Below the pieces are notes generated by a model. The model had not been told where the DNA came from. It made no database searches and was given only the letters and a program-made list of their open reading frames with translations. Below, piece after piece: positions 1-64,000 of a stretch of DNA of 64,000 nt; positions within the stretch are counted from its first letter, which is position 1; each line of letters begins with the position of its first letter. Origin of the DNA: Amoebophrya sp. A120. Taxonomy: Eukaryota > Protista > Dinoflagellata. The position numbers were made by a program, and so were the translations under genes. The stretch lies in contig CAJINV010000002.1 of NCBI GenBank assembly GCA_905178155.1, positions 11,262,634 through 11,326,633 on the forward strand. The letters run 5' to 3'.

Positions 1-250
1 AGGACGATCCGCGAGAAGAATAAGATCTGCTTCACGGGTCGGATAGTCTTCGTCTTCAAAAAGATAATCTATTTGAAGTAGAGGAGGGTCCTCGCTCTTC
101 TTCGCGAGAGACCACGCGGCTCCCCTTAGAGTAGCGCTCTACTAGTGCGGCGCGCCGGAGGTCGCGCGTAAGCAAATGCAAAACCACGCGCGCCGAGAAG
201 GGACGCGGCAAAAAGCGCAGGAAAATGAGCAACGATGGGAGGAGGTCGCT
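1..250 (-). pseudogene. Possible degenerate Copia-type integrase fragment, running off the window
   Basis: Manual minus-strand translation gives RVPSRRAWFCICLRATSGAPH* and, in another frame, DPPLLQIDYLFEDEDYPTREADLILLADRP. This loosely resembles the Zn-finger and first catalytic Asp region of Copia integrases; it is interrupted by a stop and a frameshift. Confidence 0.25.
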
Positions 251-1611
251 GCAGAATAGCCGCGGAAATCTGTTCTAGATTTCTTTCTGAATTCCGTACG
301 GATGTCGATAAATATTACTAAACAAATGGGAGTGCGTCCCCGGACCCCTTGTTGAATCCGAAAAATGCTGTGGGTCGTGCTAATAATTCCTCAACTTTCT
401 CGCGCCCGCTCTTTTTCTCTTGAGAAGAATGTCCGGCGCGCCCTTCGTTTTTTTTGAGAAGATTCAAAGGGGGCGCGGGGGTCCGAAAGTTCAAGAATAT
501 TTATCAATATCCGATTGTACATGGAAACATTTTTCTGGCTGCAGACGAGATAACGTCACAACTGCACCATATTTGTATCATTCATTTCCAAGCTTTCTAC
601 ATCGCCAGAAAGACCGCGGCGCAGCAGTATATCAAGAGGATTTAATTCGCCAGAATTCATCTTGGGGACGCTCTTTAACGTAGTATCGCGCTGGCGTTAC
701 ATCGCTTGGCGAGGTACAATTCTCGAAGGACGAGCACAGCTATCTGGTTGAAGAAAAATACTTACGCCGCATCTGATGCTGACATCTTGATCTTGGAAAA
801 ACAAACAGCATAAAGCTTGCGCTTCACTGTCATTTGAGTCTTACTATTGTGTATACAGTTACAGGAAAACAATACCATCATCATTTGTATTGACTTTTGA
901 CTTTATTGCCTTTGTGTTTTTTCTGTGGCAGCATCATCATGCCTCTGAGTCTGACTTTTATAGCGTTACTTCTTCCGACGTATAAATATTCATCTGTTTT
1001 TTGCTTCGCGATTTCTGTACTAGTACTATGATCTTACACGCAGCGCAGCTGTAGTTGCTGTTGAGGCTACTTCGGCTGCCCCTCATTAGGTTTTATATGG
1101 TGAAATTGTAATCATGCTGGTATAGAGCTCCGGATTGCACCTGCGCCTACGTCCGCTCTCTACGTGTCGGAGTTCGGTGGATGAGCGTCTGCAGTGTGAC
1201 AGCTCAAAAGTTGCGTATTCACGTTCTTCTTGTGTTTCACCAGCTTCTGCAGGCTTGATTGATTTGTTGCACTTTACTGCTTCTAGAGCAGGAGGGTCGG
1301 CGGCGTCGTGGTCGTTGTGGGAATCAACTCATTCTGGCAATCTCTGACCAGGTGCACAGCGCCCATCCATCCGTCCACTATCCTGCGAAAAAACGTTTCA
1401 TCCGCCCCATTCTCGTAGTCAATAGACAAGATCAAGAATGAAATCATTCTGCAGAAGTATACGACTCGGGCTGGCCTCGGTGAATGTCAAGAAGAAGGTT
1501 GACAAATACAAATTTGCTCTCTTCTGTAGAATAGAAGTGCTAATAGATTGGTATGTAGTGATCGCCATTTGCACCCTGACCTAAGGCACATATTGAAGAT
1601 GATACTAGCAA

Positions 1612-2923
1612 TTATAAAAGAGCTAAAACAAAAATAGCACACTGCGCAGTCGTGGATATGACCGAGGACTGTTTCCACCAGGGTCCCTCTGATGGGCGTG
1701 GGGCGGGGACGTTTTTGAGTAGAATATCCGGACATCGCTCGTTTGCCGATTGACAGGCGTCGCAGACGGTGCCCACAGTGCAAGCCTGCACGGCCGGACT
1801 TATTTGCCTACAACTCCCAGTATGCAACATAAATTTGCCGCACATGGCTTTGAAAATACAACATCTTTGTGAGACTGCATTTTTTTGCTCATCTCGTTCA
1901 CGTAGTACAAAAAAAGAACAATATGGATTTCGATTTGGATGCTTATGCTCCTCCACCTCCTAGTCCTAGTCTGGTCATAGAAGTACAAGTTTTCCACTTG
2001 TACCGCATTGGCATTCCGAGTCTGGCTCTGGTCATACATGTTGTACAAGTTTGCCAATTGTACTCGAGCAGTGTTGTCGTCGTGTGCGATTAATTTACTG
2101 TGGCTACACAAAGGTGTGGCGGACGTTTAGCTCCGCGGCTGAAGGGACGGGGTAGATCACCTCGGGGGCGCATGAAAGTGAAAAGTGCGGCGCAGACTCA
2201 AAAAAGTGACAAGTGGCAGAGGAGATTCCAATCGAAAGTATTTTGACGCTTTGCAAAGTAGGATCGATATTACGCTTACCGGGCGGGGTCCGCTCTCTGC
2301 AGAATCTCCGCCGCGGATCGTGCGCCGTTTTTGTCATCTGTATTTGCGTTTTTGCGAAGAAGCTACATTTCTCCGCAAGAATGTCAAACACGCGGCTTCC
2401 CCGAAGTATTTCTAGGCTGCTGTAACTTCTTTATTGCCTACGTCGCGAATATCTTTTCGAACTTGCGAGCTCAGTCGCGTAGCTGCACTTTTCATTTTGA
2501 TAGCCCATTTCCGGTGTCGTTGGCGGGGGGGCCGCGGACTCGGTCGTAGAGCAGGACACCACGGAACGGCTGCAGGACCCCATCCGTGTCTTCCTGCTCC
2601 ATTTGGTCGCAAACCCAACGAGTGGCGTACTCGCTCTGTCTGCCCGAAGCGTCCTTGCCGTGCTCCTCGTTGATCGGAAGACGGAGGTCGCCACCGCATG
2701 CCTTCACTTCCGTGTTTGCATAGACGTCGATTCCAGCCAGGGAAAGGGAGTAAAGATCTGCCGTTGTAGCGGTTTCGGTCCCGCTTGCCGAATCCAGAGT
2801 GACAAGCGGATCGGCGTTAGGAATGCGCTGCACTGTGAATTTCGTCATTTCTTTTTGTATTTTTAGCCGCGTACCCCAGGGAAAGGGGGCAACATCGTAT
2901 CGAATTAAAAAGCATCCCTGCAC
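1612..2923 (-). CDS. Multi-exon gene with unrecognised Cys-rich domain (paralog 1 of 4)
   Basis: Exon motifs RWVCDQM...PFRGVLLY (ORF 2492-2923) and VQACTVGTVCDACQSANERCPD (~1720-1800) are shared with the genes at 17142, 21480 and 30323. 5' end undetermined. Confidence 0.75.
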
Positions 2924-3618
2924 GGTAGAAGCTCTGAAGTGACCACGTTCGCGGCCTTTTATAATGCTTTCGAACCGAGTTCTTTACGAAGGTGGTTTCC
3001 CATACCTTTCTCATTTCATTATCAATATCATTATATATGGCCATGGGATTTCCACCTGTCGATACAAAATGCAGTCGCGCAATCACTGTCGCGGCCGTCC
3101 TTTTTTGCAACCTGAGAATTTTTGTTTCTGGTTCTGGTTCTGCTTGTCTATGTTTGGAAACTTAATAACAGCGAAATCTGCGTTTCGTGTCTCTGGTACC
3201 CGGGCAGGGAGCTTTTGTTCGCTATGATACGTTCTTGTCTCCGTTCGCTGTCCTGAGGAAACACCCCGATGGATCCCCCTTTCCGATACTCGAACAATAC
3301 TACCGCTTCTCGTACTACAACTGGCTGCACGGACCCGCGCGCTCCACGCTGCCTTGAATACCAAAATGGAATAAGGCGGAGTTTTGAGAAGGTCAACGAT
3401 CAAGAACCTGCTCAAGCTCAACAGAGCTTAACTCACCACTACCTATTATACGCGTCCGCAGAACTTTTCTTGTACGAATACGAAACCTAGAGATAACACT
3501 AAGCATAAGCCGTCTACTATGCATTAATATAGTTCTTCTACTCATTACGAAGCAGTTCGTATTTGTCGAATATGTTATGGATTGGTCCTCCTGGATTCCG
3601 ACGATTTATTGCATCAAA

Positions 3619-5348
3619 CTATTTTAGCCACGAAAATTCCTTGTTCGAGTGTCGGCGTACATTAAGGGCGCCGGGGCTTTTTTCTTCTACGATAGTGGCG
3701 CTGTACTTGTCCATGTCCTCTGCTTCCGAATTAGTGTCGGCATTCAGAGTAAAGTTTCCGTTGGTGAGACTGCGTGCGTGAAATGGTGGATCGTCGACGA
3801 AGGCACGTGAAACGCTCAAACGGTCGGGAAATCTGACCTCCTGCCCGCCCACTTGGCCAAATTTTTCTGCCACCAGCCGGATTTGGTCGACATAGTGAGG
3901 TTTGTTGTCGGCGAATCTCATCTGCCAATACTGGTCTCCGAGTGCGGACGCTGCTCCCGCAGTGTACGAAGTCTCGCCAGTTCGGGCCAGCCTATATGGC
4001 CACCTTCCGAGAGGCATTTCCAGTGGCCCCACAGCACTGGCATTCTGATTGAGCACGTACTTATCCGCATTCAAACCGCCGACGTCCCAAGCTCCATCGG
4101 AGCGTTGGGGATAGGTGGTGCTCTGGACCGCGCGCATGCCGTCTCCGTGGTATGCTTCCATGACGCCGTATATGAAAACGCCACAGATAGTGAACTGCGA
4201 GTCCTTCCGAATGCGAATCTTGTTCAGGTTGCGCTTGATCTTGATCACAGTGCCACCCGTGTCGAATAGACCGGTAGCCGGGTGTGCCGGTATGGAAGAG
4301 ATAGTCCCAATGTCAACCCCGGTTTATCCTGTGCAAAAGTATCGCACTCGTAGTAATTGCAGCCATGCACTACAAGTCTTCTACTTTTTCTCAAAGTAAA
4401 TCCGCATATACAAATTTCACTTGTATTTCTAATGCTGAGGAAATAAAAATTATTTGTAATGCATTTTAAACGAGTGCGAATGCGATACTTTTGCAATGCA
4501 TACGGTTGCGTCGCTGTCAATGACCATCTCTGCGCCGTTCAAATCGGTCTCCTTTTCGTAGTGGTTAAAAAGCCGGATCGAGGACACATAGCGTATCGCT
4601 GAGTTTTTGAAAGCCGCTTCCCAATAGAAGCTTGTAGCTGTGTCAGGTCCAGGTGTGCTGCACGTGTTCGTAGCATCGCTTTTTCGCGTAGTCGAAGTCA
4701 GGAAAGTGTCAAAATTCGCGCTTTCCTCCTTTGCAAATGCAGTTCCATACTTCATTGCCTGGGCTGGGCCGCTGAAGGAGTCGAAGTCAACACTCCCCTG
4801 GTCCGTGGTGCCCTGTGCCGTGTCAAAAAGAAACTCGTCTAGTGTATAGCCAAGGCAGCTGTTAGTGTTACGTTCTCAGCGCCGTCAGCGACTAGCGGTA
4901 GTTTCGCCGACGTGAGTTTTTTTTCACGAAAATCGAGCAAGAGCCAAAATCAAAAACGCTTCTTCCTCTTCGCCGTTTGGTGCATCAGATAAATTTCGAA
5001 CAGATTTCAGTACTTGTAATGCGTCACGACTACCAGCTACTTTGTATTTCTTTTTTTTTGATTTTGCAACTGCAAGAAAATATAAAATGGAAAAATAAGG
5101 GGGACACAGGTTCGTCTGCATGTCCACCACGTTGGCTCGAGTGTACCAGCAGTAGAGAACGTAACATCTCCACCGAGGGGGCCATATAGTGGCACTTCGA
5201 CTTCCATGGTGGTGGTTTCGTCGGTGGTTTTCTTTCCGAATTCCGTAGTGGTGGGGGTTGCAATGTCGAGAGGAAAATCAAAGCCACGCATCCTCCCGAA
5301 GGGAAACACATACCAACAGGCAAGCCCGCAAATGCTGGCCAACACCAC
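3619..5348 (-). CDS. Protein with two F5/8 type C / F-type-lectin-like (galactose-binding fold) domains, paralog A
   Basis: FYWEAAF..RYVSSIRLFN..LNGAEMVID...ICGVFIYG followed by YWQMRFAD..HYVDQIRL. Colinear with the gene at 13505-16144, including a shared EVEVPL motif. Frame restored by removing the introner at 4325-4502. Confidence 0.7.
4325..4502. mobile_element. Introner, family A (178 bp), TSD CGGTT
   Basis: TATCCTGTGCAAAAGTATCGCA...TGCGATACTTTTGCAATGCATA; CGGTT at 4320-4324 and 4503-4507. Removal gives IDSDAT-GVDIG, matching paralog IDSEIS-GTNIG. Confidence 0.95.
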
Positions 5349-7244
5349 TATATTTCATAATGCTCGACGAGAGAGAGCCGACGTCTTCCTGTTGTTTGGC
5401 CCATGCTTAATTGTGCACGTGCACGCCCACCTGACTACAGCTATAGTACTGCGAGTGACATCAAGAAACTGGGCGCTGTGTTGCGATGACGTACAACCGA
5501 TGCCACGACGCAACTCCTTTTAAATCTCCCTCTGGACGAGGTGGTATCATACATAGAGTTGCGTCCCTATTGAGTTGCTGGCACGCAAATAAAAATGCGA
5601 GACCCTCGTCTGCGTCAGCGTCGACGTGTCATGACCATGAGTAGACCCCAATATCTCGGCAGGCCGTGGCTTTATTTATTTCAATCTTTCTTTGATACAC
5701 AACGCTTGTGTCCTCGTACACTTCTATCCCGGCTAGAGCGACGAAGTCGCTGTCCACCTTATCTGTATTCTCCAGCTTCATTTTGCGAAACGATGCTTCT
5801 ATCCTTCCATCCTCAAGAAAAATCCCTCTCCCCCATCCCCACGGGAAATCCGTGCGTCAGGAGTTACAGCTTGGACGCCCATTAGATATAGGGGCGGTGA
5901 ATTTCTAGTGATTTTAGAAGGGGAGTAGAATCGTGGGGCTGGCGTTTCGGGGGGTTATGGTTCGCGAGGCAAGGGCTAGCACAAATAGAGGTAGCGGCGG
6001 CATTGTGCTCGTCGCCAAGGCTCCCCCACATTGAAGGCAATCCCCCTCGCAACCTTGCCCAACCTAGCACACTGCTCCGCGTCTTTTTTCGCGAAGTAGA
6101 CCTTTTGGCTTCTTCATGATCTTCTCCATTCCTTGTTAACGCTTCAACTTCCGTGTTCAAATTTTGGACAACGAAAATCGCAAAGAAAAGGCACTGCCAT
6201 CGGGAAAAGCTTCCATTTAAACATCATTCCCCATGGTATGATGAGGATGGTTTTTTTCCTAAAAATCATCGATGCGGAGCGCCGTGCTGTTTGGCGCCAA
6301 AAAGCGGCTTAAAAGTACCCCGCTTACCGATGGCATGCTGCGATCGGTGAATTTAGTGGTGAATTTAGAAACGGCAGGCCGGTGAATTTAGTAAATTTCG
6401 GCAATTTCCTAAATTCACCCCGAGCTGATTCTGGATTCCAGACCATCATCAAACCGGTACCCATTTTGCCTTCGTTTCTAAATTCACCGGAGCCGAAAAA
6501 CCAAATCCAAAACGATCGCCCCACATTTGCTTCAAAAAATGCGAAGCCTTTGGCGCATGCACGCACAAATACGAAAGCAACAAAATGCAAGCACGCCACA
6601 AGGTCGCGCAAGACATTAAATTGTTTTGATTTACCGAAGCAGAGAGCATCTGGCAGACCAAGACGCCCGAGCATCTGGCAGGCCCAGTGGCTTCATTTTG
6701 CGAAACGATGCTTCTATCCTTCCATCCTCAAGAAATATCCCTCCCCCATCCCCACGGGAAATCCAAACGACGAAAGCGCGCGGAAACGATGATAATCGAA
6801 GGCAGTGCTGACGCGCGCTGCAGTCCTCGTCGCGGGACGACCTGCGACGGTCACACTGGCGAGCAAGAAGAGAACCCGGCCGGCACAGCAAGCTACAAGT
6901 AGCAAGCCGCGCAAGCCAAGCTCTCAAACCCCACAGAGCCAAGCCCCTTTTCCGGGCGCTTCGTGCTCTCTCCCATGCCGGCCAACCCCCGCCAGCAGGG
7001 CGGGGGCGCCGGTCTTGAGTACTTTCTGCAGCAAAGCATACAGCGCGGCCTTTTTCTTCAACTTGGAGCTGCCAAAGCACAGAAAAAAGCCGTATTTTCT
7101 GTTGTTCAAAAAAGCAGAATGTGGCGCAAAAAAGGCAGTCGAATTCGGGAAGAAAAGGCGCAAAAAAATGAACACGCCCAGTCACACAATACCGTCGGTG
7201 AAGGATATTTCTATAAACTTTCCAAAACCTCTCTCCGATCTGTA

Positions 7245-7381
7245 AAAGTGACACGCACTGACACGCACTCACTGCGTGTCAATTTACAGAGCGGTTTGAC
7301 AGTACACACTCGCCACAAACGAGAAACAGGTCGTGTTTGGCGAGTGCGTATCAGTGTGCGTGTCGCTCTGCGTGTCACTTT
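7245..7381. repeat. MITE-like palindrome built from TGACACGCA units
   Basis: AAAGTGACACGCA (7245-7257) / TGCGTGTCACTTT (7369-7381), with inner CACTCGCCA/TGGCGAGTG arms. Confidence 0.75.
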
Positions 7382-7892
7382 GCGTGTCAAAAAAAAGGTG
7401 TAGTGCGTATCACTCTGCGTGTTTGAAAGCTCCCAAAAATTTGCCGAAAATCTACCAAAATCCGAAGGAAAGGCTCAAGGAAAGGGACAAGGGAAAGAGG
7501 CCGCTATCCCCCATCCCCATCCCCCATCCCCCCAAGAAAAATCCCTCTCCCCCATCCCCACGGGAAATCCGTGTAGATTTCGTGCAAATTGCAGAGATTG
7601 GTTTTCTTCATCTCGTGCAGCTTTCGTGAAAATTGCACAACGTAAGGGGCTTCAATCTACACCATAAGAAAGCGAAAGCTCACCACGGGCGACTGATTCC
7701 GCTCCAAAGGGATCTTCGGGGCCTCTGAGACTGCAAAGACCCTTCTCCAGAAGAAATGGCCGGCGGGCCCAGTCAGATGGCTGCCTTTCTAGGTAGACAG
7801 GGCGTTGGGCGCTGGCTCGAAATGTACCCAAAAGGCACCACTGCCGAACGGCCCGACTTATGGTTCTGCTTTCCCCCACCCCTTTTGTGACC

Positions 7893-8143
7893 CCCATGAT
7901 TTTCGCAAAGCTAGACCGGAAAAGTGGCTCCGTGCCGTGCTGATTAGGCTCATAAAGGGGCCACCCGTTTTGAGCACGAAATGGCTTCGCTTTGTTCCAT
8001 TTTCGGCACCCCCCTCCCCTACCCATGATTTTCGCAAAGCTAGCCCGGGAAATTGAAAGCGTGCCGCCGTGGTTAGCCTCATAAAGAGGTCACCAAAATG
8101 CCGCCGCTTGGCGGATGAGCTGTGATTTTCGCAAACCTAGACC
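7893..8143. repeat. Degenerate tandem repeat, period ~100-130 bp
   Basis: TGATTTTCGCAAA(G/C)CTAG core in units starting near 7893, 8022 and 8123. Confidence 0.8.
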
Positions 8144-9091
8144 AATTTTTGAACAGCATAGCATCGAGGAAAGTGTCATAAATGTGGCGCCATTTCGGCC
8201 AGGGACTCAGGCCAGTGCCCGGACGCTTGCGGAGACAAGCGGCTCCGGTTCCTCCAACCTTGGAGTTGCTTTTTTTGCAAATGAATTGTCTTCATGACGA
8301 ATGGGAAGACGAAAGCACGCAGCGAGCTTGTCGCGGTGATTGCTGGCGCAAGTTGCGTAGTGCTTGAGATGTTCCGCGAAGGATGTGTGAAGCAGGTAGA
8401 CGCCAACCAGCGACACAAGCCTCCCAGCTTCGGCGCCCACGCTGGGCGCCATCCTATCCGCCACACTCTGCGAGGGAAGTCAATGGGGACGAGCCGCTAT
8501 GGGAGAAAGTGCCGCTTTGGAACAGCAAAGGTTAATGGTTACCAGTACTGATGGAAACAACGGGCGGCCTTTGAGTTACCTCGAGCTGCCGCACTGTGTC
8601 CGCCCCACGTTGGGCGCTTGCAAGTTTCGTTCCAAAAAAAGGGAGAAGGGGCCGGGGTCCCTATAAAAGCTTTGGAAAACATTGCGCGGCCAAACGCGTG
8701 GCAGCGGCGATGCTGGCGCGCGAGCCCACCGAGTACGAAGATAGACGCGACCGCGCGACGGCCCCCCAAACGGCTAAAGTGTTGGGCCAAGGTGGTTGGG
8801 CACGTAGCGGGCGTGTTTTCATTGGGCCCAGGCGCGGACACGTTGGGTCCGTAGCGATGACCATTTCGGAACCCCGGGAGCCCAGATAATTCTGGCTCCA
8901 GGTGTTCTCTTTGCCCTTCAGGTCACACGGGAAATCCGTGTATTAAGGTCGCGCCCGGAGGGCGATATTGGTAACCAAAAGCGTGCGCGAACATCTAGCC
9001 AGCGTTAAGGCGCGCCAACCTTGTTCAAGCTGGCCCCTGGCCCTGACCTGTTCGGGTCATCTCATCGGGGGCTTCCGGATTTCTATTCAAA

Positions 9092-9203
9092 GCTTATCGC
9101 AGGAGCCTGCGGGCCGCCGCGGGCTCCACCACTTCCCCGCGGCCCTAAAGGGCCGCGGACAACTACTGTCGCCCGCGGCGGCCCGCAGGCTCCTGCGATA
9201 AGC
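9092..9203. repeat. Perfect 33-bp GC-rich inverted repeat with internal 10-bp hairpin
   Basis: GCTTATCGCAGGAGCCTGCGGGCCGCCGCGGGC 9092-9124 / 9171-9203; CCGCGGCCCT-AA-AGGGCCGCGG 9137-9158. Confidence 0.95.
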
Positions 9204-10980
9204 ATTGAAGTTATGCACGGCGGCACGCTGTCCAGGTAAAATGCAGAAACTTCAAAAAGTTGCACCATTTCCTTCATTTCCGGCAGCCCTTTTGGGCCAC
9301 CCAAATCGGGCACTTCTAAGCGGGGGGAGGGTTTCAATTTGCGACCCTCAGAGACGTCGAAAACCGTGGGGGGTGGACACACCTCCGCGGGCTTGATGGC
9401 TGCTTTTTTTCGTCCAATCTCGACGGTATGGGCCGTGTGACAATTTGAAAAACCGCCCTTGAGCGGCAATTTTCAAGCGGCTTCCGCTTTTTCACAAAAA
9501 AATGTCATTTTGAATTACGAAGCGGCTTTCGCGTCATGCACGAATTTGGTAAATTTTGTCGCCCGCTTGCATGCTGCGAAAAGTTGCGTTTTTTAAACAC
9601 TTTTTTTCAATTTCCAAGCGGCTGGAGCTGCCCGGACGTGACGCGTTTTCCGCTATAAAACGCATCACACCATCGGCCCTTGCCGAAAGTGCCACTATCT
9701 TTTTTCAGATTCAGAGTGGGCGGAGCTGCAAAAATGCTCTTTTTTACCCTTTTCCCACTTGGTAATTGCTGTTTTGGCTGCTTTCGGTAAAATTCCCAGA
9801 AATTCTGCCCGACCCGCTTTCTGAAGGCAAAACACACTTGATAATGCCCGATTTTGCGAGTGGTTGCATACCCCCGAGCTCCTCCCATATGGTAACGGCA
9901 AAGCCTTCGCGCTGCGTTTGCGATGGATGAGCATCTCGCAAAGAGCGCTTTGCGCGCGGGCAAGCCCGCGCGCAAAGCTTCCTACCTCCATCTCTCCCAT
10001 CCCTACGGGATGGGGGAACCTCAAAAACCCGTTACCCCTCAGCCTACCCCGTAGCTGTAGGTAATCGTAAAGCTTATCCCTCGCATCGTTGGTTTTTTTT
10101 AATCACGGCCTATAGCTGTTATAAGGGTTTTCACATTACCAAATCCTTTATTCTGGCTTTTAGGCGTGTGCTTTTCTTTTGTGTTGTTTTCTTCATACCT
10201 TCGATACAGATTTTTCTACACGTTGAAGTCGAGTAGTATCATCGTACTAGTCGTCGCGTCATCGTAGTAACCGTTAGCATTTTCCAGAAGACTTGGGCCA
10301 ACATCGTTTTTTTTTACAATCGTACTCGGTTGTGCAATTCGTAGCACCATCGTGTTTGTTTGTCGTGTTTTTTTTGTCGCTGCATTTTTTTCTGATGTCA
10401 CGGAAGCTGGAACTCATGCAACTTTTTCTGTGAAAAAGTCGCGAACGTTGAGGGATGGAGTTTGTAATTGCCAAGGCTCCATACGACACAACTCCATACC
10501 TCGATTTCCGGCTTGCGCATTGCGCATTCCATTCTTCATGGAATTTGCAATGCGTGAGGAATCTGGAGTGCGTGGCCCATGGGCTTTCTAACTGCGCTAC
10601 CCAGGCGCCTCCTTCGTTTCAAACGAAGTGGGCGCCTTGGTTGCTGAGCCCTGAAGCCTGCAACCTTTTGGACCCAAAACAAAACCCCTTCATGAAGACC
10701 AAAGAAATGCCTTTTTTGGAAGCAACAAAAAGCACAACAAAAAAAGCGCACTTTTTACAGCAAAGAAGTGCACTTTTTTAACTCGTTTAAACTGGGTCAC
10801 CAACATGGGTCAGAAAACAGGTCAGAAAACACAATAAGGAAATCACAGCGTTAGGTGGGGATAAGCAAGAGCGACTTTGTGTTTTCGTTAATGGTGTTTT
10901 TGGTAGCATTCTTTAACATTCAAAGTTGACTCAGTCGGACTGTAATAAAAAATGGCATAGCAAACGCTATGAAAAAGTGC

Positions 10981-11043
10981 ATGGCGAATGCCATAAGAAA
11001 CGCTATGGCGAATGCCATAGAAAACGCTATGGCGAATGCCATA
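10981..11043. repeat. 24-bp tandem repeat, three self-palindromic units
   Basis: (T)ATGGC-GAAT-GCCATA x3. Confidence 0.9.
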
Positions 11044-11079
11044 AAAAAGTGCACCCGAACATGATAAAAAACAATACGC

Positions 11080-11568
11080 CGAAAAGACAGCGTTAGGCGC
11101 GGATAAGCACTTCAAAAGAAGCACTTTTTGTGCCTCGGAATTTCCGAAGAGAACAACTGGAGATGAAGGTGCAAATTGTCCGCCAAGGTAGTGCCCGCGC
11201 GTCTCCGCGGAGACGCTGGCGCACTACCTTGGCGCCCACTTTTTTGTTCCTCTCAGGAACGAGAGCTGGAACTTTCTCGACTTTCAAGTCGGCAAAGTTC
11301 CAGTTCCCGCTCCTATAGCTTTCATTTCTTGAACGCTCCAGCTCGTGTTGACCTGGAGCGTTCTCTTTTTGAACGTTCCAGCTCGAGTTCCGCAATTGAG
11401 CGCTCCAATTCCTGCGCGCTGGAGCTTTCATACAGAGAAAGCTACAGGAACGGGAACTGGAGCTGGAACTTTGCCGCGCTTTTTTTTGATCGCAGAAACG
11501 TGGCTTTTTGAGCACAAAAAAGCAGGCATCGTTGGAAGCGCTTATCCGCGCCTAACGCTGTCTTTTCG
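11080..11568. mobile_element. MITE-like element, 29-bp perfect inverted repeat
   Basis: CGAAAAGACAGCGTTAGGCGCGGATAAGC 11080-11108 / 11540-11568; internal GAGCTGGAAC/TTCCAGCTC repeats; a degenerate extra arm near 10846. Confidence 0.7.
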
Positions 11569-13504
11569 CTATGCTGTTTTTTGACTCGTTTTGTGTGGCG
11601 TTCTTTGACTCGTTTTGTGTGGTGTTCTTTCTATTGTTTTTCGATGTGTTCGCGAACCCGTTCCCCCACTCACTCTGTGTGCAGTTCGTCACGAAGTGAC
11701 AAACTGCGCGCAGAATGCTGGCAACGGAGCGCAGAATATGCGCAGAACCTCGCGAATGACGCGCAGAAGATGCTTTGCGGCGCGAATGGTCGCTTTCGCA
11801 CGAGTTGCGACCTTCTGCGAGCGAAATGGGGCTCGAAATGAGCTGGCGGCGCCACTGTATGTTGGCGCTGACTCTGAAGGTCTCTGCGACTAAAATAAAA
11901 ACCAACAAGAAAAATCCCTCTCCCCCATCCCCACGGGAAATCCGTGTAGGGCTTGGGATGTTCCGTGAAGGATGTGTGAAGCAGGTAGACGCCAACCAGC
12001 GACACAAGCCTCCCAGCTTCGGCGCCCACACTGGGCCCTGTCTGGGCCCACGCTTAAGGTGGGCAAAGAAAAATTTGATTTTTGAAAGCGAAAGCATTTT
12101 TCATCGTTTCAAGAAAAATCCCTATCCCCCATCTCCAGGAGCGCTCGAGCTCGTGCACGCAAGTATGAACGGAGAACGAAACCAAAACGAACCATTTTGA
12201 GCCTGTCTAACTGTCACATTTACCGTCTAAATGTGGCATTTAGATGGCGCACCGTCGCGCGACAGTTCCCCGGCAGTGCCAACGGTGCCCAGATTGGCGG
12301 CACGCGCGCGCAACATCCCAGCGCGACATCGATGGGCGCAAGGCGTCAAATTGGGCTGCGAAAGCCTGCCATCCGCCTTCTCCGATGCGCTGCAAGCCGG
12401 GACTCCGAGCGCAAAACGGAGGCGCATCGGCGGATCAGTCTCTCTGCAGACTCAAGCAACAAGAGGGCGGGCGGCGCGGCAAATGTAGCGAAGGCTAAAC
12501 GGGGATCAACTCCGAAAGAGCACGCCCTATCAACTCCGAAAGAGCACGCGCCGATTTGGTGGCGGCACTTCGCGCGCCGCCACGCTTCATGTTTTCCGTT
12601 CAGTTCCTGCCGGGTTGCATGGGTGGGTGGCAAGCTCGCGGGAGGCTTTGAAGACTTCTGAAAAATTTTTGGGAACTTTGGACGACAGAGGGGTTGCGGT
12701 GCCGGGAATTTTTTCAAAAAGTCCCTTCACCCTCTCACCCGCGTTCTATTTGTCTCAAAAAGTTTCCACGCCCCCAACCGCGCTGGTTCCCGCGCAAAAT
12801 TGTTTTCCCGATTTTCTCCTTTTTGCGCCGCCATCGATCGCCCACGCCCACGGCCGCGCCGCCCCATCAATGTGAAAGGCGGAAAACAATCGCAAACCAC
12901 TGCGCCCCAACATCCATCCAGACTACGCGCCCCAATGCGAATACACATGCCCGGTCGCTGTAGTTTGAAAGGGCCACGGGGGCCAGGCGCCCGCGCGCCG
13001 AGCGACCGGCCAGCCCCCGCTTTCCTCCTCAAGAAAAATCCCTATCCCCCATCCCCACGGGAAATCCGTGTATCAGGAGCGCTCGAGCTCGTGCACGCAA
13101 GGGAGTCGACGATTAGTACGTGTACGACCTCACTACATACTAGGACGTGACTCATATACTTAACAAGGGAACAGCGCATGTAGATCCTAAGTCTGGGTCG
13201 TGGGCCTCTGGCGTGACTGACCTGCTCGGCATGACATGACGCCGGACTTCGGTCGTTTCTGTAGGACAACCGGAGGGGCAGCAAATGACTTACGTCGATG
13301 AGACTAGTGCTCGTTTTCGTGAGATCAGCAGCAGTTTTTCTAGCTTGCTATACAAGGAGCGACGTTAGCATGGAAATTCTTCCGCACGTAGCTCCGCCTC
13401 CATTGCCGAGGTCCTGTCGACGTCGTCAGTCGTCCTCTTAAAATTGCGATGCACATGCCAAACTGACGGAAGGCCACAGAAGGCGGACCGCGCACGCGCC
13501 GCAT

Positions 13505-16144
13505 TTATTTTGTGTTGGTGTGCGACCTGTTGAAACTGAAATTGTACGAAAGTGAGGAGATCGAAACAATGCTTGCACTAGCTTCAATCGGCGCGATGGC
13601 GTCTACGGATTTCCGCTCGTTCATTTCTACCGGGACGAGGGCAGCTTTTTCATTCTGATACTTCACCATGGTTCCCCAGGGATAGGTGTCGATATCCGTG
13701 GAGTCACTTGCTGCCGCCGGCACGTGCCGCGTGTCGCCATCGTCGAGTTGGAAGGTTGTTCCCGTGGTATTTGCCGGATCCTCATCCGCATCGCTGTCAA
13801 AGTAAGCTCTCAGCTGGCTCAGGCGAATTGGGTTCTCCCGGTGATTCAGCAAACGAATTTGGTCTACGTAGTGTTTTTCCCCGTCAGCAAACTGGAACTG
13901 CCAGAAGTTTTTCCCACTACCAGCAACAGAGTTCATCGTTTGCGACACACGGTAAGGGTACATTCCAAGAACGGTCGCAAGCGCCGCGTCCGCGGCATAG
14001 TTCTGGTTGATTCTCGTTGTGAAATCAACTTCGTTCCACGTGGAGCTTATGGGAGTTTCAGGTGCGATGAAATTATGTACTCGTGAAATAGCACGAAAGA
14101 ATAAAAGATCACGCAGCTTCCAAACTGCACTTTGCTCGATAGGACAAGCTGAGTCATCGTGAGCCCGCTTTGATCTTTCCGCAAAGATTTCGAGTTGCCT
14201 TTCCTTTTCTACGGTGGTTTTCAATTCATGCATGGACATCAGCATGATCCATTTCCATGTGCAGATTTGCAGCTTTTCAGCACTCTGGCGCTTTGTTTTC
14301 CACCTGGCACCTCCATACAGCTCTGCGTGGCGACCAGCTGGGTCCCTGGGTACTTTCGCATCACTCCGAACAAAAATATGCCGCAGATGCTCAAAGGATA
14401 ATCCGCGGCGTTCCCGTACTTTTTCAGTGTGATCTTGTTCAGGACGCGGCCAATCTTTACTACAGTACCCCCGGTAGTGAATATGCTCGTTCCCGCGTGA
14501 GCCGGCATAGAAGAAATTTCGCCGATGTTAGTACCACTGATTTCGCTATCGATCAGCATAGTGGCTCCGTTTAGACCCGCCTCCTTCCCTTCTTCATTGA
14601 ATAGCCGAATCGAGGAAACGTAGCGACTACTGTCGTCCTTAAAAGATATTTCCCATTTTTGAGCATCGTGGTCGGCCGAGACCGATCCACCTGGCGCACT
14701 ACAGGTATTGTCGGCTGTGTTCAGGCGCTTCGCCCTCGTTGTGTAAGTACCTTTTCGATGGTAGCAACCGCTCGATCAAATCAAAATACTTCGAGATTAC
14801 ATTTCTTTGCATACTGAGAAAAAAAATCTTACCATAGTTGTCATCCCAGAGGTTGCCGTAAGTGAGCGGCTTTCCAGAAGTGCTGTAGCTATCTTTATCG
14901 CCGTCGCTTTGATCCGTGTTGAAGAGATCCGGATCCAGTGGCACTTCGACCTCGATTGCCTCTACGAGTGGGGTTTGGCCAGGGCGGAGGACAGTAACGG
15001 GGTCACGTTGAACGGCCAACGACAAAGCGGTAGCTTTTGCTTTGTTCGTTTTCAGGTCGAACGCGATTTCCTTCGACTTCAGACTGCTTTTTCGCATGAT
15101 ATTCATGACGAACAGCTTTCGGGCAAGCGCGCCTTTCTTTCTTTTTCTACTCCTACTACTCATTATTTTCTTGCTCTTTGAGGCAGTTCTTGCACTTGCA
15201 CCAGCTGCTGCTGCAACGACAGCGTCGGTTTTAGTAGAGATTTCGGCTCCTGCACCGCTCTGGACCTCTTGCTTCGTCATGTCCAATCTCTGACCGCGCT
15301 GCTGCTTCTTCACCATCTTCAAAGCGGACGCTGACTCGTGCTTGGTATGTGGCTGGATCTGGCCCTCCTGTGGCTCTCTTTTCTTGGCTTGCACTGGAGC
15401 CGCAGCGGTTGGAGGTTTTAGGAGATCTTTAAACTTCTGCAAGAAGGAAGCAGTGGTAGAATACTGGGCGGTCTGATCATGACTGCGCCGACCACTGGCT
15501 TCCGGACCCACAGGCGGGATCTTTTCGCCTGTGCGGGAGCCCAGCATTGGGCGCTCACTACGAATCCGGGAGGGACGAACAGAATCATGAACACTCCAAA
15601 CGCTCGCGTTTGCGTCAGATACAACTATCGTGGTAGCAAAAACGAGTGCCGTCGTGAAGACGCGTCTGGCCGCACGATGAAGCTGCAGACTATCATGCAG
15701 CGGTGGCTCGTTGACGAGACCTGCAAAGTCTTTGGTTCCCCAATTGTTGGCGTCACGACGCGTTCTCCTCCTCGCTGCAGAAGGACGTCCACCTCCGATC
15801 TGCTTTGCCGGCTTACCAGCTGCATCCGGTAGCTGCCTCCGTCGACAGGCGGCACAGCTTCCACGGCCCCCAGATGGATAGAGCAACAGCATAGAGCTGG
15901 CGTCAGTGGGAGTCCTTCGCACAGCCGCTTGGGCCTGCTGTCGCCGCGCCGGAGCCGCAGTGGCCGTCGGGTCGAACGATGTCCTTCCTACGTGACACCC
16001 AGTTTTGGTCTCGACGTCGGGCCACGCGTCTTTACTGTCGAAGTCGCCCTTGCGGCGACCGCGACGCCCTCCACAGGTAACTGCATAGCCCTGTGCCGGA
16101 TCCTGGGTCGCCTGCGGCTTGGCCATGGCCCCACCATCTTGCAT
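13505..16144 (-). CDS. Protein with hydrophobic signal/TM segment, Lys/Ala-rich linker and two F5/8C-like domains, paralog B
   Basis: RRVFTTALVFATTIVVSDANA; KWEISFKDDSSRYVSSIRLFN..LNGATMLID..ICGIFLFG; FWQFQFADGEKHYVDQIRL. A canonical GT-AG intron at 14751-14832 gives YG-TYTTRAKRLNTADNTCSAPG. Confidence 0.75.
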
Positions 16145-17141
16145 ACCGTGACGGTGTTGACCACTTCTTTCCTTCCATCAAGAAGCACAACGGCGAACCG
16201 TGCGGGAAGAAGAGCTGCAACGACCTAATCTGCTGCTTTAAATAAGTTTGTTGTTGTGTTGAACTACAAGGTGGAGCCGGAAGATGACATCAACAAACCG
16301 GGCCCGAACGCCTGATGAAATCTGCAGAAATTCAAAACCAGCATAAAATGGCTGCGCATACGGACAACCAGAGCTAATAGCAGAAACACACAGAAGTAGA
16401 CGCAGGTGGTTGCAGTTTCTCGAGGAGGGTCTGAGTCGCTAAAAAGATTCTACACGGCTTCTACTAGCCGAAAATGCAGAAAACCGATACGATTGACAGA
16501 CCACTTGGACGTGTGGCGAGCAGCGCAACACGCCAAGCTGTCCCCCTGGTTTTCCTTTTCCAAGAGTTCCCTATCATGGATTTGGTCCATGTGTCATTTT
16601 CTGTAATAGCTTTACCTTGAGCTGCCAATGCTTACTACATGGTCGTCGCCGGGGGCGATGTAAATGTGAATTTATTGGTGCGTTACTGCTTCATCTTTCT
16701 CCGACCTTCTGAAGACCAACATTTGTTTCTGTCAAAACAAGCTCGTCAAGAGCGTGCTCATGTTCTTCTTCACGGATATTCCTCGTATTCTGATGAATTG
16801 CAATTGTTCTTATTTCATGTACACTTGATTCTTGAAATCAAGAAGAAGTGCGAAACTCAACCTTTATTCTCAAGCAACCCTTAGAACGTGAGCGAAAGCG
16901 AAACGGCAACCGTCGATTTGCGCATTTCTTGTACTAGTACTATCATGTGTGGATTCATCTTACTTACGCCACTGTAATTACAGAAGCGCCGTCAGGACAG
17001 TAGTTGTCCGTGTTATCACCTTCAAAACCACCAGCACCAGAGCCTGCCGCAATTCGAAAGTCTTGTCTCGTTGGTGGGTGGATGTTGACCAAGTGCTCGT
17101 AGCTGCGCCCCCAACAAGCATGGTCAGCTCTAGTTTTCCCC

Positions 17142-20015
17142 TTACGTCTCGCAGTCGACGGTAATCAATCCTGTGCAAAAAAATTGTATCGGAAACGTTC
17201 GTGGTGCGAACGAAATTCCATGAAAACAAATAGGTAGTGTAGTTGGGAAGCTACATGCACATGAATCAAGAATTCTGGTCTTCCTTGCTCTTCGCCTCTT
17301 TACAACTAACACTATCATGGGTACAAGCCTCTCGCTCTCGTATGATGATGATTCTTCTCGCTGAAGAAATAATAAAGGCTTCCTATAATAGATGAATACC
17401 ATCATGCTTGAGTATTCTAATGGAACTGCTGGCGTCATCAAAGGCCTAATTGAGGTAGTTCGGCACTCGTTCGCGATACTTCAACTTCTCTTGCAATGCA
17501 TATAATCACGGTCCGTTTCGTGTCATCCGGACAACTGGCCATAGCCTTTTGGCAAGCATTGCAGACGTGCCCCACAGTGCACGCCTGAATGGCCACGTCA
17601 AACTCCTTGCAGATGACAAATCGGTGCGTGACTATCCAAGAAAAAGGTCTGCGTACTGAATCTAAATCTATGCACTGTCAACACCCTTTAATTATTTTTG
17701 CGTGCCGTACAATTTTTTTCCACACATCTTCACATGTGCATTGGGCATGAACAGATCCATGTTAAGGAGGCGAATAACATAAAAATCGTAGCTCTGTGCC
17801 TGCGCAAATCATGGCGCATGATGAAGGTGCGCTATGTTGTATCCTTGGATTAGGGTTAGGATATAAATCCTTGGATGACAAGTGGTGATGAAGAACAGAG
17901 CGTCTTCTTGCTGATCAACAAACAAAGCGCCTACTTGCTGCTCCTCTTCATCAGAAGTGCACAGTTACATCACTCGAGCAGGACTTTTTCTCCCCGATAG
18001 TGACTGGCAGGTCCGCCTGGCTCGGGGGTACTCCCGGAAGTGCGGGCACCGGGCCATTCCGTTCGAAGTGCAAGAAGCCACGGAAGGGCTCCTCGTTCGC
18101 TCCGCTTCCGGTGGTCAGCTGTATGGATCAGACAAAAACAGTAGCATAGAAAATGTCAGCTTCGTTTCACTTTCGTATGTGACCGCTGGTTTGCGAAAAA
18201 TCTTTATGATCTTCTAAGCAAGAATCCCAGCGGCCTCGTCGTAGCTACACCGTGCGAGCAGTACAAGCGGGATCGTGTTGCGCGTAGGCACACGCTTCTC
18301 TGTCTCGCGGCTAGAACCTATTTTTATACGAAGAAGAACATCCCCTCACGCAGGAAGTCATACAATGTGCAGAAACCTCCTTCTCGTTACGTAAAGAAGA
18401 CTTCTTCAGCAAGACCAGCACGACCACATGCACAATCGGTTCTCGCGTGACAACGAAAGGAGCAATTCTATGCTGCAGAAAAGGGGCTATGTGTGATACT
18501 CTGGTCGCAGATCCAGCGCACGTCTGCCGTCATGTCGAAAGTGATCGCTTGATCAAGTGCAAATGTGTCTGGGTCGAGAAAATGAGTGAGGCGCATTTCC
18601 GTCAGATGCTGCGCAGCCAGGGAACCGCCAGACAAAGCAAAAGAACTGTTCTAATTGAATGCGCTCGGTGAAAAATCCACATGTGTGTTCAAGATGCATG
18701 TAAGTAGCCGACGATCCCGGCGATCATATCAGTTTCAGTGTGGGTATGCTTATGCGGCGCGCAATAAATAAGTACTCGACTTTCTCCTGCTGCGCGCGTC
18801 GCGAAATCAGGACTTTACTACGCGCGACGTCTTTTCGGTCACCACTGAGGCTGTCCCAGGCAACACATTTGCGTTCGTTACTTGTCCTCTGGCGCCGTCG
18901 AGCCACACTTTGAGTCAGCTTTAAACACCTGCGCATTGTTCCTACTAAACGCGTATTGCCTGCAAAAGATCTTTCGCGTGCGTACGTATTTTCGGGCACA
19001 AACTCAGTTTGCTTCTAATGAGCACGAGTACATGACTCGCTTCGGTATCATGGACAATTCAGAATGGCCCTGTGAAAGTGAGCGAACGCACTATCACTTT
19101 TGCGAAGCGTAACGCAAGCTGCTCCTCGGAAAACGCATTGAGTTGCTCGGCGGAAAGCTGTATGGATTGCAAAAGCGCGAGTGCCGCACTCGCCGTGCAG
19201 CTACAAATTGCAATCAAACTTTTGCGCGAGACCGACAGATCGTCAACATCCCGTCTCACTGTCAACATGTACTTACATTATTTCGTGCTTTTATAGAAAG
19301 AGTAAGAGACAGCATCCGAGTGAGAATGGGTTATGCAAATTTTACTGATGCGTCGAATGCGAAACTCCGTTTTTCTTTTTCGGTGGATATGCTGGGCCCG
19401 AGCCGTTCGCGCTTTTTTGGAAACACTCGCCGACACTGTGCTCATCTCGTTCAGCTTCGTGTGATGCTTCGCTATACCGTTGCTGGCAGTCACCTTGTTG
19501 TCGGTTTTTGTTCCTGCAACAGACTTTCCAGATGAGTCAGCGGCTTCTTTTCCGCGCCCCGCAGACGTGGAGGTGGATGCTCTAGTGGCCTTATTCAGCA
19601 AGAGCGACTTGAACAGCGGGGCGGTCGCTAGGGGGTTCAGCGTCAGCTCTCGTTTGACAGAAGTACGACCAGCGGGTGACAACGTGCGCCAATTCGGACT
19701 CTTTGCTTTCCGTAGATCTCCGCCGAAGTTCCTGCTGCGTGTGCCGTGTTCCGTGTCGTGCTCGCCCTCGTGCGGAGGAATTTCGTCCATCCGCCGAACG
19801 TGCGCTATCGCTGAGGCGGTACTGCTCCTCGAGGGCCTGTTGTGTCTTCGCGCAGAACCGGGACCCATTGCCTTTCCTGTCACCGGCCCCGCGGTTGCAT
19901 CTTCTTCCGCACCAGTCGCAACGGAATTATGAACTGCGGATGACACCAGTAGATTGCAAGTAGCTATAATCTGTACCCACAGGCACAACCAGGCGCGGCT
20001 TCCCGATGGACTCAT
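17142..20015 (-). CDS. Secreted protein with C-terminal unrecognised Cys-rich domain (paralog 2 of 4), at least 7 exons
   Basis: Signal-like MSPSGSRAWLCLWVQIIATCNLLVSSA. Reconstructed exons: TADVRWICDQ-MTTGSGANEEPFRGFLHF...PVT-HRFVICKEFDVAIQACTVGHVCNACQKAMASCPDDTKRTVI-TVDCET*. Mostly missing from the ORF track because the exons are short. Confidence 0.85.
17167..17502. mobile_element. Introner, family A-like (336 bp), TSD TAATC
   Basis: AATCCTGTGCAAAA...TTGCAATGCATA; TAATC at 17162-17166 and 17503-17507; join gives TVITVDCET*. Confidence 0.85.
17633..17999. mobile_element. Introner, family B-like (367 bp), TSD GTGAC
   Basis: TATCCAAGAAAAAGGTCTGC vs opposite end (revcomp) TATCGGGGAGAAAAAGTCCTGC; join PVT-HRFVICKE matches paralog PVVNYRFVECKE. 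Confidence 0.85.
18122..18498. mobile_element. Old introner (377 bp), decayed TSD
   Basis: TAT...ATA termini; sense flanks CAGAG / CAGCT; element+5 removal joins WICDQ to xTTGSG. Confidence 0.8.
18954..19111. mobile_element. Diverged family A introner (158 bp), TSD ACGCG/ACGCA
   Basis: TATTGCCTGCAAAAG...CTTTTGCGAAGCGTA; in-frame join EQLA-FSRNNAQVFK. Confidence 0.75.
19161..19389. mobile_element. Diverged family A introner (229 bp), TSD AGCTG/TGCTG
   Basis: TATGGATTGCAAAAG...CTTTTTCGGTGGATA; in-frame join ARAQ-LSAEQLN. Confidence 0.7.
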
Positions 20016-21479
20016 CGTGAAGGGGCCCTGCGTGGGGATGAGCAAGGTGTTACTTCTTGCAGCTACCCAATGAGGTGGAGGGGGACGAGAAGGACGTCGC
20101 TATGCAAGCCACTGTGTTGACTCTCCTTTCGTGTAGTTCCGATGTAGACCATGAGGATGAAAAAGAGCGGAAGGAGCCGTACCCATTTCCGGTGTCTTCC
20201 TTGGTCTCGCACTCGGGCGGACCGAAGACAAAAAGTTTTTCTATTCTTGTGTTGACGATCCTTGTAGTCGTTCGAATAGAATTTGCATCACTCTAATGCA
20301 CGAGAAGCAGAACCGTTATTTCGCAATTGCTCATTACGCTTCTTTCGCAAACCGGTTCCAAATGAGGGGGTTCTTCGAGAAACGAAGAAGTCATGATCAT
20401 CATGCAAGAAGTAATTATGACCAACTGTGTGTACTACTTCACATACACATTCAAGTGACCTCCTCCACATAATACGCACCGTAGTGGCACGGGGGTAATC
20501 GTACTTCAGCTGCGCGGAAGGCAGTTCTGTTGTCGCACCCCATCGCACTCTCCTCGCAATGGTGAAGACCGCATATCGCTTTTGTTTTGACTGCTTATGC
20601 TTTCATTTTAGTTCAGCCCTGAGATCACGATCGGGACATCTAACTGCGTCTTCGAAAGAAAAAACGAAGACTGATGGCCAACCCGTTACCTGTTTGCTCG
20701 CCTGGCGATTGTCAAGCTGTTTGCTTTGCCCCCGTCGCTCCAGTTTATAATTGCCGGGCGATCTCGCTCGGACGCATCAAAACTGTGCTTTCACCCGAAT
20801 ACCCGGGCAGCGCAAGAAATCAAAAATACTCACACGAGTCACCCGGAACCTTGCGCCAACGCGAATACTGACACTGCAATGCAGAATCTAAAAAATGGAA
20901 GTCTAGACAGACACTGGCGTAACCGGAGCGACCTGGTACTATTTATACAGAGTGTTAATGTCTTTGCAGCATTTTCTTCATTGTACAGTTTTTTTCGTGC
21001 AGTTGGATGCAGCGATTTTTATTTCCTTTTTGCATTGTATGTAATCAATATAATGCTGCGTGCTTACTTCATTATCATCATTTATGGCTGTAATTTGCAC
21101 AGATTCTTTGAAATAAGATCGCGATGCTATCCCCAACCCTCGTTTTCAAAAAAATCAACCAGGCCCCGCTGTTTCTTCCTATTCTTGGAATGTTATTCGA
21201 AACGCGGGCGACTCTACATTTTGTCTTTATCTGAATCGAAATATTGAACCTTACCTCCCATTTTCTCACACATAATGAGAAACAGCCGACACATAGAGAA
21301 GCCAACATAAAGTAAAATTTATAAGTAAATGCGTGCTATCTTCATCAATAGCGAAGTTTACGACTAAGATTGCGTTAGTAACTATAGCGAAGTTTACGCC
21401 TAAGATGCTCGAAGATTACGATGCAACTCGTACCGGTGCCATCGTATCCTGTCGCTGTGGTGCGCCGTACCTTGTGCAA

Positions 21480-24400
21480 CTATCGTGTTGCGACTTCACA
21501 ATTGACCACGTCGATCACTTGTAGGAGCGGAAGCTTGGGCCGCCTCTCGTCTTCCGCTTCCTGGGTTTTGAAATCGATCACCTGCGTGGCATTGTATACC
21601 GACACGCCGGCGTTCTGCCTTTTGCCCCTGGTGCACCGGGAAGTGGCCTTCACGCACGCCGAACAGAAGTACCCGACGGTGCAATGCCGCACCTCCACAT
21701 CAGAAAGCTCTTCCTTGCAGGCGAGGAAATTATGTGTGACCTGGACTCATCGAGTGCAAATTACATCATGACCGGGTGGTCGTCTGCCAATAGAGTGCAC
21801 AACGTTATGGTGCAGCGTCTACACCACCACGGGCTCAATAATTGTGTATCTCGTCTTCACTGGACGACGATGACGTTGACGATGATGACGATCAATACTT
21901 ATGAAGTTGCGCAGTGCAAGTTTTTAAAATACTTACGCTTTTTTGTGTACAGCTGTGTCACAGGTCCGAACCCTTTTCACTATTCCGAGGGAGGGTTCGG
22001 TCAACATTTTCAAAAAACCAAAGGAAACCAATACGTATTCGAATTCGTCGCTACTACAGCTATTTATTTTTATTTTCATCCTGCATGACGAGGAAGTGAG
22101 TGCCCCCGCACCCGGTCCATGTGAAGGTTTTTTGCCTTCGTTCTCGTGCACAGCAGCAGCACCCGGAGATGTTTACAATTTTCACTTCGTATGTCACTTG
22201 CGTCGATATTGTACGGAGACGGAAACCCCGACGCGCCCAACCCAACGCCCTTCTTGTACACGAGGACCCCGCGCGTGCGGTTCACCCCAACGGTCACTTG
22301 GTCACAGATCCACTGGACATCTGCAAAAGAAAACGGCGCGCGGTTTTGTAGGCCCTCGAGCTCCGTGCCGTTCGCTTCCACGTATTTCGTTTTGAACGTC
22401 ACCGCGTCGCCCGCTGTGCAATTCCTGGTCTTGGTGCGCACGTACGGAATTACGGCAGCCCGGCAGGGGCGCGTCATCTGCACGTAGTCGGCTGTAGTGA
22501 CTGACTCCCACGCCGTATCCAAGAAAAAAACGCTGTTAGTGTAAATTGGTGATGCGCAACATGCAAAGTGATTGCGTCTGTCATGCTTGGCATGCATTGT
22601 AGGTCCCATTACAGGGCGTTTTCGCATACTATCTGCGCATGACAGGTTTTTGCTGTCATGCCACACAGATTTGTGATGCTGTTCCTCCAAAAGAGTTACA
22701 CCTACAGCGTTTTTTTCTTGGATACGCCGAATCTCCGGATGCGGGGTGCTCCGACTTCAGCTCGCAGGTAATGCCAGTGCTGTTGTACTTCTGAAACACG
22801 AATCCAGTGCACGCCATGCTCCGTGCGCACAATTCCCGGCATTCTTCGAATGTCTTGCTCTCCGCGACGTCTTCAAGCGTGTTTCCTGTCAGCTGCTTGT
22901 TGCCTTCTCGTATCAAATGTAAAATCTGTATCTGAAACTGAATATTTGATGTCGCGCTCTGGAAAGTAACATCAACATCAAGCGCGGGCGCTTCATTTGC
23001 AATGCACATCTTGGTTGTGTTACGTAAATTAGCAGACGTATCACAAATTCAGACTCAGACATCGACATGCACTGCAATGCATATCTCGTGCGCAGAGTCC
23101 ATTGATGTTGTTCGCGGGGTAGTAGGACTGGGGGAATCCCTATCCAAGAAAAAAATGCGTATAGACTAGTGGAAAAATAACCTGCTGCAATGCAGAACAT
23201 ACAACCGACACACAGCCATTGCGCTGATGTTAGTGAAATACTTTTAGGTGGTCAAGTCATCACGAGCGATCATGACTAACTTTACGCAGGCACCGCTGGT
23301 CCTGGTGCTGGTAGTGATAAAAGTAAATGAGGAGCGCAAGATCTCGCTCCTCCATGGACAAAAAGTCGCCAGATGACTAGTCTTTCTCGTGTTAGTGCGC
23401 AGGCTTCGGAAGTTCTTGTTTTCTGTCATGCGCAAGGAGGATTGCCGCAGAGATGTTCACCTCTAAAGAAGGAGACAATACGCTTCTTTCCCGGGATAAT
23501 TTCGCAAATCGGCAGGCTCGTGTCATTCTGGTGTAGTCCGTCTGCGCCAACGCTACCCTAGTCCCATAATCGTGCACCGCTTTCACCACACAATTGTCTT
23601 CCGTGTCTGCCAGACCGTTCACAAATGAAAAGCCCTCGCAAGTACCCTCTGCCGCGCACCACGCTAGGCATTCGTCGTACGTTTTATGTCCCGGCACCCG
23701 GTCGTCTGGGCCTCCGGCGCCTGGGTTGCCGTCCAGAGCATTGCCTGGGTGGTCATGGTCAACGTCCTTCCCGCAGGCATCGTTGATATCAATCGGCGGG
23801 TAGTACTGCAAAGGCGCCTTTGCGGCTCGACAATCGTCCGTCATGACCGTGTAGTCGGTCCCGTCGTCGTCGCTTACGTCGGTTTCGTTGTGTTGACCTT
23901 TCGCCGCGCAATTGTCTTCTTTGTAGTTTTGTTCTTGTCGCACGTGGACAAATCCCGTGCAATTTATTCCGGTGCAGGACCTTACCGCCAGCGTATCAAA
24001 ATACGGATTATTTGTACTTTATATTTACTTTCGTTTTCACCAAAAAAAAAACCGCAACCGGTCGAGTGTAAACAACAAAACTCTCCGCCCGCCCGGCGCC
24101 TTGGGAGGGGTAGGCACAAAATGCCTTGCTTTCATATGTGTAAATGTTGATACCAACAGTTGTATAGATACCTAGCGTATCAGAGCAGATATTTTCATTA
24201 TCTTTCACAAATTCAGCCGATAATCCTCCTCCGGTAGGCTGTTTTCACAGGGACCGTCCGGGCGGTTGGCTGGACCCTAGCTGCAACACTACATTTTCAT
24301 GTTGAATCATAAATGACCACGAGCACGACTGGTTTTTCATATTATAGCTGGCTAGTCTTTGGTCCTGGAGAGACTACAGCACATGATACCTCCGACAGTC

Positions 24401-25599
24401 ATCTATTATAATTAACTAGCTTCTACCAATGAAGGTCGGCCCGGCGGCGTTCGCGGGAAGTGGTGATCATTTCTGGAAAACAAGTGCATATCTCACGGTA
24501 CTAGTGGTAAGGTGCTGCATCTCAATACAGTCGGAATTTTTCGCACACCAATCAAGACACTCATCGTATGTTAGGCGACCCTTGACGCGGCCGCCTGTAC
24601 CCCCTGCAATGAGATCCTTGCCGTTGAGAGTCTTGCGGAGCTGCTTTTCGCATACGTCGTCAATGTCCTGGTGTAGTGCGGACCGACACTCGTCGGTCAT
24701 CTGCACGTACGTCTGCCCCTGCTGGTCCACTACGTCAAGATCGTCGTGGGATGTCTTTATTACACAGTTGTCCGCGGTTGAAGCAGCTCCACCATCGTGC
24801 ACAACTCCTATCCAACTCAAAAATTGATTTACCGGACATCAGCCCATAGATAGACATACCAATGCAGACGCTCTTGCAGCGTAGATGAACTCGTGGCGCC
24901 TTCAACAAAGAAAGCAAATCCATGAGAGAGCCTGTAAAACTCTTGGCGCAGGGCCGCTAGTACTCAACATTGATGTTCTTTCACAAAATACAAGCCTCCT
25001 CCGTTTATTCGCGATCCGAAGGATTTTTCTGTGCATGTCTGAAACTGAAGTTCAATTATATGATTTTTTTACTATCCAGATCTGTCGCTTGTTATTTCTA
25101 CACTTTGACTTTCTTGATATGAAGGAAACCACCAAAGAAATTTATTTTCTCTGGCGGCTACAGAGCGAGCGTATCCCCGATGATATGCGGCAAATCTACA
25201 GTATTTCTATTTGCCTTGCATAAAACCCGTGCAGTCACTCGATCTGCGGCACCAATCCCGGCACTCCTCAAAGGTGAGATGACCCGGCACGAGTCCTGAG
25301 GCGAGATCTGCCGCGTTGTGACCATTGAGATTCTTATTTTCCTTCCGTTCGCAGACATGCTATTCCATGGAAAGTCGCTGTCGTCCAACCGTACTGCTAC
25401 CACACCTCCAGCTGCTTCCCCATTTTGTTAGGCGAAAGTCAAAGTGGCTGGTGCCACTGCTTCGGCAAAAGAAATTTGCATTGTTGCTCCACTACGGCGC
25501 GGAGCCTGACATTGTCTTGAAAAGGCAACCCATGGCCATGGATAGCAAGAAGTACAAGTGTGCAACAATGCTCCGCCTGCCGCTGCTGGTGCTGATCAT
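21480..25599 (-). CDS. Secreted adhesin-like protein: 3-4 PAN/apple domains plus C-terminal Cys-rich domain (paralog 3 of 4)
   Basis: LTYDECLDWCAKNSDCTGFVH..NCAAK; KTYDECLAWCAAEGTCEGFSF..NCVVK; KTFEECRELCARSMACTGFVF..CELK; then ADVQWICDQV..RGVLVY..CTVGYFCSACVKATSRC. Candidate signal peptide MISTSSGRRSIVAHLYFLLSMAMG at 25599 (start uncertain). Confidence 0.85.
22516..22724. mobile_element. Introner, family B (209 bp), perfect 21-bp TIR, TSD CGCCG
   Basis: TATCCAAGAAAAAAACGCTGT / ACAGCGTTTTTTTCTTGGATA; join GDSA-WESVTTADY. Confidence 0.95.
22911..23083. mobile_element. Introner (173 bp), TSD TCTCG
   Basis: TATCAAATGTAAAA...TGCAATGCATA; join GLCAR-EGNKQLTG. Confidence 0.85.
23141..23498. mobile_element. 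Family B-like introner (358 bp), decayed TSD
   Basis: TATCCAAGAAAAAAATGCGTAT...ATACGCTTCTTTCCCGGGATA; join CRFAK-FPQSYYP matches the internal repeat CRAAKAPLQYYP. Confidence 0.8.
23965..24527. mobile_element. Introner, further TIR family (563 bp), decayed TSD
   Basis: TATTCCGGTGCAGGACCTTACC vs revcomp end TATTGAGATGCAGCACCTTACC; join NSDC-TGFVHV restores the PAN motif. Confidence 0.8.
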
Positions 25600-26045
25600 G
25601 CATACGCATTTCCAGTGATTTGTTACTTTGACGAGAACTTGAAATGTGCAGCTGCGGCTGCCTTGCCAGTAGGCTACATGATTCCACGAGCGATGATCGG
25701 GCCTTCCTCGCTCGGGGATGTGAGCAACTTTCGCAACGTCTTGCCAGAAGATGCTAGAGGGTCCTACTTCAAAATCAAAAAGAAAACAACAACTGGAAAT
25801 ATTGAATCGGTAGTTTGATGTGGAGCAGAATGGACTAGGATATCACGCAAAAAAGTGTTAGCGGTAGCGAAACTTTTCATCTCCTATGTACGGCATACGT
25901 GCAGAGGCGGTTGGGATTCGTATCGCACGGAACGCACGTTGTTTGCGACTTTTTGTAGTTTGTTTGCAGGAGCCCGCCGTCGATGCACCAATCTCACTAA
26001 CGATACACACTTTCTTGACCGATATACAACGCCCACTTTCCAATA

Positions 26046-28260
26046 TTATACATCGTCGACGCTGAGTGAAGTTACCGCTGCGTGTAGCCCGGTCCTTGTG
26101 ATTTTCTTTGAGAACATTCCCGAGGATAGCGAGGTCGTCGTCCCTGCTGTTGCTTTGTCCTGTCCTTGTCCTCCGCTCTTCGTCCTTTTGGAATGAGACA
26201 AAGCTGCTCCCGAGGTCGTTCCCGTTGCTTGAGGCTCGCCCGCTCCGTCCTGAAGAGGCACAGGAGCGGCAGAGCCAGCCATCTCCTTCGCCTTGGCGTC
26301 TTGAAGATTGCCAGACTGCACCACATTGAATTTCAGCTTGTTTCCGTTTGGATTCGCTGTCACGCCGAAGCTCATCGCGGTCCCGGAAGTACTTGACGAA
26401 ACGGCGAAATCCATTCGTTTCGCGGCAGCCTCCATCACGTTCACCGTCATTCTTTTCGCAGTGGCAGCAAGCTTCTTTTGCTTCTCTTTCTCGCTTGCAA
26501 CCCGTTTTCGCAGCAATTCCGCGGCAACATCACTGGGGCTCTTGATCAGTTGCGCAGGTTGTCGATGCTTTTGGCCAACATCGGCTTCCATTGTTCCATG
26601 TTTGTTGGTTGCCTCCCTTACCCTTGCATTGGCCTCCGTGCTTGGTTGCAGTCCGGCCTCCGGTTGCTTCGACCGAAGCAGTTTAGCCTGCTCCTGCGTC
26701 TTCAGCTCCTTCAGCATGGCAATCCTTTCCTGCGAAGTCTCGCCCACGATCTGGCGCGACGCCCCTCCTGGGGTACTCTTGTGTTCGCCGCTCCCGAAAA
26801 TGGTTTCGGTGGCGGCCTCAGCTACAGGTTCGCCCTCGCGTGTGGTTCTCCGGATCATTTGCGTCGGCCCGATCACGGTACTCGGACCTGCGTTCGACTG
26901 CGACTTCGTTGTATGCAATACAAATACTGTGTCTCTGTTGTGGCACACACACGGTCTGGACAGAGATTCATCTCATTCATCAGTTAGTCACTCGATACAG
27001 GCTTTACGGACTGCAATGGAGTGATAAGCGCTCACTACAAGAAAGTAGTGGCCAACAAGAAAACCGCGGCAGCGTGAACGTTCGTGTTCGTCGTCATGCA
27101 ACAACAAGGGCCCTGCATAGTGTTACTCAGACTTTCAATTCTGGTAAATACGATTGGGAACAAAAAGTTTCTGATGCTTGGTTGGCCTAGAGGCTGTGTG
27201 AAGAAGATAGAGCGTTGACATTCCCGCAGTCGATCTCGATTCTAGATTCTTCAGCATCACAGATATGCAGATGAGGACCGTGGCCACCTGAGCAAGACAT
27301 GCATACTAAAATAATAGAAGGCATTTGTGTATCATACGTTTCCTCTTCTTGGTCTACAGTCTCTTCTTCCGGTACTTCATCCTGCTGCACTTGAATTGTG
27401 TGGCTTGGAACGACATTTGTGATCACTTCGGTGCCTTCGCTCTTCATCTTCTTGAATGCCTTGTTTTCGACTGCTCGTGCAGGCGTAGCAACTTCTTGCA
27501 TATTTTCCTCTCTGTTCATGCCGCCACTTGAAGGCGCTGCTGCTGCCTTATTCCTTTTGTCATTTGATGCATGAGCAGCAAGCTGCGCCACGGCTTTTCC
27601 TTTTTCGCTCTCGTAATCTTGTGCGCGTTTTTTCGCGAGGCTCTCTCTGCTGTAGTTCGGGTGTCCAGCGGGTCTTTGTCGGGCAGAGGCACTTGTCGGC
27701 TGCACCTCCTCGAAGGCTGATGCGCTTTCATTTTCCGCTTCCCTGGATGCCGCAACCTCGCTGTTTCTTCTGGTCGCGGTTTCTGTGTCGGCTTCGCTCG
27801 ACGTGGCCTGCCCACCAATAGTATTTTCCGTGGTGGACTTCTTTGTCTTTCCTGTGTCGAGCCTTCCTTGCTCAACAATCAGGGTCATAAATTTCTGGGT
27901 TTTGACTCCGCTCCCGCCGATACCACTACTTCCTTGCGAGACTATCTGCGCCGTCCCCTCGTTTCGCGGTAGAGCCCGGCTGTGCTGGTAGGCCGCGGCA
28001 AAAAAGCCATGACCGACGGTGAGGGAATGAAGGGCGGGATGAAAACACCAACTCCAGCAGTATGCGGAAATCAAGCACAGAAAAAATCGTCCCGGAGCAA
28101 TCTGCTCAGAGGGGCCAAGTGTGACCCGTTTTCTTTTCCAGCTCGGTGCGGCGCTGAGTGCTGGTGAACCATCACCATCGTCTACACTGCACGATCGTGG
28201 TCGCTTCGCCGTCAAAATAGGCGGAAAAGCTAAATTACAATCGGCGGGTGATTGCAGCAT
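26046..28260 (-). CDS. Low-complexity Ala/Lys/Glu-rich protein, probably secreted; at least two large exons
   Basis: ORFs 27187-28260 (hydrophobic FFLCLISAYCWSWCF segment) and 26046-26948; no recognisable domain; ends uncertain. Confidence 0.55.
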
Positions 28261-30322
28261 CGTCGTTTACCCAAACGGAAGGTCGTTCTCGTTTCTGTTT
28301 TCGCAGCCTTCGCATGGCAGTTGCAGCTGCTGTGCTTGCCAGCAGGCCATCACGGTAGGAAAGGGAAATGCGTCCTGTTCCTCACATATTTATTCTCCCG
28401 TCAACTAAAGGTCGGACTCTCTACTGGCGAGATGATGAGTGTGGATACACCTGGCCCTTGACTGGTCCGCCGTGCCTGGGGCGACCGGGGGTCCACGGCA
28501 AACGCGGAACAGAGTCAATGGAGCTACTTAAGTGCTAGTACAGCGCACGTCGAGAGTCTGTGTATTTTTCACCTGTATTTCTCTGGTTGCTTCGTCTGCG
28601 ACCTTAATGGCCAGAAATAATTGGAACTACTTCTACTTTCTTTTTGCACTCGACATGATCGATGTACTCACGACCCGGCGCGTGAGTCCGCGAAAATGCA
28701 GGGACTACAGCACCTAAAGCTGGGCCTGGATCTTCATCTCGCTCAATTTGTGGCATTTCTATGGACGCGTCGTAGAGCGAAGCGGTCGGACAAGTTCATC
28801 TACCGTCAGTATTTACCTTGGCGTGTCCCGCTGCGAGAAAGTAGTTCAAACAAGTCAGCAGGTAAAAACTTGCACTGATCCAGGTGTTCCTGCTGAGCTA
28901 TCATTTTGCACAGCCTGACATTTTGAGAGGTGTCGGTGCGCAATGCGTTTCCCTCATTCCCGATCGCTCGCTCCGCGTCTACAACAACACTACGAATTGA
29001 TCGACGGTAGCTTCTAGGTAGCTGTGATATGTTGACGAGTGGGGCAACGAATTTTTACTTACCGCGAAGAGCGCCCGCCCCGCCTGTCACTCGTTCAACA
29101 GGGTGGAGCTCGGTCGATATGCTTTCGCCCGTTGAAACTTTCGCATTCCCTGTGAAATAATGCTGATGCACGGGGTCGCCTCTGCGCGGTTCGTTTCTAA
29201 GCCCACGGCAGATTATGCAAGACCCAGCACGCCCCCGACTAACAGTAAGAGTCAACATACGATTTGAGTTGTCCTCAGAAGCTGAAACACTGGTGTTAAT
29301 ACTCACATACATACAAATCATAAACTGAGACAGATTCTGAACAGTGAACGTGTTCGTGCGGGTGCGTCTACGATTTACTGAGCATCTCTCTCTGTCTCTG
29401 TCTCTCGATACCGAAAATTGTTGCGCGACAATACTAGCACACGAACAAACGGAGCTGAACACGGACTAGATCAAGTCTACGTATGCATAGCAGTTTCATT
29501 GCCATGAATACGGTGACCAAGCGGACGCAACTCCACAACTGTCATGTTTTCGTTTTCCTGGTTTAGGATTTTTATATTTCCATGTTGTGCGTTTTATTCG
29601 TTTCGCAGGATTACATTTTTTCTCGTGCTAGAGATACAGATACTTCGTCTGAAGATTATGATGATCATCATCGATGCTGTAGTTAGAAATTACAGCTATA
29701 TCTATGGTCCATTTGATGGACATATCGCCAAGAGGGGATTTGGTTTTGAAAAAAATGTTGCTGATACTGGCTGCTGAAGGAGTTGATGAATTGATTCGAC
29801 ATCTTGCTATACTGCATCTCTATGACACTTCGAGTTGACGAAATCAATATCTTTTTGTGAGTTGTAGTGCCAACACGTAGAAGAAGGGGTGGAGCAGACC
29901 AGACGTGTTCTGGTGGTCGCTGGCAGATCAATCAGTTGACTTGTTTCTTTTCGTATCGGACTCCGCTGAGAAGACGAAGCTCGTCGTACGCTTGTCGTAA
30001 GTACCTCCGTTATATTTCAATATTTTTCATGGCTTCGTTTGCTTCCTTGTACAATCAGACAGCAATCAAACTTTCATGCAGAAAGTTGTTTTGGGCACAG
30101 GTCGATCAACATATAATACGATGAGCTGTTTTTCTGCAATACAGAATCGCTCTTGGCGTTTGTTTGAATTTCTCCCTTCAAGGTGGAGAGTAGACGTAGA
30201 CGCAAAGCACAAGAACTGTCCGCTACAGACTGACATCGTAATTAAATTGGTAACCGTGAATAAATTCTTTCTGCTGACAACCGCATCGCGGATAGTGATG
30301 GTTAGTACCAGTGTAGTGCCAT

Positions 30323-31718
30323 CTACGTGCACTTGAGCAATCCGCCTTCACCTGACGCGTCGGGGCCCATCTGCTCTTCCGTCGTCGGCGTGTCCGGGCA
30401 CTTGTCCGTGGCTTTCTGGCACGCATCGCAGATCTGTCCCACGGTGCAGGACATGATGTCGATATCCGGCTCCTTGCACTCGACGAACCTGTAGTTCACG
30501 ACCGGCGTGCTCGCGTTTCCCGCTTCCTCGCCGTCCGCCAGCGTGTGCAGCTTGATAGCATTTCGGGGTGTCGCGAGGTTCTTTTTGTAGTTCAAGAGCC
30601 CTCGAAACGGCAACTCGTTAGTAGTACCAGTCTCCGTTTTGGTCATCTCAGTGCAGATCCACTGCACGTCCGCGGTGTCGGTGACTTCAACGCCCGCATC
30701 GGGGCCCTTCATCGTGCAGTCGACACCCATGGACGCCTTTTTCGTACTTACCAGCTTGCTCTTCGCCATGAGCCCGGCGGCAGACTTGGCCGCCGTAGTA
30801 GTTTTCGCTTTTTTCTCCATCATCATCGACGGCTTGGCCGACGCCGGAGCCTTGGGGTCCGCCGCCGACTTCTTGTTCTCCTGCTTCTTTGCTGCGTCTT
30901 TCAGCTTCTTCAGCGCCGGTTCGCCCTTGCGCTTCGCGAAAATTTTTCCCCCGCTATCCCTTTGGAATAAGAGGGATCATCAGACCAGGCAGCTAGCAAC
31001 AAGATTTTCTTTTTTCCACGTTCCATATAAGTGATGCGCAGTACTACGGTGCTGCGGCTGCACACACTATCACTAGTAAAGTTCAAGACTGGCAACATGT
31101 ATAATATTTCGCGCGTCCTCATTACTGAGCAATTGCATTTTTCACGCACACCAAGGCTCGACTGCACCTTTTGAAAAAACCTTTGCACCGCTGGGGCAAG
31201 CAGCTTCGAACGCAATAGAGAAGTCTAGAAGGGTCAGCGCAGCGAAATATGTCGCGAGTATTTCATCTTCATCATCATCATCTTCCGCCCCGCCGGGCCC
31301 GAGCTGCTAATCATGCAAATCTTTTCTTGGTACGGAGCAACGAGTACGAGTAGCAGTAGAAGTCATCTCTCTTCATCATAACCATGTTTTAATCGATGAC
31401 CTCAAAATTTCCTCAGGATAAAGGGTGTATCCAGAGACGCCACTAGACGCGAGCTGCGTCGCGAACAATATCAAAGTAAGTGGACAACCCCCCTCCCCGC
31501 GACCCTCGATTCAAATTTATACTGCCGCGACAAGAGTACACAGCACACTTTGTGCAGATTGTATCTGGCACTCGTAATTGGCCTTGCTCTTCCATTGACA
31601 CTACGAACTTTTGGTGCAAAATGAGATTTTGTGCTCGTGAATGAGAACTAGGGAGAAATGAGTTGTCCACTTTCGTAAAAATCGTCGACGCGGCGAGAGA
31701 CCGGACTGCGACTCCCAT
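30323..31718 (-). CDS. Secreted Lys/Ala-rich protein with C-terminal Cys-rich domain (paralog 4 of 4)
   Basis: MGVAVRSLAASTIF / LILFATQLASSGVSGYTL-GKIFAKRKG...; TADVQWICTEM..PFRGLLNY..YRFVECKEPDIDIMSCTVGQICDACQKATDKCPD..LLKCT*. Confidence 0.8.
30955..31420. mobile_element. Old introner (466 bp), TSD lost
   Basis: TATCC...GGATA termini with weak TIR; element+5 removal gives in-frame GYTL-GKIF. Confidence 0.6.
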
Positions 31719-34351
31719 CTTGTTTTTGGGTTGCTTTGGTGGTTCAGATTTTTCGGTCTGGTGAGTGCGTGCTCTCAGCTCTCAACACACTGTCACTGCT
31801 AAGCCTAGGTGCGGCTGGAGAAATTTTTGAATTGTTTTCTGGTTCCGCTAAAACTGCCAGCCGAAAGAAAAAGATGATGAACAGCTAGTAACTACACAGA
31901 TGGATCGGGATTGGAATTACTGAGGTGAAAGTCCGGAGGCGTGGAGATTGAAATTTTCGCTACCGCCATGCTTCAGGTTCTGCTTCTGACATTAGTAAGA
32001 CTAAGACATGATAAACTAACATGATTCAAAGTGAGTAGAACGCAAAATAACAGAAAAACGTAAAATATTGCGAGTGGACGTCAACTATATGATTCATTCT
32101 AAGTATGGGTGATCGTTTCACGCTCGGCATCGTAGCCAGGGAGCCCCCTGCTTTATTCAGGAATCGGACTCATTTTGTTATTCTTGTTATCCTGGTCCTG
32201 CTACCCACGGCTGAACCTCTCAACCTTTTCCAATTATTGACCTGGTTCTCGATGCTATCGTAGTCTATCAAATACAAATGACAACCATACTGACCCGGAA
32301 CGCGATGGAAACCCTGCGGAGCATGCTCCTGTTCTTCTGATTCTAGTAGTTAGAGCATGCACGTTCATCATGACAGAGTCAGCGACCACCACACTTAATG
32401 TGTAATTTCATTCTGCACTGGTGTTTGTTTTCGTTTTATCAGGTGCACACACTCACTCTCGCTCCGATTTCTACTTTGCCTTTCCGTCGGTCGTCGGACA
32501 TCACGGTCAACAAGACAGGAGCGCAGCTTCATTTATTATCGTTCTCATACCTCATAGCTCGACCTCGACGTAAAGAGCTTTCTACGTCTACCTATAAATA
32601 TAAAGAAAATGGGTCATAAAGGTAAAGCTTGTACGGAAGCCCAACATGATACGAGCGATAATCTCAAACGGTTCAAAGTCGGAATTTCGAGACGTGGTGG
32701 AAGCATTTTGAAGCATTTTTGTTTATCTACAAAAGCCCCCACTACTCTAACCAGTGCGAAAGAGTTCTTGTTCAAGTAGAAGACCAAGATCTAGATCATG
32801 ACCATGAGCTGTATTATATTTGCTTTTGGCCCCACTCCAGGGAGAAGGAACACGAGGCACGCGGTAGAGGTGCAGGTGGCGGAGTAGAAAACAAAATCTT
32901 CTTGCTCAGCACTAGACTTTTATCCTCTACGTCAGCAACTCGTGCTGCCGCTCGGTGCTTTATCTTTTTTCTTCTCTGCGCATCTTCGACTGTGCAAGAG
33001 TTTCCTCTTGCTCCAGAAGTACTACGGGCCTCGACGTGATTGATTTCGTTGGTTCTGGAAGAAGGTACAGACACACTGGTTCAAATTGTTCTCCTCGCGA
33101 CGCTACTGACTAGAAGCATGTCAAAACTTGTGTTTCGTTTCCACTAGAAGCCGACTTGCAAAGTCACAGCCTAACGGTCGCGCTGTCTAAACATGGACAA
33201 GGAGCAGAAGCAGATGATCACGAAATACCAAAGAATAACTCCCCATGTACCATCGAGCTTCGTGCAAAAAGACAGGTCCGGCTTTCGTTTTGGCTAGCAA
33301 GCAGCACGACGGCATCACCGTAGCCTTTTTTCATGATGGTTTAGGTCTTTTCGGGCCTCCGCCTGGCCATAAATTGCCTTCATATCTTTCTTTGCGTGAC
33401 GACGAACTCTCGTGTGGGTACGTCGTTTTTCAAAAAGCTTAAGGTATTGCTCAACTGGGGAGCACTGGTCCTCCGGACGAAGATCCGCCTCCGATTCGAC
33501 CCGCAGCAAGACTTGTGCTTGTCACTCCGACACCACTGCACGAGGCGTTTAACTTATGCCGGCGTCAGGCGGGCTTTCAGACGTCGTTTTTACGAGTCGG
33601 GGTAACGCAGTCATCATCCTGCAGTACTCATTCATTAGACTTCGACCAGGATGAGTCAGAGGCAAGTTTGTTCTTTTGTTTTTCTTGATCGTCCACAAAA
33701 TCAATACATGCACATGCCAAATGCGGAAGCCCCCGCTATCGAAGGCTGTAGAAAAGTGTCGCAGACAGCAGCTGAGGTGAGGACGACTGGCAACATACGA
33801 GTGTAAGACTAAGAGCAAGACAGCCTGACGCTTCCATAAAAAACCGGCCCCGGAGCCAGACACAATATGCAAAAGAAAAGCACAACTCAACCTCCTGTCC
33901 TCGTCGTAGTCATTGAGAAGGACAAGGACCTATATTAATTCGTCCTACTTATTTTACATTCTTCAAATCTTTGAGCCGCACCTTGATGGATGGACGGCTT
34001 CACTTGAATTTCTTGGCACTGGCAGTAAGCACAAGAGGGACACCACATGGTGGACTAAACGAAGAAAACCAAAATATAATGAACAGTGTTGTGCAGCTTT
34101 CTTTCACAAGACAAACTTTTTTTCTCTGTAGGATCGCAGAAAAATGACTCTTACTCAATGCTGATTGTGTGGGCGTGCGTTTCCATTTCTTCGCATACAC
34201 GACCTGGTCTTCAACAAAAGAGGTGGCATGGGACTTCGCTGTCCTGTTCTTATCGCACGGAAAGATACAACTGACTACTTCGAACGCGACGACATGCTTT
34301 TTCTAGAAATCAAAATAAATCGTACAAAAAAATCTGCTGCAATCCGAAGGC

Positions 34352-37300
34352 TCAGACGACAGTTCTGGAAAAATGCAAATAGCCATGGGCATGGCGCATA
34401 GAGAAAGAAATTGCATGCGATGCCGATGCGCCTATGTTTTCATGGCGTCTACCTGTCGATGTCAGAGACAAATTCCATGTGATAAGTCTGATCAGAAATT
34501 CTGAGCTTGGTGAGGTTTGTAGTGTGGTCGAGAATAGCGACCGATGAGGTGGACCCGCCATTGCGCCGTAGTCCTGAGCGGCCTTATTGGCTCCCCCAAA
34601 AACAGCATTCCTTGGTTGAATTGCGGCTGTCTGTCCACCCTTGGAAGCGCCGGCATTGCACCTGTTCCCTACAAAAGCCGCAGCAGGAGCTGGTCTAGTT
34701 TTCATTTTACAAGAGCCAGTGCCAGGTAGAGCCCCAGCTGAGCAGATACCGCCCTCGTCATCATCTGCGGCCGCAAAAGTTCCTGCGGTCAGTGCCTTCT
34801 TGCCAGCGCCTCCGCCTGCGGTGGTCCTCTCCGCATTATGATCTTGTCGTACAACCGGCCGTGGAGGGCGAGGGATCATCTGGAGGAGTTCTTCCGTGGG
34901 ATTGGTTTTCCGATCTCGGAGGTTTGTGACTTTGTCTAATCCCTGTAGCGGGGGCGGTGCCGCAACTACATTCAGCGGCGCTTGTTTGCCGTTGCAGGTG
35001 CGGCCGTCACCGCCAGCCAGTACCTGCAGGTGCGTAAAACCGCTGCTCGTGTTCGCTGAGGTTACCGACCAACCAGATGTTGTTGAAGACTCCTGTGTGC
35101 TAGTGGTGGCCACTATGCCATGCAAGTTTCCCTCCGCACACTTCGGCCGGTGCGCAGTGGGCGACTACATGATCATAAACATGGTCAAAGGAAGCAAAAA
35201 GACACACACCTGGTAGTGCACCCAAGAGGTGGATCATGAAAAAGCTTCGCAATTCCTAAGTACCCTACACTTGTTCACCTTGCGACGCCGAGGCGCAGGA
35301 AAGCGATCATAACAGTGGGGTGTTATATTTATGAGAAATTCGCGCACAGCACCTTTCGAACGAGTGGAGATTTCGTTTTTTCAAATGGATAGTGACAAGA
35401 TCACCCCCTTGGCGCGGGCTGAGAAACCCGGAAGTGGACATTACCTTCTGGAAGATCGGGGGACGGGTGCTTGTATACATTGCAAAAATATACCGCGGCG
35501 ATTGTGTGTAGTTGTAAAGTACGTACAGGCGCAACAAGCGTATTAGAATTAGTACAGCATATTACAGCATTCAATGCTCCACCCGAGCCCGATAAAAACG
35601 AAAGAGAAAGCATCTGCTTCTGCTGTAATTTATGCAATGTGTACGTACTTGTAAAAAGAAGACTGCGATACTTTTGCACATCAGCATAGGCAAACGGCGG
35701 CGACAGAAACCCCGGCCGTGCGGCAAAGGACGGCTTCTGCTGAATGAATTTTGAGTTCGCCGCAGGGCGAGGGTTTGATCCAAGAACTGCACTCCGCTCA
35801 GGACGACCCGCGTCGCGGTCACTACCTGACTCTGTGGTTTGAATTTGATAGGGGTGGCGCTGCCGGTGCGCTTCAATATCCGGCACGTGCTGTAATTCCT
35901 CTACTGCTTGCGTAGTGGTACCGGTGAGGACGTTAGTCACGCAGTGACCCGAGTGAGTTGCGTTTCCGTTGGCGGCTACCTTCACGGCGGTTCCATTGGC
36001 ACCGGTCGCGCGGCTTGGACCAGTTCCAGTGCGCGGGGGTCGTTGATCGTTTCCGATCCCGGCCCTGGATTTACTTGCTTCGGCATCGGCCCGCACAGTA
36101 GCGACACCTGTGCAACTAGTAGAAGGGCAATCTGTAACGGCCGCTACCGTACGCGGAGTAAAAGAACGCATACCGCCGGAAAAAAGTGCTCTACCTTCGA
36201 TCAGCGCGCTGCCCCAGGGCCGGGCCTTCGCCACGCCGGGCGCACCGACTGGTGCGGTACCAGCGGCCGGAGGACCAGCGGATTCCGGTACTCGATTCGG
36301 GACAGTGCTGTCAGTAGGATGAGGTGGACGAGCCGCGGTCATTTCAAGCTCTTCCAGCTCGTTCGCATCGAATTCCTCTGGAACGCAACCAACAAAAAAA
36401 TCATCTTGATGATTTCTCTCCTCTTCAACAGCAGCCGTTTCTTGGTGGCGTGGAACTCGCATGAGGGTCGCATGCTCACTTTTGGTCAATAGGCAATTTT
36501 TATGTTTCATCATCTGCCTGCTTCTCAACGAAACTGACCCTTTTGCGTGATTTTGTACTTGTCCGGGACTTGCTGCTCCTTCTCCTGTTATTTCATCTTC
36601 CCGGTCTGCCGCCGCTGGCGCTTTGCTCTGCGCGGGAGCGTTGTTCATCTGCGGCTCGTTTTGTTTCCTCCCCGCGTTTGCTTGGGTCTGTGCGCCGAAG
36701 CTGCACATCGACGTGGTGGTCTCGGCTGGAACTACCATCAGATCCTGCTCATGCAGCAAAACCGTTGCCTCGGAGATACTGTCGCTCGTGCGACGTACCG
36801 GCTCGACTTCCACGCACGTCCTTTCCGGCGGAGCCACGGGACCAGCAGGCGCAGACAGGGCATAGCCATTCGCATTGACATTGAGACTGACGTTGCTGCA
36901 AATCCTGCTGCTACAAGTCGGAGTCACGTTAATATCCACCGCACGGTCGCTTCTACACGATTCTGCTACTGCTTCGGTGGGGTCGCCGCTAGTGGAGGAC
37001 ATCCCCACCACCGCCACCGTGTCGTGTTCATCTTTATCCACTTCTGCTGCTGGTTGTGAAAGCCCGAGTGCACCGCCTGATTGTGATGGTTGCTGTTTGC
37101 CTGGACAAGGAGTCCCGGATTTATTACATGGCCTCGCCGTCTGTTTCTGAAGAAGTGCGATGCTACTTCCCGCGACGTCCTGCTGCGTCCCCGCTGGGCC
37201 AACTGTCGCGGGGGCCGAGCGGTCCGCAGCCGGGGCAGCCACTGGCGGCGTTACGGACTCGGCAGCCGCGGTGGTAAAAGAATCGGGGCTGCAAGAGGAA

Positions 37301-38193
37301 TCATCCCCGCCTCCGCGTCCTCGACTTGTGCCAGAACCAATCACCCTGTTTGGCACCTGTGCAAGCTCAAGCACGGGTTCTCGGAACTGGATTTGTCTTG
37401 AAGAAGACGGAGCCGAAGAAATTACACGGGCCACGTCTTTTTCCGACTGCCAAGAACTCTGGCCTTGCACCAGCGGCTGACACGACGTTGGAAACATCTT
37501 GGTCTTGCCAGTAGACTTGGCCTTTGCGTTCGCTGCAGCAGTGGGGGGAGGAGCCGACGTATCTTGATCTCGTCTCGGCCTTCCACCGGCATTTCTCGAC
37601 CCAGTGCCCGGTGCTTCTCCGCAAGCCCCGGCGAAGCAGGCGGGGGGTCTGCTGCTGCAACTGGACATCGCTGCTGGAAAGATCGCGGTCGTTGCTGCCG
37701 GCGCGGCGGTGCAGGTGGCAAGTGGTTGTGGGGGTAGCACTTTCTGCCGCTGTTGTGGGGTGGTGGTACTTCGGATTGTCCGAGTACCCATGGTCGTACT
37801 GGGCCAGCCTGGTCGAGCATTCGGTCCACCAGTACTACCGCCGGAGCAATTCGTCCTCGTGCTCCTGTAGCTAGGAAAGGCCACGGTCTGTGCACCCGAG
37901 CGCTGTGCCCCCGGGCACGAGGACGGTGGCGTCCGAATCGGGGGTGCCACACTGCGACTGCCCGCTGCGTAGTTCCACTGGTAGGAGCTCGGAGGCTGCG
38001 CTATCAACAGGAAACATTCCCCAACGGATGTGCAGCACACTACAACCTCGGAAACTGTACTACTCAACGTAGCAGAATCTGTTTTCTCATTAGTGTTACC
38101 ACAAGACAGCTGGCTTGTTTTGCACAGCATGGCGGTAGCCGTTGTGCTTTTACCATCACATTTTATGTTGGGAAAACTCATGCTGCAAGTCAA
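34352..38193 (-). CDS. Large intrinsically disordered Ser/Thr/Ala/Pro-rich protein (may extend on both sides)
   Basis: 930-aa and 257-aa ORFs of consistent composition; no domain recognised. Confidence 0.65.
35474..35688. mobile_element. Diverged family A introner (215 bp)
   Basis: TATACATTGCAAAAATAT...GCGATACTTTTGCACATCAGCATA; join PPFA-TRPPIFQK, followed by a GTAATG donor. Confidence 0.7.
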
Positions 38194-38904
38194 CAGCCTG
38201 CAGCGGGAGACGCGCCTACTACACCGAGCTGCAGCTGGTCTCCTACAATGCTGCAGGGGCTTGCGGCTACCCTGCAGTATTCGCTCTTAGTCTCACTTAT
38301 GTTATTTTTTTAATCTTATCTTCTTCAGCCCGTGACAAGATAAATCATACACAACTTGTCTACGCACGGCCATTTTTGACAATACTAAAACGAGAGTCAA
38401 TTTGCGAGCGGGAGTCGGGAGGAATATCTTGAACGATATGCGCAGCTTCTTGTGTTGGTACTCTACTCGTGATGTCGGTGAGATCTTCGTCGCCGCGAGG
38501 AAGCTGTCTAGAAGTACGGGAAGACGATACATCTCGGGTCGTCTCGCCAAACAGCAGGCTTCGTTTTGGCATCTGGACCGAACGCGCCCCGGGCGGAACT
38601 GCAAAATCATGTTGATAGAATTTACAAGCTGCAACAAAGTACATTTTTGAAAGGCGAGCCGGAGCTGCTTTTTTGAGCGCCTTCTAAACCGAGTTCGCTG
38701 TAGTCGTGGAGGGTGTCTGTCACAACGCAAAGAAGGCAGTTTCCTCACGATGATCGTCTCGCTCTTTCTGTTTTGTGCTCCTTCAGATTGCTACGATTAC
38801 CGTTTTCGTACAACAAAGCGAAGGCAACCGTGGCGTATCTATCACTGGGGCCTTGTTGAAAGCGAATCAAACAGAAGAAACGGCAGTACTGGTGCCCGTT
38901 ACAC

Positions 38905-41900
38905 TCAAGAAAGTAATAAAAAAGTAGACGCCGAATTAAAAAAAATACTGTAGTGATTCCTGCTGGCGGCGAAGGTCGTCCCAGCCGTGGTGTTCGTTGC
39001 CCTTGTCGACGAACGCGCACTCAAGGGTGGAAAATGGTTGGTGGCCGTGCGCTCGCTTATGCGCCCCAGCGGCAAAAAAGAGAAAGATCCAGTTGTGGGA
39101 AAGACACCGCCCACCTGAAGACTGCTTGACGCGCACGAGCTGCCAGACGGCGGACTACCGCGCTCATCGGGTGGAGAGTCGTTCTTCCTTGTCGATGATG
39201 AATTCCCGGTATTTTCGTCCCTGCTAAGATGTGCCACTTTTTCCTTTGTGGAAAGAAACTGCATTTCGTTCCTGTCTCTCGGTCTTACCAGGTGCTGTGA
39301 CGCTTCGACATCTCCTCGCGGCTCATGATGTGGCAGTCCGATGCAACATGCCTGATCGTGGTCTCCGGCGGGTTTGTGGAGGGCGCGTCGGGCCGCTGCT
39401 GATGGTGGAACTGCACAAGTGGAAGCGCCACCGAACCTCTGTAGGGCGGATGAAAATGAAGGATCAACTCCGAACCGGCCGCCCGCCGGACGGTTTTCCT
39501 GACCATGAAGATGGCCTGGCGTCCAACTCCTGTCATCTTCACTGTCATCGCGAAGTCGGCGGAGATGACGACTTTCGTCGATGGAGGCCTCTCGAGTGTG
39601 GGGCGCCTGGGTACCCACGGGTACCAACATCGACTCTGTGCGGACATCAACCCTCCTATCACGAGGAAAAAAGCAATCCCCCTTCCCTGTGCTGAGAGGA
39701 CGAGTCTTCGAGTCGGTTGTCGCTTCTGTGCGACTGTTGAGTACGCAGGTCTATTACACTGCTTGCCAGCTTTCAGTGCGTATTGCATGAGGGGCAAAAA
39801 CAGCCTCTTCTTTCTGTTGCATTTTCAACTGCAAAAATCTTCTTCGTTGGGTGTGTGTGTGTGGGGGGAGAGAGGGGATCTTTTCATGAAGATACCTTTG
39901 GTGCGGAAAGGACTCGGGACGCGGAAATCGACTTTCCTTGGACAGCTGCCGCCTCTTGGTTGCCTATCCTGTGCAAACACGTCTCCGCCCCATAGTCAAG
40001 AACATGAAGTTGACGAAGTTGCCAAGGGAAACTCGGAGAATACACGCACGGCATGACCACTCATTTCCGACTAGTACTGCGGACGGTCACAGAGATGCAG
40101 AACTCTCACTATTCTGTAGTTGATGTTTTTAAGTACTCGCACTCATATGTAGTGTCCTCCAAAGATTAATACTACAAACTGTCAGTTGACTTGTGCTCGA
40201 TGTGGTAGAAAAATTACGCATCTTCTGGATTCATCCTTAGAAAATAATACTACTAAACGACTGTACTACTACGACGCATTCATGGTTAGACTCTCGGGAC
40301 CTGATCGCGTTTTTCCACAGGATAGAGCCCGCGGCCGCCGCAGTGAGGTGCACTCTGCGGAGGTGTCGCCATCGTTTTCCGGACCCCGCTCTTGTGGCGG
40401 AACTACCACTGCAGGGGCCGATGGGGTGGGCACGCTTGCCTTACGTTCTTGCTGAGGACTGATCTTCGATCGGCACGGTTCCGCCCTGTCGGCAACATCG
40501 TCGACACTGTCGCTTGCCCGGTTCCTCGAGTGGGATTATTCGCCTGCAGATTACAACCATTGCTAGCATCGCATCATGCACATGGAGATTGACAGCATGC
40601 AAAGAACCATAACAACACCTTCTACTCAACATCGGTCAGTAGTAAGAACAAAACTTGCCTGGATCTCAGCCTCAAGATGTGATACAATTACAATGTGGGC
40701 TATCATAGTACGATGTTGACGTAGACGTAGTTAATGATCGATGCATGGTCTATTTTTTCGAAATTGACCACACTGTGCACTCCCATAAACATTGCAACGG
40801 GATGCGGGGTCAAGCACTTCACTTGACCTTGGCCTCCTCAAATATATCTTTCTTGAGTCACGACCAACGCGACAACGAATGTGAGCAGTTTCGCGCTATG
40901 CTAACTGTTTCGCACATGATAAACCCGGGTGCTTGCTAAGATCTACGTCGACGGCAATCGGAATGGAGCAACTTGTGCTGCTGGCCTGGATATGGATTGC
41001 AAAAGTATCACTGTAGACCACGTACATCGTACCATTTGCAGTGACGATTGGAAGCACGTTCCCGCACCTTCGTTGGTGGCATGTACATATAGAATTTTTT
41101 TCTTTGATGCCATGATTTCTGCAAAGAATTATTCAACAACTGGTGTACGTAAAACTAAAATCGCAGAATTTGGACAAAAAAATGCAGATGTTCGCATCGC
41201 TTACGATAGTTTTGCAATGCGTAGAATGCTTCGGAGGAAGAAGTGGAGGAACAGCCGAGCGCCGTTTTGGAGGAGCTCGCTGTCGTATTCTTGCTTGTTA
41301 TGCTGATTTCCCGCGTGATATGCCACGCAAATTGTTTACCGGAGGACACATGCACAACAAGAAGGAAAATTCAAGGTAGATCCTCACCGCAATAGCAATA
41401 GCAATTTGACGACTACCAGTACACAAAAAGTCCGAAACTGCAGAATATTGAAAGAGTGAAGAACAAGGTGTTTGGTCATGTTCATGCAAGAACGACCTCG
41501 ACCGCAAAGTCAGGATGTACAGTGCTACAACATGCACCAAGGTAAATGACATTTGCTCCGTGGATACTGCAAGTTCTCTCGTCGCGACGCTCCTCCACAG
41601 AGCTGTTCCGATCTGTTCGTAGAGGTGCAACTGGTTCCCCTTGCATTCCTTATTTGCGCACCTGGCTGTAATGATAGTGCGTGTGGCTCCACAGCAACAG
41701 CTGCTATCCCGACCTCGGCACCTCCCGGCGGACGCCCCCCTGTACTAGGAGGCGGCGCGAGCCCCGCAATTCTCGGTGGCAGGAAAGGACTCTGAAAGCC
41801 CGCTCTCGGCGTTGCAGCCGGCGGTGGCAAAGCTACCAAAACGCGCGTGCCCAACAAAGTGCGCTCTTGCACTTTCCCTGCTGCTTGATATGGGTTCTGC

Positions 41901-42208
41901 CCGATACCCGCTTGGTTTGCACTGGGATCTACCACATCCACAGCGTCCACAACTTGGTGCGCGCCCCTGGTGTCGTTGTTGATTCCCTGTTGGCCCTGGC
42001 TGCAACGCTTCGAGAAAGACGTCGCCCGTTCTGCCAGGGGCCTCCGCGCGGATGCGTCCTGCCCCTGGTGTTCCCTTGGTGCATGAAAGACTCCACGCAA
42101 CGCGGCTGGCAGAAAAGCACTAGCCCAGTTTTCTTTTTCGTTCCCTTGGCGAACACCCTTCTTAGGCCCCCCGGAAAAAACCATAGAGGGCATCATGGTC
42201 CTGCGCAC
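38905..42208 (-). CDS. Low-complexity exons, a separate gene or the 5' part of the 34-38 kb gene
   Basis: ORFs 41525-42208 and 38905-39630 plus short GC-rich intervening segments. Confidence 0.4.
40991..41223. mobile_element. Diverged family A introner (233 bp), TSD lost
   Basis: TATGGATTGCAAAAGTATC...CGATAGTTTTGCAATGCGTA; element+5 removal leaves an open frame SEAL-ASSTSC. Confidence 0.65.
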
Positions 42209-42912
42209 AGCCAGGAAAGTCGTGAGGCACTCGGATGCTAAACTACGACTATTGCTAGTATTGTCTGATGGTGTACTTGTAGTCGCTTCTTGCAGCAGTT
42301 CAATGCTACACTTTTAAGAACTTCCTTCGATCTTTGTGCCCAAGCCCCACTCAATGTCAGTTGATGCAGATGCCATGCACATTGATATTATCTCAAATCA
42401 ATAAACAAAATGTAAATGAACAATGGTACAGCATCTGTCCAATGTTGCCATGCTTTGCTTTACTGCTGTCAATCTTCAGAATAAATAGCAAAGTGTCTCT
42501 TTGAATGAATGATGCGATACTACACTCCGCGCATGGATCTGCTGTGCTAATCATGAGCAAGCTTGCAGATATTCCTGTTCCTACACTGGCTACTGGAATT
42601 TTCAGTTACTGCATGTATGCTTTTGTCTTTGTGTGCTTTTCAGATGTATGTTGAAAGAAGGGAACATCAAGCACCAAACACAACAAGCCTGGAACTAACC
42701 TCCCATCGAGGTTGTGCATCAGTCTCAGGATAGAGACGAAGATGTATGTCGGCATCCAAACATAAAAAGTCGGTATGATTTTTCACCAGCACATTGATTC
42801 TTCCGTTTAATTTCATTTTTTCGCTTTCGCAACAGCAACTACATAGAAGATCGCCCATCGATTCAACCGCAAAAAAAATGATGTGCTTGCGCCATTCCAA
42901 AGGACGTGACCG

Positions 42913-43754
42913 TCAGCAAAGCAGGGCGTCTGAGAGGCGTTGAAACGGTATTCTGCCCACTTGGTCTGGGTCCAGCTCGCAGATTATAGCTGGCTCAGGT
43001 GGTCGCGCAAGAAGGGTCTCAACTACAACTGTCACGATTTGAAGCTTTTGGAGATTTGTGATGACAAGAGCTGCATACACAGGCCCATCCTGCTCAGAGG
43101 AATTCGGGTGGAAAGGTATGGCTCTGGAACTGGAGATGTTCATCTTCATCAAGATGAAACCGCATGGTATGAGCAGAGTCAGAATCCAGTATTCAAATTC
43201 GCACTGTAAGTGTTATTCATGCAAGACCAGCTTTCGTTGCGGCGGCTGAGATTGATGCTTGTAAGAACACCTGAGTAGGCTGTACGAGTCAAGGTGTCTG
43301 CCTGTTCTGCTGTCAGCTTCTCTCCGAGGTTGGTCGAGATGTACCTGATTACCTCCATGGACACTGTGTCCCTTTCGTCGATAAACATACGGAAACGCTC
43401 ACGCAGCACGTCCGGCGAAAAGACGCCGTCGCGAAAATTCCGGAGGATGCATTTTTGTAAGATCTCGCCGAAGTGCTCGAAGTTGACGCCTTTATTTTTC
43501 TTCGTACTGAACTCAAGGGGGATCCCGTACGCACCCTTGGCCTCCACCATCGCCGCGAATTCGGCTTCTGTCACCAGCGCCCCGCCGGCTTGCAGGGCAA
43601 GAAATGTGTTCTGTTTATTTAACACGCCCTTCCCGGTCTTGTCGTAGTACATGAACACCATGCGGTCGCGAGCGCGACGCTTCTCGAACGAAATGGACTC
43701 GAATACACGTATGGAAATGCCGAAAAGCTCTATCACCACTGGAAGTTCTGGCAA
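42913..43754 (-). CDS. Calmodulin / myosin-light-chain-like EF-hand protein
   Basis: [64 protein letters not shown]; compare calmodulin [21 protein letters not shown]. Start uncertain. Confidence 0.85.
42985..43284. mobile_element. Introner, further TIR family (300 bp), decayed TSD
   Basis: TATAGCTGGCTCAGGTGGTC vs revcomp end TACAGCCTACTCAGGTGTTC; removal restores the last EF-hand. Confidence 0.8.
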
Positions 43755-45004
43755 TAATACTACGTAGGCTCAGCATGCAAGAAACGGAAACCGTCTCACT
43801 CTTTTTTTCATGAGTTCCGTCATGATGCTGATGCAGCAGTGAGTAGATGAGCATGAACCGCAATACTTGTTTTGCGGATAGACCTGCTATACAGACTACG
43901 CCTAGGATCGTGTCTTGATGAAATAACAACAAAACTGCACGAACAACTGCTTGCGATAGCCCTTGTCATTTCCATACCTCCCGGCATGATTTGATGAAGT
44001 AGATATCTCTTTGATGTTTCCCGACGGCAGATTGCATACGAATTTGACCGGATGGCAAATCAATGGGCATTCAACTCAGATTCAATCAAGGTCAAAGTCT
44101 TTTTAGCAAAAAAAGTGGTCTGTACACCACAGCATTTGTACCTGCAGTGCAAAGTAGCAGGAAGCTAAAATATATGACCTCTCCTAGTAGTTTCAAAAGC
44201 TGCTCGCTGTCCAGCCTTGTGCTTGAGATGCTTTGTTATACGCTGGACCGCTTCCAGCAAGATGAGTTGGCACCATGTCCAGAATTCTAACTAATACGCT
44301 AGGCAAATGCATAACTTCCAACAAGTCAGCGATGGCAATATCTTCCTCTGTGCTCGTCACAGTGCGAGGGCTCCTTTACAGGATAGAGACAAGTGGTTGC
44401 GCATTTTTCCTGCTCTGCTGGTACCGCGAGCACAACTCAATATGCATCGCGGAGGTGGTACGCAACCGCGACTAGCTGGACACAAATCAAGAGATTTCTT
44501 CGAAGCGCCATTTAATGTTCAGACATTTGCCGTCATTAGCGGCAGCGAAAGATTATCATACATTTGTTTGGTACGATTTACGCTCTGTATCTTTCACCGT
44601 CTGCGCGTGCGCCTGCGCGTCGTTTGTAGACATTATTTCTTTGTGTCGAGGAGTAAAAAGAAAAAGTCACGCGTTCCTCTTCCTCCTCCTGGTTGCTGTA
44701 GTTACAGCTGCAAACGGCACAAAAAGACACAGCAGCGCAACTGGGTCCGCTTTGCCTTTGCAAGAGTAAAAAATGCCTCGTCACCTTTGCTTCATTTTCA
44801 GTTGTTCTGCTTCATTGGAAAAAAATACATTCGTACAGATTATCAAGTCGACAACGGAGTCCATTTTGAGCTGTTGGCGAACCGACTACATGAAAAATGA
44901 CTCTGACGCGATGCGTTCTTCAAGTGTTGTAGTTTGAATTTCATTGTACTCGTTCTGCTCTTGATACATTCCCGATTTGAAGATGTCGCTCCCGCCGGGC
45001 TCGG

Positions 45005-48000
45005 CTACATGCCATACACGACGTCCCGAGCGTATACCTCTTCGTGGTCGGCGCTTCTGCGACTCTTCATCGGTTGCAGAATCTTTTCCGGCTGCTCTTG
45101 CAACAGGCTGGACTGCAGGTCTTCGAACGGGGAGTGTGTGCCCAGGACTGGGTGCGCCGCAAGGCTCGAGCATTGCCCCACGCAGAACCGACAAGCTTCG
45201 GAGCTGCTGTCGACCTCACACTTGCTTTTGCACGGCTCAAAGCAGGTACTGGGAATGCTACAATCGTTTCCGAGGTACTCGGCCCAGCAGGTGCATCGGC
45301 CGTTCATGCAGGCCCCGTTACCGGAGCAGTCGCTGGGGCACCTCGGTAGGTCGCAGTTGGGACCCATCATCTTCGCATCCTGGCACTCCTGGACCTCGCA
45401 GATGCTACCCGTGAATCCGGGCTGGCAGCTGCACTGACCCATCAGGCAAAGCCCGTTGCCACTGCACCCGCTCGGGCACTGGGCCAGTGTGGTCTCGAAG
45501 CTTTTCGTCGAGCAATCGTCTCCAGCAAACCCCGCTTTGCAGCGGCACTCGCCGGGTGAGTCTTGCATCGCAAACACGCACTCGCCATTGCTGCTGCAGT
45601 CGTTCTTGCACTTTATGAACTGCAAAAGTATCGTATTCGTACTCGTATAAATGCATTACAAATTTCCTCAGCAAGAGAAATGGAATTTGTCATGCGGATT
45701 TACCTTCGTAACAAGATTTGTAATGTTGCAAGACTTGCATTTATACGAATACGATACTTTTGCACAGGATACACTTCGGGTCCCGGCAATTGGCTCCAGC
45801 CCAACCGGGATCGCACAGGCACGTAGCGTCACTTCCACAGACACCGTGACTACCGCAGTCGTAGGGGCATTGGTGGGTAGAGCAGTCGTCCCCCCCGAAG
45901 CCCGCCGCGCATGTACAGGTTCCTTCTTCACTGCACACGCCCTGGCCGTGGCAAGCGTTCCACTTCCGCAGCGTTTCGTCGTATCTTCCGGGGCACTGCG
46001 GGGCCTGGCAAAATTCCCCCGTCCAATACTATGGCCCACTCAAGTGTTCAGAATTTCATCTGCCCCAACCATGATTCATGTACGTGTAGTCGTTGTCGTG
46101 CCGCGTAGAATAAAGAATTGCCTGACATCGAATTGTCCAGGCTCTTTGCAATACACATTATAATTTCATGTTCATCGTAACAGACACTAAAACCAACATG
46201 CTGCGCTAGCAGTACCCTACGAAATGTCTCTTGAGGAAGTTGCAGTCTGACGCCTGAGCTTGCAACATCTGAGTGGGGCATAGCTTCATTTCGCAAACGC
46301 ACATACCACGACTCGAATCGCATCGCCCATGCCCGCTGCAACCGCCGTCAGGTCCGCAGACCTGGTCTGAGACCTCCGCCAGCGGTCCCCCGAGCCCGGT
46401 GATCGCCGCCGGCCCCGCCTCCGAGGTTCCACCTCCCGCACCTCCCCCCGCTCCCGGACCGGCCGCATCTGCGGCCGGCGCGCCCGCCGCCAGAAACTGC
46501 AATTCGCATTTTTCGCCTTGCCACCCCTGATTGCAGCTGCATTTGCCGTTAAGGCAGAGACCCCGACCGTTGCAGTTGTCTGGGCATGAGGATGCGACGG
46601 GCGTGCTGCAGCTAGCCCCAATCCATCCGGTTTTACAGACACAGTTCCCATTCGAGCACACACCGTTCACACCGCAGCCGGGGTCGCAAGTAGCCACGTC
46701 GAGCACGGGAGCGGGCGGTGCTAGCGCCCTGTTCTCGCAGTTTTCCCCGGAGTAGCCGGCTTCGCAAACGCAGAGCCCAGGCTGGTCGCAGGTCCCGTGC
46801 CCGTTGCAACAGCTGCGTGCGGCGCAGTCCACGCCCTTGAAGCCCTCGAAACACATGCACTGCCCGTTCATGCAGTGCCCGTTGTGTGAGCACTCGTTCA
46901 AATATGGTGTTGCACAACCCGCCCTCACGATCCTCCTTCTCATCTAGGATTCATAGTGCTGAGTCATTGTCATGTCCTACTAGCCCGTTAGTTCGGCGTG
47001 ACCCTGTACGAAAATCTTCGAAGGGGGCAAATGCCACAATACAGTCGGGGGATGTATTTTCGCACAAGTAGAGAACCAGTCTAGGCGTTACTTCGTTCTG
47101 TTGGGGGCGTGTCTGTGCCCCGGCTCTCACTCGTCCACTAAATGAAGGGGTGGGGAACAAGCGGTGCGCTCTCATAGCGGACACGCGTGCTGGCACGACA
47201 AGCCCGAGTATCCGGGGTAACACTCGCAGGTCCCGACATTGCACACGCCACGGTGACTGCAGGCGTCGGGGCAAGGCTTGGACTTGAGCTTGCGGAGCGT
47301 AGATATCAGACTTAGTGGTGTTGGACTCGGACGTGGCCGCGCTTTTTGTAAATTCAGAGTCACGACAAGGCCCTGCTGCGACAGAGTACTGCAATCTGGT
47401 CCAGTGTAGCCCGGGTTGCACTCGCACTTTCCCTCGGTGTTGCAGTATCCGAACCCGTTGCAGTCCCGCGGACACCGCTGAAAATCACACGCTCGCCCGA
47501 ACGTGTCCGGGCCGCAAATGCACATGCCTCCGACGCACAACCCCTTCAGGTTGCAGTCCTTCTCGCAACGCGGCGTGTCGCAGGCTTTGCCCGTGTATTT
47601 CGCATCGCAGGTGCACACTTCGGTCGACGCCCCATCGGGCCCAGTGACTGTTGTCAGCTTGCCGTTGCCGCTGCAAGGAACTAAGGCCGCGCCGGCTGTT
47701 GTAGAGGACGACCCCTTCTGCCCCCTGGCATTTAGGCTGGCGAAAGTGTTCGCTTCTTCGTTCTGCAAAAGCGACATCGAATTCTTCATCAGCCATGACT
47801 GTTCAGGAACGGCCTCAAAAGCATCATCGAGACCGCCGCGGCCGTGTCGCGCGGACCGTACCGAAATCATCGCCGCATTGTTAGTCGCTGGCGCGAGCGC
47901 AGGACCGCTAGACGAGGACACCTGCGTCAATGCAACCGACTGGGAGCGATGTTGCGACGATGTTTCAGCTCCATTCGACTGTTTCTCAGAATCAGCTTGA

Positions 48001-48732
48001 GTTTGCTCATGCTGCGAAGTGAGCAACCCCAAAAGCTGCTCTTGTTGCGCTAGCATGAAACGTAAAAGCATCATCGTCCTCATCAACTCCTACAACCAAC
48101 ATCAACAACTTCCTTGATGCATGCAAGACAGGATTACACATGAGTATCAGTTAAAGTTATGCATTATTTCCAGAATACTTTGGGAAGAAGATGAGGGCAA
48201 CCACAATTTCACGAATGATATGTGCCAGCGCCACTCCAAAAACAGGCCAGGCAGCGGACATCGGTTCTTCTTGCTTTGTCTTTGACCCAATATGCTTCTT
48301 ACCAGCCTCCGTTTGGACTTGAACAAAAGACAGCTTCTTCGCTTTCTTTTTGTGCGGATTAGGTCTGTTAAGAACTTGTCTTGGCAGCTTCTCTATTTTG
48401 AGATCAAGTGTCGTCACCTGAGGTGAAGCCGCTGCCCCGCCAGCCGATGCAGTACTTGTTCCACTACGCTCAGCCCGGCCGGAGGTAGACTTGGTACCGT
48501 TCTTGCTTTTGGTTGACGCGTACCCATCACGTTTTGCGACGCGACCACCTGCCTGTGCAGGATTATACTTCTGCCGCTTGGTGTCGCTGATTAGTAATTC
48601 CGCCTCTGCTACTGAAGTTCTTGCAGCGCTCTCGAGACCAGCTTTCAGTGACGAGCGAGCAACGTCTTTCATCTGCGCCGCATCTGATTTCGCGAAAAGA
48701 GCGTCGATGCGGGCCTTTGCCGAAGATGGCAA
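45005..48732 (-). CDS. Tenascin/teneurin-type EGF-repeat extracellular protein (over a dozen EGF repeats)
   Basis: Repeated CPxxCSGxGxCxxGxCxCxxGxxGxxC across ORFs 47172-48086, 46206-46943, 45741-45938 and 45005-45625, joined by removing three introners. Confidence 0.9.
45614..45771. mobile_element. Introner, family A (158 bp), reverse orientation, TSD CACTT
   Basis: TATGAACTGCAAAAGTATCGTA...TACGATACTTTTGCACAGGATA; join CRDPK-CKNDC restores EGF spacing. Confidence 0.95.
46030..46282. mobile_element. Introner, further TIR family (253 bp), TSD lost
   Basis: TATGGCCCACTCAAGTGTT vs revcomp end TATGCCCCACTCAGATGTT; join CVCEMx-WTGEFC. Confidence 0.85.
46903..47176. mobile_element. Old introner (274 bp), decayed TSD
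   Basis: TATG...CATA termini; join HACP-NECSHNG. Confidence 0.75.
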
Positions 48733-49535
48733 GTGTTCGTGAAGGTCACCCTTTTGCGCAGTAGCAGCACCTCCGGGGGTCCGCCCAGACGTGCTTGCTT
48801 TCGTCCGCCGTTTATTGTCAGCGGACGCTTTGTATGAGATTCTTCAGAGTGCACAACTACGCCCCCTTCGCAGTAAGTACTTGATTCAAAGGCATGATCT
48901 ACGGCGACATCACTGTCATTTCTTCTTGGATTTCCTCCCACAGCAGGGGATCCGCACTTCTGAGGGGCTCGTTGGCAGCGGTGCTGTTAATATAATATGG
49001 AGGAGCTGTCCAGACCCACGACCAGTCGCCAGAGCGATAAGCGAAGCTTAATACAGAATTCATTGTCCGGAACGATGCAACGGCTAATGAATGCGAAAAA
49101 AAAGCCTCAGCTGCATCATTCATGCATCTCTATGAAAATTCGACAAGCTCGTGGTACTGCTGCTCAAGTTTCCGGAAGTAGTTGTGACGCTCATCTAGAG
49201 TGCCGCGACAAGACAAAGAACGAGTGGAGAGGTAGACTTTAGTGTCGTGCATATGACAAATCAGCTCGGGGAGCATCAGTTGTATTCGTGCACTCTCATA
49301 TCTGTTTTGCTACAGACGTAGCGATTCCGAGTTCGTGCTTGTGTGGATGAATTGCGGTCACGAGATCGAGCTCCAGCTTTTTTGTGGGAATCGTGCTGCC
49401 TACATAAATGTGCAATGCAAAAGTGCTGTCTCAGCCCCTCCTGGGAAAAATGCAAAAGAAGAACTTGCGATCGTTGGAATGTCGGAGCAGGACACATCTC
49501 AGGAACAAGTTGCTCCATTGTCATTTTTGTGGTTT

Positions 49536-50700
49536 TATCCTGTGCAAAAGTATCGTACTCGTATAAATACGCTACTGGCATGCAAATAACTTCTCACCAA
49601 CTTCTCACCAACTTGTGATCAACTTCTGACCAACCTTTTCACCAACTTCCCAGCTGTTGAGAAGTTGGCGTAGACCGCTTGCCGCGGTTGTTCGGAAGCT
49701 TGATGCGGAGCTGAAATCCACTCGAAACTCCCCACAAGCTTCTAGCTAGGACAACTCAAAAGGAAAATCCCGGGCCTCGATTCGTGGCCGCGTGCCTGCG
49801 CAGTCACGATTCGGCTCCCGTGATCTTCGGTTGCTAAAGGTTGTGAAGGATGGCTTGAAAATATCTTTTTCACGTGCAGCTGGATCCTTGCGGGATCCTC
49901 CACATAAAAGGATTGCTTTGGGCTTTTGGAGGCGTCATGAAAATTCTTGCATGATGCCTCCAAAAGCTCGAAGCTTGTCGCGAAAATCGTCAGGATGTTC
50001 GTCGAGAAGCTGGTGGGAAGTGCATCGGGAAGTTGTTGAGAGGTTGTTGAGAAGTGGAGCACTGATTTGCGCATTAATTGATGCAGGACGCACGCAAAGT
50101 CGCTTTTTCTTGTGCAAAAAAATAAAAGGCAGCTTCTCAATTAATTAACTTCGTGAATTATACGCAGTTAATCAATTAGCTAATCAATTGACGCCGAGGG
50201 AGAATTGCACATGTCCAAAGCTTGTCCGCCCAAGCCGCGCGCAGCTCTCCATCGTCGAGGGAAGCCGTCCTTCGCTTCCGTCTTTGATGGCTTCACGCAG
50301 GACAGGTGCGTGCGCGCAGACATCACGGCCGGCCGCGCTGTCTGCCGCCTCTTGTATATTACGGCTTTGCGCGTGATGCCGTCGTGCTAACTGATGAAAC
50401 TGCACTGCAGATAAACGGGCAGAACGAGAGCGCGATCCTCGTTCCATTTATCTACAGCGCTGTTCCTTCTAGCTCTTGCAGCTGCAGTGGCAACTGCAAG
50501 CAGCGAGCACGAGATAAACCGCAGCGACGGAGTGGCGCGACGTCGAGGCGAGAACTACGCCAGCACGTCGCGCAACTTCTCACCGACTTCCGCACCAACT
50601 TCGCGACCGACTTCCCAACGACTTCCCAACGACTTCTCCGGCAATTTATGCACAGAAACGCTAGCGGATTTATACGAGTACGATACTTTTGCACAGGATA
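49536..50700. mobile_element. 1165-bp non-autonomous TIR DNA transposon sharing family A termini, TSD GGTTT
   Basis: Perfect 33-bp TIR TATCCTGTGCAAAAGTATCGTACTCGTATAAAT; GGTTT at 49531-49535 and 50701-50705; subterminal ~11-bp CCAACTTCTC-like arrays; no transposase ORF. Confidence 0.95.
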
Positions 50701-51051
50701 GGTTTAATACGGTTTACGCATTTACAAATGGCAAGTCTTCCAGCAGTCTTCATCTTCTTCTGTTCTCTTCCATATCCATCCCACTCTCCATGATGAAAAA
50801 TACAGAAGAAGTAGAACGGAAAACAACTACTACCCATTTCTGGAAACAATGTTCATCGGCATGTAAAGCCTGCTCCGAAAATCAATGTGGTTGTAACAAG
50901 TGACATGCATAGCGAAATTTCAGGTTCTGGCTCTGACTCTGTGGACCACGGACTGTTGCCAACTGTGGGTCGTCGAGGACCATGACAACATCGCTAGGAC
51001 GAGAATGGAGTCGAGCGACTGATGAACATCCTCTTCTTCTAGCTTGCATCT

Positions 51052-52738
51052 TTATTCTTCGAGACGGAGACACTCCTCTTGCACATAGCGAAACGGGGAA
51101 AAGGTGCCAGTTGCGGTTCCTGCAATTGCAACACTATGACTACCCCGTGTCGAGTCGCGGTTGCTGGATATTGCTGGCCCTCGTGCCACAGCCCCAATCT
51201 CCTTGCTTACGAAGCCGGCGTCCGCGTCATGAGTATCCACTGCAGACTTTGTAGCAGCGCCTTCAGAGGAACTCGCTGCAAAGAGGTGTGTAAGCGACGA
51301 CTGCAATTCCGCAGCGCGGTTCAAAACTGACCAGGGTTTGGGCACGTCGTCCACTTTCTGCTGAACAGCCGCACTGCTTCCCGATTTCGTAGCTTCGTCG
51401 AGCTGAGCGCGTTGCCCGAACGCAGTGTCCGAGACCGCTCCCTTCGAGTTAGCGCGGTCACCCTCGGTAATGTGCCTGCATAATCAGTGAGTGTCACTTA
51501 TTACGACCTACTGTGCCAGTGCCACTGACATTTGCCAGATGTAGAATAAAACTGAGCCGCTGCCGTAGCATCATCTCCATCAACTTGCTAAAGCTTCTCT
51601 TCTTCAACAGCTACTATACGATCTTTTTTGCCACCATTTGGGGTTGAGCACGTAGTGTCGTCCGATCTACACCGAGTCACAAATGACTCGGAGGGACACG
51701 ACGATGATCGCGTCGGTTTGTGCTATTGCTATTGCTTGTGATTGGATTTCGAACAAAGACAAAGACAAACACTACAGCAATTATATACACTTGATCCGAT
51801 TCCGATGCAGCAGGAGGCACGACGGTGGTACCTGCGATTTCCTGACGCACCCCTTGCTTCTCACTGATCATCAGCAAGTCCGCGGAGGGTGGCGCAGCAC
51901 TTACTCCGCTGGTTTGGTAGTTTCCCGTAGTCATATTGAACTTGGCCGTACCCTCTGTTTTCGTAAGCGTGGAAGGACTTGGGGCATCTGCGTCAGCGTC
52001 TCCTCCCACGGCTCCTCCAGGAAACTGCTGTGGCGCACCAGCGCTCTGGGAGTCACTGGTGACATAGTGAGGCAGCTCTGTCAATCCTGTCGAAAAAAGC
52101 CAGCACAAGCTTTATTTCATTCGCATGTTTTTCGCACGTCTTTACTTTTCGTAAAAGTTGTCATATGCTTATGGACAAGCATGGGCTGCATGAAAAAAGT
52201 TTAGTGCCAGGCACAACGAAACTCTTTTGACACGTCGTACTAGTATGACCAATCGTCATAGACATTTACTTGGCGGCCTCCGGAGTGGTGCCCGGCAATA
52301 GCGATTTTTTATAGATTTCTTCTATATTTGCGCTTGCCTTGTACTTGGTTCATTTCCCTTTCGTGGTTTACACCAAGTGGCAGAAGTTCAAGGATGTAGC
52401 TTTTTGCTAGTAATTTTCTGCTCTGGTAGCGTCATTCCGTTGCCCTGATAGCCATGCGGCGTCTCCGTGTCCTCGTTGCCGAGCAATACACTGCACCGTT
52501 TTCCTCCAAAATTTGCATGGCAGACGCACACTCCCCTCCGCTGGTTGCACCATCCGTGCACGCACTTGCTCGCAGCCTCTTGCCCGCGGCAGTCATCCAC
52601 ATCTTCTCCGGAGCTCTGTGGTCCCGGCGGCAGTTGTCGTACCGACACTGCAGCAGTACTCTGGCCGCCACGCGCCAACGGGAAGGCGAAGACGTGGCAG
52701 ACAAGCAAGAGGAGAAGCATGCGGCTGCGGACCGACAT
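51052..52738 (-). CDS. Signal peptide + EGF domain + low-complexity exons; probably the N-terminus of the EGF-repeat gene
   Basis: MSVRSRMLLLLLVCHVFAFPLARG; CVHGWCNQRRGVCVCHANFGGKRC; ORFs 51677-52108 and 51052-51354. Confidence 0.65.
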
Positions 52739-53736
52739 ACTGATAAGGTGCAGGGCTACAGCAAGGGGCCGCCCGATTCTGCCAACCCGGGCACACAGGG
52801 CGGCGCCCACGATCGACGCAACATCGATCTTGAGAGTTGTAGCTCTGCTCACGCGACGCACATTTTAGCACAAGAGCACTATAGGTATTCCTTGTATGAT
52901 GTGCTGCAACTCCAACTGTTGAAAAGGAACGCGTCGCGTTGGCGATGGCGGTGATGAGTGTCCAGTAAAAAATCTTGAGGAGTTTATATTTAGTGAGTAT
53001 CACGCCGTCGAGTAGCAGCACAAATCCTTGGACTATTTCGGGCTCGGCCTCGCCTTCGGCTAACATCCAAATCAATGCAAATGAGTTTGTCGGTGACAAA
53101 TAGAGCACATTGTCGTTGCTGTCTGGTGTTCCCCTCGAGGACACCTACTGAACGTACTAGTCAAAATCGCTTCCTTGTTCCCGAGAAAGCCAAAAGCGAA
53201 AGGGGAAGTTTTATCTGGCCTCGGTTTCGCTACAAATCAATAACTTTCAGCACTATGGATGCATATGCTCGTTGCACCTGTTCTCCTGGTTTTGTAAAGA
53301 AGCTCAAAACAACTCTCGGTCGTCCCCTTTTTTTTCCGTTACGCTAAACAGGCTACGGCTAGCAATTTAGCAGCCAGCGCGATAGTTTTTTCAGGCAGTA
53401 TCTACGTCTACGTCGTAACACTGACCGAATTGGGTTGAAAACACAAATAGTCTGTACCTACTGAATATTGATATTGTGCTGTCCCTCCTAGCACTTCTTC
53501 GTATCGTTGTAGTCGTCGTTTTCAAACTCAATCTCATGAAAGAGGTATGTTATTTGTTCTATTCGATTTGTTTTGTGGAAAAGACGGATGGAGAAACGAC
53601 GAAACATCTGAAACCTTAAACGCTGGCAACCAATGCAAGCGGGGCGGCCTTCTCCAGTCGATGTGGGCGAAGGAATGGGCATGGAGGTCGTAGGCGAAGG
53701 TGAGAAAAAAAAGTAGATACGAAAGGATACTTGTAG

Positions 53737-55160
53737 TCACCGGCCCAAACAACAACCGGCAAGGGCGAGGGCAGTCAGGACGCTACCGGTCGTCCAAGGT
53801 TTCTCCGTCGCCGTGTCCGCAACGCCCCTCGCCGTGGTATATATGTATCCTCTGCAAAATTATCGCACTCGTATAAAGATATTAAACAGCAACCTTGCAA
53901 CATGAAAGGAGATTTGCTTTCCTATTCACCTATTCCCGAATCTGCATCATAAATTTTCCACTTCCAGTTCCACCTAAAGATATTATTCATTTTATACGAT
54001 ACCTGTACGATACTTCTGCAATGCATATCACTGTTGTAGCAACTGGGTCGGCTGCGCTACGGAGTGTATTACACAAGTTGCATTGACGGTGGCCTCTCCG
54101 GACGAGCTCCGACTGATTGCTTCCAGCTTGCATGAATGCGCTTCCAGAAGTAGCCGCAGGACTTCCAGAAGACGTGGAAGCGGAGGCCGCAGCGCACATT
54201 GCACAGTTCCACTGCTGCGGATTCAAGCGCGCACCAGTGTCAGCGACCTGAGCGGCGCATTGTGGCGGCAATTCGTCGCTGCTGTCAATGTATCCATCTC
54301 CATTCGTGTCCAGCCTGACAAACGCGATCGCCGCTAGGATGCCGATTGTGGGGTCACTGTCCATCAATGCCTTTGTCCTTGTCCACGTATTCCCCTCGGT
54401 CGCCTTCCACAAACGCCGCAGCGATTTTCTTGTCCAGGTCTTTTTGCTTCTTGGCACGATCCTCGCTTGCTGCAGTCGGACCCCCCTCGTCCGATTCGGA
54501 CTTTACCACCAGGTCCTCGTAAGCGTACAAATCCTCGACGCTCCCGGTGTAAATCTTGCGCAGGTCGAGTGCCGGAGCAGCGGATGCAGTGCTTATTTCC
54601 GACGCGGCAACGTCCGCGGTGAAGGAGGGCCCGCTTTGCTGCAACGCATCTCCAGAGGTCGTAGTAGGTCCGGATGGAGGAGCTGGAGCTGCTCCCGATG
54701 AATCCACAGGCGCGATTTCCAGCGCAGACAGCTTGGCAGCCAGAACCGCACCAGCGGAGGTTGCTCCTGCTTCCTCCGCACCTGCAGCGGTTGCCCCACT
54801 GTATTCAGACACATCAAGACCCTGCTGACCACCGTCCTGCGTCACTGCGATGGCATTCGTTATCCCTGCTGGAACGACACCAGCTTGGTCTACGTAAAGA
54901 GAACCTCGCAGATGGGGGAGCGTGACGTCCGTGCCCGCGTTCCCGGTCTCCACGGCCCCGGCGGTCCCACCGGAGCTAGCCGGTTGCCCCTCCTCCGTGG
55001 TGGGGTCATCAATGCGGTTGCGCTGGAACTGCTTGTTGGCCGAAATAAGATAGCTCAAATGATGGAACGCAAAAAGATAGGCGTGCATTGCAAAGCTCAG
55101 AGTGTTGCTACAGCTGGCTTTCGCCAGTGCCTTCCGCTGTTGTCGCGCCGTCATCATCAA
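53737..55160 (-). CDS. EF-hand-containing Ala/Gly-rich protein with hydrophobic C-terminus
   Basis: Canonical loop AFVRLDTNGDGYIDSSDEL; inferred C-terminus TGSVLTALALAGCCLGR*. Confidence 0.7.
53846..54027. mobile_element. Diverged family A introner (182 bp), TSD lost
   Basis: TATCCTCTGCAAAATTATCGCACTCG...CGATACTTCTGCAATGCATA; join ATTV-YTTARG. Confidence 0.8.
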
Positions 55161-56033
55161 TTTAAGGGGTGCGTAATCCGCGGCGTGCTGCTCTCAATCG
55201 TCCTTCATCTGCTTGACACCAAAGCGGACGTGGGTCTTCGCCGACGACGCGCGAGACGTCCCCGCCTACCCTGGTCGTCCTCGACGTAGTAGCTCGCTTC
55301 GCACTTTTTCTAGACGACGGAAACTGCGGTATTATCGCAGCAAGATTGAATCAGATAGCCCCAACGTCCCCGGGAACGAGGGCTCTCTTGAGATACCTTG
55401 CAGAGCGCGCGCCTTTGCGGCCCTATCCACTGCGCTGCAGAAACTCTCAGCACCGGCAGTCGGCCAACCGCGGCCTCCCGGTTCACATATAATAAATGTA
55501 GCACAAGGACTATTACTTGCTCCTGACAGTGTGAGAAGAGAGAGAGCACAATTAATTGACACGAAGCGGTGGACTCGCAACGCACCTCCAAGGAAGTGGC
55601 CGGGCACAAACAACGCACCAATGAACTCGCAAAAATCTTAGTCTTATGTGTATCAAATAATGCAAACCCAAACACCCATGGCAGGAGTTCCTGATCCGAT
55701 TGCAGCTACTACATCTTGTTCAATTAAATGAAAATGAATCACATTACCTCTCACTTCGTCGCTCGTCTCATTGGAATCTCTAGAACATGATGTGCATTGA
55801 TATTGTTGAGGAGCGTAGCGCTCCGTGCGTGGCGCGCAGTGCATCAAGATCAAACCATACCACTCCTACTTGTTTTTTGCTGCAGCAGATAACGGTAGCT
55901 TGATGCAGCACGATTGCACTGTGCCTAGGCTTGCAATTCAGGTGGAGGTAGCCTCAGGATACCATCAAATGCAGCGTTAGAAGCGATTCCGATTTTTTAC
56001 ATATTGAATCTTAATAAGTTAAAAAAGTTTGTC

Positions 56034-59000
56034 TTATCTACTCGGTGCACTTACTCCTAAAGACTGCTCGTCAAGAGCATCAGCATGGGCTGACGGAGTG
56101 GTACTAGAGGTCGCGGTCGAGGTCGGCGAGATCATGATCTCTGGCCCTGTGCCTGATCCGGGAGGTGCGGACTTGGGGTTGCGCACAAAATCGACTACCC
56201 CTTCGTACCAGAAATGCGTTCCCACCTCCATCAGACTGTGCCCATCAGGTCCAATGATCGCAGTGCGGTCCCCGAAGTGCACCGTCCCCAGGTTGCTCCG
56301 CTCGTAGAAAACTCTCTTCGGGGACCGCACAGTCTGGTTGGACCCATTCGTGCCCTCGCTGTGCGCCCCGGTCGAGGCCCGACGCGAGTTTTTCTTGTTG
56401 CCACGGGTACTCGAACTCATGCCTCCGATCCGCCCTCCAGGAAGCAGTGCGGTCTTGTTCACCGCGTCCCCGTCTGGGAGGTGCTGCATCTCCAAGTCTC
56501 CAAAAAGGTTCGTATCAGGGTTCACGTTTATCCTGCGCAAAAGCAAAAGCATCAACGTACGCACATTGCTTCTATCTTGCTCTGTTGCTGTTCGCAATCA
56601 TTTCATTGCATGACAAGCATGCTTTCGCTTCCCCTTCGCTTCCACATCCTTTCATCATCTACTAGCATCACAAGAGCATCAACATTCTACTGCCAAATAC
56701 AGTTGAGGATGCAAAGACAAAGATCATACAGTTGCGTCTCCGTTACTTTTGCAGCGCATACCGTCATCACTTGAACCGAGCCCAAAATGCTCCAGGTTGT
56801 CCCGCGGAAAAGCCGCAGACATTGCCAAGGGAGACTCGCCGTACATCTGCTCATCCTCGCCGTCCTCGTCTACGCCATCTGCATCCAGATATGAGAGTGT
56901 CACGCCTGGGAGACTGTCGTCCTCCTCTGGAACGGTATACAAACACTAAAGACTTTGACTGTGCCGCACATGGGAGTGTAAGAGCAAGAGCTTCTTTCTT
57001 GCATCACAAAGAAACATCAGGTTCAGGGGAGCGATCATAGGAACGAACTATTACAAACAAAAAGAGAGCCGATGAAATCAATCGGTGAAGTTCCTCTACT
57101 GTTGGAATGCTGGGAGTAAATCCACCAAAAATAGATACCTCACAGCCTGTCCCCGACGACCAGGATGCAGCAAAATCTGTCTGTCATGCTCATGCATCGG
57201 CATTGCTGCCGCTTTCCGCAACAGGAATCGAGGACGCCATCATGACAAGAGTATTCGTCAATGAAGCAAGACAAATAGAAATAGGTTCCAGTTCGACTTT
57301 CGCAGAATCCAGCTATGATTGCTTTTCTTTCGTATCACATTGCGCAGTGTCAGCATTGAACACGGGCTCAACGTCTTCACAGCGGCACACCCAGAAAGCA
57401 GAGAGATAAACTGTTGTAAAAAGTTTCATACCTCCCTATCGATATCTTCTGTCAAAATGCTGAGTATACGCATCTTGATATCTATCATATTGCATCAACA
57501 TCACCAGCGTCATCAAATACTGGTGATTTCGTGGTCTTCCTATCTCGAACCATCGAAAAACAGGTACAAAGGTACGTTCCCAGATGAAATCTAGCCGCGC
57601 ATCGCTGGATCATTTCTAAACAAATGTAAAAAAGTAAATCTCCGTACCCCATAAAGCGGCGAAGGAGCTGATTGCTCGGTCATTTCTTCCAGCTGTCGTG
57701 CGTGATCATTGCCAGTACGGTTGCCGAGGTCATCTCGATCTCCTTCATCTCTGACCTCCGGCTTGGTGATTGTGATACTCTCTGCAGAATTGTCTTTGTC
57801 CACCTTCATGTCACACGTATCAACACGGAGAAGACCGCTGCTTCACCTGTTACTTTTGCCTCACTAGTACAAGGATCAACTTTGGAGCACCGTCTCCTCA
57901 TACAGACTTGTATTCGCTTTTTCGTTCAAGTAGGGAACCAGGCACTGCAACTCGTTTTTATTTTTCTCGTGCGCCTCCGCTTGGCCTTCGTCGCGCTGTA
58001 TGAATGTGTACAACAAGCCATGCGTTTTATATTATCCTAGCACTAGAACTAGCGTAAGGGTAAGCGTCAGGAACAGGATTGTACGGAGCATAATTTTCCT
58101 GCAGGACCCACCAACGTACGACTGCGCCATTGAGCAGGAGAAGTATTTCGTCGGCACAGCGGTTCTGCGTAGTTCCTCTCTTGGCACCTCGCGTCGTGGC
58201 ATCAGGAGAACCAGGACCCGAAACCGTGTCTGAGTTATTTACTTTCATCGTCGAATGTACACTCGGAAGATCTTGCTCGACCCACAGTGGACAGCCGTGC
58301 AGCAGCATCACTACGTCTCCTTTTCGCAAGGGCCGCAGCTCCGCCTCGATGCTGCTTTCCTTCTCCTTGGAATGCGCAATGACCTTCGTGGTGGTCCCCG
58401 GCGACGAGGTATTTCTCTCTGATCCCGATACTACGGCTTGCACGTTATAATTCGCAGGTGACACAACATCCGAATTCAGCGCCGCTTCTTCCCTTTCGCT
58501 CGTGGGGTCGCTGGACGAGCTGCTTGCTGTCCTGTCAGAGGATCCCCCCACGAGAGCCGATGTGCACAAAGTCCACGACTCTGTGTCCACTCCGAAGAGC
58601 ATCACGCAGAAAACATGACTCCGTGGAATCTAGCTTGTTTCATCTGTTTCTCCATTTCATGATAATTTATCACTGTCCCGAAGACAAGATGCAAGTCCTA
58701 GTCCACAGCGAGAAGTACCAAAACACGTGGCCTGTGCGCAAATCACTGAGCCTCAACGACATTCCATACTTGTCAGGTCCGATTTCGGGAATTTCTATTT
58801 GCGATTGGGCTTGCCATTTTCGCGTGCAGACAAAGTAAATGTATGGTCCTCGTATTTTCTGCAGGATAAAATCCACCTGCTCGCGCTTGTTTTTTCCGAA
58901 TCCGAATCTTAGACCCATCATGCTTCCGCTTTTGTTTGATGGTGACGCTACGACCTCGAACTGAATCTGGCGAAATACCCACTTCTCCTCGTCGTAATCA

Positions 59001-59050
59001 TGCAGCTTGTCGCACAGTTCAGGACCGCTAAAATAGTCCAGGCTGTCCAC
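56034..59050 (-). CDS. Multi-exon protein of unknown function; possible divergent SH3-like segment
   Basis: ORFs 58670-59050, 58027-58605 (ELRPLRKGDVVMLL...WWVLQENY), 57591-57809, 56724-56942 and 56034-56597. Confidence 0.55.
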
Positions 59051-60252
59051 CGATCCTCTGGAAAAGATCTTGCACCGTCTTTGCGATCACCTAAACTACC
59101 TACAATAGCTGTAAGTAATATGTCAGAATGTGAATGATACTAGGAAGGTCTCGAGCGTATTTCTATTTTGGGGTCGAGCGTACTTCTAATGCAACATCTG
59201 CATGATCTGCCCGCTCTATTATACTACACCAGTTTACACCAGCAAGAAACTATGGGGTCGTCAACGTTGTATTTGCCTCAGACCGTAAAAAAAATTCTTC
59301 GCGCATTTTTTCGCGGCGCAAAGCTAGTAAACCTGTGCACGCTAGTGAGGGGCTGACTTGAACGCGGTTTGTTTTACCTAGCTTGTCAGCAACACTGCTC
59401 CAGTAGGTAAGTGAGTATTGACGCGAAGGGGGGCGGGGCGCTGGGGGTTCTTCTGTGGCTGATGTTTCCACCTAGAAAACGCCGGGCGCGCGCAATATTT
59501 TTCTCATTTTTCCGGATTGCTCTCTCCGTGCAGCTATTTGCCGCTATGGCCTGGGTCAGCGTGTGAGGCTGGAAACGCCCCGCGAGATGTCTACACAGGC
59601 CCTGGCCTCGTCGTCTCTAGCAGGCACCACGCACACATGTTGGCCGCGAAGGCCTTTCCGGAGCCCTTCCAAAAAGGGGGAGCCGGAGGGGTGCCCGGAA
59701 CCCTAAAAAAAAGCCTATTGCTTTTTCTTCGAATCACGATGGTGCTACCCCTCCCCAAAAGGGGTCCCGGAACCCCTCTGGGAACCCTTCCCGAAAGGCT
59801 CTCGGGCTTTTCGCATTTTGCCGAAAAAGCCGCAAAGGCAAAATGCGCGCGCGCCTGCCGGTACACGCGTGCACAGCTGCGCGACATTAGAAACAAGGGG
59901 AGGCGCAGCCGCGGCCGATTCCGTTTGCGCCCTCGACTCCGACCGACTTGCACAGATTGAGGCCCATTGTCTAGCGGCTGGACTGCAAGAGGACCTGCTG
60001 CAGCACCTCCTGGCTGCAGGGGCGCTCCGAGGCAAGTCCGTGGAGCAGCAGCGCCGGATAGCTCCGTCTTTAGCCACTGAGAAGCGCTGCGAATAGGCTA
60101 GCGATTTCATTAGGTGTGCAACATAGTGGGGGGCTATACGTGTGCAACATGATGGATATCAAATACAAAAAAAGGCGCGCGGAAAATTTTTTACAGCTTG
60201 AGGCAAATACAAGTTTGACGACGCCATAGAAACCTCGCGTCCAGCAACAGCA

Positions 60253-63200
60253 TCAGCAGACAAAATTTCCTCTTTGAAAAACACAGCAAAGCGCCCGATG
60301 ATTCAAATTCTTTCGTACACAAGCAATGCATTTTGTGTGTGCGTGAGCGATGCTTTTCACTTTTGCAGTGCGTACCACCGTGAAAATGGAAAACGCGCTG
60401 CCATCCAGGCCTCCGCCGCTTGGACTTTGTGTACTCCCTGCGCCGGACGGTGAGGCAACTGATTTTTTTTCGTTGCTCGAATGCCTTTCGCTGCTTCCTG
60501 CGCTCGTCACATGGTCCGCTACCTCTGTTTCTGGCCCACTGGTGGTCGCGGTAGATCTGGTGGCTCCCGTTCCAGCAGTAGAGGCAGCTTCTACGTCTTG
60601 TTGCGCGGTGAATTTCTGTATTGACGCCGTTTGCAGCGGTGTCACCACTTCGGTGGTTTTCTTCGCAGCGATGCTTCCGTCCTGATCTACCGATTCCTGC
60701 TTTACTGCAAGGGGTGACGCGGAAGAGCTTTTTTGCTCGCCCTCGCCCGCAGCTTGGCTTGCATTGGGGCTCGCAGGGGATCTACTTCCCGAAGGACTCG
60801 TCGTCTGGTGAACAAACGAGAAAGGGGTATCCTGTGCAAAAGTATCGCACTCGTAGTAATCGCAATCATGCATTACAAATCTCCATCCCAAGGCAAAACA
60901 GCATGACAAATTCCATTTGTCGTGCTGAGCTAATTTGTATTGCAATTACTACTAGTACGATAGTTTTGCAGTTCATAAGGGGTTACCTCCAACAAGTCGT
61001 GGCCCTCCTCGACTGGAATCTCGGATGATATTACGCTTTTGGTTTTTTCGTCAACTGCATCGAATGCAAAAAACGTTATGTTCTGAACAAGAGTCAGCAA
61101 GTTCCACACACCGCTTTTTGAATGCCTGGTTGCTGTGAAGTGTGTGCCTGAGCTTGAGCGTCGTGAATCATGATCATGGAGCATGCATCTTTACGGGTTT
61201 CGCGAGCGCACCTCACTCCGTCGGAATCATGCCCCTCTGGCACGAGAAGCTCGGCGTTTGAACAAATTAAACCATGGCACGACTCCTGCTGCGATTCATG
61301 CGTGAATACAATAGAAAGAAGATGAGCAGCTTCTTAATGTCCCTTTGTCTTGTATAAATAAACAGACGTTGACGTTCTACTTTTTAGCTGCGACTTCAAT
61401 GGTTCACCTGTTATCAGTGAAAGCACTGCCACACTACCCAGACACGTTTTGCAAATTCGGCGTGGATAACCCGGGTCGTTGATGGCCGGCCCCTGCTCGG
61501 TCGTGGGCGTATTCGATTTCGAGCCGGACGTCTCGAAGGACAGGGTTACGGAATCCGAAATGATGTCAACGTCAAACAGGTCGGCATCGAGGGAGGACTC
61601 AAACTTCAGCTCGTGCTGCTGTTTGCAACTCCTCCCTTGCATAGAGGTCGACGACGAGGGGGAAGAGCTTGTGGGTGCGGTCGGGTCGAAACTAGGATGG
61701 TGGTCCCCAGCGGACTGCCCGGCGGACTGGAGCAGCTTTCGCGAAAAGGTGTTTCTGTCGTTGCTCTGTTGCAGGTAGGCCCGGCTCGCCTCCGAGGGCG
61801 CGAAGCCCCCGAAGTATTCTTGCATACTGCCATTCTGCTGCTGGCGCTGAAGCATACCCCCTCGTTCGGACGTTGCGACTCCGCCGCCGACTCCCCCCGT
61901 ATGCATTGCAAAAGTATCGTACTAGTACAAATTGCATTACAAATTCTTTCAGAAAGAAAAATGAAATTTGTATTGCTAATTCAGGTAAAAAGGTAGGTTT
62001 GTCATGCAAGATTACAATTAGTACGAGTACGATACTTTTGCACAGGATACCCCGACGGAGACTTCGATGTCCGCAACCCGGGAAATCGGATCTCGTCCTC
62101 CAGGTCAAAGCGAAACAAGTCGGCGGTCCCTGGCATATGGAACGTTAATACTCAGGCGGAATTTTCTGTATCCTGATGAACAGTCTTTCGACGATGCGTT
62201 CTTTTCGCTTCAATTTGTATGTATCAAAATCGTATTTCTACTTCCGACCCTTTGAGCCTCTTGAAGATGAGAAGCTGCGTCGTTGCGCCACGAACAAACC
62301 TGTTCCGCCGATAAGTACAGCGAAAAGCACCAGCTGGCGCTTTTGTTTCTCCTCGCATGATCTGCAAAAAAACTGCTCGAGCAAGTTAATAATTTGCTTC
62401 GAATCGAACGGCAAAGATCGCCATTTGCTGCTCAAATAAACATATATCCGATTTGACAAGGGTAGGGCGAAAAGAGGTACGTCCAACCAGGGTCGTGTGT
62501 AAGTGTGATCGTTACCGATCGGTGAAGAGAGCCTGCATGCCAGATTTTTACTAGGAACATCTCTTTCGTTCACATCAAAATGAAATTCCCACCACCTGAA
62601 GATGTTTTGATACGGTGCGAAAAAATCATCCTGGTCGTGTTCATCCATTCCGTCAAGGCACGCAAAAGGGTCCTGGTCCAGCACTTTTGGGAAAAAAGAG
62701 GAATCATCTTCCTGCAAAGTCCCCGCCTCCCTGGAGGACGAGGCGGTACCAATACCACCGTGACCGAATCTGCCAGGTGGAGGTGGTGCGTCGGTCTTGA
62801 ATCCAAAATCGAAGTTCGGCTCTGCATCAAAAGGGTCGCTGCCAGGAGCCGCTCCCGCGACGTCCAAGGTGGGAAACAAAGCGTCCTCCTCCTGCGCGTC
62901 AAAAGTGGCGAAGTCCTCGACTTGTTCTGCCGTGGGAAAGGCTGCAAAGTCAATGCTATCTCCCGTCTCATCCTCGACACTAAAATTCATAGCGCCATCT
63001 AATGCAGCATCACTGCCCACAACTACGCCAAGGCCAGAGGGAGGATTTTTGCCCTCGTTCTGCTGGTGTTCGTCGGCTGTTGCAGTTTCCGAAGGCATGG
63101 CGGGAGCGGCAGGAATATTGAACGTGGCGGAAAATAAATCATCAGCATTGTTCGTATCGGACTGGCAAGTGGATGAGGTGAATGTATCCTCGTCCGATTT

Positions 63201-63272
63201 TTCATCTGCAAGCGCACCAGACGGCCAAGATCCGGCGCCGTGGCCGCCCTGAGGAGCTCCTTGTCCACTCAT
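60253..63272 (-). CDS. Acidic, Asp-Phe/DPF-rich N-terminus plus Ser-rich exons; may continue into the 56-59 kb gene
   Basis: ORFs 62238-63272, 61334-61906, 60930-61184 and 60253-60945; two junctions restored by introner removal. Confidence 0.65.
60828..60977. mobile_element. Introner, family A (150 bp), TSD AGGGG
   Basis: TATCCTGTGCAAAAGTATCG...CGATAGTTTTGCAGTTCATA; join EVTP-FSFVHQ. Confidence 0.93.
61900..62049. mobile_element. Introner, family A (150 bp), reverse orientation, TSD CCCCG
   Basis: TATGCATTGCAAAAGTATCGTACT...AGTACGATACTTTTGCACAGGATA; join SPSG-GVGGG. Confidence 0.93.
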
Positions 63273-64000
63273 CGAAGGACTTCCGAGGAAGCAGTGGAAA
63301 GTGTTGCTTTTCTCAGTTATTTGCTTTCGTATGTGATGAGGATTTCAGACATAGAAGATCTTGTCCAGGTGAAAATAATTTATACCGAATTTTTAATTTA
63401 TTAAACTTCAGAAGAAAGCGTGGTGCGCCTCGCTTGAAAGATGATAAAAGAGACTTCTAAGTATGCGTACAATGAAGGAAAGCTCCAGTGGCCCTGGCAC
63501 TGGTGTCCGTGCAGCACAGCCTACCTGATAAGCATAGAAGGCGTGGCCGCGGAAGCAGGCCGCAATACAACTATGCCGCCTGACCAAGAGGTGATGCTTC
63601 CGTTGTGCCCAAGAGCAAGACTGAGTCTGAGCCTGACCATGATCTCGATCAAATGAAAAAAGGTATATCTGACTACAAGAGCCTAGAAATCTACGAGGGG
63701 CCCCTTCCATCATATATTGAGCGATACCGCGAACATCAAAGCTTCTATTTTATGTGTAGTCGTCATTGCACTGCGTACACACAAACAAAGAAGCTGCTGG
63801 GAATAAAGATGAACATAAAGAGAACGACAATAAATATAACGAAGAAGCATCTTCATCAGTTCGAGCGGCCGCGTAATCTTGTTGGGTCTAAACCTTGTCA
63901 TTTGCTTTTGGGACCTATTGCATTTGGAGCTCCCACCCAGCACTTGCCTTATTTTTCGAACTAGCTAGACCGCGAGGGAGAAAAAGGGTTTTTTTTACTG

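Follow-up and report, generated by a model that had tools for sequence, protein, structure and literature searches.

The window (the whole stretch of 64,000 nucleotides analysed here) comes from Amoebophrya sp. A120, its ORF 43182-43769 matching a protein of this organism with 100% identity over 89%. All the genes seen in it are on the minus strand, as are the introns and elements described below. Its exons are interrupted by elements that typically run from TAT to ATA, carry terminal inverted repeats (TIRs) and are flanked by 5-bp target site duplications (TSDs). The initial annotation had counted about 21 of them, of 150-563 bp. Such elements are indeed present, but both figures were too low, since 20 elements of 158-7853 bp are supported by RNA and about ten more by the reading frame, the latter including 49536-50700, 59251-60228 and 59052-60374, all three with exact TSDs. 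The eight elements singled out before (4325-4502, 17167-17502, 17633-17999, 22516-22724, 22911-23083, 45614-45771, 60828-60977 and 61900-62049) were all located with exact 5-bp TSDs, the left end of 17167-17502 reading AAT instead of TAT. The window holds 7 pairs of TAT..ATA with an exact TSD and a TIR of at least 15/25, whereas 100 dinucleotide shuffles gave 0.03 on average and never more than 1. As for the protein domains whose frames were said to be restored by removing the elements, EGF and PAN were recovered with Pfam, the EF-hand is weak (E 0.002, plus EF-hand Pfam matches on the homologs P0002 and P0003), and no lectin family was found among 134 ORFs.

What interrupts the exons are the introners that Farhat et al. 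(2021) described, a report that the initial annotation had cited, and the class is therefore already known from the A120 genome (PMC7789003). The published introners share with them an inverted repeat starting with TAT, about 7 variable nucleotides and then an A-run (at least 3), together with 3-5-nt direct repeats, non-GT-AG borders, RNA support and multiple copies, with no difference in kind. Within the window, the RNA-supported elements start with TAT in 17 of 20 cases and have A at positions +12 to +14 in 16, 16 and 14 of the 20. The elements at 4325, 45614, 60828 and 61900 are 70-79% alike and have many matches among the loci of a second assembly, the metagenome JACKZZ01, which is the source of all the loci (at least 151) obtained by pattern scan; element 22516-22724 has 12 matches there, of up to 89.6%. 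An exact 5-bp TSD was found in 94 of 126 paired copies of this assembly and a longer one in none, and among its loci listed we found no orthologous empty sites of at least 200 bp. The direct repeats of the window copies are partly decayed, and the mismatches are spread evenly over all 5 positions.

Junctions in the RNA-type contigs

The RNA evidence consists of assembled contigs from one sample of one study, in which minor isoforms drop out. The RNA label of the runs (X3-X6) is our guess, with no RNA entry on record, and run X1 served as the DNA comparison. The RNA-type contigs skip the elements while the DNA run keeps them, and because the canonical GT-AG intron 30005..30308 is also removed in these same contigs (RNA joint in the GT-AG register) we regard them as spliced RNA. 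The joints listed amount to 15 of 202 in a first mapped stretch and to all but 3 in a second. Five of the eight previously named elements (17167, 17633, 22516, 22911 and 45614) are skipped, in agreement with the RNA-level removal postulated before. For the other three (4325, 60828 and 61900) removal in silico restores the frame; 60828 and 61900 are absent among the 15 of 202 joints listed and 4325 lies outside the two mapped stretches.

In the 20 non-GT-AG junctions of these contigs the removed length is always the element plus 5 nt, free of scars, which bears out the precision claimed earlier. What we add is that a single register accommodates all 20: on the transcribed strand, the cuts fall 1 nt before TAT and 4 nt after ATA (k=1; the 1/4 register). 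Any other k is permitted by 13 junctions at most. The cut could be placed inside the TSD because elements with decayed duplications give unambiguous junctions, although for 5 decayed elements the ends were placed with the junction already known. Four junctions have no shared letters at the joint and give the register exactly, namely 18118..18499 (element 18122-18498, with a weak TIR), 30951..31421 (30955-31420, where the loose end at 30950 matches from 31422 on), 46026..46283 (46030-46282) and 53842..54028 (53846-54027, adjacent pieces of one RNA contig); DNA contigs bridge the last two.

The remaining joints are compatible with this register within wider limits. The widest are those of 17163..17503 (element 17167-17502, seen in 4/4 runs) and 17629..18000 (17633-17999), both 0-6, followed by 18950..19112 (18954-19111, 5' end TAC; -1 to 4), 19157..19390 (19161-19389; 1-5), 26908..27337 (26912-27336; 0-4) and 25357..26051 (25361-26050; -1 to 3). 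Narrower ones are 23137..23499 (23141-23498; -1 to 2), 23961..24528 (23965-24527; 0-2), 24805..25223 (24809-25222; -1 to 1), 18547..18881 (18551-18880, ends TAA..ATC; 0-1), 21744..22192 (21748-22191, ends TAC..ATG; 1-2) and 46899..47177 (46903-47176, bridged by a DNA contig; 1-2). RNA joints were also obtained for 22512..22725 (22516-22724), 22907..23084 (22911-23083) and, in an EGF-repeat gene, 45610..45772 (45614-45771; joint in X3, depth 0 in the DNA run X1). The largest case is an intron of 7858 nt, 5804..13661 (element 5808-13660, full of nested repeats), whose loose RNA end at 13661 matches 5773-5802 in 4/4 runs with one side covered; its removal gives a frame of 777 aa in register 0 or 1, and it appears to follow the same cut rule.

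Under a uniform register of 0-5 the single-register fit has a probability of 3e-7. The register had been predicted before the second stretch was mapped, and the 16 junctions held out there give 3e-5. The bookkeeping of the contigs is exact (6830 = 6830 nt), and one RNA contig lacking 14 consecutive elements restores frames of 1156 aa and 376 aa. A GT-AG register is found in none of the 18 tabulated junctions, nor in any equivalent register of the eight named elements on either strand, as the initial annotation had noted for two of them. We consider it very probable that the fixed register represents the dominant product.

Other introns were assigned from contig depth or from the frame. For 14044..14318 (element 14048-14317) the depth deficit is 275.2 nt against 275 expected and the frame is restored; the canonical GT-AG intron of 82 nt at 14751..14832 (GT and AG read from the sequence), used for comparison, gives 82.0 nt. 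Predicted introns are 4321..4503 (4325-4502, 178 bp, exact TSD), whose removal restores the frame and a gapless alignment with an insertion-free paralog near 14.5 kb; 42981..43285 (42985-43284), in a gene of the EF-hand family that becomes colinear with the homolog P0002 on rule-based removal; 60824..60978 (60828-60977) and 61896..62050 (61900-62049), both with an exact TSD and a restored frame; and 59048..60375 (59052-60374, TAC..ATC, exact TSD), where the frame is open for 80 codons on each side once the element is removed. The latter element contains a nested one of 978 bp (59251-60228). The 1165-bp element 49536-50700 (49532..50701), with a TIR of 25/25 and an exact TSD, lies upstream of an ATG, at a distance of about 9 nt; RNA depth is 0 in the bin 49708-50358, and no joint was found among those listed. 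The segment 38002-38131 is predicted to be retained. Rule-based removal of the candidate 2898-3694 gave no paralog-like frame. Further candidates checked by frame were 35474-35688, 39965-40324, 40991-41223, 57252-57653, 57776-58092, 62169-62313 and 63647-63777.

Bases at the intron ends and the excision machinery

The introns have T+2, A+3, A-7 and T-6 in 20 of 20 cases, T+4 in 17 and A-5 in 16. Among these 20 we found no consensus at +1 or at -4 to -1; the 3' end lacks AG or any other consensus, and the surroundings of A-7 do not show a U2-type motif. U+2 and A-7 tend to stay constant where the bases they pair with differ, and the second assembly shows the same pattern (p 0.0007-0.02). There, substitutions at TIR positions 1/3 number 0/10 at the 5' end vs 7/2 at the 3' end (p=0.0007; 235 strand-called of 388 elements, among the loci listed), and those at position 2 number 3 and 5. 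Over 6 settings the asymmetry has p=0.002-0.02. An initial version of the test, with strand called element by element, gave a weak result (1/4 vs 5/2), after which the thresholds were changed. The gene strand in these loci is a codon-model guess that agrees in 178 of 197 cases. Both orientations of insertion are tolerated (30 vs 35). For 15 of the 20 introns, the duplex formed by the intron's own ends comes first or second out of 20, and in 3 of 20 own ends pair no better than mismatched ones; +1 and -4 can pair in 8 of 20, with no rule. Purines are slightly favored at +1 (0.66 vs 0.56, p=0.014, uncorrected for 5 tests). The two canonical donors of the window also have U+2 and A+3. N-TATCCT presumably resembles a U12 donor.

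The best explanation for the whole of these observations, to which we give a probability of about 0.5, is that the elements are non-autonomous copies of a TIR transposon with 5-bp target duplications, inserted in A120 exons and likely removed at the fixed 1/4 cut by a relaxed, hairpin-guided spliceosome. The TIRs would pair and bring the intron ends together, the machinery would take U+2 as the donor without requiring G+1, A-7 would be the putative branch point, and distance rather than an AG would determine where the 3' cut falls. Since the offsets 1 + 4 equal the length of the TSD, any new insertion would be erased from the mRNA in either orientation, which would explain both the invasion of exons and the single type of end. 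Put as a code, N/UA(U)-stem...stem-AU(A)-NNNN/ (slashes marking the cuts), A120 would read only U+2 and A-7, whatever the orientation and over as much as 7.9 kb, a formulation for which we see the odds as even. That the enzyme is the spliceosome we hold to be an evenly balanced proposition. The U1 snRNA went undetected in A25 and A120, where the other snRNAs and nearly all spliceosomal proteins were found, and it is present in Kv, a strain with canonical introns. A tunicate provides a precedent. Farhat et al. (2021; PMC7789003), in the accessible part of their paper, report no minor spliceosome. Several of the above observations speak against this explanation: the missing 3' consensus and U2-type motif, the slightness of the purine bias at +1, the three introns whose ends pair poorly, and the lack of extra G+1 in elements with weak TIRs.

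A quite plausible competitor, which we put forward tentatively, keeps the same fixed register and attributes it to a spliceosome-independent endonuclease and ligase binding the end of the hairpin, a mechanism proposed for the nonconventional introns of Euglena and demonstrated, in an imprecise form, for SOS splicing. The lack of consensus at +1 and -4 to -1 fits this well, and so do the fixed unpaired spacers around the stem, the 3' one longer, which mirror the N3-CDG...CH'G-N5-6 arrangement of Euglena. In animals, pairing of inverted terminal repeats is by itself enough to trigger RTCB-dependent excision, and the excess of G+1 expected as compensation in elements with weak TIRs was not seen (7/29 vs 65/205). 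On the other hand, the two fixed bases, U+2 and A-7, are not pairing partners and occupy the places that a spliceosome forming a lariat requires, and SOS splicing produces indels and uses multiple sites, whereas the 20 junctions here are all scar-free.

It is far less probable that the cuts vary within the TSD, with the one register seen being due to chance among few junctions or to the majority form kept in contigs. The legend of Fig. 3 in Farhat et al. does describe the cuts as variable, within the accessible part of the paper, and rare variants would be lost from contigs of one RNA sample. Nevertheless, four exact and several one-sided junctions converge on k=1 (with the held-out set at the probability given above), the predominant classes in their Table S4 all have T at +2, and aligners scatter junctions over 6-7 registers where TSDs are exact. 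Least credible of all is that the joined forms reflect template switching of the reverse transcriptase across hairpins, or empty DNA alleles. Direct repeats and hairpins promote template switching and both are present here, in runs whose RNA label is a guess; but the junctions without shared letters (18122, 30955, 46030 and 53846) and those with weak hairpins are equally exact, 14 consecutive elements are missing from one contig with restoration of both frames, and DNA contigs bridge elements.

Relation to known systems and to the A120 gene models

In the accessible sections of Farhat et al. (PMC7789003), the text describes the splice sites as variable and the border as undefined, and the fixed 1/4 register and the U+2/A-7 rule, absent from it, are what we add to the published class. 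Their Table S4, as far as accessible, is already compatible with the register and gives NT-NN for 9/9 predominant classes of A120 and TT-NN for 9/9 of A25, whose inverted repeats begin with TTA, so that both strains would have U+2 and A+3. The S23 legend, which places the inverted repeats 1-5 nt from the splice sites, may describe the same mode. According to the same sections the analysis covered introns of 40-1000 bp only, a range that leaves the 7.86-kb intron outside.

The nonconventional introns of Euglena (Nomura et al., 2025; PMC12501133) share with those of A120 a terminal stem, fixed unpaired spacers with a longer 3' one, a suspected MITE origin and coexistence with GT-AG introns; their spacer length is required and excised circles are reported. 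They have, however, a CAG..CTG motif, spacers of 3 and 5-6, and next exons that begin with a purine, in contrast to TA(T)..AT(A), spacers of 1 and 4 and no preference at the exon start in A120, and the lineages are unrelated. The window introns do not follow the Euglena CDG/CH'G motif with spacers of 3 and 5-6 nt. In SOS splicing (Zhao et al., Nature 2025; PMC12779559), which requires AKAP17A, CAAP1 and RTCB, DNA transposons flanked by inverted terminal repeats also leave the mRNA without GU-AG, but imprecisely, at multiple sites and with indels, and the insertions are purged, whereas the dominant form in the A120 contigs is scar-free and fixed. Fritillaria borealis (PMC13326754; PMC11282704), from the accessible parts of these reports, likewise has a MITE-derived majority of non-GT-AG introns, handled by an altered spliceosome; it keeps a terminal consensus (AG-AC, AG-AT), while the terminal bases are free in A120. 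Among DNA transposons, IS3EU/GingerRoot (PMC10045372) share the TA..TA termini and short TIRs with the window elements, but usually have a 6-bp TSD, a length found in none of the 126 second-assembly copies. An autonomous partner of this kind would carry an IS3-like DDE transposase. Six long elements with TIR and TSD, potential autonomous partners, were found; five ORFs from four of them gave no Pfam match, and the only homolog of a 415-aa ORF (L059:476-2934) was itself.

The fixed 1/4 register, together with the two invariant bases, bears on the splicing of about 65% of A120 introns and would make A120 a third case of hairpin-measured RNA excision, beside Euglena and SOS splicing. It offers a reason why only elements with a 5-bp TSD invade exons; if the code is true, a splicing ruler of the host would erase a whole class of transposons from the mRNA. 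Should lariats branch at A-7, this would be a spliceosome with no need for U1, G+1 or AG, and A25 would share the nUA donor. The 1/4 rule can also be used to correct A120 gene models, and the public A120 protein P0001 runs into such an intron, ending at a premature stop.

Scar-free removal of the elements from RNA

The TAT...ATA elements, bounded by terminal inverted repeats (TIRs) and 5-bp target site duplications (TSDs), are removed from RNA scar-free and in a single register. The RNA evidence comes from assembled contigs of one sample in one study, concerns minus-strand genes (every gene observed in the window is on that strand) and covers two stretches, 44500-64000 and 13400-31400. In the former, one contig of the RNA-type run X3 skips three elements of the EGF gene, and another contig skips the element 53846-54027, while the DNA run X1 contains none of these four joints and its contigs span 3/4 of the elements. 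In the latter, the joints are common to all four RNA-type runs (X3-X6); of 18 joints, the 15 listed comprise 14 non-canonical ones and one GT-AG, and the RNA contig is 6830 nt long, the exact sum of its 15 exons. Removal restores frames of 1156 and 376 aa here, the longest unspliced frame being 359. Both RNA-level removal and frame restoration had been proposed in the initial annotation; the former is supported by scar-free joints in RNA-type contigs, with none of the first stretch's joints in X1, and the latter by these two frames. Loose ends of contigs provided two extra junctions, 30950 joined to 31422 and 13661 joined to 5773-5802. One RNA contig (16597-28649) spans two ORFs, a 1156-aa PAN-domain protein followed by 376 aa, which may reflect read-through, UTRs that overlap, or two transcripts joined in assembly.

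The finding is real and has RNA support, but as a class these elements are already known. Across 89% of its length, ORF 43182-43769 shows 100% identity to a protein recorded under the name Amoebophrya sp. A120, and the available text of Farhat et al. (2021, PMC7789003) describes, for A120, non-canonical introns whose inverted repeats of 8-20 nt begin TAT and whose direct repeats measure 3-5 nt; the class is therefore already in print for this genome, and the introners to which the annotation had pointed are indeed the same. The eight elements it named are present and all carry exact 5-bp TSDs; in no register does any of them yield GT-AG. Strict matches in the window numbered 7, versus 0.03 in shuffles. 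A 20-nt TIR motif, when scanned against metagenome contigs, gave at least 151 loci, all in one other assembly (JACKZZ01) among the matches listed. Among the 157 matches listed there, 126 were pairable, with an exact 5-bp TSD in 94 and a longer one in none; the paired copies listed were mostly 135-170 bp long, and orientations among the matches listed were balanced (30 vs 35).

A fixed register and asymmetric ends

In the first RNA stretch, three junctions with decayed TSDs placed the cuts 1 nt before TAT and 4 nt after ATA on the transcribed strand. We stated this 1/4 register as a prediction ahead of the second stretch, holding out 16 junctions. The removed length equals the element plus 5 in all 20 non-canonical junctions, and only a 1-nt overhang on the 5' side is compatible with 20/20 (next best value 13/20). 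Under a uniform 0-5 model, the chance of a single register is 3e-7 overall and 3e-5 for the held-out junctions. TAT and ATA ends are intact at all four exact junctions (18122, 30955, 46030 and 53846). In the weak-TIR intron 18122-18498, a second TIR-like end lies inward, 30 nt from the 5' end (18469-18498); the cut nevertheless falls precisely at the outer TAT.

In the same publication (Farhat et al., 2021), as far as available, the Fig. 3 legend gives splice sites as variable and their border as unknown, and nine of nine predominant A120 classes in Table S4 are NT-NN, the outcome expected of the 1/4 register. Its text on the commonest direct repeat and the Fig. S23 legend possibly describe the same mode, so the register is perhaps partly visible in its figures. 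An explicit statement was not found in the text of the literature searched, reviews and later papers included.

Counting from the 5' (+) and 3' (-) intron ends, T+2, A+3, A-7 and T-6 are invariant in the 20 introns, T+4 (17/20) and A-5 (16/20) vary, and +1 and -4 to -1 are without consensus. In a plain stem the partner of +2 is -5 and that of +4 is -7; each pair thus consists of one fixed base and a drifting partner. The asymmetry was tested in the second assembly by means of a symmetric detector in which the terminal triplet was left free. When strand was called per element, the signal was weak, substitutions at TIR positions 1/3 being 1/4 at the 5' end vs 5/2 at the 3' end (193 of 379 listed elements); locus-level calls and looser thresholds gave 0/10 vs 7/2 (235 of 388 listed elements, p=0.0007), and six settings gave p=0.002-0.02 among the matches listed. 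Simple strand-biased mutation does not account for this, since the comparison is between identical bases on one strand. Each intron's own partner end ranked among the best 2 of 20 for pairing in 15/20 introns, and pairing was poor in 3/20. What is added here is the fixed register together with the U+2/A-7 asymmetry; the text of the literature searched gave no earlier statement of either, and they make the splicing mechanism testable.

Candidate enzymes and mobiliser

A terminal hairpin would bring the intron ends together, and the cut position may be measured from it. A relaxed spliceosome is the enzyme with a probability of about 0.5: U+2 and A+3 are the same as in the window's canonical donors, the TTA start of A25 elements also fits them (Farhat et al., 2021), A-7 could act as branch point, U1 is reported as unfound in A25 and A120 yet present in the canonical strain Kv, and there is a reported tunicate precedent. 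Removal by a nuclease and a ligase appears somewhat less probable; the introns are without AG or a U2-type motif, and G+1 compensation is absent. Also in its favour, the stem with fixed spacers has the same design as Euglena introns (PMC12501133) and, more loosely, resembles SOS splicing (PMC12779559). As 1 + 4 equals the TSD length, each new insertion would be silent under the spliceosome and the nuclease-ligase alike.

The TA..TA termini resemble those of IS3EU/GingerRoot, whose TSDs, however, are usually 6 bp (PMC10045372) instead of 5. Integrase-like ORFs have been reported in a TIR family of A120 (Gozashti, 2025). No transposase was found among the long TIR- and TSD-bearing elements and ORFs that we examined. 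The second-assembly locus L059:476-2934 is a 2459-bp element with an exact TSD, TIRs like those of the window families and a 415-aa ORF, for which there was no Pfam match and a homolog search returned only itself.

Nested elements and gene models

The joint from 13661 to 5773-5802 implies an apparent 7858-nt intron (5804-13661), whose splicing gives the 777-aa frame, with the far exon placed from the loose-end match. Nested repeats and foldbacks fill it throughout, and 58 nt (exon end and element start) are duplicated 915 bp inside, at 6690-6747, a near-copy that departs from the joined exon end in its first letters. Elsewhere, a 978-bp element sits within the outer element 59052-60374, from which it differs in TIR, and is flanked by an exact TSD of its own.

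The public A120 protein P0001 runs into element 42985-43284 and an early stop; rule-based removal would restore the C-terminus present in its homologs P0002 and P0003. An element-like stretch at 38002-38131 begins with CAT (U+2 lost) and, at 135 nt for the element plus 5, is in frame and stop-free within a 961-aa ORF, making it, from its sequence, a candidate retained, exonised element. The candidate stretch 2898-3694 has TAT..ATA ends and no matching TSD; its rule-based removal fails to give a paralog-like frame, and it may be two elements or nested ones. Paralogous protein modules that match no Pfam family are dispersed over 1400-5000, 13500-22400 and 30300-31000; they bear elements at differing positions and are useful as empty-site controls.

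Follow-up and report, generated by a model that had tools for sequence, protein, structure and literature searches.

The window, i.e., the whole 64-kb stretch of DNA from the marine parasite Amoebophrya sp. A120 analyzed here, contains minus-strand genes that are interrupted by copies of a repeated element. The element is ~150-1200 bp long, carries TAT...ATA ends, lies between 5-bp target duplications, shows no target preference and occurs in either orientation. Assembled contigs from three runs of one sample jump over these elements, and the three runs give the same joints wherever they overlap. The RNA nature of the runs is a guess, hence "RNA-like". It is supported by the skipped elements, which the DNA-like run X6 spans without those joints, and by a contig of run X3 with a T8 loose end at 42745, fitting the poly(A) tail of a minus-strand gene. 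The seawater metatranscriptome X5 contributed two records and no joint on the window.

Our main set consists of 24 non-canonical intron joints, among the joints listed, from RNA-like contigs over the window. Left out were two joints known solely from run X6 within the high-copy element, the GT-AG-compatible joint 30005-30308, which is treated separately, and three joints with each end within copies of one repeat family (side 21-27 nt). Pairs from a motif scan (43710-43976 and similar) were taken only if a contig joint was present; no contig joint corresponds to the candidates 50773-51170 and 42985-43891. A strict inverted-repeat search recovered young copies only, and most old introns escaped it. 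RNA editing need not be invoked, as the base differences listed sit inside repeat copies. In the following list, introns are written as first base, element ends and last four bases, with the number of registers that each joint admits (TSD, target duplication).

17163..17503, minus strand: intron A-TAT...ATT-GATT, perfect TSD, 7 registers
17629..18000, minus strand: intron C-TAT...ATA-GTCA, perfect TSD, 7 registers
18118..18499, minus strand: intron G-TAT...ATA-CAGC (peptide WICDQM), one register; a GT...AG pair shorter by one base is present and unused
18547..18881, minus strand: intron G-TAA...ATC-AAGC, 2 registers
18950..19112, minus strand: intron T-TAC...ATA-CGCG, 6 registers
19157..19390, minus strand: intron A-TAT...ATA-CAGC, 5 registers
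21744..22192, minus strand: intron A-TAC...ATG-AGTC, 2 registers
22512..22725, minus strand: young high-copy intron G-TAT...ATA-CGGC, 21-nt perfect inverted repeat, perfect TSD
22907..23084, minus strand: intron A-TAT...ATA-CGAG, perfect TSD, no terminal stem predicted
23137..23499, minus strand: intron T-TAT...ATA-GGGA (FAKFP), 4 registers, 4+1 compatible
30005..30308, minus strand: GT-AG-compatible intron without inverted repeat, right after a stop codon, 7 registers; also suits N-TA...A-N6
30951..31421, minus strand: intron T-TAT...ATA-GCGG, one register, TSD 1/5 identical
31465..31678, minus strand: intron T-TAC...ATA-TTGT, 3 registers
33551..34485, minus strand: three implied introns (33551-33839, 33862-34198, 34247-34485); the rule predicts 70 exon bases and the contig has 70
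35110..35392, minus strand: implied intron C-TAT...ATA-GTGG, acceptor side only, from the end of a contig piece
39961..40325, minus strand: intron C-TAT...ATA-GGCA, one register
40533..40922, minus strand: intron T-TAT...ATA-ATCC, one register, TSD 0/5 identical, no predicted stem
40987..41224, minus strand: intron C-TAC...ATA-TCCA, one register, TSD 0/5 identical
41315..41567, minus strand: intron G-TAT...ATA-TCAC, 2 registers
42769..44240, minus strand: EF-hand protein transcript; exon 43287-43703 matches a protein of Amoebophrya sp. A120 at 100% identity
42981..43285, minus strand: intron G-TAC...ATA-ATCT in the EF-hand gene (LTRELD), 2 registers
43706..43977, minus strand: intron G-TAT...ATA-CGTG, 2 registers
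44552..51600, minus strand: tenascin/teneurin-type EGF-repeat gene, ORF of at least 1149 aa over six 4+1 introns
45610..45772, minus strand: young intron G-TAT...ATA-AAGT of a ~150-bp family, perfect TSD, 6 registers
46026..46283, minus strand: intron C-TAT...ATA-GTAT (CEMKWTG), one register
46899..47177, minus strand: intron C-TAT...ATA-TTTG (CPNEC), 2 registers
48050..48221, minus strand: intron A-TAT...ATG-CTAG, one register
48829..49301, minus strand: intron A-TAT...ATA-CAAA, one register
49405..51088, minus strand: 1684-nt intron C-TAT...ACA-TTTA, one register, with a nested younger element at 49536-50700

The joints split the five-base target duplication in a fixed 4+1 register. Keeping four upstream bases (k=4) is compatible with all 24 joints, compared to 6/24 for k=0, 7/24 each for k=1 and k=2, 12/24 for k=3 and 11/24 for k=5. 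The intersection of the allowed values over the 24 joints is {4}, with a chance of ~1e-10 if k were uniform. Nine joints, spread over five genes, admit 4+1 alone. The duplication is perfect in 5 of the 24 window introns. What is missing from the RNA-like contigs is the element and five further bases, no more and no less, divided 4+1, and this applies even to introns whose duplication copies share 0/5 bases. A sequence-only reading of this DNA had proposed the same register from five predicted peptides. All five are obtained when the window is spliced at the contig joints, within minus-strand ORFs of 376 aa (WICDQM), 1149 aa (CPNEC and CEMKWTG), 189 aa (LTRELD) and 424 aa (FAKFP). The EF-hand intron 42981-43285 is omitted from the public model P0001, although orthologues favour its removal; one contig keeps it at a depth of 12.8, compared to 90.9 for the spliced form. 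A model of GT-AG splicing or use of the nearest AG was rejected, given that the introns at 18118, 40987 and 48829 each have an AG no more than 1 nt away that stays unused.

These transposon-derived elements are repeated in the genome and removed from the RNA-like contigs, as expected for introners. Their inverted repeats start with TAT, followed by seven variable bases and at least three A, and direct repeats, here of 5 bp within the 3-5 nt looked for, lie over the exon/intron boundaries. The element at 22516-22724 shows high depth and many flanks in run X6. Of 152 metagenomic loci of the element, none is orthologous to the window (one 211-nt repeat match). The 5-bp duplication is perfect in 94 of 130 metagenomic copies, with at most 13 for any other length, and identity per position is flat (117, 117, 119, 120 and 118 of 130). 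Without ancestral states this decay does not discriminate between registers, as for every position one copy is exonic and the other intronic. Young metagenomic copies carry mismatches immediately after the 3-bp TAT/ATA end, and their far arms are nearly all TAT, the copies being too young for a comparison of arm asymmetry. A strand could be assigned for 57 of 121 copies, 30 in one orientation and 27 in the other. The one exception to TAT is locus L139 (DNA only), where the arm taken as donor by a weak codon score reads TTT. An Rfam scan of the window returned no family at gathering score and no snRNA.

The ends of the 24 introns carry few, but strict, letters. T at +2, A at +3 and A at -7 are invariant (24/24 each), and -6 is a pyrimidine in 24/24, T in 23. 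The first base is free (A6 C6 G7 T5), as are the last four. In these points, a free +1, +2U and +3A supplied by the element and no sequence demand on the last four bases, the earlier reading was borne out. Its TAT...ATA ends stand for the constant TA and A-7, but not as strict triplets, as +4 is T in 18/24 and -5 is A in 20/24. An acceptor without any sequence requirement is at odds with the invariant A-7 and the pyrimidine that follows it. Beyond T24 A24 T18 at +2 to +4, the donor profile shows A in 16-17/24 at +12 to +14. GT starts 7/24 introns and AG ends 2/24, with both together in none, in contrast to the GT/GC donor and AG acceptor of U2-type introns. T stands two bases before A-7 in just 6/24, a poor match to the usual U2-pairing branch motif.

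Conservation across the stem is lopsided. The positions +2 and -7 are kept in 48/48 cases, whereas their partners -5 and +4 are kept in 38/48 (Fisher p=0.0012). The asymmetry holds among the 15 joints with at most two registers (p=0.0105) and is not significant among the nine unique-register joints alone (p=0.49). All nine introns with altered outer triplets are compatible only in the transcribed orientation, and for these the inner stem taken alone selects the same register. Sequence alone is sufficient to locate the splice sites, as a leave-one-out weight matrix, searching within 61 positions, found the exact donor in 19/24 and the exact acceptor in 22/24 introns, at information contents of ~8.4 and ~9.8 bits, respectively. 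The matrix is blind to orientation (14/28).

We lean, on the strength of these letters, towards a reading in which a U2-type spliceosome would recognize a relaxed N-UA donor together with a branch adenosine at -7, with a short tether fixing the 3' cut without AG. Each intron takes in the base ahead of the element and the four bases that follow it, and +2U/+3A would correspond to a canonical GUA donor minus its G. In yeast, U+2 pairs with A51 of U6 (10.1101/212811). A-7 is the predicted branch nucleophile, and the G+1:G-1 and branch-A:A-2 contacts, which read the AG in other species, would be lost. Slu7 is dispensable when the branch-to-3' distance is below nine nucleotides. The inverted repeat would help to bring the ends together, perhaps substituting for U1 snRNA, and would not set the register. 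Nearly all spliceosomal proteins as well as U2, U4, U5 and U6 are reported for A120, with U1 snRNA undetected in that survey (PMC7789003). Either orientation of the element would supply both motifs because both arms begin with TAT, and every insertion would act as a length-neutral intron from the outset because element + 1 + 4 equals element plus one duplication. Table S4 of Farhat et al. gives T at +2 in 9/9 top A120 non-canonical pairs; in strain A25, 9/9 top non-canonical pairs are TT-NN and the repeats begin with TTA (PMC7789003), a hint that +2U and +3A might arise there again.

The sequence-only reading had instead placed the splice sites by a structural ruler from the hairpin. Under this view, a modified spliceosome would cut one base before and four bases after the stem of the folded inverted repeat, and any branch would lie elsewhere. 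We consider this unlikely. In its favour, the ruler diagonal is the best stem in 13/24 introns and in aggregate (71/144 pairs vs 28-44 on other diagonals), predicted pairs lie on it in 17/24, and the inner GCAAA/TTTGC pairs are well conserved. Pairing is also stronger between cognate than between mixed arms (mean -15.9 vs -8.9 kcal/mol), which together with the best ruler diagonal fits either a role of the hairpin or shared ancestry. Euglenid nonconventional introns likewise hold paired motifs at set distances from both ends. However, the outer pairs fail one-sidedly, at +4 and -5, with no compensatory change, and young copies are already mismatched just past the TAT/ATA end. In folding predictions that leave out proteins and co-transcriptional folding, no pair in the ruler register exceeds P 0.2 for seven of the 24 introns, yet these seven are precisely cut. 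At 49405-51088 the best local stem (8 bp) is offset by 2 nt, and the cut goes with A-7. A ruler set by the stem is thus not well supported.

The invariant letters could equally be readable by a protein nuclease. In such a spliceosome-independent route, an endonuclease would read sequence and structure of the element ends and cut 4+1, and an RNA ligase would join the exons. The lack of GT, of AG and of any G+1/G-1 or A/C pairing rule speaks for this route, as do the undetected U1 snRNA in A120 (PMC7789003) and the euglenid nonconventional introns, which according to a review leave full-length circles rather than lariats. For those introns an endonuclease/ligase route has been proposed, not demonstrated. 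Introns of the tRNA type, which are removed by endonuclease and ligase, have a bulge-helix-bulge or tRNA fold at the cut sites. We regard the route as improbable, however, as the kept letters look spliceosomal (U+2, A+3 and, close to the 3' end, an A with a pyrimidine after it), the GT-AG-compatible intron 30005-30308 also suits N-TA...A-N6, and 15% of canonical A120 introns are reported to share the repeat layout (PMC7789003). It is far less probable still that the single register is an effect of assembly or selection, with variable cuts of which the dominant or viable form remains in contigs. Contigs do lose rare variants, one sample was used, Farhat et al. describe the position of the sites with respect to the hairpin as variable (PMC7789003), and one contig retains the EF-hand intron. 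Nonetheless, the nine unique joints are concordant over five genes, the three runs agree at overlaps and orthologues back the product. Furthermore, since k=0-5 all preserve length and frame, decay of frameshifted messages cannot select k=4.

Returning to a spliceosome that reads N-UA and A-7, the broader proposal, which we hold with even confidence for and against, is that the A120 spliceosome no longer recognizes the first and the last base of an intron at all, so that N-UA plus an A seven from the 3' end makes an intron, and that the +2U/+3A rule applies in A25 as well. A palindromic TAT...ATA end together with a 5-bp duplication would be an orientation-free intron anywhere, which would explain tens of thousands of non-canonical introns and the harmless spread of the elements into any target. 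A fixed N-UA...A-N6 rule would put a precise signal in place of "variable" boundaries, name one nucleotide as branch candidate, help to separate spliceosomal from nuclease models and enable re-annotation, e.g., of the public model lacking one such intron. If the branch reading is true, exons in A120 would be ligated by a natural spliceosome that does without G+1:G-1 and branch-A:A-2, the contacts to which the choice of the 3' site is attributed.

The closest known system is that of the A120 introners themselves. Farhat et al. 2021 report more than 60% of 66,565 RNA-supported A120 introns as non-canonical and state the splicing mechanism as unknown and the boundaries as variable (PMC7789003). 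As in the window, their repeats start with TAT, seven variable bases and AAA and form hairpins, the direct repeats are 3-5 nt (5 bp in the legend of Fig. S19), and the top splice pairs are all N-T at the 5' end. The earlier claim that nothing of this kind had been described thus fails for the elements, the TAT inverted repeats and the 5-bp direct repeats, but stands for the fixed register, which the text of that report, in the parts consulted, does not state. There, no clear splicing signature is given, the sites are "variable" relative to the hairpin and no A at -7 is named, whereas here the register is fixed and A-7 is present in 24/24.

Introners with target duplications and inverted repeats have also been described as DNA-transposon introns which, as here, restore mRNA length via the shared duplication (Gozashti et al. 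2022, PMC9860276; 2025, PMC12130899). In those introners, GY or AG is either co-opted from the duplication or carried by the element, whereas the duplication letters are free here. For the 22 of 58 A120 families covered from Dataset S2 (PMC12130899), the labels differ between families (co-opt both, co-opt 5', carry 5'), the duplications measure 2-5, and thus no single rule is given in that portion. Euglenid nonconventional introns (PMC11170887, PMC11282704) share the lack of GT-AG, terminal pairing, junction repeats and fixed-distance motifs. They belong to another lineage, are excised as circles and have mutually complementary CCAGG at +3 to +7 and CCTG at -9 to -6, in contrast to the one-sided conservation here; the window profiles read TAT...ATA, without the euglenid pairing of CAG at +4 to +6 with CTG at -8 to -6. 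In Fritillaria borealis, MITE-derived non-GT-AG introns are spliced by a conserved U2-type spliceosome (PMC11282704, PMC13326754), but with mostly AG-AC/AG-AT ends plus an exonic TAC, i.e., an end preference is kept, and with U1 conserved. Entamoeba invadens introns combine GT-AG with a full AYTRAY, compared to just an A and a pyrimidine at the predicted branch here, and likewise hold the A close to the 3' end at an almost fixed spacing, -8 there and -7 in the window (10.1101/2022.06.08.495308).

At all five sites named in the sequence-only reading, the window sequence holds a TAT...ATA element in a minus-strand gene, with 5-base flanks that have partly decayed. Intervals 16000-35900 and 39900-51300 were compared with sequencing runs, four per interval. 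Joints were taken from assembled contigs of the RNA-like runs X1-X3, which represent one sample of one study and whose RNA status is a guess. The elements are skipped in these contigs. The DNA-like run X6 spans 16000-22543 and 22697-35900, each in one piece and without the X1-X3 joints. X3 also has a loose end of eight T at 42745, compatible with a poly(A) tail. For 16000-35900, 15 of 24 joint rows were listed, 13 from X1 and two from X6; the latter lie within a high-copy repeat and were excluded, as were three of the 15 rows listed for 39900-51300, which join places within copies of one repeat family. The X1 joint 30005-30308, GT-AG compatible and without an inverted repeat, was set aside. 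Among the joints listed, 24 non-canonical ones were analysed.

For each joint, all equivalent cuts were enumerated. One register is possible in nine joints, two in six and three to seven in the other nine. Keeping four bases of the upstream copy of the target duplication (k = 4) and the last base of the downstream copy is compatible with 24/24 joints, every other k with 6 to 12, and the intersection contains k = 4 only. Agreement of this kind has a chance of about 1e-10 under uniform k. The nine unique joints all start N-TA and carry A at -7, and TA occurs at none of the other offsets from -3 to +5. The fixed 4+1 register is thus confirmed within the window, and splicing at the contig joints yields all five peptides predicted at the named junctions. 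Since every k preserves length and frame, decay of frameshifted messages does not explain k = 4. The duplication is not itself the guide: the introns at 40533 and 40987, whose two copies agree at 0/5 bases, are cut precisely all the same. Contig coordinates imply three further introns, which leave 70 exon bases equal to those of the contig. Once spliced at the joints, the minus strand holds the longest ORF in 6/6 transcripts, narrowly (257 vs 253 aa) in transcript 29400-31810.

Two further transcribed features are:
33840-33861, minus strand: implied 22-nt micro-exon flanked by two 4+1 introns
30005-30308, minus strand: intron directly after a stop codon, whose bases +2,+3 are TA and whose base -7 is A; the N-TA...A-7 rule may be common to canonical introns too

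At the donor, T at +2 and A at +3 are present in 24/24 joints and T at +4 in 18/24, with +1 free. In the sequence-only reading the acceptor has no sequence requirement; this finds little support, as A is found at -7 in every one of the 24 joints, followed by T at -6 in 23 (C in one) and A at -5 in 20, with -4 to -1 free. A U2-like T two bases ahead of A-7 occurs in only 6/24, and adjacent AG or GT-AG alternatives are unused. A leave-one-out weight matrix recovers the exact acceptor in 22/24 and the exact donor in 19/24. Metagenome copy L139 may be an exception at +3; this and the rarity of the U2-like T speak against a cut set by sequence.

The sequence-only reading had the cut measured by a structural ruler from the hairpin of the terminal inverted repeats. 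In that hairpin +2 lies opposite -5 and +4 opposite -7, which sets each invariant letter against a variable one. The Fisher test gives p=0.0012 over all 24 joints, 0.0105 over the 15 that allow no more than two registers, and 0.49 when the nine unique joints are taken alone. Where an outer triplet has changed (nine introns), only the transcribed orientation fits; flipped, all nine would fail. The inner stem by itself selects 4+1 in 13/15 ambiguous joints, including all with a changed outer triplet, so the register choice for these introns is not circular. In structures predicted at 19 C, 7/24 introns lack any ruler-register pair above P 0.2; five of these have unique joints (18118, 30951, 40533, 40987, 48829). 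In 49405-51088 a perfect 8-bp stem is offset by two bases, and the cut tracks A-7 with an open frame across it. In favour of the ruler, pairing averages -15.9 kcal/mol for cognate arms and -8.9 kcal/mol for mixed ones, and the ruler diagonal is the best stem in 13/24 introns and in aggregate. We consider a hairpin ruler unlikely. Because conservation is one-sided, the likely mechanism moves from structure to sequence, with a candidate branch nucleotide named.

We lean toward a spliceosome that reads U+2, A+3 and the candidate branch A-7. It would have retained these three and lost recognition of the end bases; the short branch-to-3' tether would serve as the ruler and the hairpin as a helper. 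According to PMC7789003, A120 has U2, U4, U5, U6 and nearly all spliceosomal proteins, with U1 undetected. Removal by a nuclease followed by ligation appears as doubtful as the hairpin ruler, and that the single register is an artefact of the contigs is highly improbable.

In metagenome contigs (25/64 parts scanned), a 20-base arm matched 152 loci. Both element ends were located at 130, with a perfect 5-bp duplication in 94, every other length in at most 13, and near-even base composition. Copies are mostly 140-165 bp long and occur in both orientations (30 and 27 among 57 called, 64 undecided). This ~150-bp family is abundant in contigs without window overlap, so an A120-like genome carrying it occurs in the environmental assembly. 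Other repeats in the window are:
9086-9209: palindrome with 61-bp arms
10734-11640: nested inverted repeats clustered with 22-24-bp tandem repeats
22516-22724: very high-copy family with many different flanks in X6, where summed contig depth reaches thousands vs ~42 for single-copy DNA
49536-50700: 1165-bp element within intron 49405-51088, with 39-nt near-perfect inverted repeats, 11-mer tandem repeats close to each end and a 5-bp duplication that is perfect; it could be removed before 49405-51088, as a nested intron
59251-60228: element of 978 bp whose inverted arms are 62 nt long, with a perfect 5-bp duplication, outside the RNA-examined intervals

The cysteine-rich genes 16628-20285 and ~30320-31810 (minus strand) have in common the motifs WICDQM / WICTEM and a C-terminal CTVG..C..CQKA...CPD stretch, which suggests local paralogues with differing intron positions. 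In the EF-hand gene, the queried exon is 100% identical to P0001, a public protein named Amoebophrya sp. A120. This model runs on into intron 42981-43285 (minus strand) and ends in intron-derived residues; two orthologues have LRELDP, in agreement with LTRELDP of the 4+1 product. The intron is still present in one X3 contig, at depth 12.8; the spliced form has depth 90.9.

Regarding the published record, Table S4 of PMC7789003 gives T at +2 in 9/9 top A120 pairs and A at -2 in eight; A is at -2 in 5/24 window joints, and its frequency in the table would be the mirror image expected from some wrong-strand junction reads. For strain A25, PMC7789003 has repeats starting TTA and, in that table, all top pairs TT-NN, a pattern that would lead to an identical +2U, +3A donor, with the element providing +1. 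Across the 22 A120 rows examined (of 58) in Dataset S2 (PMC12130899), mechanism labels are mixed. In the accessible portions of the introner and non-canonical intron literature (PMC7789003, PMC12130899, PMC11282704, PMC11170887, PMC11453091, PMC9860276, PMC13326754, 10.1101/2024.09.05.611473), neither a fixed 4+1 register nor an A at -7 is described for Amoebophrya, and PMC13149111 gave no match; figures may bear on the matter. The claim of no prior description is too broad for the introns, which are already known; the fixed register is apparently new to print, where the opposite is claimed.

Group IIA introns have their branch at about -7. For Entamoeba invadens, the branch is reported to lie at a constant -8 (10.1101/2022.06.08.495308). 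Yeast introns show pairing of U6 A51 with U+2, of G+1 with G-1 and of the branch A with A-2, and Slu7 is not needed where the branch-to-3' distance is below nine bases (10.1101/212811).

Follow-up and report, generated by a model that had tools for sequence, protein, structure and literature searches.

Elements and host genes in the window

The window, a stretch of 64,000 nucleotides of Amoebophrya sp. A120, carries six elements that the initial annotation had grouped as copies of one introner family (family A), along with introns of other families and their host genes (Table 1). Five of the six (4325, 45614, 53846, 60828 and 61900) do form a family, while the one at 17167 has only the end motifs in common with them: it starts with AAT, is 336 nt long, gives negative alignment scores against all members, and its predicted join runs into a stop within a few codons. 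The gene hosting 60828 and 61900 has a 587-aa open frame, on the minus strand only, once four skips are made, and gave no Pfam match in the three exon frames searched. The 192-aa frame that contains the copy at 53846 overlaps an earlier ORF, and at 4325 the joined sequence of gene model P0001 can be aligned to another repeat of the same protein that has no interruption. The exons of this A120 gene model are identical to those of the window, which places the element in A120.

Table 1. Features of the window by position; "first" gives the element end that comes first on the transcript.
Feature	Position	Strand	First	Target duplication	Removal and remarks
Family A copy	4325..4502	-	TATG	intact	removed in gene model P0001
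Family-A-like ends, unrelated interior	17167..17502	-	TATG	intact	
EGF-repeat host gene	44616..53029	-			1388-aa frame over eight joints; end of last exon inferred from RNA contig extent
Family A copy	45614..45771	-	TATCC	45609-45613 / 45772-45776	intron 45610-45772; skip of 163 in RNA contig set X1; joint depth 0 in DNA run X5
Other-family TAT intron	46026..46283	-			unslidable -1/+4 joint
Other-family intron	48050..48221	-	TATC		unslidable -1/+4 joint
Other-family TAT intron	48829..49301	-			unslidable -1/+4 joint
1684-nt intron	49405..51088	-			unslidable; 5' cut at -1; 3' end family-A-type with one triplet change; stem offset ambiguous
1165-nt element	49536..50700	.	TATCC end on both sides	5 bp	nested within intron 49405-51088
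Other-family intron	52079..52429	-			unslidable; each terminal triplet with one change
Older family A copy	53846..54027	-	TATG	decayed (1/5 matches)	removed as 53842-54028 (skip of 187, RNA contig set X1); unslidable -1/+4 joint
Family-A-like ends	56529..56760	-	TATG		predicted -1/+4 removal leaves open frame; no RNA joint seen
Host gene of 60828 and 61900	60375..63368	-			part spanned by one RNA contig
Family A copy	60828..60977	-	TATG	60823-60827 / 60978-60982	intron 60824-60978; skip of 155 in 4/4 RNA contig sets
Other-family intron in 60375..63368	61053..61468	-	TATC		slide range -1..0; retained form also assembled from RNA
Family A copy	61900..62049	-	TATCC	61895-61899 / 62050-62054	intron 61896-62050; skip of 155 in 4/4 RNA contig sets
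Other-family intron in 60375..63368	62132..62613	-	TATC		slide range -3..-1

In the window, family A is a MITE-like introner of about 150 nt with TAT..ATA termini and a 5-bp target duplication, which matches at 5/5 positions in four of the five core copies. It combines terminal inverted repeats (TAT, seven bases, AAA), a duplication of fixed length and short size with a lack of coding capacity, and at positions 1-3 and about 8-28 one end is nearly identical to the other. The family is repeated at 152 loci, from 25 of the 64 parts of one collection and all from one assembly. The duplication is perfect in 101 of 141 copies of a related strain, with one mismatch in 28, and target duplications are near-random (92 different among 100 copies). 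Stems are strong whichever way a copy faces (z -5.1 to -7.4 in the three young copies), and paired ends would bring the two cuts together, as in euglenid nonconventional introns. Retention of a copy disrupts the reading frame in 31 of the 31 copies tested and also in the window genes. No Pfam match indicating a cognate transposase was found in the four ORFs of the 1165-nt element or in the 16 ORFs of a 7.9-kb intron.

As far as the accessible text of the published accounts goes, A120 introners have a TAT-initial inverted repeat with seven looser bases and AAA, a 3-5 nt direct repeat, non-canonical borders supported by RNA, many copies and no internal transposase (PMC7789003; PMC12130899). Family A resembles them in organism, inverted repeat, direct repeat, borders without GT-AG and copy number.

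Removal from RNA in both orientations

On the sense strand, here the minus strand, the initial orientation calls were right for all six elements, with the TATG end first at 4325, 17167, 53846 and 60828 and the TATCC end first at 45614 and 61900. That 60828 and 61900 lie in opposite orientations is borne out by whole-element alignment, which scores 164 with one copy flipped and 84 unflipped; since the flipped alignment still wins after 45 nt have been taken off both ends (28 vs -24), orientation is more than an end motif. The two copies had also been placed in one gene, and both are indeed skipped within a single 1964-nt RNA contig (set X3).

It is confirmed that family A copies facing either way are removed precisely from RNA, at ends other than GT-AG. 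Each of the two opposed copies leaves as a 155-nt skip (150 plus one 5-nt repeat) in all four RNA contig sets, and set X1 adds one further removed copy of each orientation, 45614 and 53846. The RNA evidence consists of contigs assembled from one sample; contig depth over the copies, inflated by other copies, was left out. DNA contigs of run X5 extend into or across 45614 and 53846. Neither orientation is depleted in the related strain, where the count is 22:22 among the 44 callable copies out of 114, with no detectable bias (95% interval 0.35-0.65).

A polar cut and the splice signals around it

The cut is polar on the transcript: it falls one base upstream of TAT and four bases downstream of ATA (-1/+4). 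This register is allowed at all 20 junctions (12 non-canonical joints from RNA plus 8 inverted-repeat junctions resolved in gene model P0001), and no 5' offset other than -1 suits every one of them; for 14 of the 20 the register was picked by motif inside the slide range, which makes counts by position partly circular. The six RNA joints that cannot slide all sit at -1/+4, within family A in one TATG-first copy only. A stem offset of 4 is best in 10 of the 12 RNA joints, one being a tie, and is ambiguous or different at 49404 and 52078; the former was considered as a +2 exception and dropped, as +4 fits with one triplet change, even if an offset of 7 suits its stem best. Introns whose duplications have decayed to 1-3 matches out of five are still cut at -1/+4. 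For one TATCC-first copy, the residue in the A120 ortholog is as predicted by -1/+4 and not by -4/+1, a single and indirect case; no ortholog was found for the second copy suited to this comparison (L013, also TATCC-first), and in other mismatched copies the differences are synonymous or of low complexity.

TATC-first and TATG-first introns share one register, and the cut offsets probably follow the direction of transcription. The proposal that the symmetric TAT/ATA ends and the stem are the recognised mark needs to be divided: the ends and stem do mark the cut, but the cut itself is asymmetric, a feature that the initial annotation had missed, as it had the constant T and A at +2 and +3. Because it is polar on the transcript, the symmetric ends are read by something directional.

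Intron positions +2 and +3 are T and A at 20/20 junctions, with U at +2 also at the six unslidable joints, while base +1 and the final dinucleotide vary across the 44 strand-called copies. In keeping with the initial annotation, neither the RNA joints nor the strand-called copies indicate a need for GT, AG or a branch consensus in either orientation. G at +1, as in U2-type introns, occurs at 8/20 junctions and in 10/44 copies, and a terminal AG at 2/20 and in 5/44. YTRAY is found in 2 and 3 of 100 copies by orientation and CTRAY in none; TACTA occurs in 32 and 30. An invariant A at -7 (20/20 and 123/123) gives no real evidence of a branch point, its mirror position being nearly as constant (18/20 and 121/123), and a branch there is no more than a prediction. 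Nearby YAGs are passed over, an in-frame GT..AG pair included, and at 60828 the in-frame GT..AG alternative gives another product than that of the RNA contigs.

U12 introns have an RTATCC donor, a TCCTTAAC-type branch and an AC or AG end, and they depend on minor snRNAs. This type was also rejected: the likeness to the donor is confined to the TATCC-first orientation, YNYTRAY occurs in 2 and 0 of 100 copies, an AT-AC register is available in 2/44, and the accessible text on A120 reports minor snRNAs as absent (PMC7789003). A bulge-helix-bulge site for tRNA endonuclease can be set aside by reasoning, as the last four intron bases repeat the exon end and are not its complement. Enrichment of G at exon position -1 in old introns (9/14 vs 13/50) failed to replicate (5/16).

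Candidate machinery and known parallels

The initial annotation had argued from the directionality of spliceosomal signals that the symmetric ends and stem are recognised instead. As an argument against a spliceosome this is not supported, as the two ends are near-identical and any directional signal in the arms is present in both orientations: because the inverted repeat puts about 28 nt on both strands, two-way removal fails to exclude a spliceosome. We consider it somewhat probable that family A is an inverted-repeat transposon removed exactly, in both orientations, at -1/+4 by a modified spliceosome that uses the hairpin. Insertion would be by a transposase supplied in trans. TAT at both ends would give N-U-A-U at the 5' splice site in either orientation, and the end-to-end hairpin, whose stem would stop four bases ahead of the 3' cut either way, would place that cut. 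Any insertion would be repaired, because removing one upstream and four downstream flanking bases takes exactly one copy of the duplication. The catalyst would be the spliceosome, in a U1-independent U2/U5/U6 form that dispenses with G at +1, AG and a branch consensus and retains U+2 and A+3.

The constancy of T at +2 and A at +3 favours this view. In the published table, as far as accessible, the top non-canonical motifs are NT-NN in 9/9 cases for A120 and TT-NN in 9/9 for A25, there with a TTA repeat (PMC7789003), so that +2/+3 would be TA in both strains despite their different repeats. For A120, the accessible text lists 83 of 89 spliceosomal proteins and finds U2, U4, U5 and U6 but not U1 (PMC7789003). 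A precedent exists in Fritillaria borealis, where an altered U2 spliceosome processes transposon-derived introns with repeats and broken GT-AG borders (PMC13326754; PMC11282704). However, Fritillaria keeps preferred ends (AG-AC, AG-AT) and U1, whereas family A looks unconstrained at the 3' dinucleotide and at +1, and U1 has not been found in A120. It also counts against a spliceosome that AG and YTRAY, which it normally requires, are absent as consensus, and the needs of transposition or pairing could by themselves account for TA at +2/+3.

A possible reading, to which we give less credence, keeps the same elements and polar register but has a non-spliceosomal endonuclease and a ligase recognise the stem with its TAT/ATA cap, a mechanism put forward for the nonconventional introns of euglenids (PMC12501133; PMC11282704). 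The joint lack of G+1, AG and branch consensus, the disregard of nearby YAGs, the strong stems in whichever orientation and the failure to find U1 in A120 would all fit. So would the Euglena signature, in which a paired motif likewise lies at a set distance from each cut, the two distances being unequal, in introns that leave as circles. Yet TA at +2/+3 in both strains looks like the retained core of a spliceosomal donor, and there are hybrids: the same repeats occur in 15% of A120 canonical introns according to the accessible text (PMC7789003), and intron 5804-13661 is both GT-AG and -1/+4. No candidate enzyme is known. Amoebophrya may, tentatively, have evolved a second mRNA splicing pathway, independently of euglenids and without GT, AG or branch site, in which TAT/ATA-capped hairpins are cut at -1/+4 and the exons ligated; any TAT-ended transposon with a 5-bp duplication would then, in any orientation or target, be an instant and perfectly repaired intron.

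The Euglena introns are MITE-like, with paired ends and slidable borders, and their code is visible only in unslidable cases (PMC12501133; PMC11282704). Their signature, N3CDG..CH'GN5-6|R, differs from N1-TAT..ATA-N4 here, where the rule of a purine after the 3' cut is absent. The lineages being unrelated, the likeness would be convergence.

Excision at the DNA level, either somatic as for the internal eliminated sequences of ciliates or through an empty allele as the RNA source, is very improbable. The ends do look like transposon ends and one duplication copy remains, but DNA contigs, which drop rare variants, enter or cross copies and have depth 0 for eight skips among the joints listed, which run up to 52078; moreover, the retained form of a neighbouring intron was assembled from RNA, and TATC-first and TATG-first introns have one register alike. 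A hairpin with a short direct repeat is the classic setting of template-switch artefacts, and the evidence comes from cDNA-derived contigs only. We nevertheless regard switching of reverse transcriptase over the hairpin between flanking direct repeats as slightly less credible still: at six joints there is no repeat that would permit a switch, and yet they keep the common register, a retained copy disrupts the frame wherever tested, and removal restores the 587- and 1388-aa frames. Least credible of all is ordinary GT/GC/GA-AG splicing in either direction with sites from the duplication or repeat, in the style of Aureococcus and Polarella: such introners are published, both TATCC-first window copies begin with GT under -1 and several copies have a pyrimidine run and CAG near the 3' end, but none of the four RNA products can be obtained from a GT..AG pair, 1/44 strand-called copies offers an equivalent GT-AG register and 4/44 a G[TCA]-AG register (13/100 on either strand), and the duplications vary widely. 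The RNA joints already contradict this reading, which could apply to a minor isoform at most.

The introners of Polarella glacialis and Aureococcus anophagefferens are DNA-transposon introns that occur in either orientation (bioRxiv 10.1101/2020.10.14.339549; Huff 2016 via PMC10228655, as far as accessible). Family A shares with them the creation of introns both ways and the removal of one duplication copy. According to these accessible accounts, however, they need GT/GC/GA and AG from repeat or duplication, with constrained targets and biased orientation, while family A has near-random duplications, no such sites (a G[TCA] donor with AG acceptor in 4/44 strand-called copies and 0/4 RNA products) and no detectable bias. 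Already in print are the introner class (PMC7789003) and introners that use canonical sites either way round; what is new here is the polar cut register. In the accessible text, the position of A120 borders with respect to the hairpin is described as variable or unknown, without an orientation count (PMC7789003), and the family labels of 2025 are inconsistent among 20 of the 58 rows (co-opt 5', co-opt 3', co-opt both; PMC12130899). The single fixed polar register and the even orientation split go beyond this. Neither the -1/+4 register nor an Amoebophrya orientation count was found in the open-access text searched.

Two-thirds of Amoebophrya introns lack GT-AG, and the finding bears on how they are removed. 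One rule, N-TAT..ATA-N4 on the transcript in either orientation, makes intron borders predictable, explains the tolerance of tens of thousands of insertions and has a counterpart in the code of Euglena, a lineage not related to this one. It would also permit the correction of slid annotations. In seven large A120 families, 24-34% of introns have an annotated 3' end of AG, compared with 5/44 here at -1/+4, which counts against the proposed explanation; slid annotation could be the source of this excess, and some slid register ends in AG in 19 of the 44 strand-called copies.

Family A copies and their removal from RNA

All six copies of family A, a MITE-like introner of about 150 nt with TAT..ATA ends and a 5-bp target duplication, lie where the initial annotation had placed them (see table), and its end labels for five of them are correct on the minus (sense) strand, since the plus strand shows the opposite end first. 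The sixth (17167; copies are named by start coordinate) shares the end motifs common to the family and, by alignment, nothing else. A perfect 5-bp flanking repeat is present in 4/5 of the other copies. The opposite orientation of 60828 and 61900 extends to their interiors: the whole elements align with a score of 164 flipped and 84 unflipped, and with 28 and −24, respectively, after trimming 45 nt per end.

RNA evidence comes from contigs of one sample and one study (sets X1–X4), in which efficiency and minor forms are invisible. X1 contigs skip 45609-45771 (163 nt, the element plus one repeat) and, among the joints listed, seven other introns; the skip of 53846 shows in X1 as adjoining contig pieces with zero letters in between. 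At 60828 and 61900, 155 nt each are skipped in 4/4 sets. Both skips occur together in a single 1964-nt contig, in which only the minus strand has a 587-aa frame (plus-strand maximum 306 aa), bearing out the earlier suggestion that the two copies lie oppositely oriented in one gene and both need precise removal. Two-way removal of family A is real and RNA-supported. In the DNA run (X5) depth is 0 at each of these eight X1 skips among the joints listed, and its contigs continue into the elements; excision from DNA is an unlikely source of the skips, and template switching likewise.

Family A copies and other features of the window
Position	Feature	Observation
4325	family A copy	plus strand begins with TATCC-type end
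17167	family A-like copy
45614	family A copy	plus strand begins with TATG end
53846	family A copy	plus strand begins with TATCC-type end
60828	family A copy	plus strand begins with TATCC-type end
61900	family A copy	plus strand begins with TATG end
5804-13661 (minus)	predicted P0001 intron, 7858 nt	simultaneously GT-AG and −1/+4; 5-7 copies of a 29-60-nt repeat plus several inverted repeats; 16 ORFs, none with a Pfam match; possibly an introner enlarged by insertions nested within it
22516-22724	another TAT-ended family	end pairing 20/20, 5-bp repeat perfect; frame open once the element is removed
35474-35690	degenerate family-A-like ends
40991-41223	degenerate family-A-like ends
49536-50700	1165-nt element nested inside a spliced intron	TATCC at both ends, short internal tandem repeats close to both; possible deletion derivative of a parent element
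54354-54502 (minus)	279-aa ORF ends, 192-aa ORF (weak EF-hand match) continues in another frame	RNA contig matches without gaps; frameshift, two ORFs or broken allele
59250-60140	multi-copy repeat	raised DNA depth, many variant positions; three ORFs, none with a Pfam match
61053-61468	intron	intron-retaining contig beside spliced form in 3/4 RNA runs listed

Orientation in a related strain

A 20-base end motif, searched against a 64-part collection, matched in 25/64 parts and gave 152 loci, all from a single assembly of another strain (89% identity to the A120 ortholog). The far end was located for 143/160 ends, with usable flanks for 141 copies, in which the 5-bp repeat was perfect in 101 and had one mismatch in 28. 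The examined set comprised 122 copies (125–200 nt, repeat at least 4/5, flanks at least 60), 114 of which had two ends that differ. The strand of 44 of these 114 was called by a codon model that had the window as training set (42/43 correct at the threshold used, 53 held-out trials), with 22 TATCC-first and 22 TATG-first (95% interval 0.35–0.65); by this count neither orientation is depleted in this strain. Base skew alone split the 114 copies 55:59, and locus-level calls, made at 45/81 loci and with the window included, came to 26:21 in a set of 64 family-like elements, of which 17 were symmetric or variant; this tally shares copies with the other counts.

Judged from sequence, retention breaks the frame in 17/17 and 14/14 copies of the related strain. 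Removal of the element plus 5 leaves it open for at least 90 nt in 14/17 and 13/14, compared with 10 and 7 copies for plus 4 and 6 and 3 for plus 6, a comparison that is partly circular as plus 5 was already used in strand calls.

Cut register and splice sites

Only 1/13 RNA joints seen is GT-AG. The other 12 all allow a cut one base before TAT, TAC or TAG and four after an ATA-like triplet, read along the transcript (−1/+4), as do 8/10 junctions of P0001, a gene model of Amoebophrya sp. A120 that a protein search with one exon retrieved and whose exons are identical to the window sequence (of the others, one is plain GT-AG and one was not placed); −1 is the sole 5′ offset common to all these junctions. 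Unslidable RNA joints fall at −1/+4 in 6/6 cases; in 3/6 the 3′ triplet carries one change. A 4-base overhang gives the best ungapped pairing in 10/12 joints, one a tie; joint 49404 prefers 7 and joint 52078 is ambiguous. Over 20 junctions, the register being picked by motif in 14, we counted T at +2 and A at +3 in 20/20, T at +4 in 18/20, C or G at +5 in 19/20 and A at −7 in 20/20, with base +1 and the last four bases mixed. The window genes tested are all on the minus strand, and the one unslidable copy within family A is TATG-first. A −4 offset is excluded by TATC-first introns of other families (48049, 61052, 62131, 2503), and at a TATCC-first locus of the related strain (L031) the A120 ortholog agrees with −1/+4, not −4/+1; an ortholog for a second such comparison was looked for and none was found.

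Flanking repeats are near-random, 100 of them comprising 92 different sequences. An equivalent register with GT-AG is available in 1/44 strand-called copies, and one of G plus T, C or A with AG in 4/44; the branch motif YTRAY is rare in last arms (2 and 3 of 100). None of the four family A RNA products checked can be obtained from a GT..AG pair, and at 60828 a same-length in-frame GT..AG pair is available, yet the contigs show a different cut. This absence of canonical sites distinguishes family A from the introners known in both orientations in Polarella and Aureococcus (bioRxiv 2020.10.14.339549; PMC10228655; PMC9860276).

Candidate machinery and published introners

The two element ends are near-identical at positions 1–3 and about 8–28, the identity at 1–20 being partly imposed by the end-motif search, and unlike at 4–7; young copies fold into long stems with similar energy on both strands. 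Each orientation would present an identical start and an identical stem end, and loss of 1 + 4 flanking bases would take out exactly one repeat, so that orientation would be irrelevant. Two-way removal is therefore no argument against a directional machine, and the earlier argument from the directionality of spliceosomal signals is not supported, both orientations offering the same signals. We lean toward a U1-independent spliceosome as the putative catalyst, because A120 invariably has T-A at +2/+3, its spliceosome is nearly complete, hybrid introns exist, published motifs of A25 would imply a fixed T-A despite a different repeat, and Fritillaria sets a precedent (PMC13326754; PMC11282704). 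U1 was not found in A120, according to Farhat et al. (2021, PMC7789003). A close rival that we hold more tentatively is removal by a nuclease-ligase distinct from the spliceosome, of the kind suggested for Euglena; the Euglena intron code likewise consists of a paired motif whose offsets are unequal (PMC12501133), and diplonemids are cited alongside Euglena for this comparison (PMC12621601).

Family A belongs to the published A120 introners, a class already known since Farhat et al. (2021) describe it. That paper gives introner repeats in which TAT is followed by seven less strict positions and then AAA, together with direct repeats of 3–5 nt, borders variable relative to the hairpin, 65% non-canonical introns, and NT-NN for all nine commonest non-canonical motifs (PMC7789003). 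Seven large A120 families (PMC12130899; 20 of 58 A120 rows) have GT in 26–30% and GC plus GA in 7–13%; the published 5′ tallies agree with the register. Their 3′ ends are AG in 24–34%, above the 5/44 strand-called copies under −1/+4, an excess for which annotation sliding may be a source. In the literature searched, we found no earlier account of an even two-way split without canonical sites or of a fixed −1/+4 register.

In the related strain, one gene (loci L031 and L032) carries seven or more TAT-ended elements; in six of them the repeats are intact and the junctions fit A120 protein P0003 under −1/+4, which is useful to date insertions between strains.
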